A stretch of DNA of 64,000 bases from an uncultured Acidobacteriota bacterium (GTDB lineage Bacteria > Acidobacteriota > Thermoanaerobaculia > UBA5066 > Gp7-AA6), in NCBI GenBank assembly GCA_963764025.1, contig CAVXRK010000011.1, positions 320,999 through 384,998 on the forward strand. Reading direction: 5' to 3'. Shown piece by piece: positions 1 to 64,000 of the stretch. Position 1 is the stretch's first letter; each line of letters starts with the position of its first letter. The notes beneath the pieces are model-generated. The model saw only the letters and a program-made list of their open reading frames with translations, had not been told where the DNA came from and searched no databases. The position numbers were made by a program, and so were the translations under genes.

Positions 1-1107
1 GCGGCCGGAAGCGGCCCGGGCCTGGAAGTACTCGTGCACGGCGACGAGGTACCAGAGCGATGCGTCGACGGAGTTGAATTCGGGCTGAACTTTTCCGTCG
101 GGAAAGAGGTTCGGCAGCATGCCCTCCGAGACCGCGCCCGCCCACTGGACGAGGATCTGCCCCGCCTCGTCGAGGCGGCCCGTCGCGAGGCACAGGCCGC
201 GGAGGGCGATGAAGGTGTCGCGTCCCCAGTCGGTGAACCACGGGTAGCCCGCGACGACGGTCCGGCCCTCTCCTCGCCGCACGAGGTAAGCGTCGGCCGA
301 GCGCTCCAGCCGGCCGGGAAAAGCCGCTCGGCGCGTGCGCTCGGAGCTTCGGAACGTCTCGACGGCAGCCTCCGCGGAGCCGGTGCCGAGGGCCGCCTCG
401 TGCCCCTCCGCCGCCATGAGCCAGATCGCGTCGCCCCGAGCGAGGTCGAACGTCAGGGTGCCGGGCGACGCAAGGTCCTCGGAAAAGTCGAGGCCGCGGG
501 CGCGCTCTTCCGCGTAGAGGAAGTTGCGGTACCAGTCCGGAGAGTGCGCGTAAACGCCGTTCGAGAGCATCGTGATGGCGGGCTGGTTGGCGTAGGGACG
601 CAAGCGCAGGCGGCCTTCCTCCGCCGAGGCCGAATCGGCATCGAAGCGAAAGCCCGGGTTCTCGTGGTGAAGCGAGTGATAGTCGCGCCCCGAGAGGAAG
701 GGCCGGACCTCGAGCGTCACGACGCCCGTCCCGGACAGCAGCTTCCACGCGACAGCCGCAGCGGAGGAACCCTTCAGGACCAGGATCTCCTGAGCGATAC
801 GCGTGCCGTCCGGAAGGCGGAACGTCCAGCGCGGCCAGGGCTCGAGCTCGAAGCGGTCGGCGCGGGAGGCGCCGTCGGGGTAGGTGACGTCGGGGCCGTA
901 GGCCTGCGAGGTGATCGCGTAGCGGCCCGAGGACGTCGTGACCCAGGCGTCGAACCCGTTGACGAGGACGACGCGGCCCGTCGGCGGCGTCGTCGCCGTC
1001 AGGAGGAGCGCGTGATAGCGGCGGGTCCGGATGCCGGCGACCGTGCCGGAGGCGAAACCGCCGAGGCCGTCCGCTTCGAGCCACTCCCGGGTCAGGGCGT
1101 CGCTCAT
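1..1107 (-). CDS. glycogen debranching enzyme (amylo-alpha-1,6-glucosidase family), N-terminal part; C-terminus lies off the window
   Basis: Minus-frame translation starting at the ATG at 1107 reads MSDALTREWLEADGLGGFASGTVAGIRTRRYHALL...VLVNGFDAW, typical of the bacterial/archaeal GDE N-terminal domain. The plus-strand 34..1401 ORF is its antisense. Confidence 0.7.
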   Translation of the reverse strand, partial: MSDALTREWLEADGLGGFASGTVAGIRTRRYHALLLTATTPPTGRVVLVNGFDAWVTTSSGRYAITSQAYGPDVTYPDGASRADRFELEPWPRWTFRLPDGTRIAQEILVLKGSSAAAVAWKLLSGTGVVTLEVRPFLSGRDYHSLHHENPGFRFDADSASAEEGRLRLRPYANQPAITMLSNGVYAHSPDWYRNFLYAEERARGLDFSEDLASPGTLTFDLARGDAIWLMAAEGHEAALGTGSAEAAVETFRSSERTRRAAFPGRLERSADAYLVRRGEGRTVVAGYPWFTDWGRDTFIALRGLCLATGRLDEAGQILVQWAGAVSEGMLPNLFPDGKVQPEFNSVDASLWYLVAVHEYFQARAASGR

Positions 1108-1126
1108 CGCCACAGGCTATCCCGTC

Positions 1127-1336
1127 TCACGCGGCGCGAGAGCGCGACAGCTCGATGCGTACCGGCCGGATCGCCACCCGTCCGCAAGCGCAACCGAAGA
1201 CCTCGGCGAGGATTCCCGGAAACTCGTCGTCGCGCGCGTAGGGCCCGTCGCCCGCCCAGCTCAGGTCCAGCCGATCGATCTGCGGCCGCATCTCGTTTCC
1301 GCAGCCCAGGCACCGCATTTCTCTCGCGTCGGTCAT
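1127..1336 (-). CDS. small hypothetical protein with CxxC...CxC zinc-ribbon-like motifs, 69 aa
   Basis: ORF sits 20 nt upstream of the GDE start and has high GC3. It carries CLGC and CAC cysteine pairs. No recognisable family. Confidence 0.35.
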   Translation of the reverse strand: MTDAREMRCLGCGNEMRPQIDRLDLSWAGDGPYARDDEFPGILAEVFGCACGRVAIRPVRIELSRSRAA

Positions 1337-1387
1337 CGATCACCCCCTTGCCCTCCATTCGATGCCGCTCCCACCCCCCCGTTTCCT

Positions 1388-1540
1388 GGGGTCAGCCCTG
1401 AAAGAATGAAAGATTGCCGCGAACCGAATCTCCGACGGCTCAGTTCGACGAGGAAAACCGGCCTCGATGGGGGTAGGACTCTCGAGCGAGTTTCAATCTT
1501 TCAGGACTGGCCCCAAGTGTCAGACTTTCAGGGCTGACCC
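1388..1540. repeat. REP doublet (REPIN-like): GGGGTCAGCCCTGAAAGAATGA on the left, two inverted copies on the right, with an internal GAAAGATTG/CAATCTTTC hairpin
   Basis: The same about 22-nt GGGGTCAGCCCTG(A/C)AAG(T/A)(C/A)TGA element recurs at 11412-11460 and, inverted, at 12451-12500, flanking a RAYT gene. Confidence 0.75.
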
Positions 1541-2550
1541 TACTCGACGAGCTGGAGGAGGTGGCCGTCGGGGTCGGCGGCGAGGAGGGCGCGGGAGAAG
1601 CCGAGGACCGGGGACGGGAGGGTGACGAGGCCGGGCGAGAGGAAGCCGGCGCGAGCGGCGAAGAGGGCCTTTTCGGCGGCGGCGGCGTCGCGGACCCGAA
1701 GCTCCGTCTGCCAGGCGACGAGGTCGTTCGAGCGGACGTCCGGCGGACGCGGGCGTCCGTCCGACGGGGCGAGGTACTCCAGGAACTCGATCCCCGGCCC
1801 CTGCGCCGCCCGCAGCGCCGTGATCCGCAGGCGCGCGCCGAAGACGTTGTTGAGGTGCTCCTGCTCGGTGCCGTAGTTTTCGGCGCCGCCGGCGACCTTC
1901 ATCCCCAGCGCATCCCGGTAGAGCGCGAGGCTCCTCTCCGTGTCGGACACGACGATCGCCGTGTGATCGATTCCGAGAAAGAGGCGCCCCTTCTCCTGCC
2001 ACCGCGGTTCGCCTTTCCCCGGCGGAAACGCCAGGATCTCGAGGGCGTGGCCGTCGGGATCCTTGAAGTAGAACGCCTCGATCCCGCCGGCGTTCGGATT
2101 CCAGTCCGGAAGCCTCTGCGGGCCGCTCGAGGCGTGCCGCACGCGGTGCTCGCGCAGCCGCGCGTAGGCCTTCGCCATGTCGGAGACGATGATCGCGACG
2201 TGCTGGAACCAGCGGTCGTTCGAGCGCGAGTCGACCGGGACGGGACGGCCCTCCGGGGCGAGGTACCCGACGAGCTCGATCCGCTCCGACCCGAGCCGCA
2301 GCGTCGCCGACCGGACTCGCAGCCCGAAGACGCCCTCCAGGCGTTCCCACGCCTCTCCGGCGAGCTCGACCTCGCCGACCTTTTCGAAGCCCAGCACCTC
2401 CGAGTAGAACGCGACGGACCGGTCGAGATCGGAGACCGGGATCGTCACCGAATCGACGGCCGTCACGAGCGGCTGGCCGAGGGCCGCGGCCGCCGCCGTC
2501 CCGACGACGAGGATCGCGACGGCAAGGGCCCGGGTAAGCGGCCGCCTCAC
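1540..2550 (-). CDS. secreted VOC (glyoxalase/bleomycin-resistance/dioxygenase) family protein with two tandem VOC domains
   Basis: GTG start at 2550. N-terminal signal peptide RRPLTRALAVAILVVGTAAAAALG. Two VOC-like halves (VTIPVSDLDRSVAFYSEVLGF... and LGIDHTAIVVSDTERSLALYRDALGM...). Overlaps the GMC gene by GTGA. A REP follows the stop. Confidence 0.7.
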   Translation of the reverse strand: MRRPLTRALAVAILVVGTAAAAALGQPLVTAVDSVTIPVSDLDRSVAFYSEVLGFEKVGEVELAGEAWERLEGVFGLRVRSATLRLGSERIELVGYLAPEGRPVPVDSRSNDRWFQHVAIIVSDMAKAYARLREHRVRHASSGPQRLPDWNPNAGGIEAFYFKDPDGHALEILAFPPGKGEPRWQEKGRLFLGIDHTAIVVSDTERSLALYRDALGMKVAGGAENYGTEQEHLNNVFGARLRITALRAAQGPGIEFLEYLAPSDGRPRPPDVRSNDLVAWQTELRVRDAAAAEKALFAARAGFLSPGLVTLPSPVLGFSRALLAADPDGHLLQLVE

Positions 2551-4115
2551 GCCAGGCGTTCCTTGAGGTGCTCGCCGACCCGCAGCGCGTTCGCGATGAT
2601 GGTCAGCGCCGGATTTACGGCCGCCGAGGATGGGAAGAAGCTGCCGTCGACCACGTAGAGGTTGTCGAGGTCGTGCGCCTTGCAGTTCGAATCGAGCGCC
2701 GAGGCTTTCGGGTCGCGGCCGAACCGGGCCGTTCCGTTCTGGTGCGCCACCCCCGCGAGCGGGATCTTCTCGCCGAGAAAAAGGCTCCGTCCGAAAAGGC
2801 CGACGTGGCACGAGTCCCCGTGCATCGAGCACTTGCGCTGCTTCTGCATTGCCTTCTGCAGGGTCGCGCGGAGGCGCTCGTGCGCGGTCACGTTGTTGGG
2901 CTGGTACTTGAGAACGATGTTCCCGTCGCGGTCGAGCGTCACGCGATTCTCGGGGTCCGGCAGGTCCTCCGAGGTCAGCCAGAAGTCGAGCGAGTGCTTC
3001 GCCATCATCTCGAGCGTGAATCCCGGCGCGATCGCCGGCGCGCCCGCCGAGAGCGCGATGCCATCGAGCTTGCCGACGAAGGAGATGTGGCCCATCGGGT
3101 AGCCCCACTCCTTCGACGCAAAGTAGTAGTCGTTGACGCCGAGCGTCTTCTGGAAGACGGTCGGATTCGGGCAGCGCGAGATCGCGAGCAGGACCGAGTT
3201 GACGTGCCCCATGTAGTGCCGGCCGACGACGTCGCTCGAGTTCGCGAGGCCGTTCGGGTGCCTGTCGTTCGCCGACCGAAGGAGCAGCGCCGCCGAGTTG
3301 ATCGCGCCGCAGGAGACGACCACGACGTCGGCCGTGTATTCCTCGGGCACGCCTTCGCGCTCGACCGAGACTTTCGTCACACGGCGGCCCCCGGCATCGG
3401 TGTGGAGGCGCGTGACCTTCGCGCCGGTCTGCAGCGTCACGTTCGGGTGCGCCAGCGCCGGGTCCACGCAGCAGACCTGGGCGTCCGCTTTGGCCTGCAC
3501 CAGGCACGGGAACCCGTCGCACGACTCGCAACGGATGCACCTGGAAGCGCGGCGGTCCTTCTCGTTCAGCATGATGCCGAGGGGCACGTGGAAGGGGCGC
3601 AGGCCCTGCTGCTCGAAGTCGTCCGAGAGGTCCTGGATGCGGGGCTCGTGCGAGACGGCGGGGTGCGGGAAGGGGGTCGAGGCCGGCGGCTCCGTCGGGT
3701 CTTCGCCCCGGGTGCCGTGGACGCGGTAGAGCTCCTCGGCTTTCGCGTACCAGGGCTCCATCTCCGCATAGGAGATCGGCCACGCCGGCGAAACTCCCCC
3801 GTGGTGCCGGATCTCGCCGAAGTCCTCCTGGCGCAGGCGAAAGAGGGCGGCGCCGTAGAACTTGGTGTTCCCCCCCACCCAGTAGTTGGTGTGGGGATGG
3901 AGGTCCTTGCCGTGCTTGTCGCGCCAGACTTCCTTCGTGGCGTATTTGCCGTCGACGTTGACGGCCTTCGAGCTCCAGTTGTCCTTCTCGCGGGGAACGA
4001 AGTCGCCGCGCTCGAGCACCAGGATCCTCTTGCCCGTCGGCGCGAGCGACCAGAGCAGCGTCCCGCCCCCGGCGCCCGTGCCAATGATGATCACGTCGTA
4101 GTGGTTCGCGGACAT
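2547..4115 (-). CDS. GMC family FAD-dependent oxidoreductase
   Basis: MSANHYDVIIIGTGAGGG Rossmann motif with an AGGGGA SD upstream. C-terminal GMC_oxred_C-like HDLDNLYVVDGSFFPSSAAVNPALTIIA. Confidence 0.85.
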   Translation of the reverse strand: MSANHYDVIIIGTGAGGGTLLWSLAPTGKRILVLERGDFVPREKDNWSSKAVNVDGKYATKEVWRDKHGKDLHPHTNYWVGGNTKFYGAALFRLRQEDFGEIRHHGGVSPAWPISYAEMEPWYAKAEELYRVHGTRGEDPTEPPASTPFPHPAVSHEPRIQDLSDDFEQQGLRPFHVPLGIMLNEKDRRASRCIRCESCDGFPCLVQAKADAQVCCVDPALAHPNVTLQTGAKVTRLHTDAGGRRVTKVSVEREGVPEEYTADVVVVSCGAINSAALLLRSANDRHPNGLANSSDVVGRHYMGHVNSVLLAISRCPNPTVFQKTLGVNDYYFASKEWGYPMGHISFVGKLDGIALSAGAPAIAPGFTLEMMAKHSLDFWLTSEDLPDPENRVTLDRDGNIVLKYQPNNVTAHERLRATLQKAMQKQRKCSMHGDSCHVGLFGRSLFLGEKIPLAGVAHQNGTARFGRDPKASALDSNCKAHDLDNLYVVDGSFFPSSAAVNPALTIIANALRVGEHLKERLA

Positions 4116-5008
4116 CAGCGTCCCCTTTCCGCGGCGGCCGCGGCCGGCGGGCCGCACGGCCTGTAGCCGCACCGGAAGATGCAGCGATGGTCGTTCTCGT
4201 GGTGGAGCTTGGCGCAGAGAACCGAGCTCGTGCCCGAAAGTCGCAGGCGCAGCTTCGGCCGCCGCGAGCATGCCGATCGGCGGGAGCGACGAAGTAGATC
4301 CAGAGGTGGTCCCAGCGCCTGGCGGCCGCCGCCGAGCCGAAGGTCCGGGCCGGGTTCATGCTCATGCCCGAAATCGGGGCCTCGAACGTGATGAAGAGCG
4401 CCACGCAGGCACCGGCGGCGATCCCCGTGAAGCGGTTGGTCCGCGGATCGTTCGAGACCGCGAGCACCACGGTCATCAGGATGAAGGTGATGAGGACCTC
4501 GGCCCCGAAGGCGCGCGCGAGGCCCGCGGGCCCGGGGATCGTGACGGCGAAGTTGACCGCCGGGTGCCGCACCGCGGCGGAGAGGAAGAGCGCCGGCGAC
4601 GAGGCAGCCGGCGAACGCCCCGACAAACTGCGCGGCCGCGTAGAAGAGCGCATCCGGCGCCTCCACCTTGCCGAGCCGCAGGAACGTCAGTGTCGTCGCG
4701 GGGTTGATGTGCGCCCCGCTCCGCTTCCCCCAGCCCGAGTAGATGATCGCGACGGCCGTCATCCCCATCGCCAGGCCCATCAGCGCCCGGCGGACGAAGG
4801 GATCCGGCAGCGCGGCATGGACGGCCGATCCGGGATGCTCGAGGAGCGCGGCGAAGACGCAGGCCGACACCATGAAGAGCCCGAGGAGCGCTCCCTCGAT
4901 GAGGTATTCCGGCCAGTGCGCCCGAAGGGCCGCCGCCAGGACGCCGTTTCGCGGCGCGCGGCGGCCCGGGGCCGCCGGGGAGTCGAGGGATTCGCGCAGG
5001 GCCGTCAC
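4115..5008 (-). pseudogene. aquaporin/MIP family channel, disrupted by at least two ±1 frameshifts (possibly sequencing errors)
   Basis: The N-half (frame of 4115..5008) carries SGAHINPATT (NPA box 1). The C-half continues in the frame of the 1540..4653 ORF with GMSMNPARTF (NPA box 2). The TGA stop overlaps the ATG of the GMC gene. Confidence 0.6.
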
Positions 5009-5093
5009 GATGGCGCTTGGATGTCCGCGGAGCCTCCGCGGTTTCGCCTCCGCCGCGGGCGCCGAGTGCCGGTGGTAGCATCCGCGCGGCGGT

Positions 5094-6240
5094 TTGCCTC
5101 AAATGCCGTTGCTCCCGCCAGCCGAGCTGCCCGCGGACTATCCACCGCTGCTCGCTCTCGCTGAACGGCTCGGGTTCGTCCCTTCGATCTTCCCCGCGCA
5201 GGCCATCCTGCCGCGCGCGATCGAAGCGGAGACGCGACTCCTCCGCGCCCTCCTCATCGAGCCCGGGGCCCTCGGCTGGGAGCGCAAGGAAGAGATCCTC
5301 GTCGCCGTCGCGGCCGCCCGCCGCAACCGGTACTGCCTCGCGGTGCACGCCCGGGTTCTCGGGAACCTGGGCTGCGCCGCGCCGGACATCGCGGCGCTGG
5401 CCGAGGGGCCGCTTCGAGTCATTCGAGAAGAGCCGGGCCGCCCTGCTCGACTTCTCCGTCCGCCTGGCTCTCGCGCCGCTCTCGACCGGGGCGCCGGATA
5501 TCGAGCGGCTGCGGGCGGTCTCCGCGTCGGACGAGGAGATTCTCGAGGCCGTGCAGACGGCCGCCCTGGCGGAGTTCCTTTGCGCGCTCTCGACGGGTCT
5601 CGCCGCGGAGGTCGACGTGCCGATGCCACCCGCGATCCTCGCGGCCGTCGAGCCCGCGGCGGCGCGGGCATCGGCCCCGGCGGTCCCGCGCGCGCCCGGT
5701 GCTTACCTTCGCGCTGTGCCCCTCGCCCCGGACGCCTTCGGTCCGTTCGGGGAGCTCAAGGGCCGCTTCGGATTCGTTCCGGCGCTCTTCCGCGCCCAGA
5801 CGCTCACGCCCGGGGCCCTCGAAGCCGAAATCGAGGCACTGCGCGAAATCCTCCTGACGGAAGACGTCCTGAGCCGGCGGCAGAAGGAGCTCGTGCAACT
5901 CGTCGTCTCGGCGTGGAACCTCGACACCTACGGCGTCGCGCTCCACACCGAGCTCCTGCGCGGCCTCGGCGTGCCTCCCGAGGCCTCGGACCGCGTCGTG
6001 TCCGACCACCGGAACGCGGACCTTTCGGCGGCGGACAGGGCCCTTCTCGATTTCGCCTGGAGGATCACCGCCGAAGGGCCGGCCTACGGCGAATCCGACG
6101 CCGCGGCCCTGCGCGCGGCCGGGTTCTCGGATCCCCAGATCCTCGAGGCGATTGTCGTGACCTCGCTCGCCGGCTTCCTGAGCACGCTCGCGGCGGGACT
6201 TAACCCGAAGCCCGACTTCAAGCCGCGGCGCGACCTCGTC
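5094..6240 (+). CDS. tandem carboxymuconolactone-decarboxylase (CMD)/AhpD-like peroxidase-related protein; +1 shift in a GGGG run near 5409; 3' end uncertain
   Basis: Domain 1 is in frame 0 (FVPSIFPAQAILPRAIEAETRLLRALL...RRNRYCLAVHARVL). Domain 2 is in frame 1 (FVPALFRAQTLTPGALEAEIEALREILL...DTYGVALHTELL). Removing one G from GAGGGGCCG joins them. Confidence 0.65.
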
Positions 6241-6262
6241 GCCGAACGCGCCGCCACGGCCG

Positions 6263-6875
6263 CGCAGCGAGGCCGAGCGCGCCGCCGATCCCGACGCGGA
6301 GCTCGTCGCGCGCGCCCGCGGCGGCGACGTCGCAGCCTTCGAGGACCTCATCCGCCGCAACCAGGCGCGTATCTATCGGAACCCTCGCCGGCCTGACGGG
6401 CAGCGCCGAGGACGCCGAGGACTGCTGCCAGTCGGCGTTCGTCAAGGCGTTCCGGAAGATCGGCGACTTCGCCGGCGCCTCCCGGTTTTCGACCTGGCTG
6501 ACGCGGATCGCGATCAACGAGGGTCTCGATCGCCTGAGGAGCCGCCACCCGTCGGAGCCCCTCGACCTGGCGGCCGCCGGGGACGAGGAGTTCCGTCCTT
6601 CGCCGGGCGAAGCCTGGATCGAGGACCCGGAGCGGCTCTATGCCCGCGAGGAGACGCGGCGGCTCGTCCGGCAGGAGCTGGCGCGCCTGCCCGTGGCCTA
6701 CCGGACCGCCGTCATGCTGCGCGACATCGAGCAGCTCTCGACCGCCGAGGCGGCCGCGATCCTGGATCTGCCCGTGCCGACGCTGAAGACGCGGCTGCTG
6801 CGCGGACGCTTGATGCTTCGCGAAGCCCTGGCGGCGCACTTCGCCGCCGGACCTCCGGGGGCCCGCCCTGCTTAG
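6263..6875 (+). CDS. ECF (sigma-70 family group IV) RNA polymerase sigma factor; frameshift near 6385 (AA run); start codon not identifiable
   Basis: Region 2 reads DAELVARARGGDVAAFEDLIRRNQARIYR, then after the shift TLAGLTGSAEDAEDCCQSAFVKAFRKIGDF...STWLTRIAINEGLDRLRSRH. Region 4 reads AYRTAVMLRDIEQLSTAEAAAILDLPVPTLKTRLLRGR. No ATG/GTG/TTG lies in any frame between 6181 and 6290. Confidence 0.7.
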
Positions 6876-7107
6876 CTGCGACGACGTCCGGGCCGAGCTC
6901 TCGAACCTCCTCGACGAGGACGTGGCGCCGGAGGTGCGCCGAGCGCTCGAGCACCATCTCGCCGACTGCCGGACGTGCCGGATCCTCTACGACTCGACGC
7001 GCAAGACCATTCGGATCGTCACGGACGCGGGGGCGTGGGAGCTTCCGGCGGGAGCGTCGGAGCGGCTGACCGCGAAGATCCTCGCCGCGCTCGAGAAGAC
7101 CGACTAG
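6868..7107 (+). CDS. ZAS-type (zf-HC2) anti-sigma factor, cognate to the upstream ECF sigma factor
   Basis: LLSCDDVRAELSNLLDEDVAPEVRRALEHHLADCRTCRILYDS carries the HxxxCxxC redox zinc motif, as in RsrA/ChrR. Overlaps the sigma-factor stop. The only upstream in-frame candidate start is a CTG at 6868; an ATG is internal at 6922. Confidence 0.65.
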   Translation: MLSCDDVRAELSNLLDEDVAPEVRRALEHHLADCRTCRILYDSTRKTIRIVTDAGAWELPAGASERLTAKILAALEKTD

Positions 7108-7670
7108 CCGCGTCCGCCGGCGCCCGCGAGCACGATCTTCGAGGCGTCGAAGTCCGGCAGAGTTCCGAGGCCGAACGAAACGGTGTTCGCGAACTGCGCG
7201 ACGCCGACCATCAGGATCGTCTCGAGGATCTGCTGCTCGCTGAAGCCGTATGTCCGCAGGCCCTCGATGTCGTCCGCGTCGATCTTGAGCCCCTCTTTGT
7301 TGAGCTTCAGGGCGAAGTTGAGAAGCGCCTTGTCCTCGGCGGCGATGTTGGTGCGATTGTGGTCGAGCGCGATCTGCTCGGGCTCGGGCCCGTGGATCCC
7401 GAGCATGCGCACGATCTCGCAGTGCGCGGTCACGCAGTAGGTCGAAAGGTTCGCAGCCGAGCAGACGAGGAAGACGTACTCCTTCTGGCGCCTCGCCAGA
7501 GCCCCTTCCTTGACCATCACGCCGCCGATCAACGCGAGCTCGGCCTCGATCAAGTCGGGGCGCAACGTCTGCGCCCGGAAGAAGTTCGGAAGAAACCCGA
7601 AGGCTTCGCGGATCTGCTGGAACGGGGGGAACTCGGATTCGTCGATCGGCCCGCGGCCGATGTAACTCAT
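7104..7670 (-). CDS. CMD/AhpD-like peroxidase-related enzyme (single domain, 188 aa)
   Basis: Clean ORF: FLPNFFRAQTLRPDLIEAELALIGGVM...RRQKEYVFLVCSAANLSTYCVTAHCEIV. Paralogous to both halves of the 5094 gene. Convergent with the anti-sigma gene, overlapping it by 4 nt. Confidence 0.8.
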   Translation of the reverse strand: MSYIGRGPIDESEFPPFQQIREAFGFLPNFFRAQTLRPDLIEAELALIGGVMVKEGALARRQKEYVFLVCSAANLSTYCVTAHCEIVRMLGIHGPEPEQIALDHNRTNIAAEDKALLNFALKLNKEGLKIDADDIEGLRTYGFSEQQILETILMVGVAQFANTVSFGLGTLPDFDASKIVLAGAGGRG

Positions 7671-7741
7671 TGGAACCTCCCGGCTTGCAGACTATACCGC
7701 CCATTTGAATCTTTTCGGCGCCCCGGCCCGTCCAATGGACA

Positions 7742-8003
7742 GTGTTTTCCTGCGAGGCGCTCCGCCAGGCGCTGTCCGACCTCCTCGACGGGGAGGTCGA
7801 TCCGTCCGTCCGCCGGGAGGTGGAGATCCACCTTCAGGACTGCGCGGCCTGCCGGATCCTCTACGACTCCGCCCGGAAGACGCTCGCCGTCGTCTCGAAC
7901 GTCGGCACCTTCGACCTGCCGGCGCCGGTGTCGGAGAGGCTGGTTCGCCGGATCCTCGAGACCGTGCTCGACCCGCGCCACTCCGTCCCGGCCGCCTGTC
8001 CCG
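7742..8003 (+). CDS. second ZAS (zf-HC2) anti-sigma-like domain with no stop codon; continues by a +1 shift into the downstream sigma54 activator (possible fusion)
   Basis: GTG start. MFSCEALRQALSDLLDGEVDPSVRREVEIHLQDCAACRILYDSARKTLAVV is paralogous to the 6868 gene. The frame stays open to 8473. The sigma54 activator has no start codon of its own. Confidence 0.5.
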
Positions 8004-8010
8004 TCCCGGA

Positions 8011-10415
8011 CCGCGAAGGGAGACCGCCTCGAGGCCCTCCGCGCCTACGGCGTTCTCGACACCGGCCCCGAGGGGGCGTTCGACGACCTGGCCGACCTCG
8101 CGTCCCGGATCTGCCAGGCCCCGATGGCGCTGATCAGCCTCGTCGACCGGGACCGCCAGTGGTTCAAGGCCAGGGTCGGTCTCGACATTTCCGAAACCCC
8201 CCGCGAGATCGCCTTCTGCGCCCACGCGATCCTGGGTTCCGAACTGATGGTCGTCCCGGACGCCCGCGCCGACGCGCGGTTCGCCGACAACCCGCTCGTG
8301 ACCGGCGACCCCGGGATCCGGTTCTACGCCGGCGCGCCCCTCATGACCGACAAGGGCCAGGCCCTCGGAACGCTCTGCGTGCTCGACCGGGTTCCCCGCG
8401 CCCTCACCCACGACCAGACCGCGGCCCTCGCCACCCTCTCGCGCGAGGTGGTCGCCCGGCTCGACCTGCGTAGGGCCAACGCCGAGCTCGAACGGGTCGT
8501 CGCGGGAGAGCGCGCCGCATCCGAGGCGCTGCGGTCGAGCGAGGAATTCAAGACGCGGATGATCGAGTGCAGCCGCGACTGCATCAAGGTCCTCGACCTC
8601 GAAGGCCGGCTGCTCTCGATGAACGCCGGCGGAATGGAGGCCCTCGAGATCTGCGACATCGGCCAGTACCTGGGCGCGTCGTGGATCGACTTCTGGAAGG
8701 GCCCGGACCGCGACTCGGCGCGGGCGGCGGTGGAAGCCGCACGCAACGGCGGCATGGGTCACTTCGTCGGCTACTTCGAGACCGTTCAGACGCGGCAGCC
8801 TCGCTGGTTCGACGTCGTCGTCAACCCGATCCTCGGCTCGGAGGGCCGGCCCGAGAGCCTCCTCGCCGTCTCGCGCGACGTCACCGAGCGCAAGCGCTCG
8901 GAGGACCTTTTCCGGCGGCTGACGGAGGCCACCGCCGCGACGACGGGCGCCGGATTCTTCAAGACGCTCGTGGAGACCCTGGCCACGGCGCTCCGCGTCC
9001 GGTACGCGTTCGTCACGGAGTGCGGTCCGGGCGACCCGACGGCGCGGATGCTCGCGTTCTGGAAAAACGAGTCGATCGCGGAGAACCTCGAGTACGGCCT
9101 GGCCGGCACGCCCTGCGAGGCCGTCATCCGGGGCGAGGTGCGGTTCTACGCGGACCGGCTGGCCGAGCGCTTTCCCGAGGACACGGGCCTCGTCGACTGG
9201 CGGGCCGAGAGCTTCCTCGGCATCCCGATGGTCGGTCACGACGGCGTCGTCATCGGCCATCTCGCGGTTCTCGACGACCGGCCGATGAGCGAGGCGTCGA
9301 TCGAAATCTCAGTCCTGCGGATCTTCGCCGACCGCGCCGCGGCCGAGCTCGAGCGGCTGCGGGCGCAGACCGAGCTCGAGCGCCTCAAGGATCGTCTGCA
9401 GGCCGAGAACGTGTACCTGCAGGAAGAGATCCGCACGCAGCACAACTTCGAGGAGATCATCGGAAACGCGCCTCCCCTGCTCGACGCCCTTTCGAAGGTG
9501 GAGCGTGTCGCGCAGACGGATTCGACCGTGCTGATCGCGGGCGAGACCGGCTCGGGCAAGGAGCTCTTCGCGCGCGCCATCCACAGCCGGAGCGCCCGGC
9601 GCCAGCGGCCCCTCGTCAAGGTCAACTGCGGAGCGATCCCGGCCGGCCTCGTCGAAAGCGAGCTCTTCGGGCACGTCAAGGGCGCTTACACGGGAGCCCT
9701 CGACAGGCGCACCGGCCGGTTCGAGCTCGCCGACGGCGGCACGATCTTCCTCGACGAAATCGGCGAGCTTCCGCCGGAGACGCAGGTCAAGCTGCTGCGC
9801 GTGCTGCAGGAACGGGAGTTCGAGCCCGTGGGTTCGTCGCGCACGATCAAGGTCGACGTGCGGATCATCGCGGCGACCAATCGCGACCTCGAGGAGGAGG
9901 TCCGGCGCGGGCGCTTCCGCGCCGACCTGCTCTACCGGCTGAACGTGTTTCCGATCGCCGTCCCCTCGCTGCGGGAGCGGCGGGGAGACATCCCGCTGCT
10001 CGTCGCCTTCTTCCTGACCGGCCTCGCCAAGCGGCTCGGCAAGCCGCTCGAAGGTTTCACGCGTTCGTCCATGAACGAGCTCTGCGCGTACTCCTGGCCC
10101 GGCAACATCCGGGAACTGCAGAACGTCGTGGAGCGAGCGGCGATCCTCGCGCCCGGGCCGACGCTCGAGGTGGAGCGGGGCCTGCTGCGGGGCGATCCGG
10201 CGGCGGCGACATCGGCGTCCGCATGGACGGCCCCGTCCGGCGGCGGCGCGAAGCTCGTCGAGATCGAGAAGTCCCACATCCGCGAAGTCCTCCGCTCGAC
10301 CCGGGGCGTGATCGAAGGTCCGGCCGGCGCCGCCCGACGCCTCGGCCTTCATCCCAACACGCTTCGGAGCCGCCTCAAGAAGTACGGCATCGAGCCCCGC
10401 CACGAAGCATCGTAG
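8011..10415 (+). CDS. sigma54-dependent transcriptional activator with a GAF-PAS-GAF sensor, AAA+ sigma54-interaction domain and Fis-type HTH
   Basis: GAF: [51 protein letters not shown]: [29 protein letters not shown]+: [22 protein letters not shown]-terminal HTH: [23 protein letters not shown]. No ATG/GTG/TTG upstream in frame. Confidence 0.8.
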
Positions 10416-10552
10416 CGACCACGAAATTTCGTGGCGCAGGGGCCGCGGCGCGAACCCCGCCAAAATGTATAAGCGACTGAATCCAAACGACTTCGGTCTG
10501 CCACTCGGCCGCCGAAAACCTGGCTCCGCCGTTGCTCTTGCAGGGGTCAGCC

Positions 10553-10795
10553 ATGTTGAGAATCAGCAAAGCCAACGAATGCCTGGTGGTCGAGGGACGG
10601 GTGGCCGGACCCTACGTCGACGAGCTCGCACGGGCGCTCGGGGACGCCGCGGGGATGAAGGCCATCGACGTCTCCGGCGTGGGGTACGTCGACGCGGCGG
10701 GCGCCAGGCTCCTGCAGCGGCTGGTGAAGCAGGGAATCGCGATCCGCGGAAGCTCCGCGTTCGTCGCCGAGACCCTGAAAGGAGCGTCGTCGTGA
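10553..10795 (+). CDS. STAS-domain protein (anti-sigma-factor antagonist-like)
   Basis: MLRISKANECLVVEGRVAGPYVDELARALGDAAGMKAIDVSGVGYVDAAGARLLQRLV. Its stop overlaps the GTG of the downstream ECF sigma (GTGA). Confidence 0.65.
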   Translation: MLRISKANECLVVEGRVAGPYVDELARALGDAAGMKAIDVSGVGYVDAAGARLLQRLVKQGIAIRGSSAFVAETLKGASS

Positions 10796-11433
10796 ACGTC
10801 GAGCTCTCACGCCGGATTCCGGATGCCGAGCCCGCGCCCGGGGCCGCGCCGGCCCTCCCCGGAGAGGCCGGGCTCCTCGAGCGGCTGCGCCGCGGCGACG
10901 AGGAGGCCTGCGAGATGCTCGTGCGCGCGCACAGCGGCCGGCTCCTGTCGGTCGCGCGGCGTTACCTGCGGTGCGAGGAAGACGCGCGCGACGCCGTCCA
11001 GGAAGGGTTCGTCGCGGCGTTCCGGGCGATCGGACGCTTCGAGGGCGGCTCGAGCCTCTCGACCTGGCTGCATCGCATCGTCATCAACGCGTGCCTGATG
11101 AAGCTGCGCTCGAGCCGGCGCCGCCCGGAGACATCGATCGAGGAACTGCTCCCGAAGTTCGACGAGTCCGGCCATCGCGTCGCGGAGCCCGAGGAATGGC
11201 GCGAATCCGCCGAGACCGCGCTCGACCGCAGTCAGACGCGGCGACGCGTCCGCGAGGCGATCGCGCAGCTTCCCGAGCACTACCGCTCCGTCCTGTTGCT
11301 CCGCGACATCGAGGAGCTCTCGACCGCCGAGGCCGCGCGCCTTCTCAACCTCACCGAGAACGCGGTCAAGATCCGCCTCCACCGCGCCCGCCAGGCCCTC
11401 CGCACCCTCCTGGGGTCAGCCCTGCAAGTCTGA
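10792..11433 (+). CDS. ECF sigma factor (sigma-70 group IV)
   Basis: GTG start. Region 2: LLERLRRGDEEACEMLVRAHSGRLLSVARRYLRCEEDARDAVQEGFVAAFRAIGRFEGGSSLSTWLHRIVINACL. Region 4: HYRSVLLLRDIEELSTAEAARLLNLTENAVKIRLHRARQAL. The last residues GSALQV and the stop are encoded by a REP element. Confidence 0.85.
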   Translation: MNVELSRRIPDAEPAPGAAPALPGEAGLLERLRRGDEEACEMLVRAHSGRLLSVARRYLRCEEDARDAVQEGFVAAFRAIGRFEGGSSLSTWLHRIVINACLMKLRSSRRRPETSIEELLPKFDESGHRVAEPEEWRESAETALDRSQTRRRVREAIAQLPEHYRSVLLLRDIEELSTAEAARLLNLTENAVKIRLHRARQALRTLLGSALQV

Positions 11434-11460
11434 AACTTGGGGTCAGCCCTGAAAGAATGA
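11412..11460. repeat. REP doublet (two direct copies of GGGGTCAGCCCTG(C/A)AAG...TGA) on the left flank of the RAYT
   Basis: Direct sequence match to the elements at 1388-1409 and, inverted, at 12451-12500. Confidence 0.8.
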
Positions 11461-11512
11461 CACTTCGGGGGCGGCTCGCGACAATCTAAAGACAGGGGCG
11501 GAGGCTGGAGCG

Positions 11513-12496
11513 ATGTCGCGTGCGCCGCGGATCGAAATCGCCGGAGGCGTCTACCACGTGATCGCGCGCGGGAACGAACGGCGCGACATCTTTCGAGACG
11601 ACTCCGACCGGCATCTCTACCTGGCGCGCCTCGCGGAATGCCGTGACCGATACCGATTCGGAGTCCTCGCCTACTGCCTCATGCCGAATCACGTCCACCT
11701 CGCCGTCGAACGAGGCCCGGTTCCCCTTTCAAAGATCATGCTCGCGCTCCACTCCTACTACAGCCAGAAATTCAATTTTCGACATGAGCGTGTCGGGCAC
11801 CTGTTCCAGGGCCGATACAAGGCTTTTCTGGTCGAACTCGACCGATACCTCGCTGCGCTCGTTCGCTACATCCACCTGAACCCGGTCAAGGCCGGCGTCG
11901 CCGATCGACCCGAGAGCTATCCGTGGTCGAGCGACCGGTGGTATCGCGAAGGTGGCGGTCCAAGCTGGCTCGACGTCGACTTCGTCCTCGCGCGTCTTGC
12001 GCCCAGCCGGTCCAGGGCCTGCGCCGCTTACCGGCGGTGGATGGGGTCCGGTGAACCGGACGACTACGACCGCGCGCGCCCGATCGGCCGCGTCGTGAAG
12101 GGCGACGAGAAGTTCGCCAAACGCTCGATGCGCGAGGCCCGCGTCACTCTTCCCAGAAGAAGTGGTTGGACGCCGTCGAGGTTCGCCGCCGCCGCGAGCG
12201 CGTTTCAGGGATTCTCACTCGGCCGGCTGAAGGGACCGTCCCAAGCCCGAGCGGAGTCACGGGCTCGGCTGATCACGGTCTTCGTCGCGAGGCGCGATCA
12301 TTCGATTCCAGCGTCGGCGCTGGCCAGGTGCTTCGACCGCGACGAATCCGCGTTCGCGCACGGCCTCCGAAGGCTCGAACGTGCGATCGCACGAAATCCA
12401 GAGCTCGCAAGGCACGTCGAGCGCGTGGCCGCCGCGCTGGGCCCCGAAGCGTCAGACTTACAGGTCAGGCCCCAGATTTCAGACTTTCAGGGCTGA
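11513..12496 (+). mobile_element. REP-associated tyrosine transposase (RAYT; IS200/IS605 Y1 HUH family) with a C-terminal extension
   Basis: RIEIAGGVYHVIARGNERRDIF...VLAYCLMPNHVHLAVE (HuH motif)...HLFQGRYKAFLV (catalytic Tyr region). Flanked by inverted REP doublets. The ORF reads through into the right REP (…SDFQG*). Confidence 0.8.
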
Positions 12497-12500
12497 CCCC
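12451..12500. repeat. REP doublet in inverted orientation on the right flank of the RAYT
   Basis: TCAGACTTTCAGGGCTGACCCC is the reverse complement of GGGGTCAGCCCTGAAAGTCTGA, preceded by the variant GTCAGACTTACAGGTCAGGCCCC. Confidence 0.8.
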
Positions 12501-13946
12501 AGGTCGAGGAGGGAGTTGAAGGAGCCGTGGGGGTCGGCCTCGCGCAGCGAATGGGAGGGGTCGGGGAGCCAGCGGGCCCCGTCGACGACGAGCTTGTAGC
12601 GGTGGCGGCCGGGCGGCGGGGCGGGGAGAGCCGGCGCGCCACACGCCGTCCGCCTGCCGCGCCATCGGAAGGCGCGACGCGTCCCAGCCGTTGAAGTCGC
12701 CGGCCACGGCGACCGACGTGGCGTCGTCGTCGTGGAAGGTGAAAACGAGGCGGCCGTCCTCGACGCGGGGCGGCCCACCGACTCGGCCGGCGCCGGCGTG
12801 CGCCTCCCGCCGCGCGACCGCCACCGCCGCGGCGGGGTCCACGACGCCATGCCCCTGGCGCAGCGCCGCGATGCCCGGGACCGGGCTCGCGCTCGCGAGC
12901 AGGATCCGGCGGACTTCCGCCGGCGTGAGCGCCGGATTGGCCTCGAGCATCTGCGCGACGACCGACGCGACGACCGGCGCCGCGAACGAGGTCCCGTCCA
13001 CGTGCTGATAGTGCGCAGCCACGATCTTCTCGGCGCGAAGCCGCTCTTCGACCCAGCTCCGCAGTGCCGCCGCCTGACGCGGGAGCTCCGGGATTCCCCC
13101 ACGGACCTCGTCCGCGAGACGCGCCAGGCGGTAATCCGGCGCCGATGCCAGCCGTGTCAGCGTCTGCGCGCGCCGCCAGGCCGGCGTGCCCGGCAGGATC
13201 GGCGCCGCGACCCACATCGCCGGAGCGATCAATTCCGGCTTGACGAGACCGTCGGCCGTCACGCCGAAGCTCGAGCAGTACGCCGCGAGGTGCCGCCGCT
13301 CGGGATCGTTTGCGTCGTCATATCCGCCGACGGCGATGACCGAGGGCGCCGTGGCTGGAGGCAATACGCGGGGCGCGGGTCCGCACCCGGAATTTCCCGC
13401 GGCGGCCACGAGCACCATGCCGCGGGCGACGGCCGCCTCGGCGAGCTGGTTGATCCGGCTCTCCGCGAGCGTCCGGTCCGCGTCGCCGCCGAGCGACATG
13501 CTGACGATCCGTATCGCGTGCCGTTCGTGGTTCGCGAGCACCCACTCGAGTCCGCGCTCGATCGCGTCGTCGGTGATTCGCCCGTCCCGCCCCACCCGCA
13601 CCAGCACGAGCGCCGCCTCGGGCGCGAGCCCGCGGTAGACGCCGTCGGAAAGCAACCCGCTGCCGGCGGCCGCGACGCACGTCTGCGTGCCGTGCCAGCA
13701 GTCCGGGGCCGGTATCTCCGCGTTCTCCAGCATGCCCTGCGGATCGTGGACGTCGTGATACGCCCGGATCCGCTCGCCCGGCTCGGTGATGTCGGGATGG
13801 GGATGGAAGCCTGAGTCCAGGAAGGCGACCGTCACCCCGCGGCCGCGGAGCGTCCCGTCGTCGCCGAAGCGCTCCGGGGTCGAGACCACGGCGAACCGAT
13901 TGGGCGCGTGGCCGTGGCCCGCGTGCAGCTCTCCCCCGTCGCTCAT
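12479..13946 (-). CDS. cytoplasmic S8 subtilisin-like serine peptidase with a C-terminal CBM48/E-set (glycogen-binding-like) domain; one frameshift near 12650
   Basis: Catalytic triad in context: VAFLDSGF (Asp), HGTQTC (His), GTSFAAPVVAS (Ser). No signal peptide. C-terminus reads RLVFTFHDDDATSVAVAGDFNGWDASRLPMARQADGVWR, then continues in the adjacent frame as ALPAPPPGRHRYKLVVDGARWLPDP (shift in a GG run). The stop is supplied by a REP. Confidence 0.75.
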
Positions 13947-14006
13947 CCACGGATGAGATGCCGCCGGGGGCCGCCGGTTACGCGTCGGCGGTGAAAATCG
14001 CCGCGC

Positions 14007-14858
14007 TCAGCGAGAGGCTGGCAGGACGACGCCCTGGAAGAGTCCCTCGGCCACCCAGTCGCGCAGCCACCGGAAGAGCTGGTCGCCCGCGGAGCCCTGG
14101 AGCCCACGCGCCGCCGTTGCGACGGCCTTGCCGAACGGCCGGCCCTTGACCAGTGCAGCGAGGAAGTCGTGGGCCGGCTTCGAGAGGTCGAGGCGCCAGA
14201 CTTCGTAGTTCTTCCGATAGACGGCGATCCAGGTGGGGCGCCGTCCGGTCGGCGGATGATCGTGATCGTCGTCCTTGACCGACTGCAGGTAGGCGTTGAC
14301 GGGATACGCGAACGCCGCGACCCGCAGGGCCGCCGACGGACGGAGCACGACCCCGGGCCAGGCCGCCTCCGGGACGCGCGCGATCTCTTCGGCCGGCCAG
14401 GCGGGCGACTCGGGCGCGTCGAAGACCTCGGTGACGAGGCTTTCGAGGCGGGCGAGGTCGGCGACGAAGGCCTTCCGGCGGATGCCCTGCGAGCCCCGGA
14501 TGAATTCGGGAAGGCGGTCGCCCAGGCGGTTCAGGGTGTAGCTCCGGGAGGGGTGCGCCGCGACATAGCGCGTCACGAGGTCCGCGAAGTCCTCGGCTCC
14601 GAGCAGGTGCGCCACGGCCGGAAAGTCGTTCTCGAGCGCCTCGACCATGCGGAGCAGATACATGCCCTGGTAGACGCCGACCCGTTCGACCGGCGTCAGC
14701 GTCTTCGACGGCCGGATCACCCGCGCGATCTCGTCCGGCTCGAGCTCGGCGCGCGCAGCGGGCGATGTCACGGCCTCCTCGGCCGTGCCCGGCTGCTCGA
14801 TGACCGCCTGCATCCAGCGCTGGAGGCGCGGGAGCGGCAGCTCAAGAGGCCGCGGCAA
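14007..14858 (-). CDS. DUF2063-family protein (BufC/MbnC-like partner of a DUF692 MNIO enzyme)
   Basis: 283 aa, immediately downstream of and overlapping the DUF692 gene. Paralogous to the 18072..18932 gene (shared LPFL...LARLE, YVAAHP/YLGVFP regions). Confidence 0.7.
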   Translation of the reverse strand: MPRPLELPLPRLQRWMQAVIEQPGTAEEAVTSPAARAELEPDEIARVIRPSKTLTPVERVGVYQGMYLLRMVEALENDFPAVAHLLGAEDFADLVTRYVAAHPSRSYTLNRLGDRLPEFIRGSQGIRRKAFVADLARLESLVTEVFDAPESPAWPAEEIARVPEAAWPGVVLRPSAALRVAAFAYPVNAYLQSVKDDDHDHPPTGRRPTWIAVYRKNYEVWRLDLSKPAHDFLAALVKGRPFGKAVATAARGLQGSAGDQLFRWLRDWVAEGLFQGVVLPASR

Positions 14859-15771
14859 TCGCCTTCTCCTCGTTCCGGAACCGCCGCGCCTTGAGGGCCT
14901 CCGCGTGGACCTCCTCGAACGACGGGATCTCGCCGTCCCACTCGAAGAGCGTCGCGACGTTGCCCGTCCGCGCGACCGCGTGGCGATAGAGCTCCCAGAC
15001 CTCGGGAATCGCCCGGTCGCTGTGCGTGTCGAGGATGTGCGTGCCCTTGTTCGTGTGGCCGGCGAGGTGGTACTGCGCCACGCGCGACGGATCGATCGCG
15101 TCGAGGTAGAGCTTCGGGTCGAATCCGTGGTTGAACGCGCTGACGTAGACGTTGTTGACGTCGAGGAGCATGCCGCAGTCGGCCTTCTCCATGAGCCGGC
15201 CGAAAAACTCCCACTCCGGCATGCTCGAGGCGGAAAACTCCGCGTAGGTCGACGCGTTCTCGAGGATCAGGGGCCGCTCCAGAACGTCGGAGACGATTCT
15301 CACGCGCTCGGCGACGTGGGAAAGCGCCTCCTCGGTGAGCGGCATCGGGAGCAGGTCGTGCGTGTTTCGTCCGGAAACGCCGGTCCAGCACAGGTGGTCC
15401 GACACCCAGAGGGCGCGGGTGCGGGCGGCGAGGGCTTTCAGTTTCGCGAGGTATCCGTGGTCGAGCGGATCGGTCGAGCCGATCGACATCGACACGCCGT
15501 GGAGCACGACCGGATAGCGCTCGGCCACCTGGTCGAGGACCCAGGCGGGCCGGCCGCCGGTGTCGAGGTAGTTCTCGGAGAGGACCTCGAAGAAGTCGAT
15601 CTCGGGCTTCTTCTCGAGGATGTGGGGATAGTGGACCGTGCGGAGACCGATGCCGACGCCGAGGTCGGGAAAGTTCCAGCGGTTTCGGGTGAGCGGCTTC
15701 ACGTGAGACTCGATCTTACGATTGGAAAGTGAACCGGGGGGCGCGGCCTCGGCCGCGACCCCCCGCTTCAC
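14842..15771 (-). CDS. DUF692 multinuclear non-heme iron oxidative enzyme (MNIO; MbnB/BufB-like)
   Basis: LGVGIGLRTVHYPHILE...VLHGVSMSIGSTDPLDHGYLAKLKAL...[11 protein letters not shown]...LILENASTYAEF...GMLLDVNNVYVSAFNHGFDP...YHLAGH..LDTHSDRAIPEVWELY...TLFEWDGEIPSFEE. An alternative GTG start lies about 15705. Confidence 0.85.
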   Translation of the reverse strand: MKRGVAAEAAPPGSLSNRKIESHVKPLTRNRWNFPDLGVGIGLRTVHYPHILEKKPEIDFFEVLSENYLDTGGRPAWVLDQVAERYPVVLHGVSMSIGSTDPLDHGYLAKLKALAARTRALWVSDHLCWTGVSGRNTHDLLPMPLTEEALSHVAERVRIVSDVLERPLILENASTYAEFSASSMPEWEFFGRLMEKADCGMLLDVNNVYVSAFNHGFDPKLYLDAIDPSRVAQYHLAGHTNKGTHILDTHSDRAIPEVWELYRHAVARTGNVATLFEWDGEIPSFEEVHAEALKARRFRNEEKAIAAAS

Positions 15772-15781
15772 GACGGTGAAG

Positions 15782-16204
15782 TCAGGCCGCCTTCTTCGGA
15801 GCCACCGGGACCGCGCAGCCGCCCTTGCCCTTGCAGGAGTTCTTGCCGGCGCAGCCGTTCTCGCCGCTCTTGCAGCCGCCCTGGCCCTTGCAGGAGTTCA
15901 TGCCCTTGCAGGAGTGCTTCATGTCGGCCGAAGCGCAGCCGCCCTTGCCCTTGCAGGAGTTCTTGCCGGAACAGCCGTTGTCGCCGGCCTTGCAGCCGCC
16001 CTTCCCCTTGCACGAGTTCATGCCCTTGCAGACGTGCTTGTCGGAGGTCGCGGCCGCCTTGTCCTTGGCGCCCTTCGCCCGCCTGCCGCTCTTGCCGCCG
16101 GACTTCGCTTCGTTCTTCGGCAGAGCCGAGAGCAGCTGGGAGCCCGCGAGAACGCCGGCCACCGCGAGACCGATCGCCTTCACCTTCAGATCGCCCTTCT
16201 TCAT
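15782..16204 (-). CDS. Sec-signal Cys-rich RiPP precursor, bufferin BufA2-like (BUF_6/12Cys type); 12 Cys in two tandem 33-aa repeats
   Basis: AAGGAG SD 7 nt before the ATG. MKKGDLKVKAIGLAVAGVLAGSQLLSALP signal peptide. Core: HVCKGMNSCKGKGGCKAGDNGCSGKNSCKGKGGCA, then a second copy HSCKGMNSCKGQGGCKSGENGCAGKNSCKGKGGCA. Lies directly upstream of the MNIO and DUF2063 genes. Confidence 0.8.
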   Translation of the reverse strand: MKKGDLKVKAIGLAVAGVLAGSQLLSALPKNEAKSGGKSGRRAKGAKDKAAATSDKHVCKGMNSCKGKGGCKAGDNGCSGKNSCKGKGGCASADMKHSCKGMNSCKGQGGCKSGENGCAGKNSCKGKGGCAVPVAPKKAA

Positions 16205-16277
16205 CCCTGTCTCCTTTCGTCTCCCCGTCTCGGGGTCGCGAATCACCGCTGCAGCCGACATGGCTGCCGCGACTTAC

Positions 16278-16303
16278 CCACGTTGCCGGGTCAAGCCGTT
16301 CGA
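16278..16303 (-). promoter_or_regulatory. candidate ECF-type promoter (GAACGG-N15-CGTGGG) upstream of the precursor operon; speculative
   Basis: Minus-strand sequence tcGAACggcttgacccggcaaCGTgggtaag lies about 75 nt upstream of the precursor ATG. A sigma54-like GG-N10-GC (TGGGTAAGTCGCGGCA) overlaps it. Confidence 0.2.
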
Positions 16304-16539
16304 GCCCCTCGAGCGACTTGAGCCGCGAATTCTATCCCCCCCGCCCGGTGTACCGCGCCACCCTTCGCCTTCCGGAAGCCGCCACCCGCCACGGTGAACG
16401 AGACCCGCGTCCCGCGCCGGTCTCCCGCGGAGTACGCGGAAACCGCCAGGGCTGGATCTCGATCCGAGGAGCGGGCGAGCAGATCGAAGAGGTTGCGCGT
16501 CCGGGCGTCCCCCGGCTCGGCAAAGATGTGGATGGTCAT
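16291..16539 (-). CDS. small hypothetical protein (82 aa), doubtful
   Basis: High-GC3 ORF MTIHIFAEPGDARTRNLFDLLARSSDRDPALAV... immediately upstream of the precursor gene. No recognisable family. It overlaps the putative promoter region. Confidence 0.2.
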   Translation of the reverse strand: MTIHIFAEPGDARTRNLFDLLARSSDRDPALAVSAYSAGDRRGTRVSFTVAGGGFRKAKGGAVHRAGGIEFAAQVARGARTA

Positions 16540-16648
16540 GGGGCTTGGATGCCCCGGCCGTCCCGAGGTTTCGGCGCTCCCCCCGCGCCTCCGGGACGAT
16601 CCTGAAGGATGGGTTAAGAATTTCCCGAGGAGCCCGGGCCGGGCCGCC

Positions 16649-17655
16649 TCAGGCGGAGCGTGGGGGCGGGAAGCGTCCGGCCTGGACGTCGCTCAGGAAA
16701 CCCAGGAGGTGCCGGAAGTAGGGCTCCTGGTCGTCCCACATCGCGAGGTGGCTGCCGTTCTCGCAAATCGCCACCCGGGAACGCGGAAGAAGGGTCCCCA
16801 TCCGGCGGATGTCGTCCGGGTTCATCTCGTCGTACTTCGCGCCGACGACGAGCGTCGGAACGGAGATCTTCGAAGGTCGTCCCAGCGGTCCCAGTCCTTG
16901 AAGGTCCCCGTCACGACGAACTCGTTGGGCCCCTGCATCGTGCCGTAGACCTGGTTGTTGATGTGCTTGAACGCGCGCGCGACCGGGTCCGGCCAGGGAT
17001 CGACGCGGCACACGTGACGCTTGTAGACCCCCTCGTACATCGCCTCCTGGTACTCGGGAGCGTCGTACTTGCCCTGGGCTTCGTACTTCTCGAGCGTCGC
17101 CAGCAGATCCTTCGGCAGCGCCGCGCGGAGCTTCGCGACGTAGGCCATGTACGACGGAATCGAGGCCGTCATGCTCGAGAGCACCAGGCCCTTCAGGTGC
17201 TTCTGGTATTTCAGCGCGTACTCGATCGCGAGCATGCTGCCCCAGGACTGACCATAGAGATAGAAGTCCTCGAGCCCGAGGGCCGACCGCACCTGCTCGA
17301 CCTCCTCGCGGAACCGGTCGATCCTCCAGAGCGACGGGTCGTCGGGCTGGTCGGAGTAGAAGGATCCGAGCTGGTCGTAGTAGTAGAACTCGACGCCCGC
17401 CTGCGGCAGGAAGTCTTCGAAGCACTCGAAGTACTCGTGCGTGACGCCCGGCCCGCCGTGGAGCGTCAGCATCTTGATCGGTCCCCTGCCGAGCTTCTTC
17501 GTCCAGACCTTGTACTTGCCGTCGACGGGGATCAGCCGGATGCCGGCGGTCTTGACCGCGGGTGTCGGCGCGGGACCCGGCCCCGCCGCGGCGAAGCGGG
17601 AGTGGGCGAGCGATGCGGCGGCGAGGGAGAGGAGAGTCCGGCGGTCGAGAGGCAT
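16649..17655 (-). CDS. exported alpha/beta hydrolase, proline iminopeptidase-like (S33 family); frameshift near 16850
   Basis: Tat/Sec-like N-terminus MPLDRRTLLSLAAASLA. HGGPGVTHEYF. Nucleophile elbow GQSWGS. The C-terminus continues in another frame (PKISVPTLVVGAKYDEMNPDDIRRMGTLLPRSRVAICENGSHLAMWDDQEPYF). Confidence 0.7.
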
Positions 17656-17754
17656 GGAGCGAATAGTAGGACAGACCGCAGACGGCAGACCGCGGACGGC
17701 AGAAGGAAAGGACGGCAGAGGCGCCGGGCCGTCTGCCGTCCGCCGTCCTGACCG

Positions 17755-18075
17755 CTACGACTTCTTGACCGACTTCTTGGCCGCCGGCTTTTCCGCCGCC
17801 ACCTTCGTCAGGCTCCCGCCCTGGATCTTCAGACAGGTCTCGGGTTCGAGCCGCAGGAACCCCTGGCCCTTGCAGGCATTCGAGCCGTGGCAGCCGGAGT
17901 GGCGGCATCCTTCGGCGCCGCAGTCGCCGGTGCCCTTGCACTTGTTGACGCCCCAGCACGGCTTGAGCTTGCCGTCGTCGGGAGCGGGTTTCTGGTCCTG
18001 GGCCCGGAGAGCCGCCGGCAGCGACAGCACTCCGGCCAGCGCGGCCGCGAGCAGGGACTTCGACCGAGGGTTCAT
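17755..18075 (-). CDS. DUF2282-type Sec-signal Cys-rich RiPP precursor (bufferin BufA1-like)
   Basis: [35 protein letters not shown] signal peptide. Core: KPCWGVNKCKGTGDCGAEGCRHSGCHGSNACKGQGFLRLEPETCLKIQGGSL matches the DUF2282 pattern (C.G..KC..DC....sC.G.n.CKG.G....TC....GG). Its ATG overlaps the stop of the DUF2063 gene (ATGA). Confidence 0.8.
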   Translation of the reverse strand: MNPRSKSLLAAALAGVLSLPAALRAQDQKPAPDDGKLKPCWGVNKCKGTGDCGAEGCRHSGCHGSNACKGQGFLRLEPETCLKIQGGSLTKVAAEKPAAKKSVKKS

Positions 18076-18932
18076 GAGAATTCCTCCTTGAGGACGTCGA
18101 GAGCCCCGGTCCATCCGGTGCTCCGCTTGATCACGAAGACGTCGCGCTCGGCGAGAGCGCGGAACGACTCGACGAGGCGGTGGAGCCCGGCCGCGTCCGA
18201 GCCGGCGCCCGTCAGCTCCTGCAGGTCCGGAAGCGTCGCGTCGCCGCACGACGCGGCCTCGACGAGGGCGGCCTCGGCGTCGTCGATCCGTTCGACGCGC
18301 ACGCGGCCGTCGCGGCGGAAGATCAGGACGTTCGCGGGCCGGCCCTCGAGGGCGATCGAGATCGCCTCGTCGTCATCCTCGAATCGGCAGGCCCAGAGCT
18401 CGTCGAGCGGCCAGGCCGAGCGCACGAGCGCGACACCCGGAAGAAGGCCGAACCGCAGGGCGAGGAGCTCCTCGGGGGTGCGGCGGCGCAGGTCCTCCCA
18501 TCGGGCGGGGGTTGCGTCCGCCGCGACGAACGACTCGCCGATGGTCCGCTCCAGCCGTGCGAGGTCCGGCAGGAACGGGAGGTCCACGGTCGCCCGGTCG
18601 AACTCGAGAAAGGCAGGGAGCCGGTCGCCGACGCGGGCGAGGTCGAACGAGCGGGGCGGGAAGACGCCGAGGTAGCGCGTCATGAGCGCCTCGAAGGCGT
18701 CGGCGCCGAGGATCCGCCGGATCGCCGCGTACTCGAGGCCCGCGACCTCGACGATCCGGGCCACGTAGCCGTGGGCGTAGACGTGCCAGCGGTCGGCGAC
18801 CGATCCGCGGCGGGGCCGGCGGAAGGCCGTCTCGCGTTCCGCCTCCGACCGCGGCCGCCGGCCGGTGAGGTCGTCGATGAAACCCTGCTGCGCGAGACGA
18901 AGCTCGTGGACGTCAGGCCGCGGTCGCCGCAT
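18072..18932 (-). CDS. DUF2063-family protein (second copy)
   Basis: [24 protein letters not shown]...[54 protein letters not shown]. 286 aa. Located between the MNIO and precursor genes. Confidence 0.7.
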
Positions 18933-19780
18933 GAAACGCCTCCTCCGAATTTCGCTGAATCTCTTCGGCGCGCCGCGCCTCGGCGAGCACCGTCGCGAGC
19001 GGCGGGATTGCCGCGTCCCACTCGATGAGGGTCGGCACGGGGCCAAACCGGGCCACGGCGGACCGATAGAGGCCCCAGACCGCGTCGGCGACGGGATGGT
19101 CGTGGGTGTCGATGACGAGGTCGCCGTGGTCTTCGTGGCCGGCCAGATGCATCTGCCCGACCCGATGCGCCGGCAGCCGCCTGAGGAAACGCCGCGCGTC
19201 GAGGCCGTGGTTGCGGGCGTTGACGTAGAGGTTGTTGACGTCGAGCAGGATCCCGCAGTCGGCTTCGTCCGCGACCGCCGCGAGGAAGTCCGCCTCCGAG
19301 AGGCGGGACGCCGCGTGCTCGACGTAGCTCGAGATGTTCTCGACGAGGATGCGGCGGCCCGAGGAACTCCTGGACGCTCGCGGATCTTCCGCGCCGCGCG
19401 ACACACGGCCTCTTCGGTGAGCAGCAGCGGGAGCAGGTCGTGGCTGTTGTGGCCGCCGAGGCCGGTCCAGCAGAGGTGGTCCGAGACGATGACCGGAGCA
19501 CGCGGTCACAGAGGGCCTTGAGGCGACGCAGGTATCCGCCATCGACGGGCTCGGCCGAACCGAGCGACATCGAGACGCCGTGGAGCGCGACCGGGTAGTC
19601 CCGGCGCACTCGGTCGAGCATCGCGAGCGGGCGGCCCCCGTCGACCATGAAGTTCTCCGAGATCGCTTCGAAGAACGGAACCGCAGGCCGCTCGGCGAGG
19701 ATTTCGTCGAAGTGCTCCTTGCGCAGACCGATCCCGCATCCCGCGAAGCCGCGCGGGCGAAAGCCGCGCCCGCGTTTCAC
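18913..19780 (-). pseudogene. DUF692 MNIO (second copy), broken by about 3 frameshifts (GGG runs and others)
   Basis: Frame 1: [28 protein letters not shown]...[28 protein letters not shown]. Frame 3: [30 protein letters not shown]. Frame 2: [12 protein letters not shown]...[18 protein letters not shown]...MHLAGH...[16 protein letters not shown]...[11 protein letters not shown]. Confidence 0.65.
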
Positions 19781-19784
19781 TTGA

Positions 19785-20243
19785 TCACCGCCGCCCCGCG
19801 AGGGCGATCTCCTCGTCGACCTGGGGCGAATCGCCCGAGACGCCGATCGCGCCGACGAACTGGCCGCCCGAGAAGATCGGCACGCCGCCCTGGAGCGGAG
19901 TGAAGTCCTCGAGGGCGAGCGTGACGATGCGGCCGTTCCTGACCTGCTCCTCGAAGTACCGCGTCGGCCGCTTGAAGTGCGCCGCGGTGCGCGCCTTGCC
20001 GATGCCGACCTTGATCGAGCCGACCTGCGTCGTGTCGAGCCGCTCGAGGAGGAGCAGATTCCCCGCGTCGTCGACGAGGACGATCACGACCGGGAGCCCC
20101 CGCCGTTTCGCGTCGGCTTCCGCGGCCGCGGCCGCCGCCTTCGCGCCCTCGAGGGTGAGAACCTTCTTGTCCGCGACCTGCTCCGCGCGGGCGGAGGCGG
20201 TGAAGATCGTCATTGCGAGCAGAGTCGTGGCGGTTTTGTTCAT
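19785..20243 (-). CDS. secreted DUF336 protein (GlcG/HbpS-like heme-binding family)
   Basis: Signal peptide [20 protein letters not shown]. Core: [21 protein letters not shown]...[12 protein letters not shown]....[39 protein letters not shown]. Confidence 0.75.
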
Positions 20244-20299
20244 ATCAGCGTCCTCGGAAATTCGATGCCGGCGCAGCGCCCGCGTTTCCGAAACGAAAC

Positions 20300-20400
20300 G
20301 GGGTCAGGTCTGGATTTTTCGGATCGTGCGAATCGGGAAGCGGTCGCGGCCGCCCGCTCGATCCAAACCGAAAAAACGAGACCTGACCCCGCCTAGAAGC
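20300..20400. repeat. long imperfect inverted repeat (GGGGTCAGGTCTGGATTTTTCGG ... CCGAAAAAACGAGACCTGACCCC), REP-like arms
   Basis: The arms share GGGGTCAG with the REP family. Lies between the gluconolactonase stop and the DUF336 start. Possible terminator or REPIN variant. Confidence 0.5.
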
Positions 20401-20402
20401 CC

Positions 20403-21340
20403 TAGCCGCGGGTCGTCGTGCGGATGCGGCCGATCGAGTGGTTCGCGGCCACGAAGAGAGTCGAGCCGTCTTCGCCGAAGGCGCAGTTGCCGGTGGCCAC
20501 ACCCGTCTCGATCGAGCCGAGGAGGGCGCCGTCGGGCGCGAACACGGAGACGCCCCGGGCGCCGCGGCCCACACGTTGCCGTGGACGTCGACCTTGAGGC
20601 TGTCGGGAACGCCCGGGCCGGAGGCCGCCCAGGCACGAGCCGTCGTGGAAGCACTCGCGCGGGCCCGAGCGTGCCGTCGGGCTTCACGTCGAAGGCCGTA
20701 CCAGACGGGCCGCGCGGGATCGGCGTTGGCGACGTAGAGCGTCTTCTCGTCGGGGGAGAAGCCGATCCCGTTGGTGGCCCGCGACCTCGGATGGTCAGCA
20801 GCGTCAGCGACGCCGTCCCGCGCGAGCCGGTAGACGCCCTGGAACGGGAGCTCTTTGGCCGGGATCGCCGAAGCGCGCGCGGGCAGGCCGAAGGGCGGGT
20901 CGGTGAAGTAGAGATCGCCGTTCGATTTGAAGGTCAGGTCGTTAGGGCTGTTGAGGCGCTTTCCGTCGAACCGGTCGGCCAGGACCGGTCAAGGCGGCCG
21001 TCCGCCTCGCGGCGCACGATCCGCCGGTCGCCGTGCTGGCAGAAGATCAGCCGGCCCTGCGAGTCGAAGGTCGAGCCCGTTCGAGCCGGGCTCGCGGCCC
21101 GGTGAACGGCGCGGCGCCCGGAGTATCCGCTCGGCGAGAGGTAGGTCGGTCAGGCCCTCGCCCGCCTTCCAGCGGAGGATCGCGTTCGAAGGGACGTCGG
21201 AGAAAAGGAGGGCCTTCTCGCGTCGCGATCCCAGACCGGCCCCTCCGCCCAGGCCACGCCGTCGGCGACCCGTCTCGAGCGTCGCACCGGCGCGGCAGCG
21301 AGCGCGTCGAGGCGCGCGTCCTTGCGGACCACGCGGCCGA
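20403..21340 (-). pseudogene. SMP-30/gluconolactonase/LRE-like (SGL) protein, copy A, multiply frameshifted
   Basis: N-terminal ADGVAWAEGPVWD...ALLFSDVPSNAILRWKAGEG. C-terminal GVPDSLKVDVHGNVWAAAPG, then after a shift in a GGGG run GVSVFAPDGALLGSIETGVATGNCAFGEDGSTLFVAANHSIGRIRT*. Boundaries are approximate. Confidence 0.55.
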
Positions 21341-21344
21341 GCGG

Positions 21345-22345
21345 GCCCGAGGGACGGATGCCCGGAATCCCCAGCCGCATCTTGTAGAGGCCCGATCCGG
21401 GCGCAGAGGTAGAGCGTCTTGCCGTCCTCGTCTCCCCACGCGAAGTTGTGCGGGTGCTTCGGCGGCACGATCGTTCCGAGGTGGCTGCCGTCGGGCCCGA
21501 GAGGATCCACAGCCCGCCGGGCCCGAGACGTAGAGGTTGCCCTGCCGCGTCGACCTTGATCCCGTCGAGCGCGTCCTCGCCGGGCGCCGCGGTCATATCG
21601 AAGAACACCTCGCCCGTTCGCCGAGCCGTGCCGTCGGCGTCGGACTCGTAGCGCATGATGACCTTCTTCTTCTCGTCCCAGTGGCCGACGTAGAGGAATT
21701 CTCGTCGGGCGAGAAGGCGATGCCGTTCGGCCCGGTCAGCTCGGTGCGTCAGCAGCTGCAGCTTGCCTTCCTGCGCAGCGCGTAGACGCCGCTGAACGGC
21801 AGCTCCTTGCGCGGGTCGTCGAAGAATTTCGGGAGGCCGAACGGCGGGTCGGTGAAGTAGAGCGTGCCGTCCGACCGGTAGACGAGGTCGTTCGGGCTGT
21901 TGAGACGCTTGCCCTCGTACCGGTCGGCGAGCACCGTCATCGCGCCGTCCTGTCCAGGCGGACGACGCGGCGGTTGCCGTGCTGGTCGATGGTGAGCCGG
22001 CCCTCGCGCGTCGAGCGTGAGGCCGTTGGAGCCGGGCTGGCCGTACTCGGCGATGTCGGCGCCGGAGTACCCGCTCGGGCTGCCGGAAGGACCGAGACGC
22101 TGGCCCGTCGGGCGCGTATTGTAGATGATGTTGGCTGTTGGGGTCGCGAGAAGAGCAGGTACCTCCGTCGGCGCACCCAGACCGGGCCTTCGGTGAACTG
22201 GAAGCCCTCCGCGAGCTTCCAGACCTTCGGGTTCGGCCCGCACGATCGCGTCGAGCGCCGGATCGTTGCGGACCACCTCACGTTCACCTCGGCCGGCGTG
22301 ATCGCATCGGCGCCGGATCGCCCGGGTAGAATTCGAGCGTGGCGC
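21345..22345 (-). pseudogene. SGL gluconolactonase-like protein, copy B (tandem paralog), multiply frameshifted
   Basis: Pieces lie in three frames: PKVWKLAEGFQFTEGPVW; GKRLNSPNDLVYRSDGTLYFTDPPFGLPKFFDDPRKELPFSGVY; GIKVDAAGQP..GGLWIL; GSHLGTIVPPKHPHNFAWGDEDGKTLYLCA. Confidence 0.5.
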
Positions 22346-22959
22346 ATGCGGATCTAGATGAAGTTCGTCGGCGGATTCGAGAGCGGGCCGTTGATGCCGA
22401 AGATCGCGAGCTGGATCTTCTGGCCGGGCTTCACGTCGCGGCCGACGACCAGGCGGTTGGGGGCGTTCCAGCCGGCGACCACGCGAGCCGCCCCTCTGCC
22501 CGAGGCGACGCGTGCAGCTCGCCGTCGACCCAGACCTCGGCGTAGTCGTCGAGCGACGTCTCGAAGACGACCGTCGATGCCGGTCGTGATCGAAGTCGCC
22601 GACCTTCGCCGGAATCGTCGACGCGCGATGCGGTACCAGTTGAAGCAGAGCCGGCCGGTGCGCGCGCCGCGGCTCCGAGCGCGTCGGAGCGATCGACTCC
22701 CATCCGAGTCGTCGAAGTCCGCCCCGCCGGCGTGCGGCGTCGTAGTCGTAGGTCTCGACCGGCCGGCGCCGGTCGGCTGGTTGTCGGGGCCGGGCCCGCG
22801 GAAATCCGTCTCGACGATCGAGGCGTCGCTGTAGCGCCACTGGCCTTCGACGAGCGTCACGCCCTTCGGCCGTCGCGAGATCGATCGCCGCCTCGGGCGC
22901 GCCCGTCGGCGCGTCCTGGGGCGCCGGCTGCGAAAGAGCGGCGGCGGCGCCGAGGAGAA

Positions 22960-23335
22960 GCGCCGCCGCCGCGAGGAGGACCGGTTTCGTGGCGACATCG
23001 TCAGCGCACCTTCACGACGTAGTAGCTGAATGGCCGCCGGGACCTTCTGGAACCAGTGGGGCATGCCCGCCGGAACGATCATGACGTCACCCTTCTCGAG
23101 CTGCCGCGTCTCGCCGGCGGCGATCGACGGCGCCGCGGACCTCGTCCGGCGCGGTCGTCTTCGGGTCGACCACCGTGCCGCCCGTCACGAACGTGGCCGT
23201 GCCGTCGAGAACGTAGATGATGTCGGCGTCCTTGCGCGTGGACCTCCGCCATGGCCGGCCCCGTCGCGCCGCGTGGCGTGGACCATGTAGCGCTCGCCCT
23301 GGTCGAAGAGCACCGCGCCCTTCGCGAAGGCCGCC
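22960..23335 (-). pseudogene. cupin-domain protein, frameshifted; possibly contiguous with the upstream DUF336 ORF
   Basis: AAFAKGAVLFDQGERYMVHATRRDG...DADIIYVLDGTATFVTGGTVVDPKTTAPDEVRG...GDVMIVPAGMPHWFQKVP is spread over three frames. Confidence 0.45.
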
Positions 23336-23339
23336 CGGA

Positions 23340-23859
23340 CCGTGGCCGGCGTCGAAATAGGTGACCTTCGCCGGCGCCGCCCCGACCGCCGCGGCCCCGA
23401 GCGATCGCGAGCTCCTCGTCCTGCGGCCGCGCTGGCCGCGCCGCGAGACGCCGACCGCGCCGACGATCGGCGCCGTCGACCATGATCGGCACCCCGCCCC
23501 GGAGCGGCGTGAAGTCGCCCACCGTCGTCATGGCGGTGCGGCCCTTGTTGATCAGGTCTTCGAAGAAGCTCGTCGGCTTCTTGAAGAGCGCCGCGGTCCG
23601 CGCCTTGCCGATCGAGATCAGCCCGCCCGCGGCGAAGGTCCCGTCGATCCGCTCGACGGCCATGAGGTTCCCGCCGTCGTCCACGACCGCGATCGCGCCG
23701 GTCGTGCTGCGCTTCTTCGCTTCGCCGACGATCGCGCCGATCGCCCGGTGCGCCCCGTCGAGAGTCAGCGTCTTCTTCTCCATCCACTGGCCGCGCGCCC
23801 GCCGCGGAGATCAGCATCCCCGCGGCCGTCCAGGCCAGGATCGCATTGCGTCGCATCGT
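23340..23859 (-). pseudogene. second DUF336 (GlcG/HbpS-like) gene with a signal peptide, frameshifted
   Basis: MRRNAILAWTAAGMLISAAGA (frame a), then [69 protein letters not shown]...GGVPIMVDG...QDEELAIA (frame b). Confidence 0.55.
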
Positions 23860-24138
23860 CGTCGCCTCCTTGTTTCTCGCCCGTTGGATGCCGTCGCCCC
23901 CGGCCCGTTTCCGGCGAAACCCGGGGCGCGGCCCGGGCACCCACCGCGCCAAGGAGGCACACGCCATGCGCACCCGGTCGTTACTCGGAATCGCTCTGGC
24001 CGCGGCAGCTCCCGCACATGCGCGCCTCGTTCGAGAAGCGGCAGCGGGAGGGCTGGATGACCCGGATCACTCTGTGGAAGCGGGTCGGGGACTGAAGGGG
24101 ACTGGAGGCGGGTGGGTGGCGGGCGTGCCTTCTGCCTT

Positions 24139-24405
24139 CTAGGGCTTCGCCCGCGCCTTGAGGATCGCCCGGACGAGTTCTTCGGGCGCCTCGTCGGCGG
24201 CCGGCCGGTCCGGATCCGCGTAGGCGGCGCGGCCGAGCCGGATCGACTCCTGGTACTGGCGGATGTATTCCCGGCAGGGGTCGCAGACGCCGAGGTGCCG
24301 CTCGAACTCGCGGTGGCGATCTCCCGGCAGCTCGTTTTCGAGATACAGGTAGAGGAAGTCCAGCAGTTCCCGGCAGGTGATGTAGGGACGCTGGTCGGCG
24401 CTCAT
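24139..24405 (-). CDS. ZAS-type (zf-HC2) anti-sigma factor-like protein, 88 aa
   Basis: MSADQRPYITCRELLDFLYLYLENELPGDRHREFERHLGVCDPCREYIRQYQESIRL carries the HxxxCxxC motif. Confidence 0.7.
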   Translation of the reverse strand: MSADQRPYITCRELLDFLYLYLENELPGDRHREFERHLGVCDPCREYIRQYQESIRLGRAAYADPDRPAADEAPEELVRAILKARAKP

Positions 24406-24508
24406 GAGGGGCTCACACTTCACTCCCGACCCTTCGATGCCGGTGCGGGGGGGAGGTTTCGGCGGATTTTCGGACGATCCCGATCTTTGACATAATCCGC
24501 CCACTCTC

Positions 24509-24844
24509 ATGGATCTGGCGACGCGCGAAGACGGCGGGGTGACGATCATCACGGTCACGGGGGACCTCGTGATCGGCGACGCCGAGTCCAACTTCAAGAA
24601 GGCCGTCACGCGCCTTCTCGAGGAGGGCCGCGTGAACCTCCTCATCGACCTTTCCGCCGTAGGGTTCCTCGACAGCTCGGGTCTCGGCGCCCTGGTGCGG
24701 GCGCTGACGAACTCGCAGAAGGAAGGCGGCCAGACCAAGCTGCTGAACGCCGGGCCCCAGATTCGCAAGCTCCTCCAGATGACCAAGCTCGATTCGGTCT
24801 TCGAGATCCACGAGGACATGGAGGCGGCCGTCTCGAGCTTCTGA
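24509..24844 (+). CDS. STAS-domain anti-sigma-factor antagonist (SpoIIAA-like)
   Basis: ITVTGDLVIGDAESNFKKAVTRLLEEGRVNLLIDLSAVGFLDSSGLGALVRAL...KLLNAGPQIRKLLQMTKLDSVFEIH. Confidence 0.8.
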   Translation: MDLATREDGGVTIITVTGDLVIGDAESNFKKAVTRLLEEGRVNLLIDLSAVGFLDSSGLGALVRALTNSQKEGGQTKLLNAGPQIRKLLQMTKLDSVFEIHEDMEAAVSSF

Positions 24845-24881
24845 CCCCGGTGATTCCTTTGCCGTTTCCGGAAGGAGATCG

Positions 24882-27323
24882 TTGGCGGACGAACCCGAGG
24901 AACCCGGCGGCTTAGCGGGTGACGCGGTTGGGGCGTCCGACGGGACCGAGGCGCAGGTTTCGGCCCTGGCGGAGCTCGCTCTGTGCGAGAACCTCGCCCA
25001 GACGTCGGGCTGGGCCGCTCGCTGGAGCGCGACGATGGCCGGCGCCGACGCGACGCTCCTGTGGGCGCCCGACACCGTCCATCCCATCTTCCTGTGCATC
25101 GGCGCCGAAGGCCAGGGCGTCGAAAAGTTCCTGAGGCGTTCGGCGCCGCGGGATACCGGTTACATCCACGAGCTCGTCCGCGACCGCCAGCCGATCGTGC
25201 TGGCCGGAGACGAGTTGACGACGAACGACCCGTTCGTGCGCGGCCTTTCGGGCTATCGGGCGTGCATCGCCGTGCCGCTCGAGGCCGAGGGTCTGGTCGT
25301 CGGCCTGCTCGCGATTTTCTTCATCCAGATGCCGAACGCCGAGCAAGCGCTCGCCCGCCTCGAGCGCTTCCTCGAGCAGGCGGCGCCGGCCCTCGGCCGG
25401 GCGCTCCGGTCCGAGCGCAAGACCGTCGGGATGCTGCACGCGATCGAGCGGCTCACCAACCTCTACGACCTCTCGAAGGCCTTCGGATCGACGATCGACA
25501 TCGACGAACTCTCGACGCTCATCGTCCGCAAGGCCGCCGACTTCGTGACGGGCGAGACGGCGTGCCTCTGGATGCTCGAAGGCGAGGACGACGTCATCGT
25601 CGCGGGGTCCGCCGTCAACGAGAACTACGACGTCGAGTCGCCGCCCGACGCCGTGGGCGGCGCGCTCGTCGGCGACGTCGTGGCCGACCAGGTTTCCATC
25701 CGCCGCAACCGGATCCCCGAGGACGACCCGGTCGCGACCGAGAATCCGTCCTACCCGGTCCGCTCGGCGCTCGCCGTGCCCCTCGTCGAGGACGAGATTT
25801 CCATCGGGGCGCTCGTCGTCGCCAACAAGCGGGGGCGCCACCCCGAGTTCACGGCCGAAGACGAGGAGCTCTTGAACGACCTCGCCCGCCAGGCCGTGCG
25901 GGCGTTGCGCACGGCGCGCCAGCACGAGGCCGAGAAGAAGGTCGAGGAGCTCGACGCCCTGCTCGCCGTCAGCCGTGAGATCACCGCCACCCTCGATCTC
26001 GACAAGGTGATGCAGACGATCGTCAACGCAACCTCGGCGCTGATCGATTACGATCGCTGCGGCATCGCGATCCAGGAGAAAGGAAGGCTGCGGCTGGGCG
26101 CGATCTCCGGAACCGCCGAGTTGGACCGCAAGGACCCGGACGCCCGGCGCATCGAAGACCTGCTCCAGTGGGTCTTCCTCTCAGGAACGGACACCGCGGT
26201 CACCCAGACCGAGGACGGTGCGATCTCGGCGGACCGTCCCGAGACCGAGGAGAAGTTCCGCGCCCTCTTTCAGGAGACGGGCCTACGCTCCTTCTACGGG
26301 GTCCTGCTGAAGGACGAGGAAGGCAAGCTCGGAGCGCTCGGCTTCGAGAGCAAGGAGCCGCTCGTCTTCGACGAGGAGACGCGAGATCTGCTCTCTATCC
26401 TGGTCAACCAGGCCACGGTCGCGGTCCGCAACGCGCAGCTGTACCAGCAGGTGCCGCTCGCCGGCTTCTGGAAGCCGCTGCTCGAGAAGCGGCGCAAGCT
26501 CGCTGCGATCCCGAAGTCACGGCGCCGTGCCTGGGCCATTCGGGTCGGCGTGGCCGCGCTCATTCTCGTCGTGGCCCCGTGGCCCCTGCGCATCACCGGC
26601 CCGGCGCGGGTCCTGCCGGGACGGCGTGCCGCAGTCACCTCCATGGTGGACGGCGTCGTGGGAACGGTGCTGCGCCGGGAAGGGGATCGCGTCGAGGCTG
26701 GCGACGTCATCGCGACGCTCAAGGACGAGAGCTACCAGGCGGCTCTCGCGGAAGCCAGATCGAACCTCACGCTGGCGGAGAGCGATATCGCGCGGTCCCG
26801 CCAGAACGCCGACGCCGGCGCGGTGTTCGACGCCGAGGCGCGGCGCCGCGAGGCCCTGGCGCGCATCGCGCTCGAGGAGGATCGGCTCTCGCGCACCCGA
26901 CTGACCGCCCCCGCCTCCGGGGTCATCGTTACCCCGCGCATCGAGGAACGGGTCGGGCAACTGCTGTCCCGAGGGGCAGAGCTGTGCGTCGTCGCCGACG
27001 TCCGGAACGTCACGGCCGAGGTCGCCGTTCCCGAGTCCGATGCCGGGCTGGTCAAGGCCGGCCAGAAGACTACCTTGAAGTTCAATTCCTACCCTGGCTC
27101 TCTCTTCCGTGGCGAAGTCGCGCGAGTCGCGCCCCGCATTCGCGAGGAGGGCGACCAGCGTTTCGTGATCGCCGAGGTCGCCGTGTCGAACCCCGACGGC
27201 AGGCTGAAGACCGGCATGCTCGGGAACGGCAAGGTCTCCGTCGGCACCCGCCGCGTCATCACGGCGCTCTTCCGAAAGCCGCTGCGCTACCTCTGGAGCA
27301 AAATCTGGCCCCTGCTTCCGTGA
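24882..27323 (+). CDS. triple-GAF domain protein fused to a TM segment and an HlyD-family periplasmic adaptor (membrane fusion protein)
   Basis: Three GAF-like blocks (aa about 20-170, 190-340, 360-520). TM: AWAIRVGVAALILVVAPW. HlyD beta-sandwich/lipoyl-like region: ITGPARVLPGRRAAVTSMVDGVVGTVLRREGDRVEAGDVIATL...LTAPASGVIVTPRIEERVGQLLSRGAELCVV. 813 aa. Confidence 0.75.
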   Translation: MADEPEEPGGLAGDAVGASDGTEAQVSALAELALCENLAQTSGWAARWSATMAGADATLLWAPDTVHPIFLCIGAEGQGVEKFLRRSAPRDTGYIHELVRDRQPIVLAGDELTTNDPFVRGLSGYRACIAVPLEAEGLVVGLLAIFFIQMPNAEQALARLERFLEQAAPALGRALRSERKTVGMLHAIERLTNLYDLSKAFGSTIDIDELSTLIVRKAADFVTGETACLWMLEGEDDVIVAGSAVNENYDVESPPDAVGGALVGDVVADQVSIRRNRIPEDDPVATENPSYPVRSALAVPLVEDEISIGALVVANKRGRHPEFTAEDEELLNDLARQAVRALRTARQHEAEKKVEELDALLAVSREITATLDLDKVMQTIVNATSALIDYDRCGIAIQEKGRLRLGAISGTAELDRKDPDARRIEDLLQWVFLSGTDTAVTQTEDGAISADRPETEEKFRALFQETGLRSFYGVLLKDEEGKLGALGFESKEPLVFDEETRDLLSILVNQATVAVRNAQLYQQVPLAGFWKPLLEKRRKLAAIPKSRRRAWAIRVGVAALILVVAPWPLRITGPARVLPGRRAAVTSMVDGVVGTVLRREGDRVEAGDVIATLKDESYQAALAEARSNLTLAESDIARSRQNADAGAVFDAEARRREALARIALEEDRLSRTRLTAPASGVIVTPRIEERVGQLLSRGAELCVVADVRNVTAEVAVPESDAGLVKAGQKTTLKFNSYPGSLFRGEVARVAPRIREEGDQRFVIAEVAVSNPDGRLKTGMLGNGKVSVGTRRVITALFRKPLRYLWSKIWPLLP

Positions 27324-27329
27324 GCTCTC

Positions 27330-28620
27330 GTCCTGGCCGACTCCTCTCCGCGACCCGCATCGAAGAGAGCGCGGCGGCCCTCGCGGCCCTCCACGGGACG
27401 GCGAGCGACCGACCTGCGATCCGCTCCGACGCCGTGATCCGGCGCGTCGTGCAACTGGGGGAGATCCACTGGGTGATCAAGAACCCGGAGACCACGAAGT
27501 ACTACAACTTCGACGACCCGGAGTGGGGTCTCTGCCAGCTCTTCGACGGCACGCGCACGGTCGCTCAGGTCCACGCCGACTACCAGGCACAGTTCCCGCG
27601 CGAGAGGATCGAAATGTCCGTCATCCGCGAGTACGAGGAGATGCTCCGGGAGATGGGCCTGATCGAGCAGTCTGCGGCCGAAAGGAACCTCAAACTCCTC
27701 GCGAACGCGAAGACCGCGCGCCAGCGCGCCGCCGAGGAAAAGGCCGAGGGCTTCAACCCGTTCTTCCTCCTCTTCCACGTCCTCGACCCCAACCGCTTCC
27801 TGGACCGCACCGTGAAGTACGTCCGCTGGATCTGGACGCCACCGGTCGTGGCCGCCGCGCTGATCTTCGCTGCCTGGGCTTTCGGGGTCATCCTCATGCA
27901 CTGGGGCGCGATCTGGAGCGGGACAGTCGAACTTTACGCCCTGACATCGAAGCCACTTCTCGACATCATGCAGTTCTTCTTCATCTTGACGTTCATCGGG
28001 CTGTTTCACGAGTTCTCCCACGCGTACGTCACCAAGATCTACGGCGGCGAAGTGCACGACATCGGCCTCGCGCTGCTGTACTTCACGCCCGCGTTCTACT
28101 GCGATACGACCGACTCGGTGCTTTTTACAAGCAAGTGGCAGCGGCTGTGGGTCACAACGGCGGGCATCTACATCGAGGCCATCATGTGCTCGGTGGCCAC
28201 CGTCGCGTGGATGGTTTTCGTACCCCGACACGCTCCTCCACGAGATCGCCTTCAAGACGATGCTCTTCACGGGTGTTTCGACGATCTTTTTCAACATCAA
28301 CCCGCTGATCAAAATCGACGGGTACTACGCGCTCTCGAGCGTTCTCGAGATCCCGGACCTGCGGGAGGAGTCATTCCGGTACATCGGGACGTGGTTTCAG
28401 CGCCACGTCCTGCGCCTCCCGTCGAAGTCCCGGCCGTTTCCCGCCGAAAACGCCGGATCTACTGGATCTTCGGCTCGTTCGCTCTGGCTCTGGGTGGCCG
28501 TCGATCATGCGGTTCATCGCCGGGGTCTTCTTCAACCTCTACAACCACTTCTTCCCGAACTGGGCCGTCGTGCTGCCGCCATCACGCTCTACCGCCTCTT
28601 CCGCCAGCGCGTACGCCTGG
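27330..28620 (+). CDS. site-2-protease-like M50 family membrane metallopeptidase, with at least two frameshifts
   Basis: HEFSHAYVTKIYGGEVHD (HExxH) within TM helices. A second motif NINPLIKIDGYYALS (LDG-like) lies in a shifted frame. Start and end are approximate. Confidence 0.6.
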
Positions 28621-28669
28621 TGACGCGCACGGCGCACCTCTTCTATCTCGACAAGAAGGAGTTGCTCAT

Positions 28670-29500
28670 GTCCCTCGCGTCCGCTCGGCGCTGCTGGCCG
28701 GCGCCGTCGTCCTGCTCTGCTTGTCCTTGTGCCATGGAGCCGGCGTACGTTGCGTGCCCCCGCCGCCCTAGGCCGATGGCAGCGGCCCGCCTCGAGGCAC
28801 CAGAGGACGCGGTCGTAACGCGGGCGCTGGTCGAGGAAGGCGACCGGGTCGAGGCCGGCCAGCCGTCCTTCAGCCTCGTGAGCGCAGCGGCAACGGAGGA
28901 GACGGCGGGCGTACGTCTGAGGGCGAGCGGTTGGCTCGGGGAAGCCAGCCGCGAAAGGAGGCCGGTGAGCCGGACGCGTTTTCGCGTCCGAGACCCGCGG
29001 CATGGCGGCAAACGCCGCGCTCAGAAGTGGCCTCGCCCGGGAAGAGCGCCTGCTCATGAAGAGCCCGTGGCCGGCCGCATCCTGACGCCGTACCTGCGCG
29101 ACCTCAGGGTCGTTCCGTCCCCGCCGGAACGCTGCTGGCCGAGGTCGGCGAGGACCGACAGATGGCGGCGGAGCTCACGGTCTCGGAACGGCTCCTCGAG
29201 GACATCGTACCCAATGCGCAGGTTTCGGCGCTCTTCCGCGGTCATCCCCGCCCCGTGCGCGGCACCATCGTCTCGTGGCCCCGGCGGCCATGGCGTAGCC
29301 CAAGACCGCCGGCGGGTTCGACCCGGCCGCGCCGCAGGAACACCCCGAACAGTTCGTCGCCCTCGCCGTTTTCGAAAACACCGACGGGAGCTTGATCGCC
29401 CGGAATGATCGGATACGCCAAGATCTACGGCCGTCGAGCGTCCTACGCCGGTCGGGTCTGGCGAGTGCTCAAGCGGTGGGTGCAGTCGGTGGCGTGGTAG
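28670..29500 (+). CDS. HlyD-family secretion/adaptor protein (second, short), frameshifted
   Basis: AAGGAG SD before ATG 28670. MSLASARR, then after a shift the TM SALLAGAVVLLCLSL. Later: EAPEDAVVTRALVEEGDRVEAGQPSFSLV; LTVSERLLEDIVPNAQVSALFRGHPRPVRGTIVSV; IGYAKIYGRRASYAGRVWRVLKRWV*. Confidence 0.5.
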
Positions 29501-29532
29501 TCGAGGGGGGCCGCGCGGGTTCCAAAAGAAAA

Positions 29533-29554
29533 GCGCCCCGCCGGAGCGGGGCGC
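29533..29554 (-). terminator. Rho-independent terminator (GCGCCCCGC-cgga-GCGGGGCGC followed by a U-tract on the minus strand); possibly bidirectional
   Basis: A perfect 9-bp GC stem with a 4-nt loop. On the minus strand it is followed by TTTTCTTTT. It lies between the convergent HlyD-like gene and the repeat-protein gene. Confidence 0.8.
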
Positions 29555-29587
29555 TTCGAACTCCGAAAAACGTCGACTTAGAAGCTG

Positions 29588-29962
29588 GCCTTGCCCGTCG
29601 CCCGAGCGCCAATCGACTTGCCCGTCGCCCGAGCGCCAATCGACTTGCCCGTCGCCCGAGCGTCGATCGACTTGGCACCCGCACGAGCGTCAATCGACTT
29701 GGCCCGTCGCCCGAGCGCCAATCGACTTGCCCGTCGCCCGAGCGCCAATCGACTTGCCCGTCGCCCGAGCGCCAATCGACTTGCCCGTCGCCCGAGCGCC
29801 AATCGACTTGCCCGTCGCCCGAGCGCCGATCGACTTGGCCCGTCGCCCGAGCGCCGATCGACTTGCCCGTCGCCCGAGCGCCAATCGACTTGCCCGTCGC
29901 CCGAGCGCCGATCGACTTGCCCGTCGCCCGAGCGCCAATCGACTTGCCCGTCGCCCGAGCCG
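29588..29962. repeat. 27-nt tandem direct repeat array, about 14 copies, unit CGACTTGCCCGTCGCCCGAGCGCCAAT, with a few 28-nt and variant units, inside a coding sequence
   Basis: Direct inspection. Units differ by A/G at one position. Two units are 28 nt (TTGGCCCG versus TTGCCCG). Confidence 0.95.
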
Positions 29963-30100
29963 AGACCGAATGGCTCGTGGGCGAATGCGTCGGGATCCGC
30001 CGAAGCTCTCGACGCGAATCTCGGGCAGGTCCTTGCCCGTGGCTTCCTTGATCTTGGCCTTCTGAGCGTCCGTCAGCTTGATCTTGACTTCGTTACCCAT
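29690..30100 (-). CDS. tandem-repeat protein of unknown function (unique N-terminus followed by 9-aa repeats)
   Basis: GAAGGAGGG SD 8 nt before the ATG. N-terminus MGNEVKIKLTDAQKAKIKEATGKDLPEIRVESF. The repeats read as (LGRRASRLA)n or (GKSIGARAT)n depending on frame; the 28-nt units switch frame. A terminator follows the stop. Confidence 0.65.
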   Translation of the reverse strand: MGNEVKIKLTDAQKAKIKEATGKDLPEIRVESFGGSRRIRPRAIRSRLGRRASRLALGRRASRSALGRRASRLALGRRASRSALGRRAKSIGARATGKSIGARATGKSIGARATGKSIGARATGKSIGARATGQVD

Positions 30101-30132
30101 GTGAAACCCTCCTTCTTGATGCCAATACAAGA

Positions 30133-30149
30133 GGCAAGAAGAGGGCCAG
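30133..30149 (-). promoter_or_regulatory. sigma54 (-24/-12) promoter CTGGCCCTCTTCTTGCC upstream of the repeat-protein gene
   Basis: GG-N10-GC spacing with TTGC at -12. About 35 nt upstream of the ATG. An NtrC-family activator is encoded immediately upstream. Confidence 0.55.
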
Positions 30150-30235
30150 AATTGGCGACGCCTGCCTCCGCTCCCAAGCCTTTCGTTTTCAGTTGCTTGC
30201 AAAAGAGCTCCGCCGATCGTCAGGGCCGGCTGGTT

Positions 30236-30272
30236 GAAACTTCCTTTCACCGAGGTTGAATTTCTCAACCGG
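30236..30272 (-). promoter_or_regulatory. candidate enhancer (UAS): inverted repeat GGTTGAG-aaat-TCAACC plus a third TTTCAACC half-site
   Basis: A palindrome about 100-130 nt upstream of the sigma54 promoter, in the intergenic space between the response regulator stop and the repeat gene. Confidence 0.35.
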
Positions 30273-31653
30273 TCAGAGCCCGTGCTTCCGGCAGAGATAC
30301 TTGATCTGGTTGGCGTCGAGCCCCAGGCGGCGAGCCGCTTCCGCCTTCACCCCGCCGGCCGCCGCGATCGCCTCCGCGAGCGTCCGGCGCTCGAAATCCT
30401 CGACGGCCGACGCGAAGTCGCGGACCGTGGATGCCCCGCCGCCCGCGGGAGCGCGCGGCGCCTCCCGGAGGGCCCGCGGAAGCTCCTCCTCGCCGATCTC
30501 GGGCGCGTCGGAAAAGAGGACGAGCATCTCGACGACGTGCTGGAGCTCGCGCACGTTGCCCTTCCACGCGTGGGCCCGAAGCCGGGCGAGGGCGCCCTCG
30601 GAGAAGCGGCGCCCGGTCTTCCCGTGCCGCTGCCCGAAGAGCGCCAGGAAATGGTCGGCGAGCAGCACGATGTCTTCCCCGCGTTCGCGCAACGGCGCGA
30701 TCCGGAGCGGAACGGTGTGGATCCGGTAAAACAGGTCCTCGCGGAACGTTCCGGCGGCGACCCGCGCTTCGAGGTCCTCGTTGGTGGCCGAAATCAGCCG
30801 GAAATCGACGGGGATCGGCCGCCGTCCGCCGACGCGCTCGACCACCCGGCTCTCGAGCACCCGGAGGAGCTTCGACTGCACCCCGGGCGAAAGTGTGCCG
30901 ATCTCGTCGAGGAAAATCGTTCCGCCCGAGGCGAGCTCGAACCGGCCGGGCCGCGATGCGATCGCGCCCGTGAAGGCGCCCTTCTCGTGGCCGAAGAGCT
31001 CCGCCTCGGCGAGCGACTCCGGCAGCGCCGAGGCGTTGACCGGCACGAATGCGCGGTCGCGCCGGGGGCTCGCGGCGTGGATCGACTGCGCGACGAGGTC
31101 CTTGCCCGTCCCGCTCTCCCCCGAGATGAGCACGGTCGCGTCGCTGCCGGCGACCCGCTCGATGTCGCGGGCCAGGGCGAGCATGGGCGCGCTCCGGCCG
31201 ATCAGCCGGTCGAGGGAGCGGGAGGGCTGGGCGGCCGCACGGAGCTCGCGGTTCTCGACGAGCAGCCGCCGGCGCTCGAGCGCGCGGTCGAGGATCAGGA
31301 GGAGCTCCGCCGTGTCGATCGGCTTCTGGAAGAAGTCGAAGGCGCCGAGCGCGACCGCCTGCAGCGCGTACTGCCGCTCCCCCTCTCCGGACATCATCAC
31401 GACCGTCGCCTCCGGGTCGCGCTCCCGCACGTAACGCAGCAGGTCGAGCCCCTCCTGCACCTGACCGGAGGGCGGCAGCCGCATGTCGAAGAGGTAGAGG
31501 TCCGGGTCCGAGGCGCAGAGCGCCCGGCCGTGGGTCGCGTCGCGGGCCGACGACACCGCGAACCGTCCCTTGAGCGCCCAGGTCAGCTGCTCGAGGAGAA
31601 AGGCGTCGTCCTCGACGATGACGATCCGTCCCAGGGGACGCGCCGGCTCGGTC
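30273..31653 (-). CDS. sigma54-dependent two-component response regulator (NtrC family: REC + AAA+ + Fis HTH)
   Basis: GTG start overlapping the kinase stop (GTGA). REC domain: RIVIVEDDAFLLEQL...DLYLFDMRLP. AAA+: GESGTGKD, GAFTGA, ELFGHEKG. C-terminal HTH: AEAARRLGLDANQIKYLCRKHGL. The listed ORF start is an upstream in-frame GTG. Confidence 0.85.
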
Positions 31654-32365
31654 ACCCCGCCTCCCCGGCGCTCCCCGGCAGCGACAGGCGGATCAACGTC
31701 CCCCCGCCCGGCTGCGAAAGGATCCGGATCGATCCCCGGTGGAACTTCACGATCTGGCTGGCGGTCGACAAGCCGAGGCCCACGCCTTCCGGTTTCGTCG
31801 TCTCGTACGGCTGGAAAAGTCGGTCCCGCAGGAACTCCGGCGTCATCCCGGCGCCATTGTCGATGAATTCCACGACCGCGCGGGGCCGCCGCGCGGAGCC
31901 GCCCGTGTAGGTCCGCACGAGGACCTTGCCCTCGGGAATCGCCGCCTCCCACGCGTTCTCGAGCAGGCTCGCGAATGCGTCGCCGAGATAGACCGGGTCT
32001 CCCCAGATCCGCGGAACGTCGCCCAGCGCGAGCGACACGGACGGGCCGTCCCCGGGCGTTCCGCGCGCGCCGCGGCGCGTCGGCTTGCCGGCGATCTTCC
32101 GGAGCAGCTCATTGACGTCGAGCTCGACCTTGACCAGCAGCGCGTCCTCGCGCTCGACGAAACGGCCGGCGATGTCCTCCAGCCGCTCGACGGTCGACGC
32201 CAGGAGGTCGCGTACGGTTTTTCGGAACTCCCCGTCCTCCCAGTGCTCGTCCAGGTTGGACAGCAGGAGCCGGAGGCGAAACGACATGTTCTTGACGTCG
32301 TGGACGAGCACGCGGTCGAGCGCCGAGCGCAGGCGCGCCGAGGAACGGGGCCGTTTCGGCGGCAT
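31652..32365 (-). CDS. histidine kinase (HisKA + HATPase_c) with no sensor or TM domain
   Basis: H-box LVHDVKNMSF. N/G-boxes: LGDAFASLLENAWEA...VEFIDNGAGM...GVGLGLSTASQIV. 237 aa. Confidence 0.75.
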   Translation of the reverse strand: MPPKRPRSSARLRSALDRVLVHDVKNMSFRLRLLLSNLDEHWEDGEFRKTVRDLLASTVERLEDIAGRFVEREDALLVKVELDVNELLRKIAGKPTRRGARGTPGDGPSVSLALGDVPRIWGDPVYLGDAFASLLENAWEAAIPEGKVLVRTYTGGSARRPRAVVEFIDNGAGMTPEFLRDRLFQPYETTKPEGVGLGLSTASQIVKFHRGSIRILSQPGGGTLIRLSLPGSAGEAG

Positions 32366-32388
32366 CGGCGGTCGCGCCAGAGGCGGCC

Positions 32389-33141
32389 CTACCGGGCCGC
32401 GGGCGCCGGGAGGCGGACTTTGACCGCCATCCCGGGGCGCAGCACCGACTTGCCCGGCTCGCGCCGGACGCGGACCACGACCTGGAAGGTGCTGCTCGCC
32501 GCGTCGACGGTCGGGCTGATGAACTGGATCTCGCCCGTCGTCTTCGCGTCGGGGAAGCGCTCGGCAACGACGTCGACCCGGTCGCCCACGCGGACCTGGA
32601 GCAGACGTTCCTCGGGAAGATAGATGCGCGCGAGCAGGGGCTCCGTCGCGGTGATTTTGAAGAGAGGCTCGATGCGGTCTTCGATCACCTTCTGGCCGAT
32701 CCGGGCGTACTTTTCCGTCACCACGCCCGCGAACGGGGCGCGGATTACGGCATAGTCCTTCTGCGTCTTCATCTTCTCCCAGCGCGCCACGGCCACGGCG
32801 TACTGGGCCTTCTTCTCGTCGAGGTCCTGGACGCTCATCACCTTCGAATTCGCCAGGGCCTCCGCGCGGTCGTACTCGGCCTTGCGCAGGTCCATGTCTT
32901 CCTTGGCCTCGCGCACGTCGGCATCGAGAGCCCGCGTATCGAGGGTCGCCAGCGTCTGGCCCTGGACGACCGCCGTGCCCCGGTCGACCACGATCGTCTC
33001 GACGATGCCGGTGATGCGCGCCGACACGACGACGTCCTGGTCCACCATCAGGTGGGTGGAATAGACACCCTCGTCGCCGGGCGCGCCTCGGGCGGCCGCG
33101 CCGGCGAGCAGGAGCAGAAGCAGCGGCAAAGCTCTTTTCAC
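32389..33141 (-). CDS. short HlyD/RND-type membrane fusion (periplasmic adaptor) protein with a signal peptide
   Basis: MKRALPLLLLLLAGAAA signal peptide. Lipoyl/beta-barrel motifs: VSARITGIVETIVVDRGTAVVQGQTLATLD...VIRAPFAGVVTEKYARIGQKV...QVRVGDRVDVVAE. Confidence 0.75.
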   Translation of the reverse strand: MKRALPLLLLLLAGAAARGAPGDEGVYSTHLMVDQDVVVSARITGIVETIVVDRGTAVVQGQTLATLDTRALDADVREAKEDMDLRKAEYDRAEALANSKVMSVQDLDEKKAQYAVAVARWEKMKTQKDYAVIRAPFAGVVTEKYARIGQKVIEDRIEPLFKITATEPLLARIYLPEERLLQVRVGDRVDVVAERFPDAKTTGEIQFISPTVDAASSTFQVVVRVRREPGKSVLRPGMAVKVRLPAPAAR

Positions 33142-33183
33142 GATATCGGAAAAACGACGAGATGCTATCGTTTACGAAGTCTC

Positions 33184-33528
33184 ATGTCGATCACCCTGGC
33201 GAGCGAATCCCCGTCCATCGAGCAGAAGGGTCTGCGGGCGAACTTCTCCTGGACCATGTCCGAGCCCTGGGACGAGCGCCGCCTCGCGGCCTTCCTGATG
33301 ACCAAGCACCGGAGGAGCGACTCGGACTGGACCCGCCGCCCGTCGCCCTTCTTCGCGTCTCTCGGGCAGGCCACCGTCGAGTGCTCGGTTCCCGTCGCCC
33401 GGCCGGAAGCCCTCCCCGACCTCGCCGCGATCCTGACGGTCGAGCTGACGGGTATCCTGACGGGGGCGAGCGCGATTTACGAGCAGATGGTGGCCGGCCA
33501 GGACTGGAAAACGGTCTCCCCGCCCTGA
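33184..33528 (+). CDS. hypothetical protein (114 aa) upstream of the DGQHR gene
   Basis: High GC3 and consistent codon usage (MSITLASESPSIEQKGLRANFSWTMSEPWDERRLAAFLMTKHRRSDSDW...). Same strand, 92 nt before the DGQHR ATG. Confidence 0.45.
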   Translation: MSITLASESPSIEQKGLRANFSWTMSEPWDERRLAAFLMTKHRRSDSDWTRRPSPFFASLGQATVECSVPVARPEALPDLAAILTVELTGILTGASAIYEQMVAGQDWKTVSPP

Positions 33529-33620
33529 AAAGGGCCCCGTTTCCGGCGGTCATTTCTCTAGGCTCCAAACCGCCCGACGGCGGTATACGCTTTCGCCGCC
33601 CGGGCCGAGGGACTTACCCG

Positions 33621-34784
33621 CCGGGCGACCCGGACGGCCAGGAGGTGACCATGATCTCGGTGCCCTCGCTTCGGCTGAACCAGTTTGGAGTGCGGTTCTA
33701 CGAGGCCCTGCTCTCGGGCGCGGACCTGCAGTCCCTGGTCGGCTTCGAAGTCCTGTCCTTCGGCCCCGGCAGCGAAACAACCCGCGGAAAGGCCGCCAAG
33801 AAGGCCCCTCACGGACGGGTCAACTGGGAGTTCCTCGAAAAGCGGATCTCGGCGTCCGAGCAGGCTTTCCAGCGGCCGATCATCAAGAAGAAGATCGACG
33901 AGCTCGTCACCTACTACCTCCAGTGCGCCGACTCCGGGACCCTTCCCGCCATCCCCGGCAGCGTTCTCCTCGTTTCGGAGAAGCGGCTCGAGTACGCCCC
34001 GTCGGGCGGCCGGTCCGACGCCGGCTCGCTCAAGCTCCCGGAGGAGTCCGGCATCCTCCGGGCGCTCGACGGGCAGCACCGCCTCCTTGCCCTCCACCAG
34101 CTCGCCGAGAAGCACAGCCTGCGGGACTTCCAGGTGCCGGCCGTCGTGTTCGACAACCTGACGCCCGACCAGGTCGTCGAGCTCTTCGTGACGATCAACA
34201 GCAAGCACACGAAGCTGAACCCGTCGCACCTGATCTCGCTCGCCGGCCGGCGCCTCTACCGCGACGACAACCTCGCGGCCGCCCACGACGTCGTCCGGAC
34301 GCTCAACGAGGACGAGGGCTCGCCGCTGAAGGGCTCGATCAAGGTCCTCGGCATCGGCAAGGGCACGGTGACCCAGGCCTCGCTCGCCGACGAGCTGCGC
34401 GACGTGTTCGCCGCGATCGACACCGCCGGCGGGCGCGTGGCCCGGGAGTTCCGCGAGAACGCCCGCCGCTTCTTCCTGAACTACTTCAAGGCCGCCGCCC
34501 GGGCCTTCCCCGCGGCCTTCGCCGGACGCAAGTACTCGATCAAGAGCTCGACGTCGCTGCGCGCCTTCATCCGCATCGTCCCGTACGTGATCGCGATGGT
34601 CCGCAAGCGGGGCGGCGACGTCTGGTCCGCCGGCGAGCTCGACGCGGCGCTGCGCCCGTGGGCCGAGGCGATCGGCGACCGCCGCTTCGAGACCGACACC
34701 GTCTGGAAGGAAAAGCTGACGGGCGGAACGCGGTCCGGGGTCGAGATTCTGGCGCGGGAGCTGCGCCAGGGTCTGAACACCTGA
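33621..34784 (+). CDS. DGQHR-domain protein (DndB-like, ParB/Srx nuclease superfamily)
   Basis: AGGAGG SD. Hallmark LRALDGQHRLLALHQLAE motif. 387 aa. No dndACDE genes nearby. Confidence 0.75.
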   Translation, partial: PGDPDGQEVTMISVPSLRLNQFGVRFYEALLSGADLQSLVGFEVLSFGPGSETTRGKAAKKAPHGRVNWEFLEKRISASEQAFQRPIIKKKIDELVTYYLQCADSGTLPAIPGSVLLVSEKRLEYAPSGGRSDAGSLKLPEESGILRALDGQHRLLALHQLAEKHSLRDFQVPAVVFDNLTPDQVVELFVTINSKHTKLNPSHLISLAGRRLYRDDNLAAAHDVVRTLNEDEGSPLKGSIKVLGIGKGTVTQASLADELRDVFAAIDTAGGRVAREFRENARRFFLNYFKAAARAFPAAFAGRKYSIKSSTSLRAFIRIVPYVIAMVRKRGGDVWSAGELDAALRPWAEAIGDRRFETDTVWKEKLTGGTRSGVEILARELRQGLNT

Positions 34785-34837
34785 GCCTTTGAACTCTCGG
34801 GCCGAAAAAGCGTAATTAGAGGCGGAGGAAACGCGAT

Positions 34838-35422
34838 TTGGCCGCAATCGGAGGCTGCCTCGTCATCCTGCTCGTCGGCGCCGTCGTTTGCGCCATTTGG
34901 GCGATCTGGCGCTACAACAACCTCGTCTCGCTCCGCAACCAGGTCGCCAACGGCTGGAAGCAGATCGACGTCCAGTTGAAGCGCCGGCACGACCTCATCC
35001 CGAACCTCGTCTCGGCCGTGAAGGGCGAGATGCAGTTCGAGCAGGACACCCTCGAGAAGGTGATCCAGGCCCGCAACTCCGCCGTCGCCGCCCGGGGCGT
35101 CGCCGACGCCGCCGACAAGGAGAACGCCCTGACGCAGACCCTCTCGCGCCTCTTCGCCCTGGCGGAGAACTACCCGACGCTCAAGGCCAACGAGTCGGTC
35201 AAGACGCTCATGGAGGAGCTCTCGTCGACGGAGAACCGGATCGGCTTCGCCCGCCAGTTCTACAACGACATCGCGACGCGCTACAACACGTCCCAGCAGG
35301 TTTTTCCCGACAGCCTGATCGCGCAGGCGTTCAAGTTCCAGCCGGTCGAGCTCTTCGAGATCCAGGACGCCGCCGAGCGCGCGGTGCCGAAGGTGGACCT
35401 GAGCCTTCGCCCTCCGCAATAG
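34838..35422 (+). CDS. LemA family protein
   Basis: N-terminal TM then RYNNLVSLRNQVANGWKQIDVQLKRRHDLIPNLV...ENYPTLKANESVKTLMEELSSTENRIGFARQFYND. Confidence 0.85.
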   Translation: MAAIGGCLVILLVGAVVCAIWAIWRYNNLVSLRNQVANGWKQIDVQLKRRHDLIPNLVSAVKGEMQFEQDTLEKVIQARNSAVAARGVADAADKENALTQTLSRLFALAENYPTLKANESVKTLMEELSSTENRIGFARQFYNDIATRYNTSQQVFPDSLIAQAFKFQPVELFEIQDAAERAVPKVDLSLRPPQ

Positions 35423-35449
35423 GCCCCGGGTCTCCCCCGGGGGACTTCG

Positions 35450-36410
35450 ATGCCTCTCAATCTCTACGACCAGCAGAAGCGCAACATCGCGAACACGCGG
35501 ATGTTCATCGCCGGGTTCATCCTGCTCCTCGTCCTCGTCGGGCTCGGTGCCGACGGCATGCTCTACGCCGGCGGGGTTTCGCCGGGGCTGCCGATCGCCA
35601 CCCTCGGGGCCCTCTGCCTCGGAAGCTTCTCGGCATGGTGGTCCCTCCAGGGGGGCGACCGGGCCGTGATCGAATCGACGCGGGCCGTTCCCCTCGACCC
35701 TGCCGATCCCCGGCAGCGGGTCCTCGAAAACGTCGTCGAGGAGATGGCGATCGCGAGCCGGGCTGCCGAAGCCCGCGATCTACGTCATCCCGGACGGCGA
35801 CCCCAACGCCTTCGCGACGGGCATCGGCCCCGAGCGCTCCTCGATCGCGGTGACCCGGGGATTGCTCGAGAAGCTCGACCGCGACGAGCTCCAGGGCGTG
35901 GTGGCCCACGAGCTCTCGCACGTCCGCAACTACGACGTGCGATTGATGACCGTCGTCGCCGCCCTCGCGGGCGCGATCCTGCTGCTATCCGACTGGAGCC
36001 GCCGTGGCTTGCGGTTCGGGGGCCGCCGGGATTCCTCGGAGAAGGGCGGAGGCCTCGGCCTCCTCTTCGTCGCGCTCTGGCTGGTGTCGATCGTGCTCGC
36101 GCCGATCATCGCCCAGCTCGTGTCGCTCGCGGTCTCGCGCCAGCGCGAATACCTCGCCGACGCGTCCGGCGCGGAGCTGACGCGCAACCCCCTGGGCCTC
36201 GCGTCGGCGCTCGAGAAAATCGCCGCCTCGGTCGAGCCGACGCCCTCGATCAAGCAGGGCATCGCGCACCTGTGCATCGAGGATCCGCGCGGACGACCCG
36301 TCAACGGCCGGGAGGGCTTCGTCGCGAACCTCTTCGCGACCCACCCGCCCGTCGAGAAGCGGATCGCGGCGCTGCGGGAGATGGCGTACCAGTCGGCCGG
36401 ACGCGCCTAG
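35450..36410 (+). CDS. htpX: HtpX-like M48 zinc metalloprotease; +1 shift in a GGG run near 35765
   Basis: N-terminal TMs (MFIAGFILLLVLVGL). After the shift: LPKPAIYVIPDGDPNAFATGIGPERSSIAVTRGLLEKLDRDELQGVVAHELSHV (HExxH)...REYLADASGAELT. Confidence 0.75.
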
Positions 36411-36438
36411 CCTCCCGAGCTGGCGCCCGGCCCGGAGG

Positions 36439-36729
36439 TCAATCGAGGTCGATGTCGCGAACGGGCTTCGAGGTGTCGCCCTTCGTCTTCTCGAACAGCT
36501 CCTGGAACTTGCGGTTGAGGACTTCCTTCTTCGACTTCTCCGCTTCGACGGAGGCCGCGAACTTCTTCTCGCGCTCCTCGTCCTGGCCCTTGAGAGCCCC
36601 GATCGCGTCGTCGACCGAGCCGAACTTGCGCGGGACCTTCGGCGCCTCGTGGGCGACGACCGCCTTGAGGTCGGCGTCGACCTTGAGGCGCGCGTTGCAG
36701 CAGGGGCAGAGAACGTCGAAATCCATCAC
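36439..36729 (-). CDS. small zinc-ribbon-like hypothetical protein (CPCC, Lys/Glu-rich tail)
   Basis: MMDFDVLCPCCNARLKVDADLKAVVAHE.... Uniformly high GC3 codon usage argues for a real gene. Confidence 0.5.
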   Translation of the reverse strand: MMDFDVLCPCCNARLKVDADLKAVVAHEAPKVPRKFGSVDDAIGALKGQDEEREKKFAASVEAEKSKKEVLNRKFQELFEKTKGDTSKPVRDIDLD

Positions 36730-36736
36730 GCCGAGT

Positions 36737-37150
36737 CTATTCCGAGTCGCCCCGCTTGTGGCGGATCCGGTCGCGCCGGGCCCGCTTGTCGGGGCGCCCG
36801 GCGTTCCGGCGCGGCGCGAGCAGCCGGTCGAGCCGCCGGGCCTCGAGAACCTCGGGCGGCGGCGCCGGGGTCACGTCCTCGTACAGCGTGCGCGCCGCGG
36901 CCTTCGGAATCGAGCGGTCGGCCAGGCCCTTCACGACGAGCTCGCGCCGCATGCCCGAATCGTCGCGCGCCGCCAGCCCGATGCGGTCGCCCGGCCGGAC
37001 CTCCCGATGCGCCTTGGCTCGCGACCCGTTGACGTCGACCTTCCCGCCCTCGCAGGCCTCCTTCGCCTGGCTGCGCGTCGGAAAGACGCAGGCGACGTCG
37101 AGCCACACGTCGAGACGGACGGCCGCGAGGGGCTCGGGCTCGCCCTTGCC
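36737..37150 (-). CDS. S4-domain RNA-binding protein (Hsp15/RlhA-like); start uncertain (possible TTG)
   Basis: S4 motif VRLDVWLDVACVFPTRSQAKEACEGGKVDVNGSRAKAHREVRPGDRIGL. The long N-terminal extension in the ORF is likely spurious. Confidence 0.55.
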   Translation of the reverse strand, partial: GKGEPEPLAAVRLDVWLDVACVFPTRSQAKEACEGGKVDVNGSRAKAHREVRPGDRIGLAARDDSGMRRELVVKGLADRSIPKAAARTLYEDVTPAPPPEVLEARRLDRLLAPRRNAGRPDKRARRDRIRHKRGDSE

Positions 37151-37154
37151 CAAG

Positions 37155-38114
37155 CTACGCGCTCCGGGAGGCGCCGCGGCGGGACTCGAACCAGGCCTTG
37201 AGCTCCGGCGAAGCCGCCGGGGGCTCGGCCGCGGGCCGCGCCAGGAAATACCCCTGCGCGGCGGCGACACCCTCCGCGGCGCAGACGTCGAGGTCCTCGG
37301 CCGACTCGACGCCCTCCGCGATCAGCCGGAACGCGAACTCGCGCGAGAGGTCGGCGAGAAATTTGAGGATCGCCCGCCGGCGCGGGTCGGTTGCGATCCC
37401 CCGCGTCACCTCGCTGTCGACCTTGATGAACTCGGGCTGCAGGGCGTGGCAGAGCTGGAGCGTGCCGTAGCCGGAGGTCACGTCGTCGAGGGCGATCACC
37501 GCGCCGAGATCGCGCGGTACCACGAGGGCGGTCGAGAGGCCGGCGGCAGCCGGCAGGGTCTCGACCTCCACGATGTCGAGCACGAGGCGGGAAAACGAGA
37601 CGCCTCGCCGGTCCGCCTCCTCGCCGAGCGCGGAGAGGGCGTCCTCGGACCGGCCGATCAGGCGAGGATTGACGTTCAGGAACACGAGGGCGCTCTCGGG
37701 CAGCCGAGCGGCCGACTCGAGCACGCAGGCCCAGGCGAAGCGTTCGAAGGCCGGGGCGAGGTTCAACGCGTCGGCGGCCGGAAAGATCTCGGCAGCGAGC
37801 CGCATGATCCCCCGGCCCCGCGCCCGCAGGAGGCCCTCGTGGCCCAGGATGTCCCCGGTCTTCAGGTCGAAGATCGGCTGGAACTCGACGAAGAACTCCC
37901 CCGTCGAGAGCTCGTCGGCGAGCCAGAGCGCATCCACTTCGTGCCGCGCCCGCGGCAGCGGAGTCAGGCGGCTCATGGCGTCCCACTTGGTCTGCTGCAT
38001 GTCCTCGGGCGCGACGCGCACCCGCTCGGCGAGCGGACCGAGGACTTTGCTCAGCTCGTCGAGGAAGTGCTCGGGGGTCCGCTCCACGAGCAATCGACGG
38101 GCTCGGCCGTACAT
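37155..38114 (-). CDS. EAL-domain protein (c-di-GMP phosphodiesterase-like); start may lie further upstream, up to about 38270
   Basis: EFFVEFQPIFDLKTGDILGHEGLLRAR...FLNVNP...ALDDVTSGYGTLQLCHALQPEFIKVD...LIAEGVESAEDL...AQGYFLARP. Confidence 0.75.
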   Translation of the reverse strand: MYGRARRLLVERTPEHFLDELSKVLGPLAERVRVAPEDMQQTKWDAMSRLTPLPRARHEVDALWLADELSTGEFFVEFQPIFDLKTGDILGHEGLLRARGRGIMRLAAEIFPAADALNLAPAFERFAWACVLESAARLPESALVFLNVNPRLIGRSEDALSALGEEADRRGVSFSRLVLDIVEVETLPAAAGLSTALVVPRDLGAVIALDDVTSGYGTLQLCHALQPEFIKVDSEVTRGIATDPRRRAILKFLADLSREFAFRLIAEGVESAEDLDVCAAEGVAAAQGYFLARPAAEPPAASPELKAWFESRRGASRSA

Positions 38115-38305
38115 CGGGGCGCGGACCCAGCTCCGACCGAACGCCGCGGCGACCGCGCGCTCGGCTTCGACGCCGTCGGGCCGTACGAACACCGCGCGCG
38201 CTTTCCGCCAGCGATCAAGTCGGCCAAGGATCTGGCCGTCCAGAACGCTTCCGGATGCTTTCACCGATTCGATTGTACGTGCGGACGGGCCGCGCGGGAG
38301 AGCTT

Positions 38306-39841
38306 TTAACCGAGCTTGCGCAGACTCGGCCAAATCGCGCGGAGCGAGGCCTTCGGCTTCCGGCAAACCCAAACGTCGAAGTGCTGGTACGGCATCGAGT
38401 ACGGATGCTCCACGCGCCCCCCGTACTCGACGGATCCGAAGAGCTCCTCGAGGCGCGGCCGGTCGTCGTCGAAGACGATCAGGACCTGCGGGTCCTCGGC
38501 CGGCGGCCCCCACGCGTGGTACGCGAGGTGCCCGGAGAGGGCCGGTGGAAGCCCGAGACCCGGGCCATACATGTCGATGGCGCCGGCCTGTCCATAATTC
38601 TGCCCGAAGACCCGGGCGTGCGCCTGCTCCTCCGGAGGCAGGGCGTGGAAGATTTCGGCTGCCTTGCCCGCCATCTCCTTCCAGCCGAAGCGGTCGGCGA
38701 AGAGCTGCGGAAGCGGCCCCATGTGGTGAGTCTCGATGCGCGGCAGCTCCATCCCGATCGCGCGCGCGTAACGCACGTACGCCTCGGGCGGCAGGCACGG
38801 GAGGGAGAGGGGCGCGAGGAAGATCCCCGCGGCGGCGAGCAGCCCGGCGTATGCCGGCCGGATCCACGCGACACGACGGCTTCCGAGGAGCCGTTCCGCC
38901 GCCACTCCGCCCGCGGCGAAAAGCATCGGATACGCGGGCGCGAGGTAATAGACGCGGCCGTGCTTCGCCAGCAGGGTCCCGAGCACGACGAGGTAGACGA
39001 TCGCGAGTACCCGGTGCCGCCGCCCGTCGCGTCCGAAAAGGAGCCAGCCGAGGCCGCCGATCCAGAGCGGCGCCGAGAGCGGGAGGAGAAACTCGACCTG
39101 CTGCCCGAGGAAGGCGAGCGGCGAGAGCTCGACGTTCCGGCGGTTCTGCCGGATCGCCTCCTGGAGCTCGAAGAAGGGAAAGCCCTCGCGGACGTTCCAG
39201 GCGAGGTTCGGAAGGAAGACGAAGAAGGCGGCGGCCGCCCCGATCCAGACCCAGCGGCCCCTCAGGATCTCCCGCCCGCGGGCCGTCGCGACGAGCCCGA
39301 CGGCCACGCCGGCACCGAAGAGACCCATCGTGTGCTTGTTGAGCAGGCCGACGCCCGCGATCAGGCCGAAGGCGAGCCAGAGCCGCGGGTCCGCCCCGTC
39401 GAAGAGACGGACGAGGAGGATCCCGCACCCGGTCCAGAAGAGCGGCTCCCACGCGTTCATCGTCGAGAGGCTGTGAATCGCGAGGAAGATCGGCGCGACG
39501 GCGACGCCGATCGCCGAAAGGACCTGCGCCGACCGGCCGCCGCCGAGGTCCCGCGCGAGCACCCCCGTCAGCAGGACGAGCGCGGCGCCCGCGAGGGCCG
39601 GGAGGAGCCGGATGGCGAAGAGCGAGCCCGGCGCGATCGCCGTCACGAGGGCGGTGACCGCCGGATGGAAGGGCGGCATGTCGACGTAGCCCCACGCGAG
39701 GTGCTTCGCGCAGGCATTGAAGTAGAGCTCGTCGACGAAGTACTCGTAGCCGAAGCGGCCGGTCGTGAGCAGATGGGCCAGAAGCTTCACGGCGGCCACG
39801 AACCCGACCGCCGGGGCGAGGCGCTCTCCCCGATGCCGCAC
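38306..39841 (-). CDS. GT39/GT83-like (PMT/ArnT family) membrane glycosyltransferase
   Basis: 511 aa, polytopic. VDELYFNACAKHLAWGYVDMPPF...LNKHTMGLF match the dolichyl-phosphate-mannose-protein mannosyltransferase/ArnT fold. Confidence 0.65.
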   Translation of the reverse strand: MRHRGERLAPAVGFVAAVKLLAHLLTTGRFGYEYFVDELYFNACAKHLAWGYVDMPPFHPAVTALVTAIAPGSLFAIRLLPALAGAALVLLTGVLARDLGGGRSAQVLSAIGVAVAPIFLAIHSLSTMNAWEPLFWTGCGILLVRLFDGADPRLWLAFGLIAGVGLLNKHTMGLFGAGVAVGLVATARGREILRGRWVWIGAAAAFFVFLPNLAWNVREGFPFFELQEAIRQNRRNVELSPLAFLGQQVEFLLPLSAPLWIGGLGWLLFGRDGRRHRVLAIVYLVVLGTLLAKHGRVYYLAPAYPMLFAAGGVAAERLLGSRRVAWIRPAYAGLLAAAGIFLAPLSLPCLPPEAYVRYARAIGMELPRIETHHMGPLPQLFADRFGWKEMAGKAAEIFHALPPEEQAHARVFGQNYGQAGAIDMYGPGLGLPPALSGHLAYHAWGPPAEDPQVLIVFDDDRPRLEELFGSVEYGGRVEHPYSMPYQHFDVWVCRKPKASLRAIWPSLRKLG

Positions 39842-39851
39842 CGCCCGGCGC

Positions 39852-41948
39852 CTACTCCTGTTCGCCGAACCTCTTCAGGTCTTCCGGGCCCTCCCTCGTC
39901 GCAATCTGCTCCTTGCCCTGCACGGTCTCGCGAATCTGCTCGACGATGTCCGGATTGGCCAGTGTCGTGATGTCGCCCGTGGCCAGGTGATTGGAGATGG
40001 CGGAAAGGACGCGTCGCATGATCTTTCCGGATCGGGTCTTGGGCATGTCGGGGACGATGTGAACCATCTTGGGCCGCGCGATCTTGCCGATGATCGTCTC
40101 GAGCGCGGCGACGACCGAGTCGCGGATCTCCTTGCTGGCCGTGTAGCCGGGCTTCAACGCGATGTAGATCTCCGGAACGCGCCCCTTGATGTCGTCCATG
40201 ACCGGGACGACGGCCGCCTCGGCGACCTCCGGAACGGTCAGGCAGGCCGACTCGAGCTCCTTGGTGCCGAGGCGATGCCCCGCCACGTTGATGACGTCGT
40301 CCACGCGGCCGAGGATGCGGAAGTAGCCGTCGGCGGCGAGCACGGCCCCGTCGGCTGCGAAGTAGGGCCAGTCGCGCCAATCCTTGCTCCCGGGGTCCTT
40401 GCGGTACTTGGAGTAGTACTGGTTCACGAACCGGTCGCGGTCGCCCCAGATCGTCTGGATGATCCCCGGCCACGGGTTCCGGATGCAGATGTTGCCGGCC
40501 CGTCCGGTCCCCGCGCCGACCGCCTTGCCCTCCTCGTCGTAGATGACCGGGTAGATTCCGGGCACCCCGGGCCCGGCGCTTCCCGGCTTCATCCGGTCGA
40601 TCGCGGGCTTCGTGCTGCAGAGGAAACCGCCATTCTCGGTTTGCCACCAGGTGTCGACGATCACGGCCTCGCCCTTGCCGACGACGTCGTAGTACCACCT
40701 CCAGACCTGGGGCTCGATGGGCTCGCCGACCGTCGTCATGTGCTTGAAGCGGTAGTGATACTTCTTCGGCTCCTCGGGACCCGCCTTGCGCAGCATGCGG
40801 ATGGCCGTCGGCGACGTGTGGAAGATGTTGACGTCCAGGCGCTCCGCGATTCGCCACACGCGCCCCGCGTCGGGAAAGGTCGGAACCCCCTCGTAGATGA
40901 CCGAGGTCGCGGCGAGCGCGAGCGGACCGTAGACGATGTAGGAGTGGCCGGTGATCCAACCGATGTCCGCCATGCACCAGTACACGTCCTCCGGGTGGAT
41001 GTCCTGGATGTACTTGGACGTCCCCGTCACGTACGCGAGATATCCGCCCGTGCGATGCTGGCAGCCTTTGGGTTTTCCGGTGGTGCCGCTCGTGTACATC
41101 AGGAAGAGGGGCGCCTCGGAGTCCATCGGAACGGGATCGACGCGCTGGCCACGGTAGTTGCCGATGATCTCGTCCACGAAGAAGTCCCGGCCCTTGACCA
41201 TGGGCGTCGCGGACGAGCCCTTTCCGGGATACCGCCTCCACACCAGGACCTTGTCGATCGTCTGTCCGGCCGCTTCCGCCGTCGCGACGGCGATGTCGGC
41301 GGACGCCTTGTGATCGATCATCTTTCCGCTGCGGTAGTAGCCGTCCATGTAGATGAGCACGCGGCTGCCGGAATCGGCCGCGCGCAGGCCGCACGCTTCG
41401 CCGCTGAACCCTCCGAAGACGACGGAGTGGATCACGCCGAGGCGCGCGCACGCGAGCATGGTGATCGGCAGCTCCGCGAGCATCGGCATGTGAATCGTGA
41501 CGCGGTCGCCGGCCTTCAATCCCGCGAAGTCGCGCAGCAGCGCGGCGAACTCGTTGACCCGGACGTACAGCTCCTGGTACGTCACGGTGACGGGATCCTC
41601 TCCCTCCGGCTCCGGGACCGAGATCAGAGCCGCCTTGTTCTTGTGCTTCGCCAGGTGACGGTCCACGCAGTTGAAGGAAGCGTTGAGCTTGCCGCCCACG
41701 AACCATTTCCAGAACGGCGGGTCGCTGGTGTCGAGCACCGTGTCCCAGCGCCGGGACCACGTGAGCATCTCCGCGTACTCCTCGAAGCAGCGGGGAAAGT
41801 TCTTCTCCGCGAAGCGCTCGTTGACCGAGGGATCCTTCAGGTTGGCCTGCGCGACGAACCCGGCCGGAGGGTCGTAGTACTCCTCTTCCTTCCAGTGGAC
41901 CGCGATCTGCGCTTCGTTCGCCTCCGCCGTGGTCTTCAAATCCGTCAT
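39852..41948 (-). CDS. acs: acetyl-CoA synthetase (acetate--CoA ligase)
   Basis: ACAS_N region WKWFVGGKLNASFNCVDRHL. AMP motifs YTSGTTGKPKG, YWCMADIGWITGHSYIVYGP, TWWQTE. C-terminal PKTRSGKIMRR. 698 aa. Confidence 0.85.
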   Translation of the reverse strand: MTDLKTTAEANEAQIAVHWKEEEYYDPPAGFVAQANLKDPSVNERFAEKNFPRCFEEYAEMLTWSRRWDTVLDTSDPPFWKWFVGGKLNASFNCVDRHLAKHKNKAALISVPEPEGEDPVTVTYQELYVRVNEFAALLRDFAGLKAGDRVTIHMPMLAELPITMLACARLGVIHSVVFGGFSGEACGLRAADSGSRVLIYMDGYYRSGKMIDHKASADIAVATAEAAGQTIDKVLVWRRYPGKGSSATPMVKGRDFFVDEIIGNYRGQRVDPVPMDSEAPLFLMYTSGTTGKPKGCQHRTGGYLAYVTGTSKYIQDIHPEDVYWCMADIGWITGHSYIVYGPLALAATSVIYEGVPTFPDAGRVWRIAERLDVNIFHTSPTAIRMLRKAGPEEPKKYHYRFKHMTTVGEPIEPQVWRWYYDVVGKGEAVIVDTWWQTENGGFLCSTKPAIDRMKPGSAGPGVPGIYPVIYDEEGKAVGAGTGRAGNICIRNPWPGIIQTIWGDRDRFVNQYYSKYRKDPGSKDWRDWPYFAADGAVLAADGYFRILGRVDDVINVAGHRLGTKELESACLTVPEVAEAAVVPVMDDIKGRVPEIYIALKPGYTASKEIRDSVVAALETIIGKIARPKMVHIVPDMPKTRSGKIMRRVLSAISNHLATGDITTLANPDIVEQIRETVQGKEQIATREGPEDLKRFGEQE

Positions 41949-42158
41949 GATTCGTCTCCCTCTGGCCGCGTCGGTCCGTGAGCGGCTGACGTCATTACGG
42001 CTTTCGTCGAAGGTTGCTTCTCTCCGCCTTCGCCTCGAAGCCCGCCCGCATCTTATTGCAGTCCCCGCCGGCGGCGGACCGGTGGCGGCCGATGCATTAC
42101 GATCCCCGGGAAGGCCCGGGCGGAACTCGGGGAAGCTGATCCGCCCCTGGAGGTCCCC

Positions 42159-43988
42159 ATGGAAGGCAAGTCGGGTTTACCGGAGCTCATGGATCCGGCG
42201 GCCTTCCTGCGGACCGTGCACCCGTTCGACGGCCTGCCGCCCGAGGCCTTCGCGAAGGCGGCCCGTCGGCTCGAGATCGGCTATTACCCCCGGGGAACCC
42301 GTCTCGTTTCCACGGGCGGCGAGCCGAGCAAGGCCCTCTGGATCATCCGCAAGGGCGCCGTTCGCCTCGATCGACACGGTCAGACGGCGGCCACGCTCGA
42401 GGAGGGCGACGTTTTCGGGTATCCGTCCATCCTCTCGGGAAAGGGATCATTCGACGTATTCGCGGAAGAGGAGTTGCTCGCCTACCTCCTTCCGGAAGAT
42501 GTCTTTCGCGAGCTGCTCGCCGAGCCCGCCTTTGCGAGGTTCTTCACGCTGGCGCTCGCCTCCCGCCTGCGCCACTCGCTGCCCCGGCCTTCCGAGACCG
42601 ACCCGTCGGTCGACTTCAACCGGCCCATTGGAGACCTGCTCTCGCGAGGTCCGGTGACGATCGCGGCTTCGGCGACCGTCGGGGACGCGGCCCGCCGGAT
42701 GCGGGACGAACAGATCAGCTCCATCCTGGTCGAGGCGGACACCTGGGGCATCGTCACCGACCGGGACCTGAGGAGTCGGGTGCTGGCGGAAGGCCGCGGG
42801 GCGGATCTCCCGGTTCGCGACGTCGCGAGCTTTCCGCTCCGGACCGCGCCCGCCGAAACACCCGTCTACGGCGCCTGGCTGACGATGCTCGAAGAAGGGA
42901 TCAACCACCTTCCGGTCACCCGCGACGGCCGCATCGTCGGCGTTCTGACCGACACGGACCTGCTGCGCCACCACACGCACGGCCCGCTCTTCGCGTTCAA
43001 GCGAGTCCAAAGGCTGCCCGGCCGATCCGCCCTCGGGGGGTATTCGGAGGACCTCCATCGCATGGCCGAGGTCCTGCTCTCGAGCGGGCTCGACGCGATT
43101 CCAATCGCCCGCCTCGTGTCGCGGGTCAACGACGCCCTCGTCGAAAAGATCCTGGAGTGGGCGCGTGCCGACCTGGGCGAGGCGCCTCAACCATTCGCCT
43201 GGATCTGCTTCGGCTCGGAAGGACGGTACGAGCAGACGTTGCTGACCGATCAGGACAACGCGATCATCTGGGAGACCGAGTCGCCGGAGGCCGTCGCCTA
43301 CTTCGAGGCCCTGGCCGAGCACGCCGTCAACGACCTGAAGGCGGCGGGGTTCCCCGCGTGCCCCGGCGGATACATGGCCACCCGGTGGCTCGGCCCCCTG
43401 GAGCAATGGGAAAACCGGTTCCGCGCCTGGATCGAGGAACCCGAGCCGGAGGCCCTGCTGCGGTCCTCGATCTTCTTCGACCTGCGACGCGTCGCGGGCG
43501 ACCTGAGCCTGGACCCGATCGCCGAGATCCTGAAGACCGCCCCTTCCCATGCGCCTTTTCTCGCCCGTCTCGCCTCCGTGGCCCTCGAGTTTCGACCGCC
43601 GCTGACCCTCTTCCGGACCGTGCGGGAGGAGGAAGGGGGCGTCGATCTGAAAAAGGGGGGCCTGATGCCGATCTCGGGTCTGGCCCGGGCCTACGGGCTG
43701 CAGTGCGGCTCGAGCGCCACCAACACGCTCGATCGGCTCCAGGACGCCTCGGCGTCGGGCCTCCTCCCCGAGGAAGACGCGGAAAACCTGCGAGAGGCCT
43801 ATCGCTTTCTTCTCCAGCTCCGGCTCAAGAACCAGCTTCGAGACCTGGACGCCGGTTACCCTCCCGGCAACCGGGTGGCGCTCGAGTCGCTGTCGCCCAT
43901 GGAACGCCGACAACTGAAGGACGTCTTCCAGGCCCTCTCCGACTTTCAGGACGCGGCCGCCTTTCACTTCCACACGGCCGAGCTGTAG
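42159..43988 (+). CDS. cNMP-binding + tandem CBS + DUF294 (putative nucleotidyltransferase) signal-transduction protein (COG2905-like)
   Basis: cNMP domain (YYPRGTRLVSTGGEPSKALWIIRKGAVRL...EEGDVFGYPSIL). CBS pairs. ICFGSEGRYEQTLLTDQDNAII (nucleotidyltransferase motif). Confidence 0.8.
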   Translation: MEGKSGLPELMDPAAFLRTVHPFDGLPPEAFAKAARRLEIGYYPRGTRLVSTGGEPSKALWIIRKGAVRLDRHGQTAATLEEGDVFGYPSILSGKGSFDVFAEEELLAYLLPEDVFRELLAEPAFARFFTLALASRLRHSLPRPSETDPSVDFNRPIGDLLSRGPVTIAASATVGDAARRMRDEQISSILVEADTWGIVTDRDLRSRVLAEGRGADLPVRDVASFPLRTAPAETPVYGAWLTMLEEGINHLPVTRDGRIVGVLTDTDLLRHHTHGPLFAFKRVQRLPGRSALGGYSEDLHRMAEVLLSSGLDAIPIARLVSRVNDALVEKILEWARADLGEAPQPFAWICFGSEGRYEQTLLTDQDNAIIWETESPEAVAYFEALAEHAVNDLKAAGFPACPGGYMATRWLGPLEQWENRFRAWIEEPEPEALLRSSIFFDLRRVAGDLSLDPIAEILKTAPSHAPFLARLASVALEFRPPLTLFRTVREEEGGVDLKKGGLMPISGLARAYGLQCGSSATNTLDRLQDASASGLLPEEDAENLREAYRFLLQLRLKNQLRDLDAGYPPGNRVALESLSPMERRQLKDVFQALSDFQDAAAFHFHTAEL

Positions 43989-43994
43989 CCCGCC

Positions 43995-44597
43995 ATGCCT
44001 CCTGGCTCGACGGCCTGGGCGGACGCGGTCTACTGGGCGCTGGATCTCGAGACCGGGGGCTTGTCTCCGGGCCGGGACCCGATCCTGTCCGTCGGGATGG
44101 TCCCCATCCGGGACGGGGTCGCACGCCTGGCGGAGTCCTACGCCACGATGGTCCGGCCCCCGCGAAGCTCGGGAGCTCCCTCGGCCGGGGCGGTCGCGGC
44201 GCACCACATTCTGCCGGGCGAGGCGACCAACGGGCTGCGGCTCGTCGAGGTCCTGCCGGAGATCGACCGGCGGCTCCGGGAGGGCGTCCTTCTGGTGCAT
44301 CACGCCCGCATCGACGTCACTTTCCTCAAACGCGCGTATCGAGCCATGTTCCGGAGATGGCCCCGGCCGAAGGTCGTCGACACGGTCTCCCTGATCTGGA
44401 AGCTGTCCTGGCGCGGGCGATTCCTGGGAGCCCCTCCGGGCACCGTGCCGACGCTGCGGCTCTCGGAGATCCGTGACGAGCTGGGTCTGCCGGGCTACCC
44501 CGCCCACGACGCCCTGACCGACGCGGTCGCAACGGCCGAGCTCTTTCTCGTGCTGCGGGCCCGGCTGGGGGCAAGAAAGCTCCGGGAGCTGCTTTGA
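43995..44597 (+). CDS. DEDD-family 3'-5' exonuclease (DnaQ/epsilon-like)
   Basis: YWALDLETGGL (Exo I)...LVHHARIDVTFL (Exo II)...YPAHDALTDAVATAELF (Exo III). Confidence 0.8.
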   Translation: MPPGSTAWADAVYWALDLETGGLSPGRDPILSVGMVPIRDGVARLAESYATMVRPPRSSGAPSAGAVAAHHILPGEATNGLRLVEVLPEIDRRLREGVLLVHHARIDVTFLKRAYRAMFRRWPRPKVVDTVSLIWKLSWRGRFLGAPPGTVPTLRLSEIRDELGLPGYPAHDALTDAVATAELFLVLRARLGARKLRELL

Positions 44598-44630
44598 GCC
44601 CGCCGGACGGGAAATAATCGGCCACATCTC

Positions 44631-45815
44631 ATGGAGCACGCCGGCGGATTCGGTCCGTTTCTCCTCGCGTTCGCCCTGGCGCTGATCCTGGCGAAGCTTT
44701 TCGGGGAGCTCGCCGAGCGTCTGCGCCAGCCGGCCGTCCTCGGGGAGCTCGTGGCCGGGACGATTCTCGGGCCGTCGGTCCTCGGGCTCGTCCCGCTCTC
44801 GGCCGAAATCACCCTCGTGGCGGAGATCGGGGTGGTGCTCCTCCTCTTCGAGGTCGGGCTCGAGACGGACCTCGAAGAGCTCAAGCGCGTGGGCGGACCG
44901 GCCCTCGCGGTCGCGGTCGTGGGAATGGTCCTTCCGTTCATCGGAGGATTCCTCCTGACGCGATGGGCGGGGTTCTCGGCCCTCGTCTCGATCTTCGCCG
45001 GGGCCGCGCTGACCGCCACGTCGATCAGCATCACGGCGCGGGTCCTTTCCGAGATCGGGGCCCTGGCGTCCCGGGAGGGACAGATCATCCTGGGGGCCGC
45101 GGTCGCCGACGACGTGCTCGGTCTCGTGGTTCTGGCCGTCGTGAGCCAGCTCGCGAAGGGTGCCGGTCTCGACGCCGCGATCGTCGTCCGATCCACGGGG
45201 CTCGCCGTCGGCTTTCTCCTGCTGGCCCTCGTCCTCGGGATCCCGATCGGTCATCGCCTCGTCCGGGAAGTGGGCCGGGCCCGCGTCCGAGGCATCCTTC
45301 TGGTCGCCGCCGTGGCCTTCGCGCTTCTGGTCGCCTGGGGCGCGCAGCGGGCGGGCTCGGCGGCGATCGTCGGCGCGTTTGCGGCCGGACTCGTGCTCGC
45401 CCGGACCAACCGGCGGCACGACATCAACGTCGCCCTGCGGCCGGTGGTGGACATTTTCGCGCCCGTCTTCTTCGTCGTCGTGGGCGCCCAGGTCGACGTC
45501 CCGAAGCTCAATCCATTCGCTCCCGATAATCGGCCTGCGCTGCTGCTGGCCGCCGGGCTGACGGTGGTGGGAGCCGTCGGAAAGTTCGCCGCCGGTTTCG
45601 TGGCGTGGGGCCCCACGCGGCGCGCCTTCGTCGGAGCGGGGATGCTGCCCCGGGGGGAGGTCGGCCTCATCTTCGCCTCGATCGGGCGAGCGACGGGGGG
45701 CCTGCCTCCCGAGGCATTCAACGCCGTGGTCATCGCGATCTTCGCCACCACGTTCCTGGCGCCGCCCCTGCTCGGGCTGCTGCGGCCCGCGGCGGCGCGC
45801 TCAAAAACGCCTTGA
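44631..45815 (+). CDS. cation:proton antiporter (CPA1/CPA2 Na+/H+ exchanger family)
   Basis: 12-TM profile. LVAGTILGPSVLGLV...LLLFEVGLETDLEEL. Confidence 0.8.
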   Translation: MEHAGGFGPFLLAFALALILAKLFGELAERLRQPAVLGELVAGTILGPSVLGLVPLSAEITLVAEIGVVLLLFEVGLETDLEELKRVGGPALAVAVVGMVLPFIGGFLLTRWAGFSALVSIFAGAALTATSISITARVLSEIGALASREGQIILGAAVADDVLGLVVLAVVSQLAKGAGLDAAIVVRSTGLAVGFLLLALVLGIPIGHRLVREVGRARVRGILLVAAVAFALLVAWGAQRAGSAAIVGAFAAGLVLARTNRRHDINVALRPVVDIFAPVFFVVVGAQVDVPKLNPFAPDNRPALLLAAGLTVVGAVGKFAAGFVAWGPTRRAFVGAGMLPRGEVGLIFASIGRATGGLPPEAFNAVVIAIFATTFLAPPLLGLLRPAAARSKTP

Positions 45816-46056
45816 CATCCGGCCCGGCTTCTCAAAGGCTTGGCAAAGTTTCGAGCGCCTTACCTGCAGTCCGCCTGCCGGGAGGGTCTATGGAAGGGGT
45901 TGTCGAGGCCGTCCGCCTTCCTTGCGCGGCCCAGCCGCCAACCCGAGACCCGCGTCCCGACATCTCGATCGCAATGGATGTTTCGAGTCCGCACGGCTAC
46001 TCGGAAAGGAGGAACGGGATGGTCCTGAAAGGTCCGCTCGGCTGGGGAGGCTCGCC

Positions 46057-46329
46057 ATGTCACAACATCTGACGCCCGAACAGAAACACGCGTACTGGGA
46101 TTACAACCGCCGCCTGGTCGTCATCCTGCTCGCCATCTGGTTCGTCGTCACCTATCTCTTGTCCGGGCTGTGGGCGGCCACCCTCAACAAGGTCAGCTTC
46201 CTCGGATTCCCCTTCGGCTACTACATGGCAGCGCAGGGATCGCTGATCATCTTCGTGATCGAAATCGCGATCTACGCTCGGCTGATGAACAAGAAGGACC
46301 TGGAGTACGGGATCCAGGAGGAGGGCTAG
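46057..46329 (+). CDS. yjcH: DUF485 (YjcH-like) inner-membrane protein
   Basis: MSQHLTPEQKHAYWDYNRRLVVILLAIWFVVTYLL...GFPFGYYMAAQGSLIIFVIEIAIYARLMNKKD. Immediately precedes actP. Confidence 0.8.
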   Translation: MSQHLTPEQKHAYWDYNRRLVVILLAIWFVVTYLLSGLWAATLNKVSFLGFPFGYYMAAQGSLIIFVIEIAIYARLMNKKDLEYGIQEEG

Positions 46330-46334
46330 AAGCG

Positions 46335-48281
46335 ATGAGCCTGCGCAAGATCTTCACGCTCTACACGGTCGCCTTCCTCGGGGTCACGATCCTGATCGGC
46401 ATCGCGGAGCAGGCCTTCGGGCTTCCCAACCGGTGGATCGGTTGGATATTCATGGGCCTTTCGCTCGGGATCTACATCGTCATCGGCATCGTGACGCGGA
46501 CGGCGGTCGCCGACGAGTACTACGTCGCGGGCCGGAACGTGCCGGCGATCTTCAACGGCATGGCGACCGGCTCGGACTGGATGTCCGCGGCGTCCTTCAT
46601 CTCGATGGCGGGCGCCCTGTTCATGCTGGGCTTCGGCGGCCTCGCCTACGTGATGGGGTGGACCGGCGGCTACCTGCTCCTCGCGGTGTTCCTCGGCCCG
46701 TATCTGCGCCGCTTCGGCGCCTACACGATTCCGGACTTCCTCGGCGAGCGCTACGGCGGCAACGCCGCCCGCCTCATCGGCGTGCTCGCGGCGATCACCT
46801 GCTCCTTCACCTACCTGATCGCCCAGGTCACCGGCGTCGGCCTGATCGTCTCGCGATTCATCGGCCTCGACTTCAAGGTCGGCTGCTTCGTCGGACTCAT
46901 CGGCGTTCTGTTCTGCTCGGTCCTCGGCGGCATGCGCTCGGTGACCTGGACGCAGGTCGCCCAGTACATCATCCTGATCACCTCCTACCTCGTTCCGGTC
47001 GTCGTGCTCTCGTTCAACATCTTTCACGTTCCGATCCCGGAACTGACGTACGGGCGGCTCCTTCAAAAGAACTCCGAGCGCGCCGTCCAGATCACCCGGG
47101 ACCCGCAGGAGAAGGCGACGCGCGCCATCTGGAAGCAGGAGGCCGACGAGATCGCCGCCAAGCTCAAGGCGGGCGGGCTGCCGGCCGGCGAGAAGGAAAA
47201 GCTGACCGCGGCGCAGAAGCTCGCGACCCAGCAGGCGACGGCGCCGGCCCCGAGCGATGACGCGACCACGAGCAACTACCTGGCCGTGCCCAAGGGCGTC
47301 AAGATGTGGAACTTCCTCGCCCTGACCTTCTGCCTGATGGTGGGAACGGCGGGGCTTCCCCACATTCTGACGCGCTACTACACGACGCCCTCGGTCCGCC
47401 AGGCTCGAACGTCCGTCGGATGGTCCCTGTTCTTCATCTTCCTTCTCTACTTCACGGCCCCGGCCTACGCGGCCTTCGCGCGCTACGAGGTCTACGACAA
47501 GCTGGTCGGAACCCAGATCGCCGACCTGCCGCGGTGGGTGACACTGTGGAAACCGGCGGGGCTCTTCGAGATCGTGGACAAGGCCAAGGACGGGATCGTG
47601 CACTTCGCCGACTTCGCCATCAAGAGCACGGACTTCGTCGTGCTCGCGACGCCCGAGATCGCGAAGCTGCCCTTCGTCATCACGGGACTGGTGATGGCGG
47701 GCGGCCTCGCCGCCGCCCTCTCGACGGCGGACGGCCTCCTCCTGACGATCGCCAACGCGATCTCCCACGACCTCTACTTCAAGGTCATCGATCCGAAGGC
47801 TTCGCTCGTGAAGCGGCTGACGATCACGAAGGCGCTCCTGGTGATCACGGCGCTCATCGCCGCCTCCGTGGCGACGTTGCGGGTCGCCATCATCGTCGAG
47901 CTCGTGGCCTGGGCCTTCAGTCTGGCGGCCGCGTCGTTCTTCCCGGCCCTCGTGATGGGGATCTGGTGGAAGCGGGCGAACAAGGCCGGGGCCCTCGCGG
48001 GCATGTGGGTCGGCTTCCTGCTCACCCTCTACTACATGATCGGAAGCCGTTTCTTCAGCGTGTCGTGGTTCGGGACCGCCACGATCGCCTCGGGTGTCTT
48101 CGGGATCCCGCTGGGCTTCATCGTGATCTGGATCGTCTCTCTGGCGACGAAGGCCCCGCCCCAGGAGGTCCAGGACTTCGTCGCGAACATCCGGTATCCC
48201 GAGTCGGGACGGCGCAAGGCCCCGCCGACGTTCGGGACCAAGGATGCGGGAATGGGAGGTGCGGAGCCGTCGGCCATCTGA
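46335..48281 (+). CDS. actP: cation/acetate symporter ActP (sodium:solute symporter family)
   Basis: GRNVPAIFNGMATGSDWMSAASFISMAGAL...GLPHILTRYYT. 13-14 TMs. GGAGG SD. Confidence 0.85.
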   Translation: MSLRKIFTLYTVAFLGVTILIGIAEQAFGLPNRWIGWIFMGLSLGIYIVIGIVTRTAVADEYYVAGRNVPAIFNGMATGSDWMSAASFISMAGALFMLGFGGLAYVMGWTGGYLLLAVFLGPYLRRFGAYTIPDFLGERYGGNAARLIGVLAAITCSFTYLIAQVTGVGLIVSRFIGLDFKVGCFVGLIGVLFCSVLGGMRSVTWTQVAQYIILITSYLVPVVVLSFNIFHVPIPELTYGRLLQKNSERAVQITRDPQEKATRAIWKQEADEIAAKLKAGGLPAGEKEKLTAAQKLATQQATAPAPSDDATTSNYLAVPKGVKMWNFLALTFCLMVGTAGLPHILTRYYTTPSVRQARTSVGWSLFFIFLLYFTAPAYAAFARYEVYDKLVGTQIADLPRWVTLWKPAGLFEIVDKAKDGIVHFADFAIKSTDFVVLATPEIAKLPFVITGLVMAGGLAAALSTADGLLLTIANAISHDLYFKVIDPKASLVKRLTITKALLVITALIAASVATLRVAIIVELVAWAFSLAAASFFPALVMGIWWKRANKAGALAGMWVGFLLTLYYMIGSRFFSVSWFGTATIASGVFGIPLGFIVIWIVSLATKAPPQEVQDFVANIRYPESGRRKAPPTFGTKDAGMGGAEPSAI

Positions 48282-48329
48282 TTCGATTCCACGGGGCCGG
48301 GCGGACGGCCGCCCGGCCCACGGGTTCTC

Positions 48330-48623
48330 ATGAACGAGTGGCTTTTTCGCGTGCTCTACGTGCTTCGGTTCATCGCCTTCATGGGCACTTTCTATCTGGC
48401 GCTCCACCTCGTCGTGGCGCGGTGGCTTCGGGACCCGACGAGCAAGGTCGCCGCGTTCTTCACCATCCTCACCGCGCCGCTGGTGCGTCCCGTCCGGGGA
48501 CTGCTCCCGCCCGGGCGCAGCGAGCAGCAGGTCCGCCTGGCTGCGTTCCTCGTGTTCCTCGTTCTCTGGCTTTCCCTCGCGCTCGTGTCCGCCTGGGCGG
48601 CCGCGAGCTTCGCCGGATCCTGA
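48330..48623 (+). CDS. small hydrophobic hypothetical membrane protein (97 aa)
   Basis: Two to three predicted TM helices. Sits between actP and the ABC substrate-binding gene. Confidence 0.4.
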   Translation: MNEWLFRVLYVLRFIAFMGTFYLALHLVVARWLRDPTSKVAAFFTILTAPLVRPVRGLLPPGRSEQQVRLAAFLVFLVLWLSLALVSAWAAASFAGS

Positions 48624-48636
48624 AAGGAGGCTCGAC

Positions 48637-49971
48637 ATGTCTCGCAAACACCGTCGCGGGTTGACCCGAAGGCAGTTCGCAAAGCTCACGGGAGCCGGGG
48701 CGCTCGCCGCCGCCGGTCCCGCCTTTCTCTTCCCGGCCCGAGCCGCCGCACAACAAAGGACCCTGAAGATCCTGCAGTGGAGCCACTTCGTCCCGGGTTA
48801 CGACAAGTGGTTCGATGGCGTCTTCACCAAGGAATGGGGAAGCAAGCACGACACCAGCGTCGTCGTGGACCACATCTCGATCGGCGAGGTCAATGCGCGG
48901 GCCGCCGCGGAAGCCTCGGCCAAGAAGGGCCATGACCTGTTCATGTTCCTCGCCCCGCCGGCGGCCTACGAAAAGCAGGTCATCGACCACAGGGAGATCT
49001 ATCAGGAGGTCGAGAAGAAGCACGGCAAGATGATCTCCCTCGCCGAGAAATCGACCCTGAACCCGAAGACCAAGAAGTACTTCGCCTTCTCGGATTCCTA
49101 CGTCCCGGATCCCGGCAACTACCGGAAAGACCTCTGGGAAAAGGTCGGGTTCCCCAACGGCCCCGACACTTACGAGGATCTGCTGAAAGGCGGCAAGAAG
49201 ATCAAGGACGAGTTCGGCAACCCGGTCGGGATCGGGCTCTCGCAGGAGCTCGACAGCAACATGGCGATGCGCGCCGTCCTGTGGTCCTTCGGCGGCTCCG
49301 TGCAGGACGCCGGGGGCAACGTCGCGATCTACTCCAAACAGACCATCGAGGCGATCAAGTACGTCCGGGACCTCTACAAGCAGACGATGACTCCGGAAGT
49401 CTTCACGTGGGATCCCTCCTCGAACAACCGGGGAATCATCGCCGGCAAGCTCTCCTTCGTCGACAACGCGATTTCGGTCACCCGCACCGCCGAGAAGGAC
49501 AACCCGGACATGTCTTCCAAGATCTGGCTGACTCCGGCGCTCAAGGGCCCCGTCCGCCGCATCGCGGCCGAGCACGTCATGGACTGCTACGTGATCTGGG
49601 ACTTCGCCGAAAACAAGGAGGGCGCCAAGCAGTTCCTGGTCGACTACATGGATTCCTTCGGGGCGGCCTTCAAGGCCAGCGAGTTCTACAACTTCCCCTG
49701 CTTCCCTCAGACCGTGCCCGACCTCGCGGCGCAGATCTCGAACGACCCGAAGGCCAATCCCCCCGACAAGTACAAGGTCCTCGCCAACGTGCTCGACTGG
49801 GCGACCAACGTGGGGTACCCCGGCTATGCGACCGCCGCCATCGACGAGGTCTTCAACACGTTCGTCCTCCCGACGATGTTCGCCAAGGCCGCCCAGGACG
49901 TGCTGAGCCCGGAGGACTCGGCGCGCGCGGCGGAGAAGGAGATCAAGCGGATCTTCGACAAGTGGAAGTGA
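48637..49971 (+). CDS. ABC transporter substrate-binding protein (carbohydrate uptake family 1) with a Tat signal
   Basis: RRQFAKLTGAGALAAAGPAFLFPARAAA twin-arginine signal. 444 aa. Followed by ATPase and permease genes. Confidence 0.8.
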   Translation: MSRKHRRGLTRRQFAKLTGAGALAAAGPAFLFPARAAAQQRTLKILQWSHFVPGYDKWFDGVFTKEWGSKHDTSVVVDHISIGEVNARAAAEASAKKGHDLFMFLAPPAAYEKQVIDHREIYQEVEKKHGKMISLAEKSTLNPKTKKYFAFSDSYVPDPGNYRKDLWEKVGFPNGPDTYEDLLKGGKKIKDEFGNPVGIGLSQELDSNMAMRAVLWSFGGSVQDAGGNVAIYSKQTIEAIKYVRDLYKQTMTPEVFTWDPSSNNRGIIAGKLSFVDNAISVTRTAEKDNPDMSSKIWLTPALKGPVRRIAAEHVMDCYVIWDFAENKEGAKQFLVDYMDSFGAAFKASEFYNFPCFPQTVPDLAAQISNDPKANPPDKYKVLANVLDWATNVGYPGYATAAIDEVFNTFVLPTMFAKAAQDVLSPEDSARAAEKEIKRIFDKWK

Positions 49972-49979
49972 GTTTCTGA

Positions 49980-51019
<1,040 letters not shown>

Positions 51020-51023
<4 letters not shown>

Positions 51024-51907
51024 GCCGCCTCTCGCGGCGGAGCTGGCTCGGGCCGGCGATGCTGCTTCCCGCGATCGTCTACGTGATCGCCCTCGTCGGC
51101 GTGCCCTTCCTCCTCGCCATCGTCTACGCCGTCGGTGACGTGAAGGTCGGGTCGACGGGATATCACTTCGTCGGCTTCGCCAATTTTGCGTCCGTGCTCG
51201 AGAACCCCGGATTCCGGCGGGCGCTGCGAAACTCGATCGTGTTCACCGTCTGTTCCCAGTTTCTCGTCCTCGTCTTCGGCAACATTCTGGCGATCGTCCT
51301 CAAGGACGCCTTCCGCGGCCGCCGGCTCGTCCGCTTCCTCGTGATTCTCCCCTGGGTCGCCCCCGTCTCGATCGGGAGCATCGGGTGGAAGTGGATTCTC
51401 GACAGCCTCTACAGCGTGATCAACTGGGTTCTCATTCGGCTTCACCTCGTCGATCCGTTGTCGCCGCCCATGTGGCTGGGCGAACCGACGCTGGCGATGA
51501 TCTCGGTGATCCTGGTCCACACCTGGCACGTTCTCCCGTTTGCGACGGTGATCCTGCTCGCGGGCTGGACCGCCATTCCCCGGGACATCCCGGAGGCGTG
51601 TGCCGTCGACGGAGCGGGCTACTTCCGAACGCTCTTCCAGATCACGCTCCCGATGCTCCGGCCGATCATCAGCGTCGCGCTTCTCTTCGGCATCGTCTTC
51701 ACGTTCACCGACATGACGGTGATCTACATCCTGACGCGGGGGGGGCCGTACGACACGACCCAGGTCCTTCCCTCGATGGCGTTCTTCACCGGCATCCTCG
51801 GCAGCGACCTGGCGGAAGGGGCCGCCATCTCGATCTTCCTGCTTCCCCTGCTCGTGGTCGTGGCCTGGCAAATGCTGCGCACGGCCCATCGCGCCGAGGT
51901 CGCCTGA
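51020..51907 (+). CDS. ABC transporter permease (MalF/UgpA-like)
   Basis: 6 TMs and an EAA-like loop (EACAVDGAGYFRTLFQITLPMLRP). Confidence 0.85.
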
Positions 51908-52760
51908 TGGCCGTCGGACGCCGCGCCCGCCGGACGTTCGCGGCCACGCTGCGCTGGGGGATCCTCGCCGGATTCGCGACGGCGCTGTCGTTTCCCTTCT
52001 ACTGGATGCTGATCGCGACCTTCAAGCAGTCGAGCGACCTCTACGACCTCAAGAACAACCCGTTCCTGTTTCACGAGGCGCCGACGCTCGACCACCTGCG
52101 GCTGCTCTGGAACGAGACCCTCTTCCCGCGCTGGCTCTGGAACACCACCATGGCAGGCGTCATCGTCGTCGCGATCACGCTGCTCCTGTCGCTGCCGGCG
52201 GCCTACGCGCTGGCGCGCCTGACCGGAGCCGTGGGGAGGGCGCCTCGGGAATCGCGATCTTCCTGACCTACCTCATCCCGCCGACGCTGCTCTTCATTCC
52301 CCTTTCCCGCGTCGTCGCCACCTTGGGGCTCCAGGACACCATCTGGTCGATCGTCGTCGTCTATCCGAGCTTCACGATTCCGTTCTCGACCTGGCTGCTC
52401 ATGGGTTTTTTCAAGTCGATCCCCCGGGAGCTGGAGGATGCCGCCATGGTCGACGGCCTGACCCGGTTCCAGGCCTTCCTTCGGCTGGTCGTTCCGATCT
52501 CGGTCTCGGGCATCCTGACCGTCGTCATCTTCTCCTTCACGCTGGTGACCCAGGAATTCGTCTACGCCCTGACCTTCATTTCCTCGGCCTCGCACCAGAC
52601 GGTCGGCGTCGGCGTCCCGATCTACCTGGTCCGGGGCGACGTCTACTACTGGGGCTCGCTCATGGCCGCCTGCCTGATCGCGAGCCTCCCGATCGGCTTC
52701 GTCTACAACCTCTTCCTCGACCGGTTCATCGCCGGTTTTACGTTCGGGTCGGTCAAATGA
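51907..52760 (+). CDS. ABC transporter permease (MalG/UgpE-like); one shift in a GGGG run near 52240
   Basis: N-half in the frame of 51385..52266, C-half in the frame of 52323..52760 (EDAAMVDGLTRFQAFLRLVVPIS, EAA motif). ATGA overlap with the preceding gene. Confidence 0.75.
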
Positions 52761-52990
52761 GAAGGTCGGGAGCAAAAACCGGACTAAGATGGCGTCCAGA
52801 GGGCCGCGAGAGGATGCGGAGTCGACCGGCCACGGTGGCGTCCTCGGTTTCTGCGAAGAAGCGGGACACCGAACGACTGCCCCGCGGACCCGCGTCCTGC
52901 CGCCCTCCCTGACGCTCCCGCCCAGATTCCCATCCGGCGGCTCCTCGCCGGAAAGGCGCACTTCCCCATTCGGAGGGAGAAGGAGGGTCA

Positions 52991-54208
52991 ATGAGGTTTG
53001 CAGTGCGCTCCATGGTCATTCTGGCATTCACGGTTCTCGCGGCTGGCGAGGCGTCGGCGCAAAGCACTTTCCAACTGGGCACCGCCGGCACGCTCACGTT
53101 CAAAGGGTTCTTCAGCGTCACGGCTTTCGCGCAGGACCAAAACTTCATTTTCGGCAACGGACAGAACGCCGAAGTCCCGGTTGGTCCGGACTGCACGGTC
53201 GACTGCTGGTTCGGCGGCGCGGACGTTCGCAACACCCGCCTGACGATGGTCTTCGACGGGCCCAAGATCACCGGCGACTGGAAGGTCGGCGCCACCCTCG
53301 AGATGGATTTCTTCGGAGGGAACAACGGAGTCGGCGCGTTCAGCGGCCAGCAGCCGGTGCCGAGGCTGCGCCTGGCTTACATCGACTTCGGCAACGGCAG
53401 CACCACCATCCGCATGGGCCAGCAGTGGTCCCCGCTCTTCGGCAACGTGGCCGTCTCGCTCTCCCACATCGCGTTTCCCCTGGGTTACGGCGCGGCGGGC
53501 GACATCGGCTGGCGCTTTCCGGGAATCTTCATCTACCAGAAGCTCACGTCCAAGGACTCGGTGGTCAACGCCGAGCTCCAGGGCGCGATCATGTCCGGCT
53601 CGTGGAACGGCCCGGACTGCACCGCGGCGACCAACAACTGCAACAACTGGGACACGGCCGGGAACGCGTCGTATCCGCAGTTCGAGCTGCGATTCAACCT
53701 CGGCGGCAAGATGGGCAGCAACAGCACGTGGTCGACCTACATCGTCGGACACTACGACGAGAAGGACCTGTCGGGGCCGGGCGCGTCCGCGCCGAACGAC
53801 AGGCTCACGGGCTCGGCCGTCGAGATCGGCGCCAAGTTCCAGATCGGTCCGGTCCTGATCCAGGGCAACGGCTACTCGGGACACTCGATCGGCCAGAACT
53901 TCGGCATGATCACGCAGTTCGGGAAGATCCAGGGCCAGGGCGGCTGGGCCCAGATCGGCTTCGACATCACGAAGAACTGGGGCGTCTTCGGCTTCTGGGG
54001 CATCGACGATCCCAAGAACACCGACGTGCTGCGCGCCGTCGGCGCCAACGGCCGGATGAAGAACACGATGTACGCCGGGATGCTGCGCTGGAAGTCCGGG
54101 CCGCTCGCGTTCGGGTTCGAATACATCTACGACAAGCTGCTGACGGGCGTGGCCGAGGTCAAGACCGGCGGAACGCAGCTCGCGCTCTCGGCGCTCTACA
54201 ACTTCTAG
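52991..54208 (+). CDS. outer-membrane beta-barrel porin-like protein
   Basis: Signal peptide MRFAVRSMVILAFTVLAAGEASA. Alternating amphipathic strands. C-terminal ...LSALYNF (terminal Phe). Confidence 0.7.
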   Translation: MRFAVRSMVILAFTVLAAGEASAQSTFQLGTAGTLTFKGFFSVTAFAQDQNFIFGNGQNAEVPVGPDCTVDCWFGGADVRNTRLTMVFDGPKITGDWKVGATLEMDFFGGNNGVGAFSGQQPVPRLRLAYIDFGNGSTTIRMGQQWSPLFGNVAVSLSHIAFPLGYGAAGDIGWRFPGIFIYQKLTSKDSVVNAELQGAIMSGSWNGPDCTAATNNCNNWDTAGNASYPQFELRFNLGGKMGSNSTWSTYIVGHYDEKDLSGPGASAPNDRLTGSAVEIGAKFQIGPVLIQGNGYSGHSIGQNFGMITQFGKIQGQGGWAQIGFDITKNWGVFGFWGIDDPKNTDVLRAVGANGRMKNTMYAGMLRWKSGPLAFGFEYIYDKLLTGVAEVKTGGTQLALSALYNF

Positions 54209-54249
54209 GAATCCGGGCGGGAGCCGGGCGCTCCCGCCCTCCCTTTGCT

Positions 54250-56160
54250 TCAGTCGCGGCCGGCGCGCACCTGCTCCCGCATGGCCTGCCAGGCCTGCCG
54301 GGCTTCGTCGACCGAGCCGCCGTCCTCGATCGTCGTGATGTCGCCGGGCTCCATGTCGAGCGTGACGGCCTTGAGAACGCGGCGCATGATCTTTCCGCTC
54401 CGCGTCTTCGGCAGCGAGTTGACGAAGTTCAGGTCTCCGATGACGGCGACCGGCCCGAGCTCGCGGCGGATCGTGGCGAGGATGTCCTGCCGCAGCCCCT
54501 CCGACGATTCGTGCCCCTGCCGGAGCACGACGAACGCCGAGATGACCTCTCCCCGAAGCTCATCCGGACGGCCCGTCACGCCCGCTTCCGCGACCGCCGG
54601 ATTCTGGAGGCAGGCCGTCTCGACCTCGATCGTCCCGATGCGATGCCCGGCGATCTTGATGATCTCGTCGGCCCGGCCGGCGAACCAGACGTAGCCGTCC
54701 CCGTCGATGTGGGCGGAGTCGCCGGTCGAGTACACGCCGGGGATGCGCTCCCAGTAGTCGCGTCCGTACCGTTCGGGTTCCCCCCACAGGGACGCGGTCA
54801 GTCCCGGGAAAGGCCGCCGGATCACCATGATCCCCTTCTCGTCCGGCGCGCAGGGCGCGCCGTCGGCGGTCACGATGGCCGCATCGATCCCCGGAAGCGC
54901 GACCGTGGCCGAGCCCGGCTTGATCGGCAGCATCGCGAGCCCGTACGGATTGCCGAAGACCGGGCCGGCCGTCTCGGTCTGCCACATGTGATCGATGACC
55001 GGGACGCGTCCGCGAAAGACCTTCTCCTGCAGCCACTCCCAGGCCGGGGCGTTCAGGACTTCGCCCGCGCAGAAGACGCGCTCGAGGCGGGAGAGATCGT
55101 GCCGGTGCGCCGGGGCCTCCCCGTACCGCATCAGCAGCCGCACCGCGGTCGGGGACGTGAACATGCCGGTCACGCCGAAGTCCTCGACGAGCTTCCAGAC
55201 GGTTTCCGGATCCGGATGGTCGATCGCGCCCTCGTAGGCGAGCGTCGTGCACCCCGCGAGCAGCGGCGCATAGACGATGTAGCTGTGCCCGACGATCCAG
55301 CCGATGTCCGAGGTCGACCACCACACATCGCCCGGGCGCAGGCCGAAACACCAGCGCGCCATGCTCGCGATGTGGACGGCGTAGCCGCCGTGCGTGTGCA
55401 CCGCCAGCTTCGGCTTGGCCGTCGTGCCCGAGGTCGCCAGGATGAACGCCGGCTCGTTGGACTCCATCTCGACGTGCTCGCCCGTGTGCCCGCGGCCCTT
55501 TTCCAGGAAGTCTTCCCACGTCACGTCGCGGCCCGGGGTCATGGCGACCGCGCCGCCGCGGCTCCAGACCACGACCCGCTCGACGGCATGATTTCCGCCC
55601 GCCAGGGCCTGGTCGACGATCTCCTTGAGCCCCACGTCCTTGCCCTTCCGGAAGGTCTTGTCGGCGGTGAAAACGGCCTTCGAGCCGCTCGCCCGGATGC
55701 GGTCCCCCAGGGCGCCGGAGCCGAATCCGGCGAAGACGACGACGTGGATCGCGCCGATCCGGACGGCCGCGAGCATCAGCACGATGGCTTCGGGACACGT
55801 CGGCATGTAAATGGTGATCCGGTCGCCCTTGCCGACCCCCATGCCCCGGAGGGCCGCGGCGACGCGCTCGACCTCCGAGAGCAGCTGGGCGTACGTGAAT
55901 ACCCGCCGTTCTCCGCGCTCGTTCAAGCCGACGAGGGCCGCGTGCCCTCCCCGCCCGCGGTTCACGTGGTGATCGAGCGCGTTCCACGCGAGGTTGGTCC
56001 GGCCGCCCACGAACCAGCGAAAGGTGGGAGGCTCCCAGACCAGGGTCTTCTCCCACGGCCGGAACCAGGGTAGCTCGCGGGCCGCCCGGGCCCAGAATGC
56101 CTCCGGATCCGCGGTGCCGTCGCCGAGCCAGCGGCGCACGATCGGGTTGATGAGATTCAT
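54250..56160 (-). CDS. acyl-CoA synthetase, ACS family (propionate/acetate--CoA ligase-like)
   Basis: FRWFVGGRTNLAWNALDHH. ATSGTTAKPKL. WWSTSDIGWIVGHSYIVYAP. WQTETAG. PKTRSGKIMRR. Confidence 0.85.
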   Translation of the reverse strand: MNLINPIVRRWLGDGTADPEAFWARAARELPWFRPWEKTLVWEPPTFRWFVGGRTNLAWNALDHHVNRGRGGHAALVGLNERGERRVFTYAQLLSEVERVAAALRGMGVGKGDRITIYMPTCPEAIVLMLAAVRIGAIHVVVFAGFGSGALGDRIRASGSKAVFTADKTFRKGKDVGLKEIVDQALAGGNHAVERVVVWSRGGAVAMTPGRDVTWEDFLEKGRGHTGEHVEMESNEPAFILATSGTTAKPKLAVHTHGGYAVHIASMARWCFGLRPGDVWWSTSDIGWIVGHSYIVYAPLLAGCTTLAYEGAIDHPDPETVWKLVEDFGVTGMFTSPTAVRLLMRYGEAPAHRHDLSRLERVFCAGEVLNAPAWEWLQEKVFRGRVPVIDHMWQTETAGPVFGNPYGLAMLPIKPGSATVALPGIDAAIVTADGAPCAPDEKGIMVIRRPFPGLTASLWGEPERYGRDYWERIPGVYSTGDSAHIDGDGYVWFAGRADEIIKIAGHRIGTIEVETACLQNPAVAEAGVTGRPDELRGEVISAFVVLRQGHESSEGLRQDILATIRRELGPVAVIGDLNFVNSLPKTRSGKIMRRVLKAVTLDMEPGDITTIEDGGSVDEARQAWQAMREQVRAGRD

Positions 56161-56353
56161 CGCCCCTCCTTCGAAACGCCCGTTTCGCGGCGTTTTGCAG
56201 CCGACGAAATGCTACTTTACGGCGCCCGGCCGCCCCTGATGCACTTGCGTCATGCGGCCCGTCTCCCGGGCCGGTTCCGTATCGCCGGCGGCCGCCCCTC
56301 GAGCAGCCCCCGCGAGAACTCAGGTTCACTGTATCGTGATCCGATATTCGCGC

Positions 56354-56382
56354 TTGACAAGAGACACCGCGAGGACTTGAAT
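56354..56382 (+). promoter_or_regulatory. candidate sigma70 promoter (TTGACA-N17-TTGAAT) upstream of fdnG
   Basis: A perfect -35 with a weak -10, about 50 nt before the fdnG ATG. Confidence 0.25.
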
Positions 56383-56431
56383 CGCTTCTGGACGTGCTCT
56401 TTCCCGGGAGGCGATCCCGAAAGGAGGGGCC

Positions 56432-59400
56432 ATGGAGGTCACGCGTCGAGGGTTCCTGAAGGCCACCGGTCTCGGAACCACCATCGCCCTCGGGTTCGAC
56501 GTCTCCACGGCGCGGGCCGAAATGCGGGAGCTCAAGGTCTCCCGCACCACCGAGACGCGAAGTACCTGCCCCTACTGCGCCGTCTCCTGCGGGATGATCA
56601 TTCATACGCTCGGAGACAAGGCCAAGAACGCGACGCCCGCCGTCGTGTACGTCGAGGGAGACCCGGACCATCCCATCAATCGAGGCACCCTCTGCCCCAA
56701 GGGGGCGACCGTCAAGGACGACATCAACAGCAAGACCCGCCTGATGAAGCCGCAGGTCCGGCGGCCGGGCTCGGACAAGTGGGAGGACATCTCCTGGGAC
56801 GAGGCGATCGCCAAGATCGCCCGCCACATCAAGGACACCCGCGACAAGAACTTCGTCGGCAAGAACGCCAAGGGTCAGGTCGTGAACCGCAATCCGGGCA
56901 TGGCCATGATCGGCGGCTGCACGGATACGACCGAATTCAACTACCTCTACTGGAAGTCCGCGTCGGCCTGGGGGGTGCCGTACCGCGATACCCAGGCCCG
57001 GGTTTGACACGGCCCCACGGTGGCCAGTCTGGCCGCCACGTTCGGTCGGGGGGCGATGACGAATGGATGGGTCGACATCAAGAATGCCGACGTCGTCCTG
57101 TGCATGGGCGGCAACCCCGCCGAGAACCATCCCTGCGGATTCAAGTGGGCCATCGAGGCCAAGAAGACCCGTAACGCAAAGCTCGTCGCGGTCGATCCGC
57201 GCTTCACACGGACGGCGGCCGTCGCGGACCTCTACTCCCCGATCCGCACGGGAACCGACATCGCCTACCTTCTCGGCATCATCCGCTACGCGATCGCGAA
57301 CAACCGGTACCACGAGGAGTACGTCAAGACTCTTCACGAACGCGCCGCTGTCTGATCAATCCACGAGTTCAAGTTCGACGAGGGGCTCTTCTCCGGTTTC
57401 GACGAGGCGGCCGGCAGCTACAAGCGCGACACCTGGGCCTACCAGCTCGACCCGAAGACGGGATTCGCGAAGACGGACCCGACGCTCCAGGACCCGCAAC
57501 TGCGTCTTCCAGCTGCTTAAGAAGCACGTCGACCGGTACACGCCGGAGATGGTCGAGAAGATCTGCGGGACACCCGAAGGAGACGTTCCTGAAGGTGGCC
57601 GAGGTCGTGACGTCGACCGGCAACGCCGCGCGATGCGGCACGATCATGTACGCGCTCGGCTGGACGCAGCACTCGATCGGCGTGCAGATGATCCGGACGG
57701 CCGCGATGCTGCAGCTCCTGCTCGGCAACGTCGGGCGGCCCGGCGGCGGCGTCAACGCGCTCCGCGGCCACTCCAACATCCAGGGGGCGACCGACACCGC
57801 CGGCGTCTTCGACATTCTCCCCGGCTACCTCAAGACGCCGCAGGCCCAGTGGCAGACCCTCAAGGAGTACGGAAGCGACGCCAACGTGCCCCAAGCCCCT
57901 CGGCCCCTCCATGAACTACTGGCAGAACTACCCGAAGTTCATGGCCTCGGTCCTCAAGGCCTGCTACGGCAAGGCGGCCACGAAGGAGAACGAGTTCGGC
58001 TACGGGTGGCTGCCCAAGATCGACGGGAACTACTCCTGGATGTACATCTTCGACGACATGTACCGCGGCAACTCGACTCGCGCCGGCGGGCAGGAGCCGG
58101 GCCCCGAGGGCCTCATGACGTTCGGGATGAACCCGGTCGGGATCGGCCCGAATTCGCCGAAGATGGTCGCCGCGCATGCAAAGCTGAAGTGGCTCGTCGT
58201 CGTCGAGAATCACGAGGTCGAGACCGCGACCTTCTGGCGGGCTCCGAAGGAGTACGGCGCGCCGGATCCCTCGAAGATCCAGACCGAGGTCTTCCAGCTT
58301 CCCGCATCCAATTTCGCCGAGAAGGACGGGTCCTTCACCAACTCCGCGCGCTGGATCCAGTGGAAGTGGAAGGCCGTCGATCCCCCGGGACAGGTCAAGA
58401 CCGACCAGGAGATCCTGGCGCGCATCTTCCTCGCGGTGCGCGAGCTCTACCGGAAGGAGGGCGGCGCGTTCCCGAGGCCGTGCTCAACGTGGACTGGAGC
58501 TACACGAACCCGGCGGCGCCGGACCTGCCGAAATCCTGAAGGAGCTCAACGGCAGGGCCCTCGCCGACATCCCGGACCCGAAGGACAAGACGAAGGTCTC
58601 AAGACCGCCGGGCAGCAGCTCGACGGCTTCGGCCAGCTCCAGGACGACGGCTCGACGATGTGCGGCAACTGGCTGATGTCGGGCGTCTACACGGAAGCCG
58701 GGCAACATGGCGCAGCGCCGCGTACTCGACCGACGACCCGAGCGGCCTCGGCATGTTCCACAACTGGACCTTCTCCTGGCCGGCCAATCGCCGCGTGATG
58801 TACAACCGCGCGTCGGCCGACGCCGAAGGCAAGCCCTGGGACCCGACACGCGTCGGGATCAAAGTGGAACGGCCGAAGTGGGTCGGCGACGTCCCCGACA
58901 TGAAGCCGGATGCGCCCCCGGGGACGTTCGGGGCTTTCATCATGCTGCCCGAGGGCTCGGCCGCCTGTATCGCGCCGGCCTGAACGACGGCCCCTTCCCG
59001 GAACACTACGAGGCGGTCGAAGCGCCGGTCGCAAAACCTCCTTCATCCGAAGGTCACGTCCAACCCGGCTCCAAGAAATTCAAGTCGGACAAGGACGTCT
59101 ACGGAAACGCCGCGGACTTCCCGATCGTCTGCACGACCTACCGGCTGACCGAGATGTACCACTACTGGACGAAGCACATCAATCGCCTCAACCAGCTGCA
59201 GCCCGGGTTCTTCATCGAGATTCCGGAGGCGCTCGCCAAGGAGAAGGGCATCGTCAACGGAGGCAAGGCGCGGGTCACCTCCGCGCGCGGCTCGATCGAA
59301 GGGGTCGCCATGGTCACCAAGCGCATGCGCCCCCTCCAGATCGACGGCAAGCAGCACTGGCAGATCGGCTTCCCCCTCCACTGGGGCTACGAGGCAACGG

Positions 59401-59507
59401 CCGACCACACCGGCCCGCTGGCGAATTTCCTGACGCCGTCGGCCATGGACCCGAACACGTGGACCCCCGAATACAAGACCTTCCTCGTCAAGCTCGAGAA
59501 GGCGTGA
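56432..59507 (+). CDS. fdnG: formate dehydrogenase alpha subunit (FdnG/FdoG-type, periplasmic, Tat-exported) with an in-frame UGA selenocysteine; several apparent frameshifts
   Basis: Tat motif RRGFLKATG. 4Fe-4S CPYCAVSCG. RDTQARV-[TGA at 57005]-HGPTVASLAATFGRGAMTN collinear with E. coli FdnG around Sec196. Remaining blocks (ALGWTQHSIGVQ, NALRGHSNIQGATD, CTTYRLTEMYHYWTKH, TPEYKTFLVKLEKA*) lie in alternating frames. Confidence 0.85.
57008..57050 (+). promoter_or_regulatory. SECIS element (selenocysteine insertion stem-loop) immediately 3' of the UGA
   Basis: CACGGCCCCACGGTGGCCAGTCTGGCCGCCACGTTCGGTCGG parallels E. coli fdhF CACGGCCCATCGGTTGCAGGTCTGCACCAATCGGTCGG. Stem GGTGGCCA/TGGCCGCC with loop GTC. 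Confidence 0.7.
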
Positions 59508-59520
59508 AGGGAGGAGCGCG

Positions 59521-60405
59521 ATGAGCACACAAGCCCTCGACATTCGCCGCTCCTCGGCGTCCGTCCTCGGCAGCCGGTCGGGGCTGCGAACGGCGACGAC
59601 GGTTTCCAAGTACATCGATACCTCGACGTGCATCGGCTGCAAGGCCTGCGAGGTCGCCTGCCAGGAGTGGAACGATCTCAAGATCGTCCCGACGCAGCAG
59701 ACCGGGACCTACCAGACGCTGCCGACCCTTCACCCCGACTACTGGAACCTGATCCGCTTCAACGAGCGCGACTTCGACGGCGGCATCGTCTGGCTGATGC
59801 GCAAGGACCAGTGCATGCACTGCGACGAGCCGGGCTGCCTCGCGGCCTGCCCCGCGCCCGGCGCGATCGTCCAGTACGCCAACGGCATCGTCGACGTCAA
59901 CGCCGACCAGTGCATCGGCTGCGGCTACTGCGAAACGGGCTGCCCGTTCGACGTGCCGCGCTTCTCCGCGACGACCGGCAAGATGTCGAAGTGCACTCTC
60001 TGCGTCGATCGCGTCTCCGTCGGCCTCGAGCCGGCCTGCATCAAGGCCTGCCCCACCGGCTGCCTGCACTTCGGAACCAAGGAGGACATGGTCGCCCTCG
60101 GCCGGCACCGCGTGGATCAGCTGAAGGCCGGAGGGTTCACCCACGCCGTGCTCTACGACCCGCCCGGCGTCGGCGGCACGACCGTCGTGACCGTTCTGGC
60201 GCATGGTGACCGGCCCGACTGGTACGACCTTCCCGCGGATCCGCACGTGCCCTGGGGTGTGAAGCTGTGGAAGAAGGTCGTGCGACCGCTCGGCGTCATC
60301 GCGGTCTTCGGCGCCGTCATCGGCGCCTTCGGGCACTACATGAACCACGGACGGAAGGGTGTCCAGGGCGCCGACACGCACGACGCCAACCTTCCCGAGG
60401 CATAG
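59521..60405 (+). CDS. fdnH: formate dehydrogenase beta (iron-sulfur) subunit
   Basis: Four ferredoxin-like Cys clusters (CIGCKACEVAC, CMHCDEPGC, CIGCGYCETGC, CTLCVDR...CIKACP) and a C-terminal TM anchor. Confidence 0.9.
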   Translation: MSTQALDIRRSSASVLGSRSGLRTATTVSKYIDTSTCIGCKACEVACQEWNDLKIVPTQQTGTYQTLPTLHPDYWNLIRFNERDFDGGIVWLMRKDQCMHCDEPGCLAACPAPGAIVQYANGIVDVNADQCIGCGYCETGCPFDVPRFSATTGKMSKCTLCVDRVSVGLEPACIKACPTGCLHFGTKEDMVALGRHRVDQLKAGGFTHAVLYDPPGVGGTTVVTVLAHGDRPDWYDLPADPHVPWGVKLWKKVVRPLGVIAVFGAVIGAFGHYMNHGRKGVQGADTHDANLPEA

Positions 60406-60414
60406 GAGGATCGC

Positions 60415-61116
60415 ATGAGCACCGCCGCACCGTCCCGCCGGCCCATGGATCCCGCCGTCCTCGTGGCGCGCGACAAGGAAGACGTCCTCGTCGGGAACGA
60501 GATCATCCGTCACAAGCTCTCCTCGCGCGTCATCCACTGGATCGTCGCCGTGACGTTCTTCGGGTGCCTCTTCACGGGAATGCCGATCTGGACTCCGGTC
60601 TTCGGCTGGATGGCATCTCTCTTCGGCGGCCTGACCGTCTGCCGGGTCATCCACCCCTGGCTGGGAATCGCGTTCTTCATCGCGGTCCTGGTCGAGACGA
60701 TCGACTGGGCCTCGGACATGAAGTTCGAGCCGCAGGAGCGGGGATGGTGGGGACCGAAGCTCATCCGCTACATGCGCTGGGAGGTCGAGGACGAGGAGGT
60801 CGGGAAGTACAACGGAGGTCAGAAGTTCTTCTTCTGGTCCATGGGGCTCGGCGCCCTCGGGCTGCTCCTGTCCGGCCTGCTGATGTGGTTTCCCCGCAGC
60901 TTTCCGCGGATCCTGATGGAGTTTGCGTTTCTGCTCCACGACGTCACCTTCATCCTGTTCGTCGTGGCCATCGTGTTTCACGTCTATCTCGGCACGTCGG
61001 CGGAACCGGGCACCTTCCGTTCGATGACCCGCGGCACGGTCACCAAGAAATGGGCGCGCCTCCACCACTCCCGGTGGTACCGCGAAGTGATGGGTGAAGA
61101 GCCCCGTCGCCCGTAG
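60415..61116 (+). CDS. fdnI: formate dehydrogenase gamma subunit (cytochrome b556)
   Basis: 4 TMs with heme-ligand His (RVIHWIVA, HPWLG, HDVTF, HVYLG). NrfD/FdnI-like. Confidence 0.85.
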   Translation: MSTAAPSRRPMDPAVLVARDKEDVLVGNEIIRHKLSSRVIHWIVAVTFFGCLFTGMPIWTPVFGWMASLFGGLTVCRVIHPWLGIAFFIAVLVETIDWASDMKFEPQERGWWGPKLIRYMRWEVEDEEVGKYNGGQKFFFWSMGLGALGLLLSGLLMWFPRSFPRILMEFAFLLHDVTFILFVVAIVFHVYLGTSAEPGTFRSMTRGTVTKKWARLHHSRWYREVMGEEPRRP

Positions 61117-61912
61117 CCTCTCCGGGGTGGCTTCCGAGTTCGAGCGCCGCGCGGCCCGCGCGGAGACGCTGGCGCGCATCGCCGGCGCCCCGCGCGACCC
61201 GCTCGAGTTCGCGGCCGGACTCTTCCGCGCCCAGGCGCGCGTGGCGGCCGCCCTCGAGGACCTGCACGCCGACGACCCTCTCTCGGGTCGCCTGGCCGAG
61301 GACGCCGAGCGCCTCGGCGCGCAGGCCGCGGTCGTCCTCCGTTATGCCGCCGAGTGCGGTCCTCCCGGACTCGCAGCCGACGCGCTCTCCCGCCGGGAGG
61401 ACACGGCCTCCACGGCCCGGACGCGGATGCTCGTCTGGTGGGAGGGCGGCCCGCCCGCGCGGGAGGACTACCTGTCGCGCGCGATGCTGCGCCCGTACGT
61501 CGCGGTCCTGCGGACGCTCGGCATCGCTCCCGACCGCATCCACCGTCGGGGCGCGTGTCCCTACTGCGCCGGCGCGCCGTCGGCGGCGGCGCGCCGCGAG
61601 GGCTCGCTGATGGAGGGAGCGAAGCGCATGCTGGTATGCGCGCTTTGCGGAGACGAGTGGTCCTTCGGCCGCATCCTGTGCCCGTGTTGCCTCGAGGAGA
61701 ATCCCGAGCGGCTCCCGTCCTTTTCGGCGTCCGCGCACCCCACCGTGCGGATCGAGGCGTGCGAGACGTGCCGTCGCTACGTCAAGTCGATCGACCTGTC
61801 CGAAGACGCCCGCCCGATTCCCGAAGTCGACGACCTCCTCTCCCTCTCGATGGACCTCTGGGCCCGCGAGCAGGGCTTCGAGCGAATCGAGCCGGGAATC
61901 GCGGGACTCTGA
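61094..61912 (+). CDS. fdhE: formate dehydrogenase accessory protein FdhE
   Basis: Four CxxC pairs (CPYC, CALC, CPCC, CETC) spaced as in FdhE. Overlaps fdnI. Confidence 0.8.
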   Translation: MKSPVARSLSGVASEFERRAARAETLARIAGAPRDPLEFAAGLFRAQARVAAALEDLHADDPLSGRLAEDAERLGAQAAVVLRYAAECGPPGLAADALSRREDTASTARTRMLVWWEGGPPAREDYLSRAMLRPYVAVLRTLGIAPDRIHRRGACPYCAGAPSAAARREGSLMEGAKRMLVCALCGDEWSFGRILCPCCLEENPERLPSFSASAHPTVRIEACETCRRYVKSIDLSEDARPIPEVDDLLSLSMDLWAREQGFERIEPGIAGL

Positions 61913-61926
61913 CGTGGAGGACGCGC

Positions 61927-62360
61927 TCGCGCTCCTCAATGCGGACGCAGGCCGCCCTGCGCGACCGCTTCGACGACTTTCACCGGGCCTTCGAACGCCG
62001 CGACGAGGCCGCGTACCGCATGGCCCTCGCGGATTTTCACGACTGGCTGTGCCGCTGGACCGCCGCCGAGGAGAACGCCCTCCTCCCGGCCTTGCGGCGC
62101 GCCCGCCTGCCCGACCGCGACCCCCAGCGCGAGCTCAAGCTCGAGTACGTTCAGCTCCGGGAGCTGACCCGCCACACGCGCGAGCAAATCGAGGCCCGCG
62201 CCCGGATGTCCGACATTCTCGGCCTGATCGAGAATCTCTCCCGGCGCTTCGACGCGCACGAGCGGGGAAATCTCGACGTGTATTACCCGGCCGCGGCACC
62301 CCTTCTGACGCCGGCGGAACGCGAGATCGCTGGAGGAGGCGGCGCCCGCCGCCTGACGCG
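61927..62360 (+). CDS. hemerythrin-like (HHE cation-binding) domain protein; 3' end uncertain
   Basis: FDDFHRAFERRDEAAYRMALADFHDWLCRWTAAEENALLPALR...RFDAHERGNLDVYYPA pattern of H/E ligands. The frame stays open beyond 62360, so there is a likely indel near the end. Confidence 0.4.
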
Positions 62361-62362
62361 CC

Positions 62363-63339
62363 CTAGCCGAGCTGCGGCATGTCCATCGCGACGGCGGCCT
62401 CGTTCGACGGCCGCAGCGCCGCGTAGGCACCCGCCAGGCGGTCCTGCGTCCAGCCGAGAAAGATTCCGTCTCCCCGGTAGGCGGCCGCGCCCGGACCGAG
62501 CTCCACCAACGCGATCGTGCCGGCCCCTTCGTCGGCGCCCACCGTCAGCCGCCATGCCGAGAGCGTGACGGACGCTTCGCGGGAGCGGATCGGGAATCGA
62601 TCGAGGGCGAGGCCGCGAGGATTCGTCAACCCTTCGACGATCGTTCCCGCGGGCCCGGTCAAGGCCGCGCCTTGCAGGAGAAGATCTGGGCGCGGTCGTC
62701 GGTCCGGAGGATCAGATCGCCACCCACTTGCACGGCTTCGCGGGCGCACGGCCCGGACGTCTCCCCGTTCTCGTCCCTGCAGGCGTCGGCGCCGGCGACG
62801 TCGCCGAGATAGACGCAGCCCTTCGCCGCACCCCGGTCCGCGGTGATGCGGACCCGGGCGCCGGGCGGCGTCTCCATCGGTGGCGTGCCCGGAGTCGGCT
62901 CGGGCATCGGGGCCGTCGACGGAGGAGCCGGGAGCGTCGCGGACGGTCGAGGAGCCGTCACGGTCGGCGTTGGTTCCGTGGGCGTGGCGGGAGGGGCCTT
63001 CGCGGAACCCGTTCCGTGCCCCGAGCAATCGTAGGCCTCCCCGACCGGTCCGTTCATCAGAAGCGTGTCACCGCCCGCGAGTCGGACCTGATATCTCAGA
63101 CATTCCTCGAACGTCGGCTGCACGGTCAGGCCGCAGCCTCTCTGCGAATCACGCGAATCGACTCCCCGGATGAGCCGACAGGCGGCGACGTCCCCGCGAT
63201 TGGTCGTCACCCTCACGTCCCAGATCGAGCTGGTCGCCTGGTACGTCTGCTTGTAGTCGGTGCAGCCCGAAACGACAGCGAGTGCGGCGAATACCGCGAG
63301 CGCCGAAACCGCGCCGGTTCGGAGCCGTCTCCCGCTCGA
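62363..63339 (-). CDS. Cys-containing lipoprotein with a Pro/Thr-rich linker; probable frameshift near 62660 joining two ORFs
   Basis: GTG start. Signal RRLRTGAVSALAVFAALAVVSGC (lipobox). Two Cys-containing domains separated by PPATPTEPTPTVTAPRPSATLPAPPSTAPMPEPTPGTPP. The downstream frame (LTGPAGTIVEGLTNPRGLALD...) runs to the stop at 62363. Confidence 0.45.
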
Positions 63340-63428
63340 ATGAAACGACGGACGCACTCCTCCAAGCGTATCAAGTTGAGCCTTCGCCGCAACGGTCGAC
63401 CCGCCTGCCCCGCCGGCGCGACCGCCGA

Positions 63429-63890
63429 TCAGCCGCCGGCGTTGCGTCGCCGGGAGGAGGCCACGAGCCGCTCGCTCGTCACGAGGGCCCTCCGGTGGGT
63501 GGCCCGGCCGATCTCGCCCCCGCCATCGCGCGCGACGACCTCGAACCGATGGAGCTTGCCCTCGCGCCCCACGTAGCGCGCGGTCGCCGTCACCCGGGCG
63601 CCTTCGGGGGTCGCCGCCGAGTGCGTCACGTCGACGGTCACGCCGACCGAGAGCTCGCCGGGGCCGAGAAACGGCCGGAGCACGCGCGCGGCGGCGAGCT
63701 CCATGAGGGCTACCATCCGCGCCGTCGCGAGGACCGGCGGGAAAGCGTCCTCCGGACCCAGCCTCAAGGCGCTGGCGAGGTCGGAGGCCGCAACGACGAG
63801 CTCCACCGACGCCGTCGCGCCGATCTCGGGTGCCGCGCCCTCCGCCGTCGGCGGCGGCGGCGGCGGGATTTCCGCGCGACGTCATGCCCC
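63429..63890 (-). CDS. hotdog-fold thioesterase family protein; one shift in a GGG run near 63850
   Basis: AAGGAGGGGG SD + ATG (MTSRGNPAAAADGGG), then after the shift AAPEIGATASVELVVAASDLASAL...FPPVLATARMVALMELAAARVL...GVTVDVTHSAATPEGARVTATARYVGREGKLHRFEVVARDGGGEIGRATHRRALV. Confidence 0.65.
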
Positions 63891-64000
63891 CTCCTTCTCG
63901 ACGAAACGGTAGAAGGAGGCCCCCCGGACGTTCTCGTCGATCCCGAGCTTGCGGTGGATGGGCGGGAACGCGCGCTGGTCGCAGTCCATGCGCTCGCACA
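63888..64000 (-). CDS. C-terminal fragment of an unidentified protein running off the window end
   Basis: ...MDCDQRAFPPIHRKLGIDENVRGASFYRFVEKEGA*. The stop overlaps the thioesterase ATG (ATGA). Confidence 0.3.

Follow-up and report, generated by a model that had tools for sequence, protein, structure and literature searches.

Frameshifts in an Acidobacteriota contig cluster in patches of probable consensus error

In mass pseudogenisation, as in the reductive genomes of Mycobacterium leprae and of recent host-restricted symbionts, selection is relaxed, nonsense mutations are numerous, deletions vary in size and decay is bounded by genes. The window analysed here (the whole 64-kb stretch of DNA, from a metagenome contig of an uncultured, Thermoanaerobaculia-like Acidobacteriota population) likewise holds many frameshifted genes, but none of these four features is seen in it. 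It also resembles the indel fragmentation of long-read (Nanopore or PacBio CLR) assemblies that IDEEL, proovframe, Homopolish and Kastor target, with the same split conserved open reading frames (ORFs) and full-length orthologs, although its errors are not centred on homopolymers and lie in kilobase-scale patches rather than contig-wide. Such damage follows coverage and polishing, and low-coverage metagenome bins are its classic setting (PMC9262707, PMC12007338). Collapsed-haplotype and mosaic artefacts generate frameshifts by a comparable merging of alleles, and allele-specific assembly removed apparent frameshifts in a diploid eukaryote (PMC8445201). Two patches of the window are located in an island that varies between strains and for which a sister sample has alternative contigs, and the mixture here would be one of co-occurring bacterial strains rather than of the alleles of a diploid.

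The initial annotation had described pervasive frameshifts in at least 17 genes of the window and had ascribed them to assembly error at G/C homopolymers. The gene count was exceeded, with about 98 ±1 sites that affect at least 18 genes; the quoted sequence motifs (7/7) were found near their given positions, and at every coordinate a ±1-nt correction was required there or about 5–30 nt away. The description as pervasive did not hold, as 86 of the 98 sites are confined to five patches that make up 12% of the window. These patches are 0.4–3.3 kb long and carry 9–13 indels per kb in all five cases, compared with 0.2 per kb elsewhere. Clustering is accordingly strong (variance/mean 7.1 in 1-kb bins, p ~ 1e-59): an indel density of about 1% stands beside long error-free stretches, and 16 kb with ordinary homopolymer content contain zero frameshifts. 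Nearly all events are ±1 nt, with 66 insertions and 31 deletions (about 2:1), and the in-frame stops within patches number one to three. The features concerned are listed below; L-numbers denote related sequences used for comparison.

4140..4582, minus strand: patch D, aquaporin (MIP) gene and its junction with the GMC oxidoreductase gene, about 5 one-base indels
5404..5408, plus strand: two-domain CMD gene, isolated frameshift at a GGGG run, from Pfam and codon usage only
6262..6380, plus strand: ECF sigma factor, two extra bases at about 6262 and 6377, by alignment to a continuous CMD-sigma ORF of L005
8006..8009, plus strand: junction of a zf-HC2 domain and a GAF-PAS-sigma54 activator body, FS+ at 8006 relative to a continuous 906-aa ORF of L005
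12638..12641, minus strand: S8 peptidase near its C-terminus, FS+ at 12638 relative to a 513-aa ORF of L005
16871..16874, minus strand: alpha/beta hydrolase, missing base, FS- agreed by 9 independent references (L003–L011)
19360..19802, minus strand: MNIO #2 (MbnB/TglH/ChrH family), 3–4 one-base indels by frameshift-aware alignment
20555..23881, minus strand: patch A, lactonase of about 855 aa (DUF + 2xSGL), cupin and HbpS-like #2, about 44 indels and one in-frame stop (22354)
28214..30099, plus strand: patch B, C-terminal half of an M50 peptidase-HlyD fusion gene and the next gene, about 17 indels and stops at 29296 and 30063
35758, plus strand: HtpX (M48 peptidase) split by an extra C, a base absent from L082
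52225..52244, plus strand: second ABC permease gene, two extra bases 19 nt apart, by alignment to the L001 ortholog (ARLT>PWGGR>GIAIF)
57005..57007, plus strand: TGA selenocysteine codon of FdnG, not damage (context ...QARV-TGA-HGPTVASL...)
57326..59071, plus strand: patch C, fdnG, 16 one-base indels (10 extra, 6 missing) and no in-frame stop
63836..63885, minus strand: FlK-type thioesterase, start codon versus body, probable frameshift

Sites were called by frameshift-aware protein-to-DNA alignment to orthologs, which replaced a GC3-only HMM and a codon HMM. Both HMMs were blind to closely spaced compensating shifts, such as those at 57326/57348/57361, and 28.7–30.3 kb had been mislabelled as non-coding. 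Codon-usage Viterbi paths nevertheless placed frame switches at 5404, ~6372, 12628, 16873, 19375, 19493, 35754 and 52233, and showed dense switching at 20.4–23.4 kb and 57.5–59.0 kb. When the reading frames of MNIO #2, the alpha/beta hydrolase, M48/HtpX, MIP and SGL were stitched, each translation gave a single Pfam stretch across its junctions.

Outside the long patches, the evidence can be followed gene by gene. In the CMD gene, the first domain ends at HMM position 63 of 84 in frame +2 (nt ~5403) and the second lies in frame +0, with a Viterbi junction at 5404|5405; L005 is unusable as a reference here, its N-terminus being different or shorter. The ECF sigma factor has its N-terminus in a third frame, the sigma frame has no start codon, and the Sigma70_r2 match begins at HMM position 12 (nt 6381). 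Stitching across 8006 yields a protein with zf-HC2, GAF, PAS and Sigma54_activat domains, and the S8 peptidase frameshift cuts a CBM_48 domain that is covered over 51/83 positions in the stitched protein. The calls at 8006, 12638, 6262/6377 and 61941/62323 are isolated sites, each dependent on one reference, and may instead reflect genuine gene-structure differences. The stitched alpha/beta hydrolase matches Abhydrolase_1 over 4–244/245, the second permease BPD_transp_1 over 3–178/184 and HtpX M48 over 3–185/186. For MNIO #2, both the L005 ortholog and the window's own MNIO #1 served as references; frameshifts fall at 19360/19376, 19497 and 19802, and the stitched protein matches PF05114 over 2–262/263 with 333 bits. 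At the thioesterase, an ATG (63885) with a strong AAGGAGG Shine-Dalgarno sequence opens the conserved N-terminus 'MTS', also present in L001, but does not share a frame with the conserved PEIGATA... body, and alignment to L001 from residue 5 on showed no frameshift; reading the sequence in this way makes a frameshift between start and body plausible.

The denser damage is reproducible across references. In patch D, frameshifts relative to L005 ORFs (4140, 4234/4250, 4284/4289 and 4582) accompany Viterbi switches at 4161, 4270 and 4591, and the stitched protein covers MIP 42–211/222. In patch C, the sites in fdnG are the same against three FdnG orthologs (P0001, P0002 and P0004), with a nucleotide view against L001; the corrected FdnG is 89% identical to its orthologs, which are 83–88% identical among themselves. 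Homologs of FdnG are called from just downstream of the TGA codon, and fdnH/I/E and the first third of fdnG are free of frameshifts. Patch B gives identical sites against L003, L004 and L012, of which the L004 ORF bears both M50 and HlyD domains. For patch A, the reference was the set of ORFs of L005, a short-read metagenome-assembled genome (MAG). What had been read there as several gluconolactonases is one gene of about 855 aa, for which intact homologs of about 855 aa exist (P0241–P0249); the best match in a search for an intact conspecific lactonase was only 78% identical.

Comparison with orthologous loci, which the initial annotation had proposed as a check, found every examined ortholog intact. 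Intact orthologs comprise P0001–P0120 for FdnG, P0121–P0240 for HtpX and P0241–P0249 for the lactonase, in addition to L001–L012. For most of patch A and for patches C and D, the case draws on more distant orthologs (75–91% protein identity) together with selection statistics rather than on a near-identical contig. Exact-protein look-ups with the ABC ATPase, FdnH and the N-terminal part of FdnG returned no match to the window, and a scan of genome contigs yielded relatives at 87% at most. Closer relatives bear directly on the remaining sites. L082 is about 98% identical to the window over 30–39.9 kb with just 3–4 one-base gaps, the HtpX site among them, and its HtpX is intact (P0121, 319 aa, 99% identical). 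L083, whose flanks are 99–100% identical to the window, lacks all eight indels at 28220–28771, where its base count is consistent with the orthologs and substitutions amount to about 2%. The extra base at 23797 is missing from L005, L083 and L085, and a Logan contig matches 43961–45118 at 99.9% without gaps. The sister assemblies carry indels of their own: those private to L083 fall in 25.6–27.5 kb, a stretch over which six to eight orthologs match the window, a single one occurs in L082 at 38809, and L002 and L004 show three apiece within 30.3–31.4 kb. Microflora Danica MAGs, and ENA assemblies whose contigs are named in the Flye style, make up the closest relatives. The strain is also contained in runs ERR11523651 and SRR33878160, and ERZ25039463 and ERZ25039502 are sister samples.

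We also sought relaxed selection in the patches and saw none, with dN/dS at 0.10–0.29 and the corrected FdnG conserved like its orthologs. After frame correction, dN/dS was 0.10 in the fdnG patch versus 0.09–0.31 in neighbouring genes, and 0.29 and 0.16 in patch A versus 0.20–0.42 in its neighbours. The frame-corrected sequence thus behaves as functional genes do, with low dN/dS, full-length domain matches and ortholog-like conservation. Patch edges fall inside genes (the first half of the M50 gene, for example, is clean), and the lesions are not shared by near-identical contigs at the sites that such contigs cover. Taken with the intact orthologs and the private indels of sister assemblies, these observations uphold the earlier reading of the frameshifts as artefact and not gene decay.

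The proposed mechanism, miscalling of G/C runs by flow-based or long-read chemistry, fared differently. A G/C run of at least 3 lies near 49% of events and near 45% of background positions (p = 0.26), and runs of 4 and above were not enriched near events either. Among 34 unambiguous 1-nt indels defined by near-identical relatives, 68% are at run length 1, versus 55% of background (p = 0.51). Indels occur in both directions and mostly outside homopolymers, A/T bases are affected as frequently as expected, and many inserted bases differ from both neighbours. The enrichment in runs expected of homopolymer-type error (454, Ion Torrent or Nanopore R9) was thus not observed. A genome-wide, systematic miscalling of G/C runs by flow-based or early nanopore sequencing would account for several isolated sites within short runs (5404 GGGG, 33540 TTT, 35758 CC, 38809 GGGG and 52244 GGG), but given the missing enrichment, the inserted bases unlike their neighbours and the 16-kb frameshift-free stretch, we regard it as very unlikely.

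Collectively, these results indicate that the frameshifts almost certainly arose as consensus errors in a noisy assembly, probably a long-read one. The contig consensus is very likely to be near raw-read quality locally, in five error patches and at a few isolated positions, with the genes themselves intact; patches at about 1% beside error-free stretches point to a consensus that was locally unpolished, low in coverage or mixed in haplotype, and not to a genome-wide homopolymer bias. Under this model, random single-base insertions and deletions at about 1%, together with a few substitutions (the stops included), would have been left in five stretches of consensus and a handful of one-base errors outside them, the rest of the contig being accurate. 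Each error would shift the frame, such that gene callers report fragments, missing starts and false 'fusions'. The cause may be polishing with too few or conflicting reads, where coverage was low or divergent strains or haplotypes occurred together, during a long-read assembly that is probably of Nanopore/Flye type. An insertion excess of 2:1 is atypical of Nanopore consensus errors and counts against the long-read explanation. The Microflora Danica project assembled Nanopore reads alone with metaFlye and applied a single Medaka round (PMC12313526), and bins of such a type below about 40x coverage are reported to need more polishing, as indels fragment their gene calls (PMC9262707).

A chimeric or mosaic consensus, in which a polisher merged divergent haplotypes or paralogs (alleles 75–90% identical), would be a sub-case of consensus error, and we consider it a possible but tentative account. 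Several features of the strain-variable island that holds patch A and MNIO #2 speak for it. The window is 100% identical to L083 up to 20476, where identity drops sharply to about 78% and gaps become numerous; sample ERZ25039463 contains two short alternative contigs (L083 and L084) at this locus; and the L083 copy of MNIO #2 becomes MNIO #1-like in mid-gene. Similarly, contigs that are ~98% identical elsewhere diverge by about 20% over 25.5–30 kb. Within patch A, L083 is about 20% divergent from the window and equally frameshifted, which suggests that a locus-specific factor is involved beyond random coverage. Set against merging are patch C and the first part of patch B, in which allelic divergence is not apparent (L083 is about 2% off at 28.2–28.8 kb), and alternating blocks of identity are not evident in the window/L083 alignment. 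Cross-mapping of paralogs was rejected as a general explanation, since the paralogs in the window share only about 70% identity.

That the lesions are biological is highly improbable in either of two forms. Real, recent pseudogenisation of specific loci (lactonase/cupin/HbpS, M50-HlyD, fdnG, aquaporin and MNIO #2) among functional neighbours would give indels clustered by locus, as observed, and patch A does lie in an accessory island, missing from several relatives, with in-frame stops occurring inside patches. However, about 16–44 indels per gene would require a long neutral period, yet dN/dS and identity match those of intact genes; patch limits ignore gene limits; and all eight indels at 28220–28771 are missing from a contig that differs there by about 2% substitutions. 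Pseudogenes of bacteria are deletion-biased with mixed indel sizes, whereas the events here are ±1 nt with an excess of insertions. We give equally little credence to real within-population hypervariability, in which the patches would be allelic replacement islands with sharp breakpoints (20476) and some indels segregating inactivated alleles. Programmed frameshifting or transcriptional slippage was rejected, as single genes carry up to 16–31 sites that shift the frame in either direction and share no motif, while the orthologs are in frame. DNA modification was considered as a cause of basecalling failure, a DndB-like gene being present, and was rejected since modification acts on motifs genome-wide and not in patches.

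The significance of local consensus error in this contig is practical, not biological. Because the errors lie in kilobase-scale patches and not at homopolymers, correctors limited to homopolymers would miss most of them, and contig-average quality values would hide them. Pseudogene counts, 'fusions' and missing starts of the source assembly, and probably of sister long-read MAGs, need frame-aware annotation or re-polishing. Taken at face value, the sequence would imply that a third of the window's genes are dead, including a second bufferin-type MNIO, a selenocysteine formate dehydrogenase, HtpX and a membrane protease, which is not credible. Judged from the sequence, these 'pseudogenes' are probably intact genes in the organism, and MNIO #2, FdnG, the lactonase of about 855 aa, M50-HlyD, HtpX and others should be treated as intact unless reads contradict this.

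Because ORF lists are uninformative at the 69% G+C of the 64-kb window, reading frames were assigned with a codon-usage Viterbi model trained on clean ORFs. Individual sites were pinned with a protein-to-DNA aligner permitting 2-nt and 4-nt codons, queried with ortholog proteins from homolog searches and syntenic loci. Relative locus L001 covered 49–64 kb and L002–L012 covered 0–33 kb, among them L005, a short-read metagenome-assembled genome (MAG) syntenic with the window over 3.6–25 kb; by protein and DNA, the window's nearest relatives are uncultured Acidobacteriota/Thermoanaerobaculia MAGs. Pfam annotation of intact or frame-stitched ORFs identified a glycogen debranching enzyme, glyoxalase, GMC oxidoreductase, aquaporin, two-domain CMD protein, ECF sigma and anti-sigma factors, sigma-54 activators, IS200-type transposase, S8 peptidase, two bufferin-type RiPP loci (Cys-rich precursor, MNIO, DUF2063), alpha/beta hydrolase, HbpS-like proteins, large lactonase, cupin, STAS, GAF-HlyD, M50-HlyD, two-component system, DndB-like protein, LemA, HtpX, EAL protein, glycosyltransferase, two acetyl-CoA synthetases, transporters, ABC sugar system, FdnGHI/FdhE and FlK-type thioesterase. 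HbpS-like genes lie close to these RiPP loci.

11531–12145: IS200-type Y1 transposase gene, with matching DNA also in L002, adjoining the glycogen debranching gene
Within 14010–16204, minus strand: bufferin-type locus 1, with Cys-rich CKG-repeat precursor (15785–16204), MNIO and DUF2063
17758–19790, minus strand: bufferin-type locus 2, with BufA1-like precursor (17758–18076), DUF2063 and the second MNIO gene (MNIO #2)

Viterbi frame switches occurred within a few bases of the frameshifts listed in the initial annotation, with dense switching at 20.4–23.4 kb and 57.5–59.0 kb, and stitched translations gave single full-length Pfam matches spanning the junctions. Every site named there holds, and the motifs quoted can be found in the sequence. 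The ±1 frameshifts are real and more numerous than reported: merging the evidence yields about 98 sites, of which 66 carry a surplus base and 31 lack one. Their uniform spread had been overstated, since 86 of the 98 are concentrated in five patches that together span 7.8 kb (9–13 per kb), and the variance-to-mean ratio in 1-kb bins is 7.1 (p ~ 1e-59).

4140–4582: frameshift patch
19360–19802: frameshift patch
20555–23881: frameshift patch over the lactonase, cupin and second HbpS-like genes
28214–30099: frameshift patch
57326–59071: frameshift patch in fdnG

With 12 sites, the remaining 56 kb have a density of 0.21 per kb. No in-gene frameshifts were found in control stretches at 13.9–16.6 and 24.8–28.2 kb aligned to six to nine references, or at 49–57 and 59.1–61.9 kb aligned to L001; 36.4–52.2 kb also showed no frameshift, with relatives compared at 36.4–39.9, 43.96–45.1 and 49.3–52.2 kb and the codon model alone applied elsewhere. 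Patches begin and end without regard to gene limits: fdnG is clean over its first third, fdnH/I/E throughout, and the M50 gene over its first half. Two or three in-frame stops within patches (22354, 29296, 30063) fit a few accompanying substitution errors.

The proposed G/C-homopolymer context was not borne out. Among 34 one-base indels called unambiguously against near-identical sequence, 23 had run length 1, against a background of 55% (chi-square p = 0.51); the indels involved A/T at about the expected frequency. G/C runs of at least 3 lay near 49% of the 98 events and 45% of background positions (p = 0.26), and runs of at least 4 near 9% versus 12.5%; in nucleotide views, many inserted bases were unlike both neighbours. 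At 69% G+C nearly any site adjoins a short G/C run, which explains the earlier impression.

The thioesterase start codon, with a strong ribosome-binding site and the 'MTS' N-terminus of L001, does not share the reading frame of the conserved body. Damage extends to genes not previously listed: the zf-HC2/sigma-54 activator (8006), the cupin, the second HbpS-like gene and the gene after M50. The first of these (7752–10392) fuses a zf-HC2 anti-sigma-like domain to a GAF-PAS-sigma54 activator; it spans 906 aa in L005 and is split in the window by the indel at 8006. What had been read as several gluconolactonases is a single ~855-aa gene with an N-terminal domain and two SGL domains, an architecture intact in dozens of homologs. 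Removing the two indels from 5100–7104 would give a CMD–ECF sigma fusion with a zf-HC2 anti-sigma gene after it; L005 (reverse strand, ~1136–3058) has its C-terminal CMD domain and ECF sigma factor in a single uninterrupted ORF. The TGA at 57005–57007, in the context QARV-U-HGPTV, is the selenocysteine codon of FdnG (formate dehydrogenase-N), not damage; gene callers split fdnG there in all relatives.

Comparison with near-identical sequences bears directly on whether these are artefacts or decay. An HtpX search returned an intact, 99% identical protein (P0121) encoded on contig L082, which shares ~98% identity with the window across 30–39.9 kb and shows only three or four one-base gaps. These include the window's extra C at 35758 in HtpX; a further gap, at 38809, is most probably an error of L082 itself, as the window ORF runs through that position with uniform coding signal. 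A second contig, L083, found by exact STAS protein look-up, has flanks 99–100% identical to the window, and at the eight window frameshift sites (28220–28771) its base count agrees with L003, L004 and L012. Window–L083 substitutions reach about 2% in 28.2–28.8 kb versus 0–1% in the clean flanks. A Logan contig matched 43961–45118 at 99.9% identity without gaps. L083 carries about 20 private indels at 25.6–27.5 kb, where the window matches six to eight orthologs, and L002 and L004 carry private indels at 30.3–31.4 kb, where it matches L003 and L008; the one-base indel defect is common to this class of sister long-read assemblies.

Selection signatures are undisturbed. In the frame-corrected fdnG patch, dN/dS against L001 is 0.10 (0.09–0.31 in intact neighbours), and the frame-corrected 20555–23881 patch gives 0.29 and 0.16 against L005 (0.20–0.42 in neighbours). 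The corrected FdnG segment shares 89% identity with the two orthologs nearest to it; intact orthologs are 83–88% identical to one another there. Neutral decay does not fit 16–44 indels per gene without surplus substitution. Near-identical sequences lacking the indels, together with the undisturbed dN/dS, support with high confidence the original view that the frameshifts are assembly errors rather than pseudogenes.

Two patches fall within an island at 17700–24150 that comprises an HbpS-like gene, the second MNIO locus, the ~855-aa lactonase, the cupin and the second HbpS-like gene. L005 and L083 carry it; L002–L004, L006, L008 and L010 lack it, and in these the hydrolase adjoins zf-HC2/STAS genes. 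In a sister sample the locus is represented by short alternative contigs. Identity between the window and L083 is 100% as far as 20476 and then falls abruptly to about 78%, and MNIO #2 of L083 turns MNIO #1-like mid-gene (L083 ~1300–1950); the cause is either replacement of an allele or chimerism of a short contig. A long imperfect inverted repeat (20300–20395; GGGGTCAGGTCT...AGACCTGACCCC) occupies the intergenic spacer directly downstream of the lactonase gene and is identical in L083. The GAF-HlyD/M50 locus (25500–30000) also appears strain-variable, being about 80% identical to L082 versus ~98% elsewhere.

Names beginning with MFD mark relatives as Microflora Danica MAGs, and the near-identical ENA contigs share Flye-style naming. 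In that project, metaFlye assemblies of Nanopore R10.4.1 reads received a single Medaka polishing round (PMC12313526); an earlier benchmark by the same authors states that bins below about 40x need further polishing, since indels fragment gene calls (PMC9262707). Patches of kb scale with a uniform ~1% indel density, lying next to clean sequence, suggest stretches left effectively unpolished because reads were scarce or conflicting. Mixed haplotypes plausibly contribute within the island, given its absence from several relatives, the split contigs and the abrupt identity switch at 20476. A 2:1 insertion excess, as in the window, is not known to be typical of Nanopore consensus. The frameshifts indicate no new biology; the value of the result lies in avoiding mis-annotation of the affected genes.

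Follow-up and report, generated by a model that had tools for sequence, protein, structure and literature searches.

The stretch from 7742 to 10415 is a single gene that encodes a cytoplasmic regulator of about 890 amino acids, a protein of soil Acidobacteria in which a zinc-binding anti-sigma (ZAS) domain is joined to a sigma-54 activator. In the window, by which we mean the whole 64-kb stretch of DNA analysed and in which all positions are counted, this gene is divided between two reading frames by one surplus base. Our overall explanation, a single fused gene with a one-nucleotide break specific to the assembly and a putative sigma54-to-ECF cascade whose activator carries its own anti-sigma domain, is given a probability of about 0.8. 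The features on which this reading is built are collected in Table 1.

Table 1. Features of the fusion gene and its surroundings, in order of position in the window
Feature	Position	Strand	Basis and remarks
CMD-ECF sigma gene	5094-6875		upstream of ZAS1
Stand-alone ZAS1, 79 aa, paralogue	6868..7107	+	Pfam zf-HC2; coupled to upstream CMD-ECF sigma gene
Divergent CMD/AhpD-family gene, 188 aa	7104..7670	-	Pfam CMD, 24.1 bits; synteny kept in every related locus
ECF-type promoter motif TGAATCTTTT..(17-nt spacer)..CGTCCAAT	7706..7736	+	predicted from motif; 6-10 nt upstream of GTG
ZAS anti-sigma domain and ~15-aa linker	7742..8020	+	aa 1-93 in frame mod3=2; ZAS = aa 1-78
Site of the surplus base splitting the gene (AAGGGA)	8016..8021	+	1-nt insertion relative to L005, L006 and L007 (MAFFT alignment)
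Enhancer-binding protein body	8022..10415	+	frame mod3=0; Pfam domains, orthologous full-length ORFs; stop 10413-10415
GAF1	8070-8453	+	Pfam
PAS_4	8571-8897	+	Pfam
GAF2	~8940-9380	+	Pfam
Sigma54 AAA+ domain	9456-9956	+	Pfam; GAYTGA at 9681
AAA lid	9972-10175	+	Pfam
HTH_8	10254-10385	+	Pfam
Tandem near-palindromes A CCACGAAGCATCGTAG and B CCACGAAATTTCGTGG	10400..10434	+	candidate upstream activator sequence
Sigma54 -24/-12 promoter-like element TGGCTCCGCCGTTGCT	10521..10536	+	predicted from motif and conservation
Small STAS-like gene, 80 aa	10553..10795	+	Pfam STAS_2, 24 bits, under the 29.2 cut-off
ECF sigma factor (sigma-B)	10792..11433	+	Pfam Sigma70_r2, r4_2, ECF; start overlaps STAS stop (GTGA)

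The sequence-only reading had described the ZAS frame, opening with GTG at 7742, as lacking a stop codon; this is correct for the surroundings of the domain end, where none is found, but the frame does close at 8471-8473, after about 150 codons of wrong composition. The companion claim, that the activator frame has no start upstream of its first GAF domain, was borne out: this frame (position modulo 3 = 0) extends uninterrupted from 6975 to 10415 and holds no ATG, GTG or TTG from 6975 to the ATG at 8124, its first start codon, which sits inside GAF1. Third-position GC is at least 0.9 on both sides of the junction, with a change of phase at about 7990-8040 and no non-coding gap, and the coding periodicity shifts by +1 at about 8000-8030. 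Removal of one base from GAAGGGAGAC gives a continuous ORF, as had been proposed, for an 890-aa protein with all domains; the run of G had been placed near 8003, whereas its actual place is 8018-8020, within GAAGGGAGAC at 8015-8024. The surplus base may equally be the A at 8016 or 8017, because the corrected protein (..PDREGDRLEAL..) is identical either way. Aligned with its closest relatives (L005, L006 and L007), the window is longer by exactly one base at 8016-8020, and the junction in the orthologues reads PDREGERL, PDREAERL or PDREDERL; another locus, L008, has separate indels of its own in the aligned region.

As alignment of the orthologues confirmed, relatives encode the predicted fusion as a single uninterrupted ORF. 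It is unbroken in five related contigs (L005, 884 aa; L006, 888 aa; L007, 890 aa; L010, 878 aa; L066, 883 aa), two of which bear names typical of short-read assemblies, and all domains of the L010 protein were recovered by Pfam. The partial sequences L067, P0001 and P0273 are likewise fused, P0001 being a protein without a contig on record. Searches of protein databases with the fused N-terminus brought up many GAF-only or ZAS-only proteins and no more than one or two fused fragments (P0001 and P0273), but none of the full-length fused MAG proteins; the full-length evidence therefore comes from translated contigs. An exhaustive HMMER search with P0001 yielded mostly ZAS-less GAF-PAS proteins and no additional fusions, the nearest activators being devoid of a ZAS domain. 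The dN/dS of the window against L006 is low in every domain, and the fusion is intact, and under purifying selection, in several related Acidobacteriota/Thermoanaerobaculia genomes.

At least eight 1-nt insertions unique to the window were found within 8 kb (4257-12631), distributed over the genes for the aquaporin, the CMD-sigma, the ZAS-activator and the peptidase. The frame break is one of these and, for that reason, most likely an artefact of assembly; the comparison with relatives points to an insertion specific to the assembly, most likely due to a sequencing or assembly error and at most to a very recent lesion. A frameshift that is real in the source organism, leaving a recent pseudogene or a ZAS domain with a junk tail followed by an N-terminally truncated activator, would find some support in the clustering of six window-unique insertions in 4257-8016, which could reflect a decaying locus. 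We consider it improbable, however, as all eight lesions are +1 insertions scattered over unrelated genes (aquaporin, CMD-sigma, peptidase), in-frame stop substitutions were not seen, the window branch shows dN/dS values just as low as those among the intact orthologues, codon periodicity is preserved, and GAF1 would be 35 residues short at its N-terminus in an activator starting from ATG 8124. Programmed +1 ribosomal frameshifting at GGG-AGA, in which the P-site Gly-tRNA would slip from GGG to GGA at a rare AGA, was rejected as scarcely credible because the intact orthologues are all in frame at the junction, where they have no such site; a further argument against it is that unrelated sequences of the window carry at least seven more +1 insertions, even though the junction reads CGC GAA GGG AGA CCG, few AGA codons are to be expected at a genomic GC content of 69% and slippage by +1 gives exactly ..REGDRLEAL... 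Further frame switches are present in the window at about 28222 and 35759. Since insertion errors reach about one per kilobase in parts of this window, its "broken" genes need comparison with relatives before they are interpreted.

Alternatively, the two frames could belong to distinct genes, one for a stand-alone ZAS anti-sigma factor and one for an activator whose start codon is unusual. Relatives do possess stand-alone ZAS genes of 79-86 aa (P0271; L009), and the nearest ZAS-less activators (e.g. P0121) begin 8-12 residues ahead of the ERLxAL motif. These stand-alone genes (P0271 in L002-L004, and L009), which do end in a stop codon, do not refute the fusion, because they occur only in loci that lack the activator gene entirely and in which the ZAS gene abuts the ECF sigma gene directly. 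Every locus with an activator beside ZAS2 has one ORF, so that the orthologues already contradict two separate genes, and in the window itself the stretch between the ZAS domain and GAF1 offers neither a stop to the ZAS frame (none before 8471) nor an ATG, GTG or TTG to the activator frame (none before 8124). We regard this arrangement as very improbable, and the single fused gene is retained in what follows.

Known anti-sigma domains act as inhibitors that either stand alone or are anchored in the membrane. The ZAS domain of the fusion matches zf-HC2 (PF13490) with 38.5 bits when isolated, against a Pfam cut-off of 22.2, and with 33.6 bits inside the fusion. Its zinc ligands are C4, H30, C34 and C37, the last three forming the motif H30-x3-C34-x2-C37 (HLQDCAAC) and C4, which lies 26 residues ahead of H30, being the counterpart of RsrA C11; all four are invariant across the fused and stand-alone relatives. 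The dN/dS ratio is 0.07-0.23 in the ZAS domain versus 0.2-1.0 in the linker, which is short and poorly conserved between ZAS and GAF1. A profile of the ZAS family (positions 3-75) aligns with the RsiW anti-sigma domain 5wuq_C with E=5.6e-5. The AlphaFold2 model of the domain, built from 22 sequences, is of low confidence (pLDDT 64, pTM 0.45) with odd beta-strands, and a Foldseek search with this model gave nothing significant, its matches being noise. With the RsrA equivalog TIGR03988 the domain scores 34.5 bits, under the cut-off of 62.5, and it is related to RsrA without being RsrA itself. The invariant ligands, the low dN/dS and the RsiW profile match indicate that the ZAS domain is functional in the fusion. 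It shares the C-x26-H-x3-C-x2-C zinc site with the ZAS-type class I anti-sigma factors (RsrA/SigR of Streptomyces; RsiW-SigW, PDB 5wuq), its approximately 78 residues align from one end to the other with the cytoplasmic anti-sigma domain of RsiW and, like members of this class, it is genetically linked to an ECF sigma factor and preceded by a predicted ECF-type promoter. Unlike them, it is not a separate protein, has no transmembrane or extracytoplasmic part and constitutes the N-terminus of a sigma54 activator.

In the corrected 890-aa protein, Pfam assigns zf-HC2 to residues 4-38, GAF to 110-237 and PAS_4 to 277-385, followed by a second GAF, Sigma54_activat at 572-738 (243 bits, with GETGSGKE and DEIGE present), AAA_lid_14 and, at 838-881, the C-terminal DNA-binding helix-turn-helix HTH_8 (36 bits). 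In the window, L006 and L007 the L1 loop has the sequence GAYTGA, in L005, L010 and L066 GAFTGA; GAYTGA is a natural and active form of the loop in HrpS (PMC3105312). No ORF with an RpoN box was found in the 64-kb window. Enhancer-binding proteins (EBPs) are classed by their N-terminal input domain, which is a receiver, PAS/V4R/ACT, GAF or none (PMC7175178). The GAF/PAS sensory region, the clade-6 AAA+ domain with a GAFTGA-type loop and the C-terminal Fis-type HTH are common to the fusion and to the GAF/PAS-regulated NifA, FhlA and NorR (groups 2 and 3, PMC7175178), and in both an enhancer-like repeat and a -24/-12 promoter are nearby. What the fusion adds is an anti-sigma domain before the sensory region, which none of the five regulatory-domain groups has (PMC7175178), and in the literature searched we found no published description of zf-HC2 together with Sigma54_activat or of an anti-sigma domain in an EBP. 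The closest activator relatives, such as P0121 (827 aa), are ZAS-less and stand in unrelated gene neighbourhoods; neither a STAS gene nor a sigma gene is near P0121.

The partner of the fused domain is suggested by the loci that have no activator. P0271, an 82-aa stand-alone ZAS protein of L002-L004, has 64% identity to the fused ZAS along its entire length and overlaps the start of the orthologous ECF sigma gene in L002 and L004. Sigma-B is 81% identical to the ZAS2-overlapping sigma of L002 and 57% identical to that of L009; in the window it lies two genes downstream of the ZAS domain, and no other anti-sigma gene is adjacent to it in the fused loci. Judging from these comparisons, the fused ZAS is orthologous to a stand-alone anti-sigma gene that is coupled translationally to the sigma-B orthologue in activator-less relatives. 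In orthologues of the paralogous ZAS1, the ATG start overlaps the upstream stop codon. The STAS-like gene is present only in fusion-carrying loci (conserved in L005, L007, L010 and L066, absent from L002, L004 and L009). It was considered as a SpoIIAA/RsbV-type anti-anti-sigma factor and rejected as such: the STAS_2 match is sub-threshold, its motif DVSGVGYVDAAG (DAAG) has an Ala at the position of the usual phosphorylatable Ser, and no HATPase-type partner kinase gene is adjacent.

The ECF-type motif is invariant in nine aligned loci, among them the stand-alone ZAS2 loci L003 and L004, and is also present in L067; it is conserved upstream of the ZAS gene, whether fused or not. TGAATC-N15-19-CGTCC has a single match in the window, which is the motif before the fusion gene. 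A relaxed search for ECF motifs gave fewer matches than expected by chance, and a second ECF promoter before the CMD-sigma gene was not definable, the alignment upstream being too poor. At the other end of the gene, near-palindrome A overlaps the stop codon of the fusion and B follows it; both stand out as conserved against a diverged intergenic alignment, and they precede the -24 element by about 100 nt. Site B, a 14-mer, is perfectly palindromic; the window has no other such palindrome, and no second copy that could be a further activator target was found in it. The two sites are candidate binding sites of the activator; conservation of site A may reflect coding constraint, as it overlaps conserved C-terminal codons. 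TGGC-N7-TTGCT matches once in the 64 kb, where 0.22 matches are expected by chance, and the -24/-12 element occupies the same place in L005-L008, L010 and L066 (seven loci with the window), with TGGC and TTGCTC invariant. The looser TGGC-N7-TTGC has two other matches in the window, at 30134 and 34935, the former belonging to a different activator. Neither a sigma70-type promoter nor an intrinsic terminator was predicted in the spacer after the fusion gene. The interval between the fusion gene and the operon of the STAS-like and ECF sigma genes has thus kept a predicted -24/-12 element and two palindromes in tandem.

From this arrangement, the fusion probably both switches on and restrains the neighbouring stress sigma factor. 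The activator would bind the palindromes at the 3' end of its own gene and, together with sigma54-RNA polymerase, would promote transcription of the STAS-like gene and of the ECF sigma gene; the ECF sigma would in turn drive the promoter ahead of the fusion gene, and the ZAS domain would bind sigma-B and/or sense thiol oxidation via its Cys/His zinc site. By these steps, sequestration and synthesis of the sigma factor would be coupled in one polypeptide and integrated with the signals sensed by the GAF and PAS domains. We tentatively envisage a "sigma-sensing" bifunctional activator, in which the ZAS domain would hold sigma-B, its occupancy or oxidative release would feed back on assembly of the AAA+ domain, and the STAS-like protein would be a third partner. 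If this is true, a sigma54 activator would have a sigma70-family sigma factor for its ligand, and one polypeptide would link the two sigma systems.

A redox-sensing input role of the ZAS domain, as put forward in the sequence-only reading, is plausible, and redox sensing and sigma binding could both hold together. It is rather doubtful that, in a fusion that is real, the domain has given up sigma binding and is purely a zinc/thiol (redox) or protein-interaction input gating the AAA+ domain. Conservation of the zinc ligands, the CMD/AhpD-family neighbours, typical of oxidative-stress loci, and the fact that N-terminal domains of EBPs commonly gate ATPase assembly (PMC7175178) would all suit such an input. 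Set against this are the full-length identity of 64% to a stand-alone protein coupled to the same sigma factor, the lack of any other anti-sigma gene beside sigma-B in fused loci, and the ECF-type promoter motif kept upstream of fused and stand-alone forms.

A precedent for the proposed activation step is HrpR/HrpS-HrpV-HrpG of Pseudomonas syringae, where the ECF sigma gene hrpL has a sigma54 promoter that is activated by the EBPs HrpR/S (PMC8999054; PMC3105312). The GAYTGA loop variant is common to HrpS and the fusion of the window, and Hrp regulation likewise proceeds via protein-protein contacts. The Hrp pair, however, has no regulatory domain and is controlled in trans by HrpV and HrpG, whereas the fusion has its protein-binding module in cis, and this module is a homologue of the anti-sigma factor for the same sigma whose synthesis the fusion would direct. 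In the PhyR-NepR-EcfG partner switch of Alphaproteobacteria, PhyR is an anti-anti-sigma factor with a sigma-like domain on a receiver. Both systems graft a module of a sigma/anti-sigma pair onto a signalling protein, the fusion bearing the anti-sigma domain on a transcription activator and PhyR the sigma-like domain on a receiver.

The position of the fusion gene between a predicted ECF-type and a predicted sigma54 promoter suggests a compact circuit in which one molecule would control both the synthesis and the sequestration of a stress sigma factor, and close relatives that have the same anti-sigma/sigma pair without the activator provide a natural control for it.

At a GC content of 68.6%, long spurious ORFs are common in the window, so reading frames have to be judged by more than their openness. 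The ORF beginning at GTG 7742 carries a zf-HC2/ZAS domain at its start (Pfam, 38.5 bits; residues C4, H30, C34 and C37), and after about residue 93 its own frame continues as low-complexity Arg/Pro sequence; the sequence-only reading had given this ORF no stop codon, and the frame does run on past the ZAS domain, although a stop is present at 8471-8473. The next frame, which stays open between 6975 and 10415, encodes a GAF-PAS-GAF-AAA+-HTH protein, and this activator indeed lacks an early start: no ATG, GTG or TTG occurs in its frame from 6975 until ATG 8124, already within the first GAF domain. GC at the third codon position is about 0.9 or above throughout, with a phase change between about 7990 and 8040, and a seven-state composition model put the frame switch at 7998. 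Removing one base from GAAGGGAGAC restores, as had been proposed, a continuous ORF, of 890 aa, in which Pfam finds zf-HC2, GAF, PAS_4, GAF, Sigma54_activat, AAA_lid_14 and HTH_8; the indel itself had been placed near 8003, about 15 nt away from the G-run concerned.

Searching with the fused N-terminus, we recovered P0001, a 374-aa protein fragment 58% identical across the entire 250-aa query, with ZAS, linker, GAF and PAS all in a single frame; P0273 is another fused fragment. A ZAS-domain alignment scanned against one genome per GTDB species gave 61 loci, which were translated from the match. The gene is a single ORF in three Acidobacteriota MAGs (L005, 884 aa; L006, 888 aa; L007, 890 aa; ZAS part 87-90% identical) and in a Thermoanaerobaculia MAG with a k141-type contig name (L010, 878 aa, 54% identical, every domain found by Pfam), and a fifth MAG (L008) also has the gene, with separate frameshifts. 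Scanning metagenomes yielded an intact ORF of 883 aa on a 39.5-kb JGI contig (L066) and a P0001-like locus (L067) whose ZAS and GAF domains share one frame that runs off the contig end. The junction reads PDREGERL, PDREAERL or PDREDERL in the orthologues, and DNA alignment with L005, L006 and L007 leaves the window exactly one surplus base there. The suspected fusion is thus borne out by orthologues, and we consider it about 90% probable that in its native form the gene is one fused ORF. Its surroundings are conserved in the order aquaporin, CMD-ECF sigma, ZAS1, CMD, ZAS2-activator, STAS-like gene, ECF sigma and S8 peptidase. None of the other approximately 130 ZAS-related loci from the species-genome and metagenome scans has the activator fusion, the long members among them carrying FecR/Kelch, beta-propeller or TENA domains instead; as far as seen, the fusion appears to be restricted to one Acidobacteriota/Thermoanaerobaculia clade.

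When 12 kb of the window were aligned with L005-L008, the window-unique lesions listed were without exception single-base insertions, located in the aquaporin, CMD-ECF sigma and S8 peptidase genes and at the ZAS-activator junction. The composition model has matching frame switches, plus two extra ones in the membrane protein and M48/HtpX-like peptidase genes. For the window paired with L006 or L007, dN/dS is 0.05-0.19 in every domain, equal to that of intact-orthologue pairs, and there is therefore no sign of relaxed selection. These comparisons point to an artefact as the probable cause of the frame break; a genuine lesion of very recent origin is quite unlikely, and fusion through programmed +1 slippage at GGG-AGA, contradicted by orthologues that encode the junction in frame, is hardly credible. 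The window assembly being insertion-rich, split genes there are not to be taken at face value. The CMD-ECF sigma gene, interrupted in the window, is one ORF of 584-591 aa in L005, L006 and L010 (Pfam CMD, Sigma70_r2 and r4_2), and its N-terminal extension is unusual for an ECF sigma.

Features of the window, with observations made at each
Feature	Position	Strand	Observation
Aquaporin gene	4115-5008	-	Apparent +1 insertions/frame switches at 4257, 4281, 4584
CMD-ECF sigma gene	5094-6875	+	CMD/AhpD-like domains N-terminal to ECF sigma; 1-nt insertions at 5404, ~6258, 6380
ZAS1	6868-7107	+	CTG where 4/4 close relatives have an ATG start overlapping the upstream stop; next in-frame start, GTG 6922, would cost the first zinc ligand
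CMD gene	7104-7670	-	
Putative ECF-type promoter	7706-7736		TGAATCTTTT, 17-nt spacer, CGTCCAAT; just 5' of start codon
ZAS2-activator gene	7742-10415		1-nt insertion at 8016
Junction sequence	8015-8024		G-run at 8018-8020
Near-palindrome, site A	10400-10415		Overlaps activator stop codon
Near-palindrome, site B	10419-10434		CCACGAAATTTCGTGG
Putative sigma54-type -24/-12 element	10521-10536		TGGCTCCGCCGTTGCT; ~100 nt beyond palindromes
STAS-like gene	10553-10795		ATG 18 nt after sigma54-type element
ECF sigma gene	10792-11433		
IS200/Y1-transposase-like gene	11513-12496	+	Also in L002
S8 peptidase gene	12465-13946	-	Apparent +1 insertion/frame switch at 12631
Third ORF with HxxxCxxC ZAS-like motif	~24297	-	..EFERHLGVCDPCREY..
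Membrane protein gene	~28222	+	Apparent +1 insertion/frame switch
27-nt tandem repeat, 13.7 copies	29590-29960		Past TGGCCCTCTTCTTGC; weak coding periodicity
Second sigma54 activator (REC-AAA+-HTH)	within 29590-32365	-	GAFTGA at 30980; after histidine kinase gene
Sigma54-like TGGCCCTCTTCTTGC	30148-30134		Just 3' of second activator; small ORF (MGNEVKIKLTDAQKAKIKEATGKDLPEIRVESFGG..) beyond
M48/HtpX-like peptidase gene	~35759	+	Apparent +1 insertion/frame switch

Two small ZAS paralogues are present in the window. ZAS1 is coupled to the ECF sigma upstream of it, a sigma fused in turn to CMD/AhpD-like domains, and ZAS2 is the unit fused to the activator. The closest stand-alone relative of ZAS2, P0271 (82 aa, 64% identical), occurs on three JGI contigs (L002-L004), which show synteny with the window and 75-81% nucleotide identity to it. 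In L003 the order is ZAS1, CMD (minus strand), ZAS2, and in L002 and L004 ZAS2 overlaps the start of an ECF sigma gene, the L002 product being 81% identical to the ECF sigma downstream of the activator; a comparable ZAS-sigma pair is present in L009, at 57% identity. Given these stand-alone pairs (L002, L004, L009), relatives exist without the region 7885-10892, which comprises linker, activator body, spacer and STAS-like gene, and in them ZAS2 is, judged by sequence, a conventional anti-sigma gene adjoining its sigma. In the fused form all four zinc ligands are kept, and dN/dS of the ZAS domain (0.07-0.23) is comparable to that of AAA+ (0.05-0.13) and HTH, with 0.2-1.0 in the linker. Positions 3-75 of the ZAS family profile align with the solved RsiW anti-sigma domain (5wuq_C, E=5.6e-5), with weaker matches to DdvA and RsrA. 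The status of RsrA equivalog was rejected for the fused domain, and its AlphaFold2 model was too uncertain for use. On a short ENA contig (L001, 1131-1325), the ZAS2 homologue P0272 continues after CRILYDSARKT, near the contig end, into unrelated sequence; a contig end that is chimeric or truncated is the probable reason, and not a different architecture.

Three islands are conserved in spacers that have otherwise diverged. The motif before the fusion gene is invariant in nine loci, stand-alone ZAS2 loci included, and is also found in L067; it fits the ECF promoter form, in which AAT/AAC stands at -35 and CGTC at -10. The activator gene has two tandem near-palindromes at its 3' end. The sigma54-type element beyond them, whose spacing and core fit, is the sole match to its motif in the 64 kb (0.22 expected) and lies at the identical position in L005-L008, L010 and L066, with TGGC and TTGCTC invariant. 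In the spacer between the activator and the STAS-like gene, neither a sigma70-type promoter nor an intrinsic terminator is predicted. The STAS-like gene is present only where the activator is present, and its stop overlaps the ECF sigma start. Both putative promoters (7729-7742; 10534-10553) end just 6-18 nt 5' of start codons, implying mRNAs with a very short leader or none; in L010 both spacers are longer. The transposase-like gene comes after the ECF sigma gene in both the window and L002, and composition-filtered ORF lists for L005-L007 have nothing comparable there.

Conservation suggests that the activator would bind the palindromes and, with sigma54-RNA polymerase, transcribe the STAS-like and ECF sigma genes, and that the ECF-type promoter, retained from the stand-alone anti-sigma/sigma operon, would put the activator into the ECF sigma's own regulon. 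More conjecturally, the ZAS domain would bind the downstream ECF sigma and release it upon oxidation or zinc loss, its bound or free state setting AAA+ assembly together with GAF and PAS signals. Bound sigma might then inhibit the activator, giving homeostatic feedback, or oxidation might free sigma and also turn on its synthesis, giving amplification. The main alternative is that the ZAS domain no longer binds sigma and serves only as a redox or zinc input, which we hold to be rather unlikely. The anatomy of the proposed sigma54-to-ECF cascade is likely to be right; its individual mechanistic steps range from evenly balanced to somewhat favoured.

The proposed activator step has the same logic as that of HrpR/S at hrpL (PMC8999054; PMC3105312), and the window activator shares with HrpS the GAYTGA loop, which is the natural form in the latter (PMC3105312). 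The activators closest in sequence, among them P0121 (827 aa), begin directly at the GAF domain and have unrelated gene contexts. A full-text literature search found no paper pairing zf-HC2 with Sigma54_activat and no description of an anti-sigma domain on an activator; architecture databases may list the fusion uncommented. Enhancer-binding proteins are sorted into five regulatory-domain groups (PMC7175178), and the ZAS-activator combination falls outside them; the constituent domains are ordinary.

Follow-up and report, generated by a model that had tools for sequence, protein, structure and literature searches.

A probable TIRtron whose terminal repeats encode the ends of convergent sigma factor and S8 peptidase genes in a Thermoanaerobaculia-like acidobacterium

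Introduction

The closest described relatives of the element reported here are the TIRYT proteins and their TIRtrons (Di Nocera, De Gregorio and Rocco 2013, PMC3733652), a class equated with the TnpA_REP-like subclass 2.1 (Quentin et al. 2018, PMC6006769). This literature characterizes the class by a DnaA-domain-IV-like C-terminal domain and GGGGWSAS inverted repeats, gives Bac_DnaA_C, HTH_23 or HTH_28 as the types of the C-terminal helix-turn-helix (HTH), and places a distinct Acidobacteria group within it. Our locus shares with TIRtrons a RAYT-like Y1 protein that conserves HUH and Tyr, a long protein with a C-terminal HTH of the Bac_DnaA_C type, terminal inverted repeats instead of hairpin REPs, GGGGWSAS at the repeat start, a 3' gene end overlapped by the repeat, repeat copies in modest families, as dimers or clusters, and the possibility of several paralogues with different repeats in one genome (here P0024, a second Y1 paralogue in a relative of the window). 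The window is the whole 64-kb stretch of DNA that was analysed. The locus differs in its Thermoanaerobaculia-like host lineage, known from metagenome-assembled genomes alone, in the tandem-doublet arms of the window lineage, and in its apparent position in the former overlap of two convergent genes, both arms being coding sequence plus stop. Arms that form the coding ends of both neighbours were not found described for TIRtrons in the consulted passages of the two papers.

RAYT genes and REPINs (Bertels and Rainey 2011, PMC3116915; Bertels et al. 2017, PMC5581495) are also similar: a Y1 gene, single-copy and vertically inherited in those systems and perhaps so here, is flanked by its own repeat family, transposase-less hairpin inverted pairs are dispersed in intergenic DNA, and each paralogue has a repeat sequence of its own. 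REPINs number tens to hundreds of copies, whereas the copy number here is apparently low (2 loci in 64 kb); the units here are non-palindromic and lack the GT[AG]G foot, and the protein has an extra HTH domain. According to PMC3733652, ORFs next to GTAG REPs take their TAG stops from them, and REPs or RPEs, the latter cited there from Rickettsia, occur inside genes. As in our locus, the repeat termini overlap coding regions and supply a stop, and repeat-encoded residues enter proteins; here, however, the stop is mostly a TGA lying 11 or 19 nt inside a non-palindromic repeat, which adds 3-6 residues, and two convergent genes are patched by one element at once. The cited literature places REPs predominantly downstream of coding regions. 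The HUH/Y1 catalytic core is shared with IS200/IS605 TnpA, but IS200/IS605 elements, unlike the window element, carry hairpins in subterminal position and no inverted repeats, and they are multicopy and spread horizontally.

In work of 2015, Liang, Rudd and Deutscher reportedly observed that E. coli REPs near stop codons lower the expression of the upstream gene via ribosome stalling. A structured repeat right at a stop codon is found here as well, a likeness that would be limited to the hairpin-forming short elements.

We consider it probable (roughly 0.8) that the element is a TIRtron, with a RAYT-like HUH/Y1 gene of the TIRYT type, inserted between convergent ECF sigma factor and S8-CBM48 genes. 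This type is already described, and the window element adds a further example rather than a new kind of system.

Results

The Y1 gene and its terminal repeats

The features of the locus are as follows (coordinates in the window).

10792-11433, plus strand: ECF sigma-70 gene, 213 aa, identical to P0121, ending on the outer left unit
11409-11470, plus strand: left terminal inverted repeat arm, two tandem 27-nt units (11411-11437 and 11438-11464)
11457-11485, plus strand: promoter-like site ATGACA-17-GACAAT, with the -35 in the tail of the inner left unit
11513-12496, plus strand: TIRYT / RAYT-like HUH-Y1 gene, 327 aa (ORF, profile and structure matches)
12442-12503, minus strand: right terminal inverted repeat arm, units 12452-12475 (diverged) and 12479-12502
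12479-13946, minus strand: S8 peptidase gene with C-terminal CBM48 domain, 1-nt frameshift near 12650
1388, 11412 and 11439, plus strand, and 1520 and 12479, minus strand: matches to motif GGGGTCAGCCCTGMAAGTCTGA with at most 3 mismatches (motif scan)
1493-1514 and 12452-12473, minus strand: diverged motif copies with 4 mismatches (motif scan)

The window holds one Y1 gene. The core of its product spans residues 5-140, with HUH in PNHVHLA and the Tyr in RYIHLNPVKAG, and was matched by Pfam Y1_Tnp (5e-15). The protein scored 88.3 bits with the NCBIfam model REP_Tyr_transpos (cut-off 80) and 23.7 bits with transpos_IS200, under that model's cut-off of 55. In the alignment of residues 3-140 with E. 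coli TnpA_REP (4er8), the HUH and Tyr motifs fall in register, HVH and the Tyr of YIHLNP matching up. A DnaA-domain-IV-like HTH was found at residues 226-307 (3pvp, E=4e-4); Pfam Bac_DnaA_C reached 15.5 bits with the window protein, below the cut-off of 31.5, and a likewise sub-threshold 25-30 bits with its orthologues, and PF08299 is precomputed for many homologues. The protein is a putative catalyst acting on the repeats described below. Downstream of the sigma gene come the promoter-like site, whose -10 is the CGCGACAAT motif conserved 5' of all paralogous Y1 genes examined, and then the Y1 gene. The last 14 residues of the Y1 protein (SDLQVRPQISDFQG) are encoded by the right arm, and the ORF ends in SDFQG* with its TGA (12494-12496) inside the outer right unit, as a sequence-only reading of this DNA had noted.

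Five matches to GGGGTCAGCCCTGMAAGTCTGA with at most 3 mismatches were found in the window, against 0.00 expected from 100 shuffles; with the two copies carrying 4 mismatches, the 22-nt motif occurs 7 times (0 expected). All good copies start with GGGGTCAG, which fits the GGGGWSAS signature, and the repeat of the paralogous elements L126 and L128 (GGGGTCAA) is one position off it. The two arms flank the Y1 gene as a 62-nt inverted repeat (84% complementary), each arm of the window element holding two tandem 27-nt units, and both left-arm units begin (T)GGGGTCAGCCCTG. Palindromy and a GTAG or GT[AG]G foot were absent from the units, and units and doublets folded no better than shuffles (z of +0.42, +0.22, -0.29 and -0.97). 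Folding also revealed no subterminal hairpins of the IS200/IS605 type at the window element. A hairpin-REP reading of the units was rejected because they are non-palindromic and have a folding z of about 0. Thus, of the sequence-only description of a RAYT flanked by REP doublets, the RAYT-like gene and the doublet arms stand, whereas the units are terminal inverted repeats and not strict REPs. The folding check that it had proposed for the doublets gave, for those beside the Y1 gene, no fold better than shuffles (z about 0), and the motif recurs beyond the Y1 locus, elsewhere in the window and in related genomes.

Repeat-encoded ends of the sigma and S8 genes

Read inward, the outer unit contains TGA in two of three frames, giving GSAL[QK]V* at +19 and (W)GQP* at +11, and the opposite strand also has a TGA, which agrees with the earlier statement that the motif carries TGA in both orientations. 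The outer left unit encodes GSALQV and the TGA (11431-11433) of the sigma gene, so that the ORF ends in RTLLGSALQV*, exactly as claimed before; the outer right unit holds both the S8 stop (12479-12481, minus strand) and the Y1 TGA on the plus strand. For the S8 gene, the claimed GSALKV* on the reverse complement applies to the frameshift-corrected gene and to intact copies elsewhere, but not to the window as assembled, where the S8 frame 12465-13946 ends in GVSPESLKSGA* and LDLGSALKV* terminates only the frame 12479-13102, which carries the C-terminal CBM48 half. Because the N-terminal part and the CBM48 half lie in different frames, a 1-nt frameshift was placed near 12650. The corrected product has 488 aa, ends in the repeat-encoded GSALKV* and is 100% identical to P0241 (488 aa); L109 and L131 have intact orthologues, with the ends GSALKV* and GSALNF*, respectively. 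The outer repeat units therefore close both tail-to-tail genes, encoding their six C-terminal residues and their stop codons, and with the Y1 stop also inside an outer unit, the motif does supply stops and C-termini to three genes, as had been proposed.

Native gene ends in relatives

Tails of the form GSALxx* were found in 26 of 120 sigma homologues; more distant ones had unrelated, longer tails, and some homologues had loosely similar ones (APALRS, GPALR, AGALA). Among 120 S8 homologues, 10 ended in GSALxx* and 7 in WGQP*-like tails, and distant ones ended in NSVLxV(xx). At the element-free syntenic loci L118 and L119, the S8 and sigma genes overlap by 53 nt, tail to tail. At L133, four more codons precede the repeat than in the window (LLAPTL followed by GSALKV*), and LLAP matches the native tail (LLAPSF...) of element-free L118. 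The element-free locus L120, where the S8/sigma overlap is 10 nt and is exactly the repeat core TCAGCCCTGA, was first accepted as an empty site and then held ambiguous on account of this identity; it may be a remnant after element loss rather than a naive empty site, which leaves L118 and L119 as the only clearly naive state. Since the sigma and S8 C-termini of element-free relatives are different and longer, the native ends of both genes have been replaced by repeats, a conclusion that these comparisons support and that upholds the earlier proposal that repeats overwrote gene ends.

Conservation of the locus

L027+L109 are syntenic with the window at 86-88% nucleotide identity and carry the same element. 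The Y1 locus is occupied in L109, L121, L131 and L133, and across the clade the Y1 gene holds its place and orientation between sigma and S8. The elements of L121 and L131 have single units, not doublets. Across loci, the tails on the two arms vary together (KV/KV, NF/NF, QV/KV). The 13-nt GGGGTCAGCCCTG is invariant, and in L121 the preceding four codons differ by three synonymous changes. The element of L129/L130 is the same but lies at a different locus, about 42 nt from the stop of a TonB receptor gene, and the paralogue L127 lies 54 nt from a neighbouring stop, indicating that gene-end fusion is not universal. Clustered units and a truncated Y1 fragment lie next to the paralogue L128.

Short inverted pairs at other gene junctions

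A second element of the window lacks a transposase gene.

1388-1541: 154-bp inverted-pair element without transposase gene (MITE/REPIN-like), units 1388-1409 (plus), 1493-1514 (minus) and 1520-1541 (minus)
1540-2622 (start approximate), minus strand: two-domain VOC/glyoxalase gene, whose TAG (1540-1542) overlaps the outer right unit

A REP doublet had been described directly after the VOC stop, at 1540-1388. A repeat element does adjoin this stop, as the outer right unit shares its final two bases with the TAG, but the units form an inverted pair, a single one on the left facing two on the right. At the orthologous locus in L027, the VOC gene reads into the unit and ends in WGQP*; the junction has TAG in the window versus TGG in L027. 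Transposase-less inverted pairs occur in the window (1388-1541) and in L027, L003, L082, L096 and L125. They form long single-strand hairpins (folding z of -4.3 to -7.5) and are usually flush against the stop codon of the upstream gene. The SpoIIE phosphatase (PP2C) gene of L082 has its stop at +19 in the unit, and the orthologous gene in L096 terminates on a stop of its own, 22 nt ahead of the unit. Further stop positions relative to the unit were -1/+11 (VOC), -1 (Na/H exchanger), and -3 and -2 (paralogous element L126). Overall, the stop lay between -3 and +19 of the unit's first base in 7 of about 9 independent gene-to-repeat junctions, counted only if confirmed by Pfam or synteny, as 69% G+C yields spurious long ORFs; in four cases, a TAG or TAA overlapped or abutted the first bases of the unit.

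The window has 2 element loci in 64 kb, and a related genome has at least 3 among the matches listed. A 16-mer scan of genome contigs gave at least 117 loci, mostly chance matches, and a re-scan with the full motif recovered the real elements. The exact 22-mer was present at 4 loci in JGI metagenomes, of which only L125 is clearly an element. The repeat family may thus be small.

No terminator-like site was found in 10400-14000, and no T-run follows the 1388-1541 hairpin or the hairpins of the other short inverted pairs. With arms that do not fold, the suggestion that the repeats are terminator modules is not supported.

Discussion

We propose that the element was inserted between the convergent ECF sigma and S8-CBM48 genes, which overlap in element-free relatives. 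Because of this tail-to-tail overlap, an insertion there would have had to cut both native C-termini, and because the outer unit has TGA in two of three inward frames and on the opposite strand, the truncated neighbours would have been closed after 3-6 repeat-encoded residues, the transposase ORF itself being closed by the right arm. The fused arrangement would then have been inherited through a clade of Thermoanaerobaculia-like Acidobacteriota, with a single-copy, vertically inherited Y1 gene, junctions shifting through small deletions and the two arms evolving in concert. The short inverted pairs were presumably mobilised in trans. This order of events is the one that we infer from the comparison of loci, and selection for short tails may be the reason why only two frames are seen.

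Alternatively, the transposase might favour targets that contain or adjoin a stop codon, with every fused junction arising from an insertion of its own rather than from one old insertion followed by spacer erosion. The clustering of stops from -3 to +19 in 7 of about 9 independent junctions, the four TAG or TAA codons at the first bases of a unit, a T before GGGG in 13 of 25 outer units at a genomic G+C content of 69%, and two clades with S8 fused in different frames and at different points would all be in accord with such targeting. However, a comparison of the flanks found no conserved tetranucleotide next to the units, and orthologous junctions differ only by small deletions or point changes, namely by 22 nt between L082 and L096, by 12 nt between two CTG repeats between the window and L133, and by TGG to TAG between the window and L027. 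As the position and orientation of the Y1 gene between sigma and S8 are also constant across the clade, we regard stop-codon targeting as unlikely. That the units are classical REPs or REPINs placed at gene ends as terminators or stabilisers of mRNA 3' ends is improbable: the Y1 protein does pass the NCBI REP-associated tyrosine transposase model, the short inverted pairs do form very stable hairpins right after stop codons, and the literature places REPs mainly 3' of coding regions, with GTAG REPs giving TAG stops, but single units and the doublets flanking the Y1 gene show no folding beyond that of shuffles, the GT[AG]G foot is absent, 10400-14000 has no terminator-like site and the 1388-1541 hairpin no T-run, and the sigma gene is followed by a promoter-like site and the Y1 gene instead.

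An autonomous insertion sequence of the IS200/IS605 type that had arrived recently would explain the Y1_Tnp domain, the moved or rearranged element in at least one lineage (L129/L130), and the truncated Y1 fragment with its unit cluster beside the L128 paralogue. It is very improbable in view of the IS200 model score of 23.7 against a cut-off of 55, the one copy in 64 kb, the lack of subterminal hairpins, and a site that is also occupied in species at 86-88% nucleotide identity and beyond. The loosely similar sigma tails (APALRS, GPALR, AGALA) might suggest that GSAL... is a native C-terminus with a coincidental repeat match; yet these 13-22 nt recur at loci with no relation to each other and flank the Y1 gene on either side, one tail is common to sigma, S8 and SpoIIE phosphatase although these proteins are unrelated, element-free orthologues have other tails, and the tails of the two arms change together. 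With outgroup tails that differ and a repeat shared by unrelated genes, this scarcely credible reading was rejected, and insertion of a TIRtron with replacement of both gene ends is the reading that we retain.

Because repeats end not only the sigma factor and S8 peptidase genes but, at other loci, also those of a VOC enzyme, a phosphatase and a transporter, the element might be entrenched, as a clean loss would leave neighbouring genes open-ended. We regard this as distinctly unlikely; if true, it would give a simple reason for the long vertical persistence of single-copy RAYT/TIRYT genes. More speculatively, the hydrophobic tail GSAL[KQ]V could mark a sigma factor, a protease and a PP2C phosphatase alike, as a C-terminal tag that might for instance signal degradation.

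The label of the repeats thus changes from REPs to TIRYT inverted repeats, in a lineage known from metagenome-assembled genomes alone. The locus would be a clean natural case in which the end of a mobile element, with stops on both strands, patches two overlapping convergent genes, the patch of both gene ends afterwards being inherited and co-evolving. This is useful for the annotation of gene 3' ends and pseudogenes in such genomes, and it bears on the persistence of domesticated tyrosine transposases.

Repeat units and the transposase gene

The 22-nt motif, with up to three mismatches allowed, matched five times in the window, with none expected from 100 shuffles, and two further diverged copies were found, giving seven. 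Its recurrence in the window exceeds chance. Four of the seven copies flank the ORF at 11513-12496 as a 62-nt inverted repeat (84% complementary) and the remaining three form a short inverted pair:

1388-1541: short inverted pair, 154 bp, a single left-hand unit against two right-hand units
11409-11470: left arm of the inverted repeat, two tandem 27-nt units
12442-12503: right arm of the inverted repeat, two tandem 27-nt units

The window thus has 2 repeat loci in 64 kb, and the related genome MFD05442.bin.1.363 has at least three. Repeat elements were also present in three other assemblies (loci L003, L096 and L125), and the exact 22-mer was rare in JGI metagenomes (4 loci, one of which was a clear element).

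The central gene, the only one of its kind within the 64-kb window, carries a Y1_Tnp domain (5e-15). It passed the NCBI model for REP-associated tyrosine transposases (88.3 bits, cut-off 80) and did not pass the IS200 model (23.7 against a cut-off of 55). In an alignment to E. coli TnpA_REP (4er8), PNHVHLA coincided with the HUH motif and RYIHLNPVKAG with the catalytic tyrosine. A match to DnaA domain IV (3pvp, E=4e-4) covered residues 226-307, and Bac_DnaA_C was detected below threshold (25-30 bits) in orthologues.

The sequence-only reading had described this locus as a RAYT flanked by REP doublets. The RAYT-like gene and the doublet arms stood, but the doublets are not REPs. As single strands, units and doublets showed no more folding than their shuffles (z +0.42, +0.22, -0.29 and -0.97), and no conserved GT[AG]G adjoined the units; palindromic REPs were therefore rejected. 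RAYT-like genes with flanking terminal inverted repeats have been named TIRYTs, and the entire unit a TIRtron; that description gives the repeat consensus GGGGWSAS, notes repeats overlapping the 3' end of the gene, calls the families "moderately abundant" as dimers and clusters, and sets an Acidobacteria group apart (Di Nocera et al. 2013, PMC3733652). Quentin et al. 2018 (PMC6006769) equate TIRYTs with their subclass 2.1, whose long proteins end in a Bac_DnaA_C/HTH domain and whose genes lack neighbouring REPs. Because this combination of features is already named and the window repeat GGGGTCAG fits GGGGWSAS, the element is classed here as a TIRtron and not as a RAYT with REPs.

Gene ends within the repeat

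C-termini are written here up to the stop codon. The ECF sigma ORF terminates in RTLLGSALQV inside the outer left unit, and the central ORF terminates in SDLQVRPQISDFQG, encoded in the right arm. In the S8 peptidase gene, the frame 12465-13946 encodes the catalytic region and the beginning of CBM48; the rest of CBM48 is in another frame, terminating in LDLGSALKV at 12479, with a 1-nt frameshift near 12650 (window 12630-12700). We take this shift to be either an assembly error or a recent, strain-level lesion, because a 488-aa protein from another assembly (P0241) was 100% identical to the corrected translation and the S8 orthologues were intact, without the frameshift. The proposal that one repeat ends all three genes thus held as it stood for sigma (GSALQV) and the transposase, and for S8 (GSALKV) only after correction of the shift. 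At the two-domain VOC gene, the REP doublet said to follow the stop proved to be the inverted pair 1388-1541, and the VOC stop (TAG, 1540-1542) overlaps the last two bases of its outer right unit.

Read inward, the unit GGGGTCAGCCCTGMAAGTCTGA carries TGA in two frames, ...CCC TGA encoding (W)GQP and ...GTC TGA encoding GSAL[QK]V; the third frame is open (GVSPESLK...). On the opposite strand, GGCTGA is the stop of the Y1 gene. In every real fusion found, the gene ended in either of these closed frames or had its stop touching the unit.

Table. Stop positions at junctions, relative to the first base of the unit read inward
ECF sigma: +19
S8 peptidase: +19 or +11
VOC: -1 in the window, +11 in L027 (TGG vs TAG, same frame)
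SpoIIE-type phosphatase: +19 in L082; the L096 orthologue keeps a separate stop, 22 nt short of the unit
Na/H exchanger: -1 in L003
Both neighbours of the paralogous element L126 in the related genome MFD05442.bin.1.363 (repeat AGGGGTCAAYCGTGTATTCCTGTATTC): -3 and -2

Two cases were unfused: in L129/L130 the element of the window lies at another locus, with the stop of a TonB receptor gene about 42 nt away, and in L127 a paralogue lies 54 nt from the stop of the neighbouring gene. Orthologous junctions differ only in small ways, which speaks for erosion of a spacer after insertion, after which selection would retain short added tails only. The junctions at stop codons might instead reflect a target preference of the element, as T precedes GGGG in 13 of 25 units. 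In L003 (680-1733), a long-read assembly, the Na/H exchanger beside the element appears as two overlapping ORFs, which resembles another frameshift.

Replacement of native gene ends

Among the 120 best sigma homologues, 26 ended in GSALxx with variable last residues; more distant homologues had unrelated, longer tails (e.g. RTLLAPSFAP...ARA). Among the 120 best S8 homologues, 10 ended in NSLLD[LV]/GSALxx and 7 in GGFDSV/WGQP-like termini, the same unit in its second frame, and distant homologues had a native end of ...GGFNSVLxV plus a few residues. A Thermoanaerobaculia genome (L118) and a JGI sample (L119) had the syntenic locus without Y1 gene or repeat. The tails of the convergent S8 and sigma genes share 53 nt at this locus, so that an insertion at that point must truncate both genes. 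These unrelated tails and element-free loci bear out the earlier proposal that the repeats replaced native gene ends, and the refuting outcome named with that proposal did not occur; the overwriting is real and explained. The sigma gene of L133 has four more codons before the same repeat (LLAPTL/GSALKV), and LLAP in this tail matches the native LLAPSF... of element-free L118; relative to the window junction, the difference is a 12-nt stretch between two CTG triplets. In L132, S8 and the Y1 gene were lost and sigma ends in LVAPALRS with its own stop. In L120 (5440-5470), a relative without the Y1 gene, the S8/sigma overlap is exactly TCAGCCCTGA, which reads as a stop on either strand and equals the repeat-unit core; this ambiguous locus may be a remnant left after element loss.

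The nearest public sequence was the uncultured Acidobacteriota genome MFD05442.bin.1.363, whose loci L027 and L109 were syntenic with the window (86-88% nucleotide identity), with both elements at the same sites and the ends GSALKV (sigma), GSALKV (intact S8) and SDFQG (Y1). More distant relatives kept the order sigma, Y1, opposite-strand S8, but with single units:

L121: sigma GSALKV; S8 ...DSM/WGLP
L131: Y1 protein 71% identical; sigma GSALNF; S8 GSALNF

Because tails matched within relatives (GSALNF at both ends in L131, GSALKV at both in MFD05442.bin.1.363), the repeat-encoded tails on the two arms change in concert. Within the unit, the first 13 nt were invariant, and the four preceding codons had three synonymous changes in L121; the gene tails within the unit evolve as repeat, not as protein. 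Relative to the window, L131 was 96% identical in sigma, 88% in S8 and only 71% in the Y1 protein; L109 was 87% identical in S8 and roughly 93% in the Y1 gene (nucleotide alignment, by eye). At such similar S8 distances, the Y1 gene would either evolve at uneven rates or have been replaced.

Related elements and other features of the window

L129/L130 (2392-3493) carries a 79% identical Y1 gene at another site, and its arms are the same doublets. To its left lies sequence homologous to window 1040-1110, which adjoins the 1388-1541 element, and to its right the TonB receptor; sigma and S8 are absent there, which points to movement, or rearrangement between repeat sites. In L127 (2169-2362 and 3507-3698), a paralogous TIRtron with repeat GGGGTCAGCCCTGCAKTCGTGAACTC has its right arm in duplicate (41-nt period) and lies between direct copies of a stretch of about 190 nt (99% identity). 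The duplicated stretch contains the stops of the upstream ACR_tran gene and the convergent EAL gene; both native ends were kept here through duplication, not replaced. In L128 (1960-2441), six repeat units cluster upstream of a paralogous Y1 gene, with a truncated Y1 N-terminal fragment (...NERKSIFRDDEDRVAYLVRVAECSERFRFRVIAYCL) directly before the repeat, as would result from insertion of one element into another copy.

Elsewhere in the window, a tandem array at 29590-29960 (13.7 copies of the 27-nt unit CTTGCCCGTCGCCCGAGCGCCAATCGA, 93% matches, occasional 28-nt spacing) shows no sequence relation to the transposase repeats despite the equal period. An Rfam SECIS_3 match at 57002-57060 (+), above the gathering score (68.9 bits vs 63), indicates a probable selenoprotein gene. 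DUF2063/HvfC-like and MbnB-like genes (14007-16261 and about 18977-19487) lie beside a small, repetitive ORF rich in Cys (15782-16261, repeats of the KGKGGCK type), and part of this cluster recurs in diverged form 4080 bp away.

Putative transcription signals and significance

The view of the repeats as terminator modules was not supported at the arms, because the arms do not fold and no terminator-like site was found in 10400-14000. The region's only promoter-like match, ATGACA-17-GACAAT (1 found vs 0.2 expected, by consensus match), lies downstream of sigma; the tail of the inner unit supplies its candidate -35, and its candidate -10 is the CGCGACAAT motif, present upstream of every paralogue examined.

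Both TIRtrons and stop codons contributed by the ends of repeats have been described before, so the element counts as a known kind, another case with a neat local history. The short inverted pairs fold into long hairpins (z -4.65 in L082, -4.27 in L096, -7.48 in L027 and -4.71 at window 1383-1545), and through these hairpins they could act on the gene upstream, by way of mRNA stability or of translation termination.

Follow-up and report, generated by a model that had tools for sequence, protein, structure and literature searches.

Two neighbouring bufferin gene sets lie on the minus strand in the DNA of an uncultured soil Acidobacteriota bacterium that is Thermoanaerobaculia-like, within a window (the whole stretch analysed) of 64,000 nucleotides. 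Bufferins are an established group of periplasmic peptides, rich in Cys and modified by enzymes, which bind copper. Their best explanation, which we consider quite probable, is that they are two adjacent RiPP clusters of the Buf2 family which belong to one regulon and whose frameshifts arose by assembly error. The pair is real and mostly known biology. Open reading frames and profile matches confirmed every gene that the initial annotation had placed here, in position and strand, and supported its reading of bufferin-type clusters made up of an MNIO (multinuclear non-haem-iron oxidase), a DUF2063 protein and a Cys-rich precursor with a signal peptide. The opposite gene orders that it had noticed were also found: precursor, MNIO, DUF2063 (A-B-C) in the downstream operon and B-C-A in the upstream one.

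The downstream operon

The downstream operon starts with the gene of a 140-aa Buf2-type precursor (15782-16204, minus strand), which is preceded by the ribosome-binding site AAAGGAGA. As had been described, the precursor carries 12 Cys behind a Sec signal peptide; the Cys form two tandem 6-Cys repeats (C-5-C-5-C-6-C-5-C-5-C), which match NCBIfam BufA2 in two stretches with 55.1 bits (cut-off 60). It is followed by an intact BufB-type MNIO (DUF692; 14842-15771, minus strand) that scores 358.5 bits with PF05114 and 349.8 with NCBIfam MNIO_BufB (cut-off 310) and stays below the cut-off elsewhere (HvfB 259 vs 360; MbnB 56 vs 325); structure 3bww was matched with 172.8 bits. The start of this gene is possibly internal, near 15651, as it is called in the orthologous locus L081. 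The last gene shares 17 nt with the MNIO gene and encodes a BufC-like DUF2063/HvfC-type partner of 283 aa (14007-14858, minus strand; PF09836, 72.8 bits). Upstream of the precursor a 17-locus alignment revealed a conserved leader (16329-16458, minus strand) consisting of a GATCC-N17-CGTAC block (16458-16432) and TAGAAT (16334-16329); further downstream, outside these limits, two short hairpins are found and then AAAGGAGA. The leader pattern has its sole match in the window here, with 0.6 expected by chance, and no Rfam family matched it.

This operon is a canonical, widespread Buf2 cluster of the duplicated-domain type. It shares the A-B-C order of buf2ABC of Caulobacter vibrioides (CCNA_03001-02999; Leprevost et al. 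2024, PMC11626156), the founding Buf2 or BUF_6/12Cys cluster, whose precursor has one 6-Cys domain whereas two stand in tandem here. Twelve Cys occur in about 10% of Buf2 precursors (PMC12452194), and such bufferins, for example WP_077285100 of Cognaticolwellia aestuarii (Antoine et al. 2025, PMC12452194), likewise combine a signal peptide with duplicated 6-Cys domains, and their genes too are followed directly by those of the MNIO and the DUF2063 protein. The core shows no substantial difference; what sets our operon apart is a long Lys-rich linker, the score of 55 bits (cut-off 60) and the proline-iminopeptidase-family gene that this clade has upstream.

The upstream operon and its seven-cysteine precursor

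The upstream operon is headed by an HbpS-like/DUF336 gene of the GlcG family (152 aa; 19785-20243, minus strand; PF03928, 116.4 bits), after which come, on the same strand, a BufB-type MNIO (DUF692; 18913-19780), a BufC-like DUF2063/HvfC-type partner (286 aa; 18072-18932) and a 106-aa Buf2-like precursor with 7 Cys (17755-18075), whose start codon at 18075 overlaps the DUF2063 stop, just as first reported, within the sequence ATGA. The MNIO is broken by frameshifts, and its fragments score 87.6 and 191.5 bits with PF05114; the intact orthologue in L081 reaches 375.3 bits with MNIO_BufB (cut-off 310). The DUF2063 protein matches PF09836 with 43.2 bits and aligns across positions 19-235 of the 237 of the HvfC profile. 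The precursor has a Sec signal peptide ending in LSLPAALRA before QDQ, Cys at residues 40, 46, 52, 57, 62, 68 and 81, and a dN/dS of 0.033 against L081.

This precursor had been labelled DUF2282-type, and the two precursors had been taken for two different families. Neither claim was supported: the local Pfam DUF2282 model PF10048.14 matches neither precursor, the 106-aa one not even at E<=10, while NCBIfam BufA2 matched the latter with 54-56 bits (cut-off 60), and among its relatives 20 of the 20 scanned match BufA2 (best E 2e-22) and only one matches the local DUF2282 model. Since both precursors match BufA2 at E ~1e-15, yet just under the cut-off of 60, they are best regarded, on these profile matches, as two subtypes of Buf2. 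The newer Pfam release blurs the boundary between Buf1 and Buf2, since homologues of the 106-aa precursor carry its precomputed PF10048.16 'BufA1' label. Buf1/DUF2282 bufferins and the gig operon (gigABCD) of Cupriavidus metallidurans have the same enzyme pair and export logic, and a similar fold is predicted for Buf1 and Buf2 (PMC11626156); Buf1 differs in having four conserved Cys and, usually, DoxX and SigF/NrsF genes. An AlphaFold model of the precursor had a pLDDT of 43.5, too low to use. Both MNIOs exceed the MNIO_BufB equivalog cut-off of 310 (the upstream one through its intact L081 orthologue) and fall below the cut-offs of the HvfB, ApyH, MbnB and ChrH models, and each operon has its DUF2063 partner. 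The absence of DoxX (BufD), which had been pointed out as an oddity, is correct, and gene calling in the intact orthologous locus L081 gave none either; it is normal all the same, since buf2ABC of Caulobacter, the founding operon, lacks bufD as well, and Buf1 does not require DoxX (PMC11626156).

The 106-aa precursor stands in a 7-Cys clade with the invariant spacing C-5-C-5-C-4-C-4-C-5-C-12-C, which is common to 59 of 120 homologue clusters among the matches listed and to all metagenome loci, and wherever flanks are available the gene order is B-C-A; a canonical 6-Cys relative has A-B-C. One extra invariant Cys-Arg is inserted in the 7-Cys core, where the number of central Cys is odd (five), and conserved Cys, Arg and His residues have been gained. 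The upstream operon falls in a distinct Acidobacteriota subclade, and in the literature searched we found no paper describing a clade with this spacing, the B-C-A order and, in most cases, an HbpS-like gene in first place. Caulobacter has the Sec-signal Cys-rich precursor, the BufB-type MNIO, the DUF2063 protein and the lack of DoxX in common with our clusters, but the 7-Cys precursor sits after bufC in an operon headed by the HbpS-like gene, and the host is an acidobacterium.

The arrangement is conserved. Of 80 related genome loci, nearly all have precursor, MNIO and DUF2063 together, and most of the 80 have a homologous precursor ahead of the MNIO. Two relatives, L081 (nucleotide identity 87.6%) and L004, contain the full tandem in intact form, and it is also present in the metagenome contigs L090, L097, L098 and L099.

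By homology with the characterised systems, the BufB-type MNIO and BufC would convert the central Cys of the precursor to 5-thiooxazoles in the cytoplasm; the modified precursor would then be exported by the Sec route and processed by signal peptidase, a disulfide would form between the outer Cys, and the mature small periplasmic protein would sequester excess copper. Thiooxazole formation (-4 Da at the central Cys), the outer disulfide, Sec export and copper protection have been described for Caulobacter Buf1 and Buf2 (PMC11626156). In the 7-Cys subclade the precursor gene, standing last, would be translationally coupled to bufC, with the gene of an exported HbpS-like protein usually first.

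Frameshifts in the upstream MNIO

The upstream MNIO is split across three frames (19741-19502, 19487-19380 and 19350-18934) by a 1-nt deletion near 19499 and 1-nt insertions near 19378 and 19361. The initial annotation had listed it simply as a frameshifted gene; as a biological feature the frameshift was not supported. The window holds at least five frameshifts in four conserved genes, which are not seen in the orthologous loci compared, and in the same 22 kb the hydrolase, S8, sigma54 activator, MIP and HbpS-cupin genes are also frameshifted. The three MNIO pieces have dN/dS values of 0.085-0.137, against 0.081 for the intact paralogue, and such values show purifying selection; similar gene fragmentation was found in the long-read MAG L001. 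The number of frameshifts together with a dN/dS of about 0.1 in the broken gene makes assembly error the most likely reason why the upstream MNIO, the hydrolase and the S8 gene are frameshifted.

It is unlikely that the upstream cluster is instead a true pseudogene remnant, with a 7-Cys precursor left unmodified or modified in trans by the downstream BufB and BufC. The three indels do fall within about 140 bp, none of them in a long homopolymer, and precursor genes without a linked MNIO are possibly served by enzymes encoded elsewhere (PMC12452194). Nevertheless, L081, L004 and all metagenome loci have an intact orthologue, the pieces retain 85-91% amino-acid identity with dN/dS like that of intact neighbours, and frameshifts spread over other genes as well are what long-read assemblies such as L001 typically show.

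A candidate stress regulon

An ECF-type promoter-like motif, GAAACG-N15-CATCGAA (20261-20288, minus strand), ends 17 nt upstream of the HbpS-like ATG, and we propose it as a putative promoter of the upstream operon; its position is kept in L004, L081, L083, L090, L098, L099 and L100. The second copy, GAAACC-N15-CATCCAA (16545-16572, minus strand), lies within the spacer of 444 nt upstream of the 12-Cys precursor, and the motif also stands upstream of 12-Cys-type precursors in L001, L008, L010, L011, L021, L081, L090, L099 and the Planctomycetota loci L069 and L076. All six matches in the window are on the minus strand, and of the 44 matches in 1.6 Mb of loci 41 are on the strand of the buf genes. 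A degenerate copy (GTAACC-N14-CATCTCA) is located just upstream of the S8 gene, where L004 has a perfect motif 34 nt upstream. Among the motif-bearing co-oriented genes further upstream (20300-24460, minus strand; several frameshifted in the window) are a small ORF (motif 24460-24433), an HbpS-like plus cupin fusion (motif 23911-23884) and a large SGL (SMP-30/gluconolactonase-like) beta-propeller protein; a MIP channel gene carries the motif too. Since the motif is shared by both clusters and their neighbours, the two clusters, the HbpS-cupin fusion, the small ORF, the MIP channel and, with its degenerate motif, the S8 gene probably form one stress regulon.

Caulobacter buf2ABC is under an ECF sigma factor acting through a GTAACC...CGAA-type promoter, and the sigmaF site GTAACC-N16-CGAA drives orthologous operons (PMC3511200); our motif, for which a similar role is predicted, resembles this site with a spacer about 2 nt longer. 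The candidate regulators are encoded on the plus strand (7742-11433): a sigma54-type activator with an N-terminal zf-HC2 anti-sigma domain, GAF and PAS (7742-10412; frameshift near 8000), a candidate sigma54-type promoter TGGC-N7-TTGCT (10521-10536), an 80-aa protein (10553-10786) and an ECF sigma factor (10792-11433). From this context, the regulon is likely driven by the adjacent ECF sigma factor, behind the sigma54-type promoter next to the activator. Orthologues of the sigma gene lie directly upstream of motif-bearing Buf2-like clusters in the Planctomycetota loci L053, L069 and L076; a search upstream of the ECF sigma gene itself gave no motif copy. In place of this sigma54 activator with zf-HC2 Caulobacter has the NrsF anti-sigma factor.

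Accessory genes

The HbpS-like protein, the S33 hydrolase and the S8 subtilase had been described as unusual companions of the clusters; they are indeed outside the published bufferin core, yet a bufferin-specific role is not supported. The HbpS-like protein has a Sec-type signal peptide cleaved before EQ. It shares PF03928 (DUF336) with HbpS of Streptomyces reticuli, GlcG, EfgA and the C-terminal domain of PduO, its similarity to solved members being moderate (nearest EfgA 6bws and HbpS 3fpv; E 1e-8 to 1e-14). HbpS, also secreted, functions in oxidative stress linked to iron and haem (PMC3754957); no SenS/SenR genes are near the HbpS-like gene here. The proline-iminopeptidase-family alpha/beta hydrolase (S33; 16649-17655, minus strand; frameshift near 16873) scores 275 bits with TIGR01250 (348.9 for the intact L081 orthologue) and has a twin-arginine-like N-terminus (MPLDRRTLLSL). 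It is an ancestral neighbour of the 12-Cys operon, as it is seen in relatives without the upstream operon. The S8 subtilase with a C-terminal CBM48/AMPK1_CBM (12479-13946, minus strand; frameshift near 12625) lies outside the range that the initial annotation gave (14007-20243).

Were these proteins, with an exported hydrolase among them, dedicated tailoring or processing factors that serve for example to trim the N-terminus at proline, to bring about release by proteolysis or to hand over haem or iron, the bufferin pathway here would be a new and extended one, a possibility that we consider rather improbable. The HbpS-like gene is directly upstream of the MNIO in 11 of the 14 distinct 7-Cys loci whose flanks are long enough, S8 comes straight after the 7-Cys precursor in L089, L102 and L103, the hydrolase stands upstream of the 12-Cys precursor in L001-L011, and all three genes carry or adjoin the ECF-type motif. 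On the other hand, HbpS-like homologues of 61-66% identity were found without any MNIO in unrelated contexts, and L113 has the ECF/zf-HC2/S8/SGL/HbpS set with no MNIO, so the link of the HbpS-like protein to the bufferin cluster may be regulatory only. S8 has no signal peptide although the peptides are predicted to be exported, and it is absent from L083, L085, L098 and L099; the hydrolase is absent from L083, L085, L102 and L103, and its conservation, limited to one closely related clade, may be plain synteny. Furthermore, BufB and BufC are enough for maturation (PMC11626156). In the paper of Antoine et al. 2025 (PMC12452194) the main text has none of the terms 'HbpS', 'DUF336' and 'peptidase', and three supplements have none of 'HbpS', 'PF03928', 'Peptidase_S8', 'Abhydrolase', 'SGL' and 'GlcG'; the literature searched yielded no paper pairing HbpS/DUF336 with an MNIO.

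Chemistry of the products

A different product, made by other MNIO chemistry (such as that of the oxazolone-thioamide in methanobactin and oxazolin) or serving another stress (another metal, iron/haem, or oxidants such as hypochlorite), is a poor candidate. In its favour, experiments to tell thiooxazole from oxazolone-thioamide are still under way (bioRxiv 10.64898/2025.12.15.693703, 10.64898/2026.06.05.730506), the genes nearby are of HbpS-like (haem/iron/redox), cupin, AhpD-like and GMC oxidoreductase type and not cop or cus, the 7-Cys core has gained conserved Cys, Arg and His, and SigF/NrsF-type systems are reported to respond to hypochlorite, too, in other bacteria; against it, the MNIO model scores given above, the lack of EGKCG repeats in both precursors and the thiooxazoles and copper protection of characterised Buf2 (PMC11626156) all speak for copper-buffering thiooxazole peptides. 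The seven-Cys bufferin with its unusual gene order is a little-described variant of the family, and owing to its odd number of central Cys and the gained His and Arg, it may differ from Caulobacter Buf2 in how it is modified and in which metal it prefers.

Results

Gene content and family of the two operons

The initial annotation described a real feature, the core of which belongs to known biology: two bufferin clusters of the Buf2 type. Nine co-oriented minus-strand genes lie between positions 20243 and 12479 of the window, which has a GC content of about 70% and is most closely related to uncultured Acidobacteriota and Thermoanaerobaculia MAGs. The upstream operon consists of an HbpS-like (DUF336) gene with a predicted Sec-type signal peptide (19785-20243; PF03928, 116 bits), an MNIO (DUF692) gene in pieces that lie in three reading frames (18913-19780; fragments matched by PF05114), a DUF2063 gene (18072-18932) and the gene of a 106-amino acid precursor with 7 Cys, the ATG of which overlaps the DUF2063 stop codon (ATGA; 17755-18075; NCBIfam BufA2, 54-56 bits). 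A proline-iminopeptidase-family alpha/beta hydrolase with a twin-arginine-like N-terminus and one frameshift follows (16649-17655; TIGR01250, 275 bits). The downstream operon comprises a 140-amino acid precursor with a good ribosome-binding site and 12 Cys in two tandem repeats (15782-16204), an intact MNIO (14842-15771) and a second DUF2063 protein (14007-14858), and behind it stands an S8 subtilase carrying a CBM48 domain, one frameshift and no signal peptide (12479-13946; PF00082, PF02922). The coordinates, lengths, Cys counts and start/stop overlap of the initial annotation were all reproduced, and the DUF692 and DUF2063 domains were confirmed in both operons by PF05114 and PF09836 matches.

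The family of the enzymes and precursors was assigned with NCBIfam profiles, the cut-offs of which are 310 bits for BufB (NF050167), 60 for BufA2 (NF050166), 360 for HvfB (NF003818) and 325 for MbnB (TIGR04159). The downstream MNIO scored 349.8 bits on the BufB equivalog and remained below the cut-offs for ApyH, MbnB and ChrH as well as HvfB (259 bits). The upstream MNIO could be scored in the window only as pieces (101.8 and 184.8 bits on BufB); its intact orthologue in L081 (handles with L denote related genome or metagenome loci compared with the window) reached 375.3 bits. In both operons the MNIO is adjoined by its DUF2063 partner (PF09836, 72.8 bits downstream and 43.2 bits upstream, cut-off 27.2), and both DUF2063 proteins align over nearly the whole HvfC profile. 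The two precursors matched BufA2 with E values of about 1e-15 and bit scores just under the curated cut-off of 60, the 12-Cys one with 55.1 bits in two stretches and the 7-Cys one with 54-55.8 bits over profile positions 6-76 of 79; all 20 scanned relatives of the latter matched the same profile (best E 2.3e-22). Reading of the sequences predicts a Sec signal on the precursors, with a basic n-region, a hydrophobic core and AxA-like sites (…PAALRA/QD and …QLLSA/LP). The 12-Cys precursor is built of two C-5-C-5-C-6-C-5-C-5-C repeats, and the 7-Cys precursor retains the six canonical Cys positions of its 6-Cys relatives plus one Cys on a 3-residue insertion. Judged by sequence, we conclude that both putative precursors are of the Buf2 type, one in a duplicated 12-Cys form, such as makes up about 10% of Buf2 (PMC12452194), and one in a single-domain form with an extra Cys.

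The initial annotation had seen two different families here and regarded the 106-amino acid precursor as DUF2282-type. This Buf1 identity did not hold: the local Pfam DUF2282 profile (PF10048.14) gave no match to it at E<=10 and matched only 1 of 20 relatives, BufA2 was matched instead, and there are seven Cys rather than the four conserved in Buf1. Relatives of the 7-Cys precursor do carry a precomputed PF10048.16 'BufA1' label from a newer Pfam release, which is not surprising since Buf1 and Buf2 have been described as very similar in structure (PMC11626156). An oxazolin/HvfB-type cluster (Buf_EGKCG) was rejected on the HvfB scores (259 and 269 bits against 360) and on the lack of EGKCG repeats in both precursors. 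Methanobactin (MbnABC) is dismissed by an MbnB score of 56.4 bits against 325, a DUF2063 partner that is not MbnC, and precursors with predicted signal peptides. A search of PDB sequences with the precursor-family profile found nothing at E<=1, and AlphaFold2 on the 106-amino acid precursor (20-sequence alignment) gave an unusable model (pLDDT 43.5, pTM 0.15).

The downstream operon is an ordinary Buf2 cluster

When the intact MNIO was scanned against 185,579 species genomes, 583 relatives were confirmed. Of the 80 best loci, which cover Acidobacteriota, Planctomycetota, Polyangiaceae and others, most have a homologous Cys-rich precursor 5' of the MNIO and nearly all have a DUF2063 gene 3' of it. 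The downstream operon is thus an ordinary Buf2 cluster. The missing DoxX, listed as an oddity in the initial annotation, is no anomaly, because the founding operon, Caulobacter buf2ABC, has no bufD either and DoxX is dispensable for the maturation and function of Buf1 (PMC11626156).

The upstream operon represents a conserved 7-Cys variant

Among the best 120 homologue clusters of the 106-amino acid precursor, 59 have exactly the spacing C-5-C-5-C-4-C-4-C-5-C-12-C, with the consensus CWG(V/I)N.CKG.GDCGA.GCR.SGCHGSNACKG.GFLR…TCLKIQGG, and a further 59 contain six Cys, for the most part spaced canonically as C-5-C-5-C-6-C-5-C-12-C. The seventh Cys sits on a three-residue insertion, G-C-R, which does not vary in the 7-Cys clade and is accompanied, two residues further on, by a nearly invariant His. 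In all 7-Cys loci with enough flank (L004, L081, L083, L085, L090-L106, L108) the order is MNIO, DUF2063, precursor, L107 being the one possible exception, where no DUF2063 match was found beside the precursor. The stop/start overlap of the window recurs in L081, and L083 has an 8-nt overlap. The canonical 6-Cys relative L087 shows the usual order precursor, MNIO, DUF2063.

Furthermore, an HbpS-like gene lies directly 5' of the MNIO in 11 of 14 distinct 7-Cys loci (in L085 its product is fused to a cupin domain), frequently adjoined by an SGL beta-propeller gene, and was found near the cluster in none of 79 other Buf2-type loci. Bufferin clusters contain genes other than those of DoxX, precursor, MNIO and DUF2063 in very low proportions (Antoine et al. 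2025, PMC12452194); 'HbpS' and 'DUF336' are absent from the main text of that survey, and 'HbpS', 'PF03928' and 'GlcG' from its text supplements. In the literature searched, no paper paired HbpS/DUF336 with an MNIO or a bufferin. The upstream operon is a distinct, conserved Buf2 variant, and the 7-Cys clade with its reversed order and HbpS-like first gene appears to be undescribed.

The tandem is a mosaic of modules

L081, a 1.76-Mb contig sharing 87.6% nucleotide identity with the window, and L004, a Thermoanaerobaculia MAG from a short-read assembly, both have the full set in intact form: HbpS-like gene, MNIO, DUF2063, 7-Cys precursor, hydrolase, 12-Cys precursor, MNIO, DUF2063 and S8. The set was also found whole or in part in the metagenome contigs L090, L097, L098 and L099. 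Neither the upstream operon nor S8 occurs in the loci most closely related to the downstream operon (L001-L011, L004 excepted), where the order is STAS gene, hydrolase, 12-Cys precursor, MNIO, DUF2063; since these loci retain the hydrolase, this gene is an older neighbour of the 12-Cys operon and stands outside the 7-Cys unit. S8 directly follows the 7-Cys precursor in L089, L102 and L103 and is absent from L083, L085, L098 and L099. Rather than one fixed unit of nine genes, the super-cluster is a mosaic of modules, and this tandem mosaic likewise appears undescribed.

The HbpS-like protein was considered as a dedicated bufferin maturation factor, an idea weakened by homologues of 61-66% identity, none of which stands beside an MNIO in the three contexts examined. 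These homologues, together with L113, a locus with ECF, zf-HC2, S8, SGL and HbpS genes and no buf genes, favour co-regulation in a stress regulon over a direct maturation role.

A secreted HbpS-like protein fused to a cupin and a very large double SGL/arylesterase-like beta-propeller protein are encoded 5' of the cluster (20300-23973, minus strand); the latter has 860 amino acids in L004 (counterpart region L004:1136-4773). Both recur beside the 7-Cys operon in many loci, and in L113 beside ECF/zf-HC2/S8 without an MNIO. A Y1_Tnp (IS200/REP-associated tyrosine transposase-like) gene (11513-12496, plus strand) lies between S8 and the ECF sigma gene, converging on S8; it is also found in L081 and is missing at that position in L004 and L089.

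A shared promoter-like motif and a candidate sigma factor

Alignment of the regions 5' of the HbpS-like gene from ten loci revealed the block G(A/T)AAC(C/G)-N13-16-CATC(C/G)AA, the last base of which stands 17 nt before the HbpS-like ATG in the window. Six copies of the form GAAAC(C/G)-N15-CATC(C/G)AA were found in the window, all on the minus strand and each just 5' of a minus-strand gene: at 24460-24433 before a small ORF at about 24.4 kb, at 23911-23884 before the HbpS-cupin gene, at 20288-20261 before the HbpS-like gene, at 16572-16545 in the spacer before the 12-Cys precursor, at 5045-5017 before the MIP-channel gene and at 1385-1358. A degenerate copy lies 5' of S8. The related loci, 1.6 Mb in all, hold 44 copies, against fewer than one expected by chance on a back-of-envelope estimate. 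The buf-gene strand carries 41 of the 44, and typical places are 5' of the 12-Cys precursor, the HbpS-like gene, the MNIO (L085), S8 (L004) or the hydrolase (L001, L005). The motif is similar to the experimentally defined Caulobacter sigmaF site, GTAACC-N16-CGAA (PMC3511200), although its spacer is about 2 nt longer; in Caulobacter SigF controls both buf1 and buf2 (PMC11626156).

An ECF sigma factor gene is located at 10792-11433 (plus strand). Its orthologues (49-55% identity) stand directly 5' of Buf2-like clusters in the Planctomycetota loci L053, L069 and L076, and it is exactly in these that the motif stands 3' of the sigma gene and 5' of the precursor. The motif is absent from the eight other distant Buf2-type loci examined, most of which have no ECF orthologue and none a directly upstream copy. 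A sigma54-type promoter, TGGC-N7-TTGCT (TGGCTCCGCCGTTGCT, 10521-10536), precedes an 80-amino acid gene and the ECF gene and is conserved in L004, L081 and L089. Additionally, a sigma54 activator with an N-terminal zf-HC2 anti-sigma domain, followed by GAF and PAS, adjoins the ECF unit, with which it makes up the region 7742-11433 (plus strand); fusion of an anti-sigma domain to such an activator is unusual. This arrangement suggests a two-tier cascade in which the sigma54 activator would switch on the ECF sigma factor and the latter the regulon. No sigma70 promoter was found by scanning, and terminator-like sites were at chance level (7 found, 5.9 expected). Published surveys report no sigma-factor genes in Buf2 clusters, and the ECF-type motif shared here, together with the candidate sigma factor for it, appears undescribed.

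A conserved leader 5' of the 12-Cys precursor (16329-16458, minus strand, down to 16205) was seen in 17 loci; its elements are a GATCC-N17-CGTAC block, the box TAGAAT and two hairpins, CAGCC…GGCTG and CCCCG…CGGGG, the second of which abuts the ribosome-binding site. GATCC-N17-CGTAC was rejected as a shared promoter, as it occurs once in the window, and its conservation in close relatives may come partly from an overlapping conserved reading frame. An 82-amino acid ORF at 16291-16539, just 3' of the second motif, was likewise discarded: it is not called in L081 and its protein-level conservation fades in distant loci. An Rfam scan of 11000-26000 gave no match in the leader, and its single match, a sub-threshold one to the CcsR1 sRNA at 22933-22988 (minus strand; 26.2 bits against a gathering threshold of 65.3, E 0.008), is probably due to chance.

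Flanking genes

As to a metal-efflux context, a GAF-HlyD/CusB-like membrane-fusion gene near the clusters is a case of conserved synteny, but the ORFs scanned yielded neither CusA/CzcA nor cop genes. The left flank (1540-7670) holds redox and stress genes. Besides the MIP/aquaporin-like channel, which has a copy of the motif 5' of it, these are a GMC oxidoreductase (2547-4271), a glyoxalase/VOC-like C-terminal region and, at 7104-7670 and about 5094-6400, proteins of the AhpD/CMD family; they are possibly further members of the motif regulon. An ORF with a DndB (DNA-sulfur-modification-associated) domain (33162-34784, plus strand; 49 bits) is unrelated to the bufferin clusters. Several long ORFs picked at 28-42 kb had no Pfam match and are probably wrong-frame ORFs in sequence of 70% GC.

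Frameshifts

The initial annotation noted the upstream DUF692 gene as frameshifted. Compared with L081, frameshifts are present in the sigma54 activator (about 8000), S8 (12625), the hydrolase (16873) and the upstream MNIO (19361-19499; three indels in a stretch of 140 bp, amounting to two or more net shifts), and compared with L004 also in the MIP gene (4150-5060) and the HbpS-cupin gene (23130-23800). At least six otherwise well-conserved genes are thus interrupted within about 22 kb, all of them intact in L081 and/or L004. The three pieces of the upstream MNIO have 85-91% amino-acid identity to L081 and dN/dS values of 0.085, 0.137 and 0.124, where the intact paralogous MNIO has 0.081 and other neighbours 0.09-0.18 (the off-frame second segment of the hydrolase being left out). 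In L001, a long-read MAG of the same clade, conserved genes are fragmented likewise. The pattern suggests an unpolished long-read assembly, and with intact orthologues in L081 and L004 the frameshifts are most likely assembly errors. The affected genes may instead have been inactivated for real very recently, because the indels are outside long homopolymers.

Discussion

On the model of Caulobacter BufB1/C1 and Buf2 (PMC11626156), the MNIO/DUF2063 pair would oxidise the central Cys of each precursor in the cytoplasm to 5-thiooxazoles (-4 Da each), with five candidate residues in the 7-Cys peptide and up to eight in the 12-Cys peptide. Sec would then export the peptide and signal peptidase remove its N-terminus, the outer Cys pair (residues 40 and 81 in the 7-Cys peptide) would form a disulfide, and the folded peptide could buffer periplasmic copper.

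It is conceivable, albeit unlikely, that the 7-Cys clade is a separate periplasmic stress-defence module rather than another copper bufferin, with an HbpS partner and the two-tier sigma cascade. A five-heterocycle metallopeptide would then cooperate with the exported HbpS-like haem/iron- or redox-binding protein, and the zf-HC2-bearing sigma54 activator would turn on the ECF sigma factor driving the shared motif. This reading draws on the gene order HbpS-like, BufB, BufC, precursor, on a core with an extra, invariant Cys-Arg and a conserved His, and on the SGL beta-propeller, HbpS-cupin and S8 genes that are often linked to the clade; the shared motif is also used by the Planctomycetota Buf2 clusters.

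Among MNIO-modified RiPPs no larger group is known than the bufferins, and their use by bacteria against copper stress has been recognised recently. The current understanding of them is not overturned by this locus, and for genome mining it is a caution that a 'frameshifted DUF692' is here most likely a long-read assembly artefact. What it offers is a testable regulatory model, an ECF-type motif with a cognate ECF sigma factor across two phyla, and a well-delimited Acidobacteriota subfamily marked by an invariant seventh Cys, a reversed, translationally coupled gene order and an HbpS-like gene that is transcribed together with the rest. This subfamily is a natural experiment on the number of Cys processed per MNIO/BufC pair, and it also bears on precursor recognition where the precursor gene is the last one.
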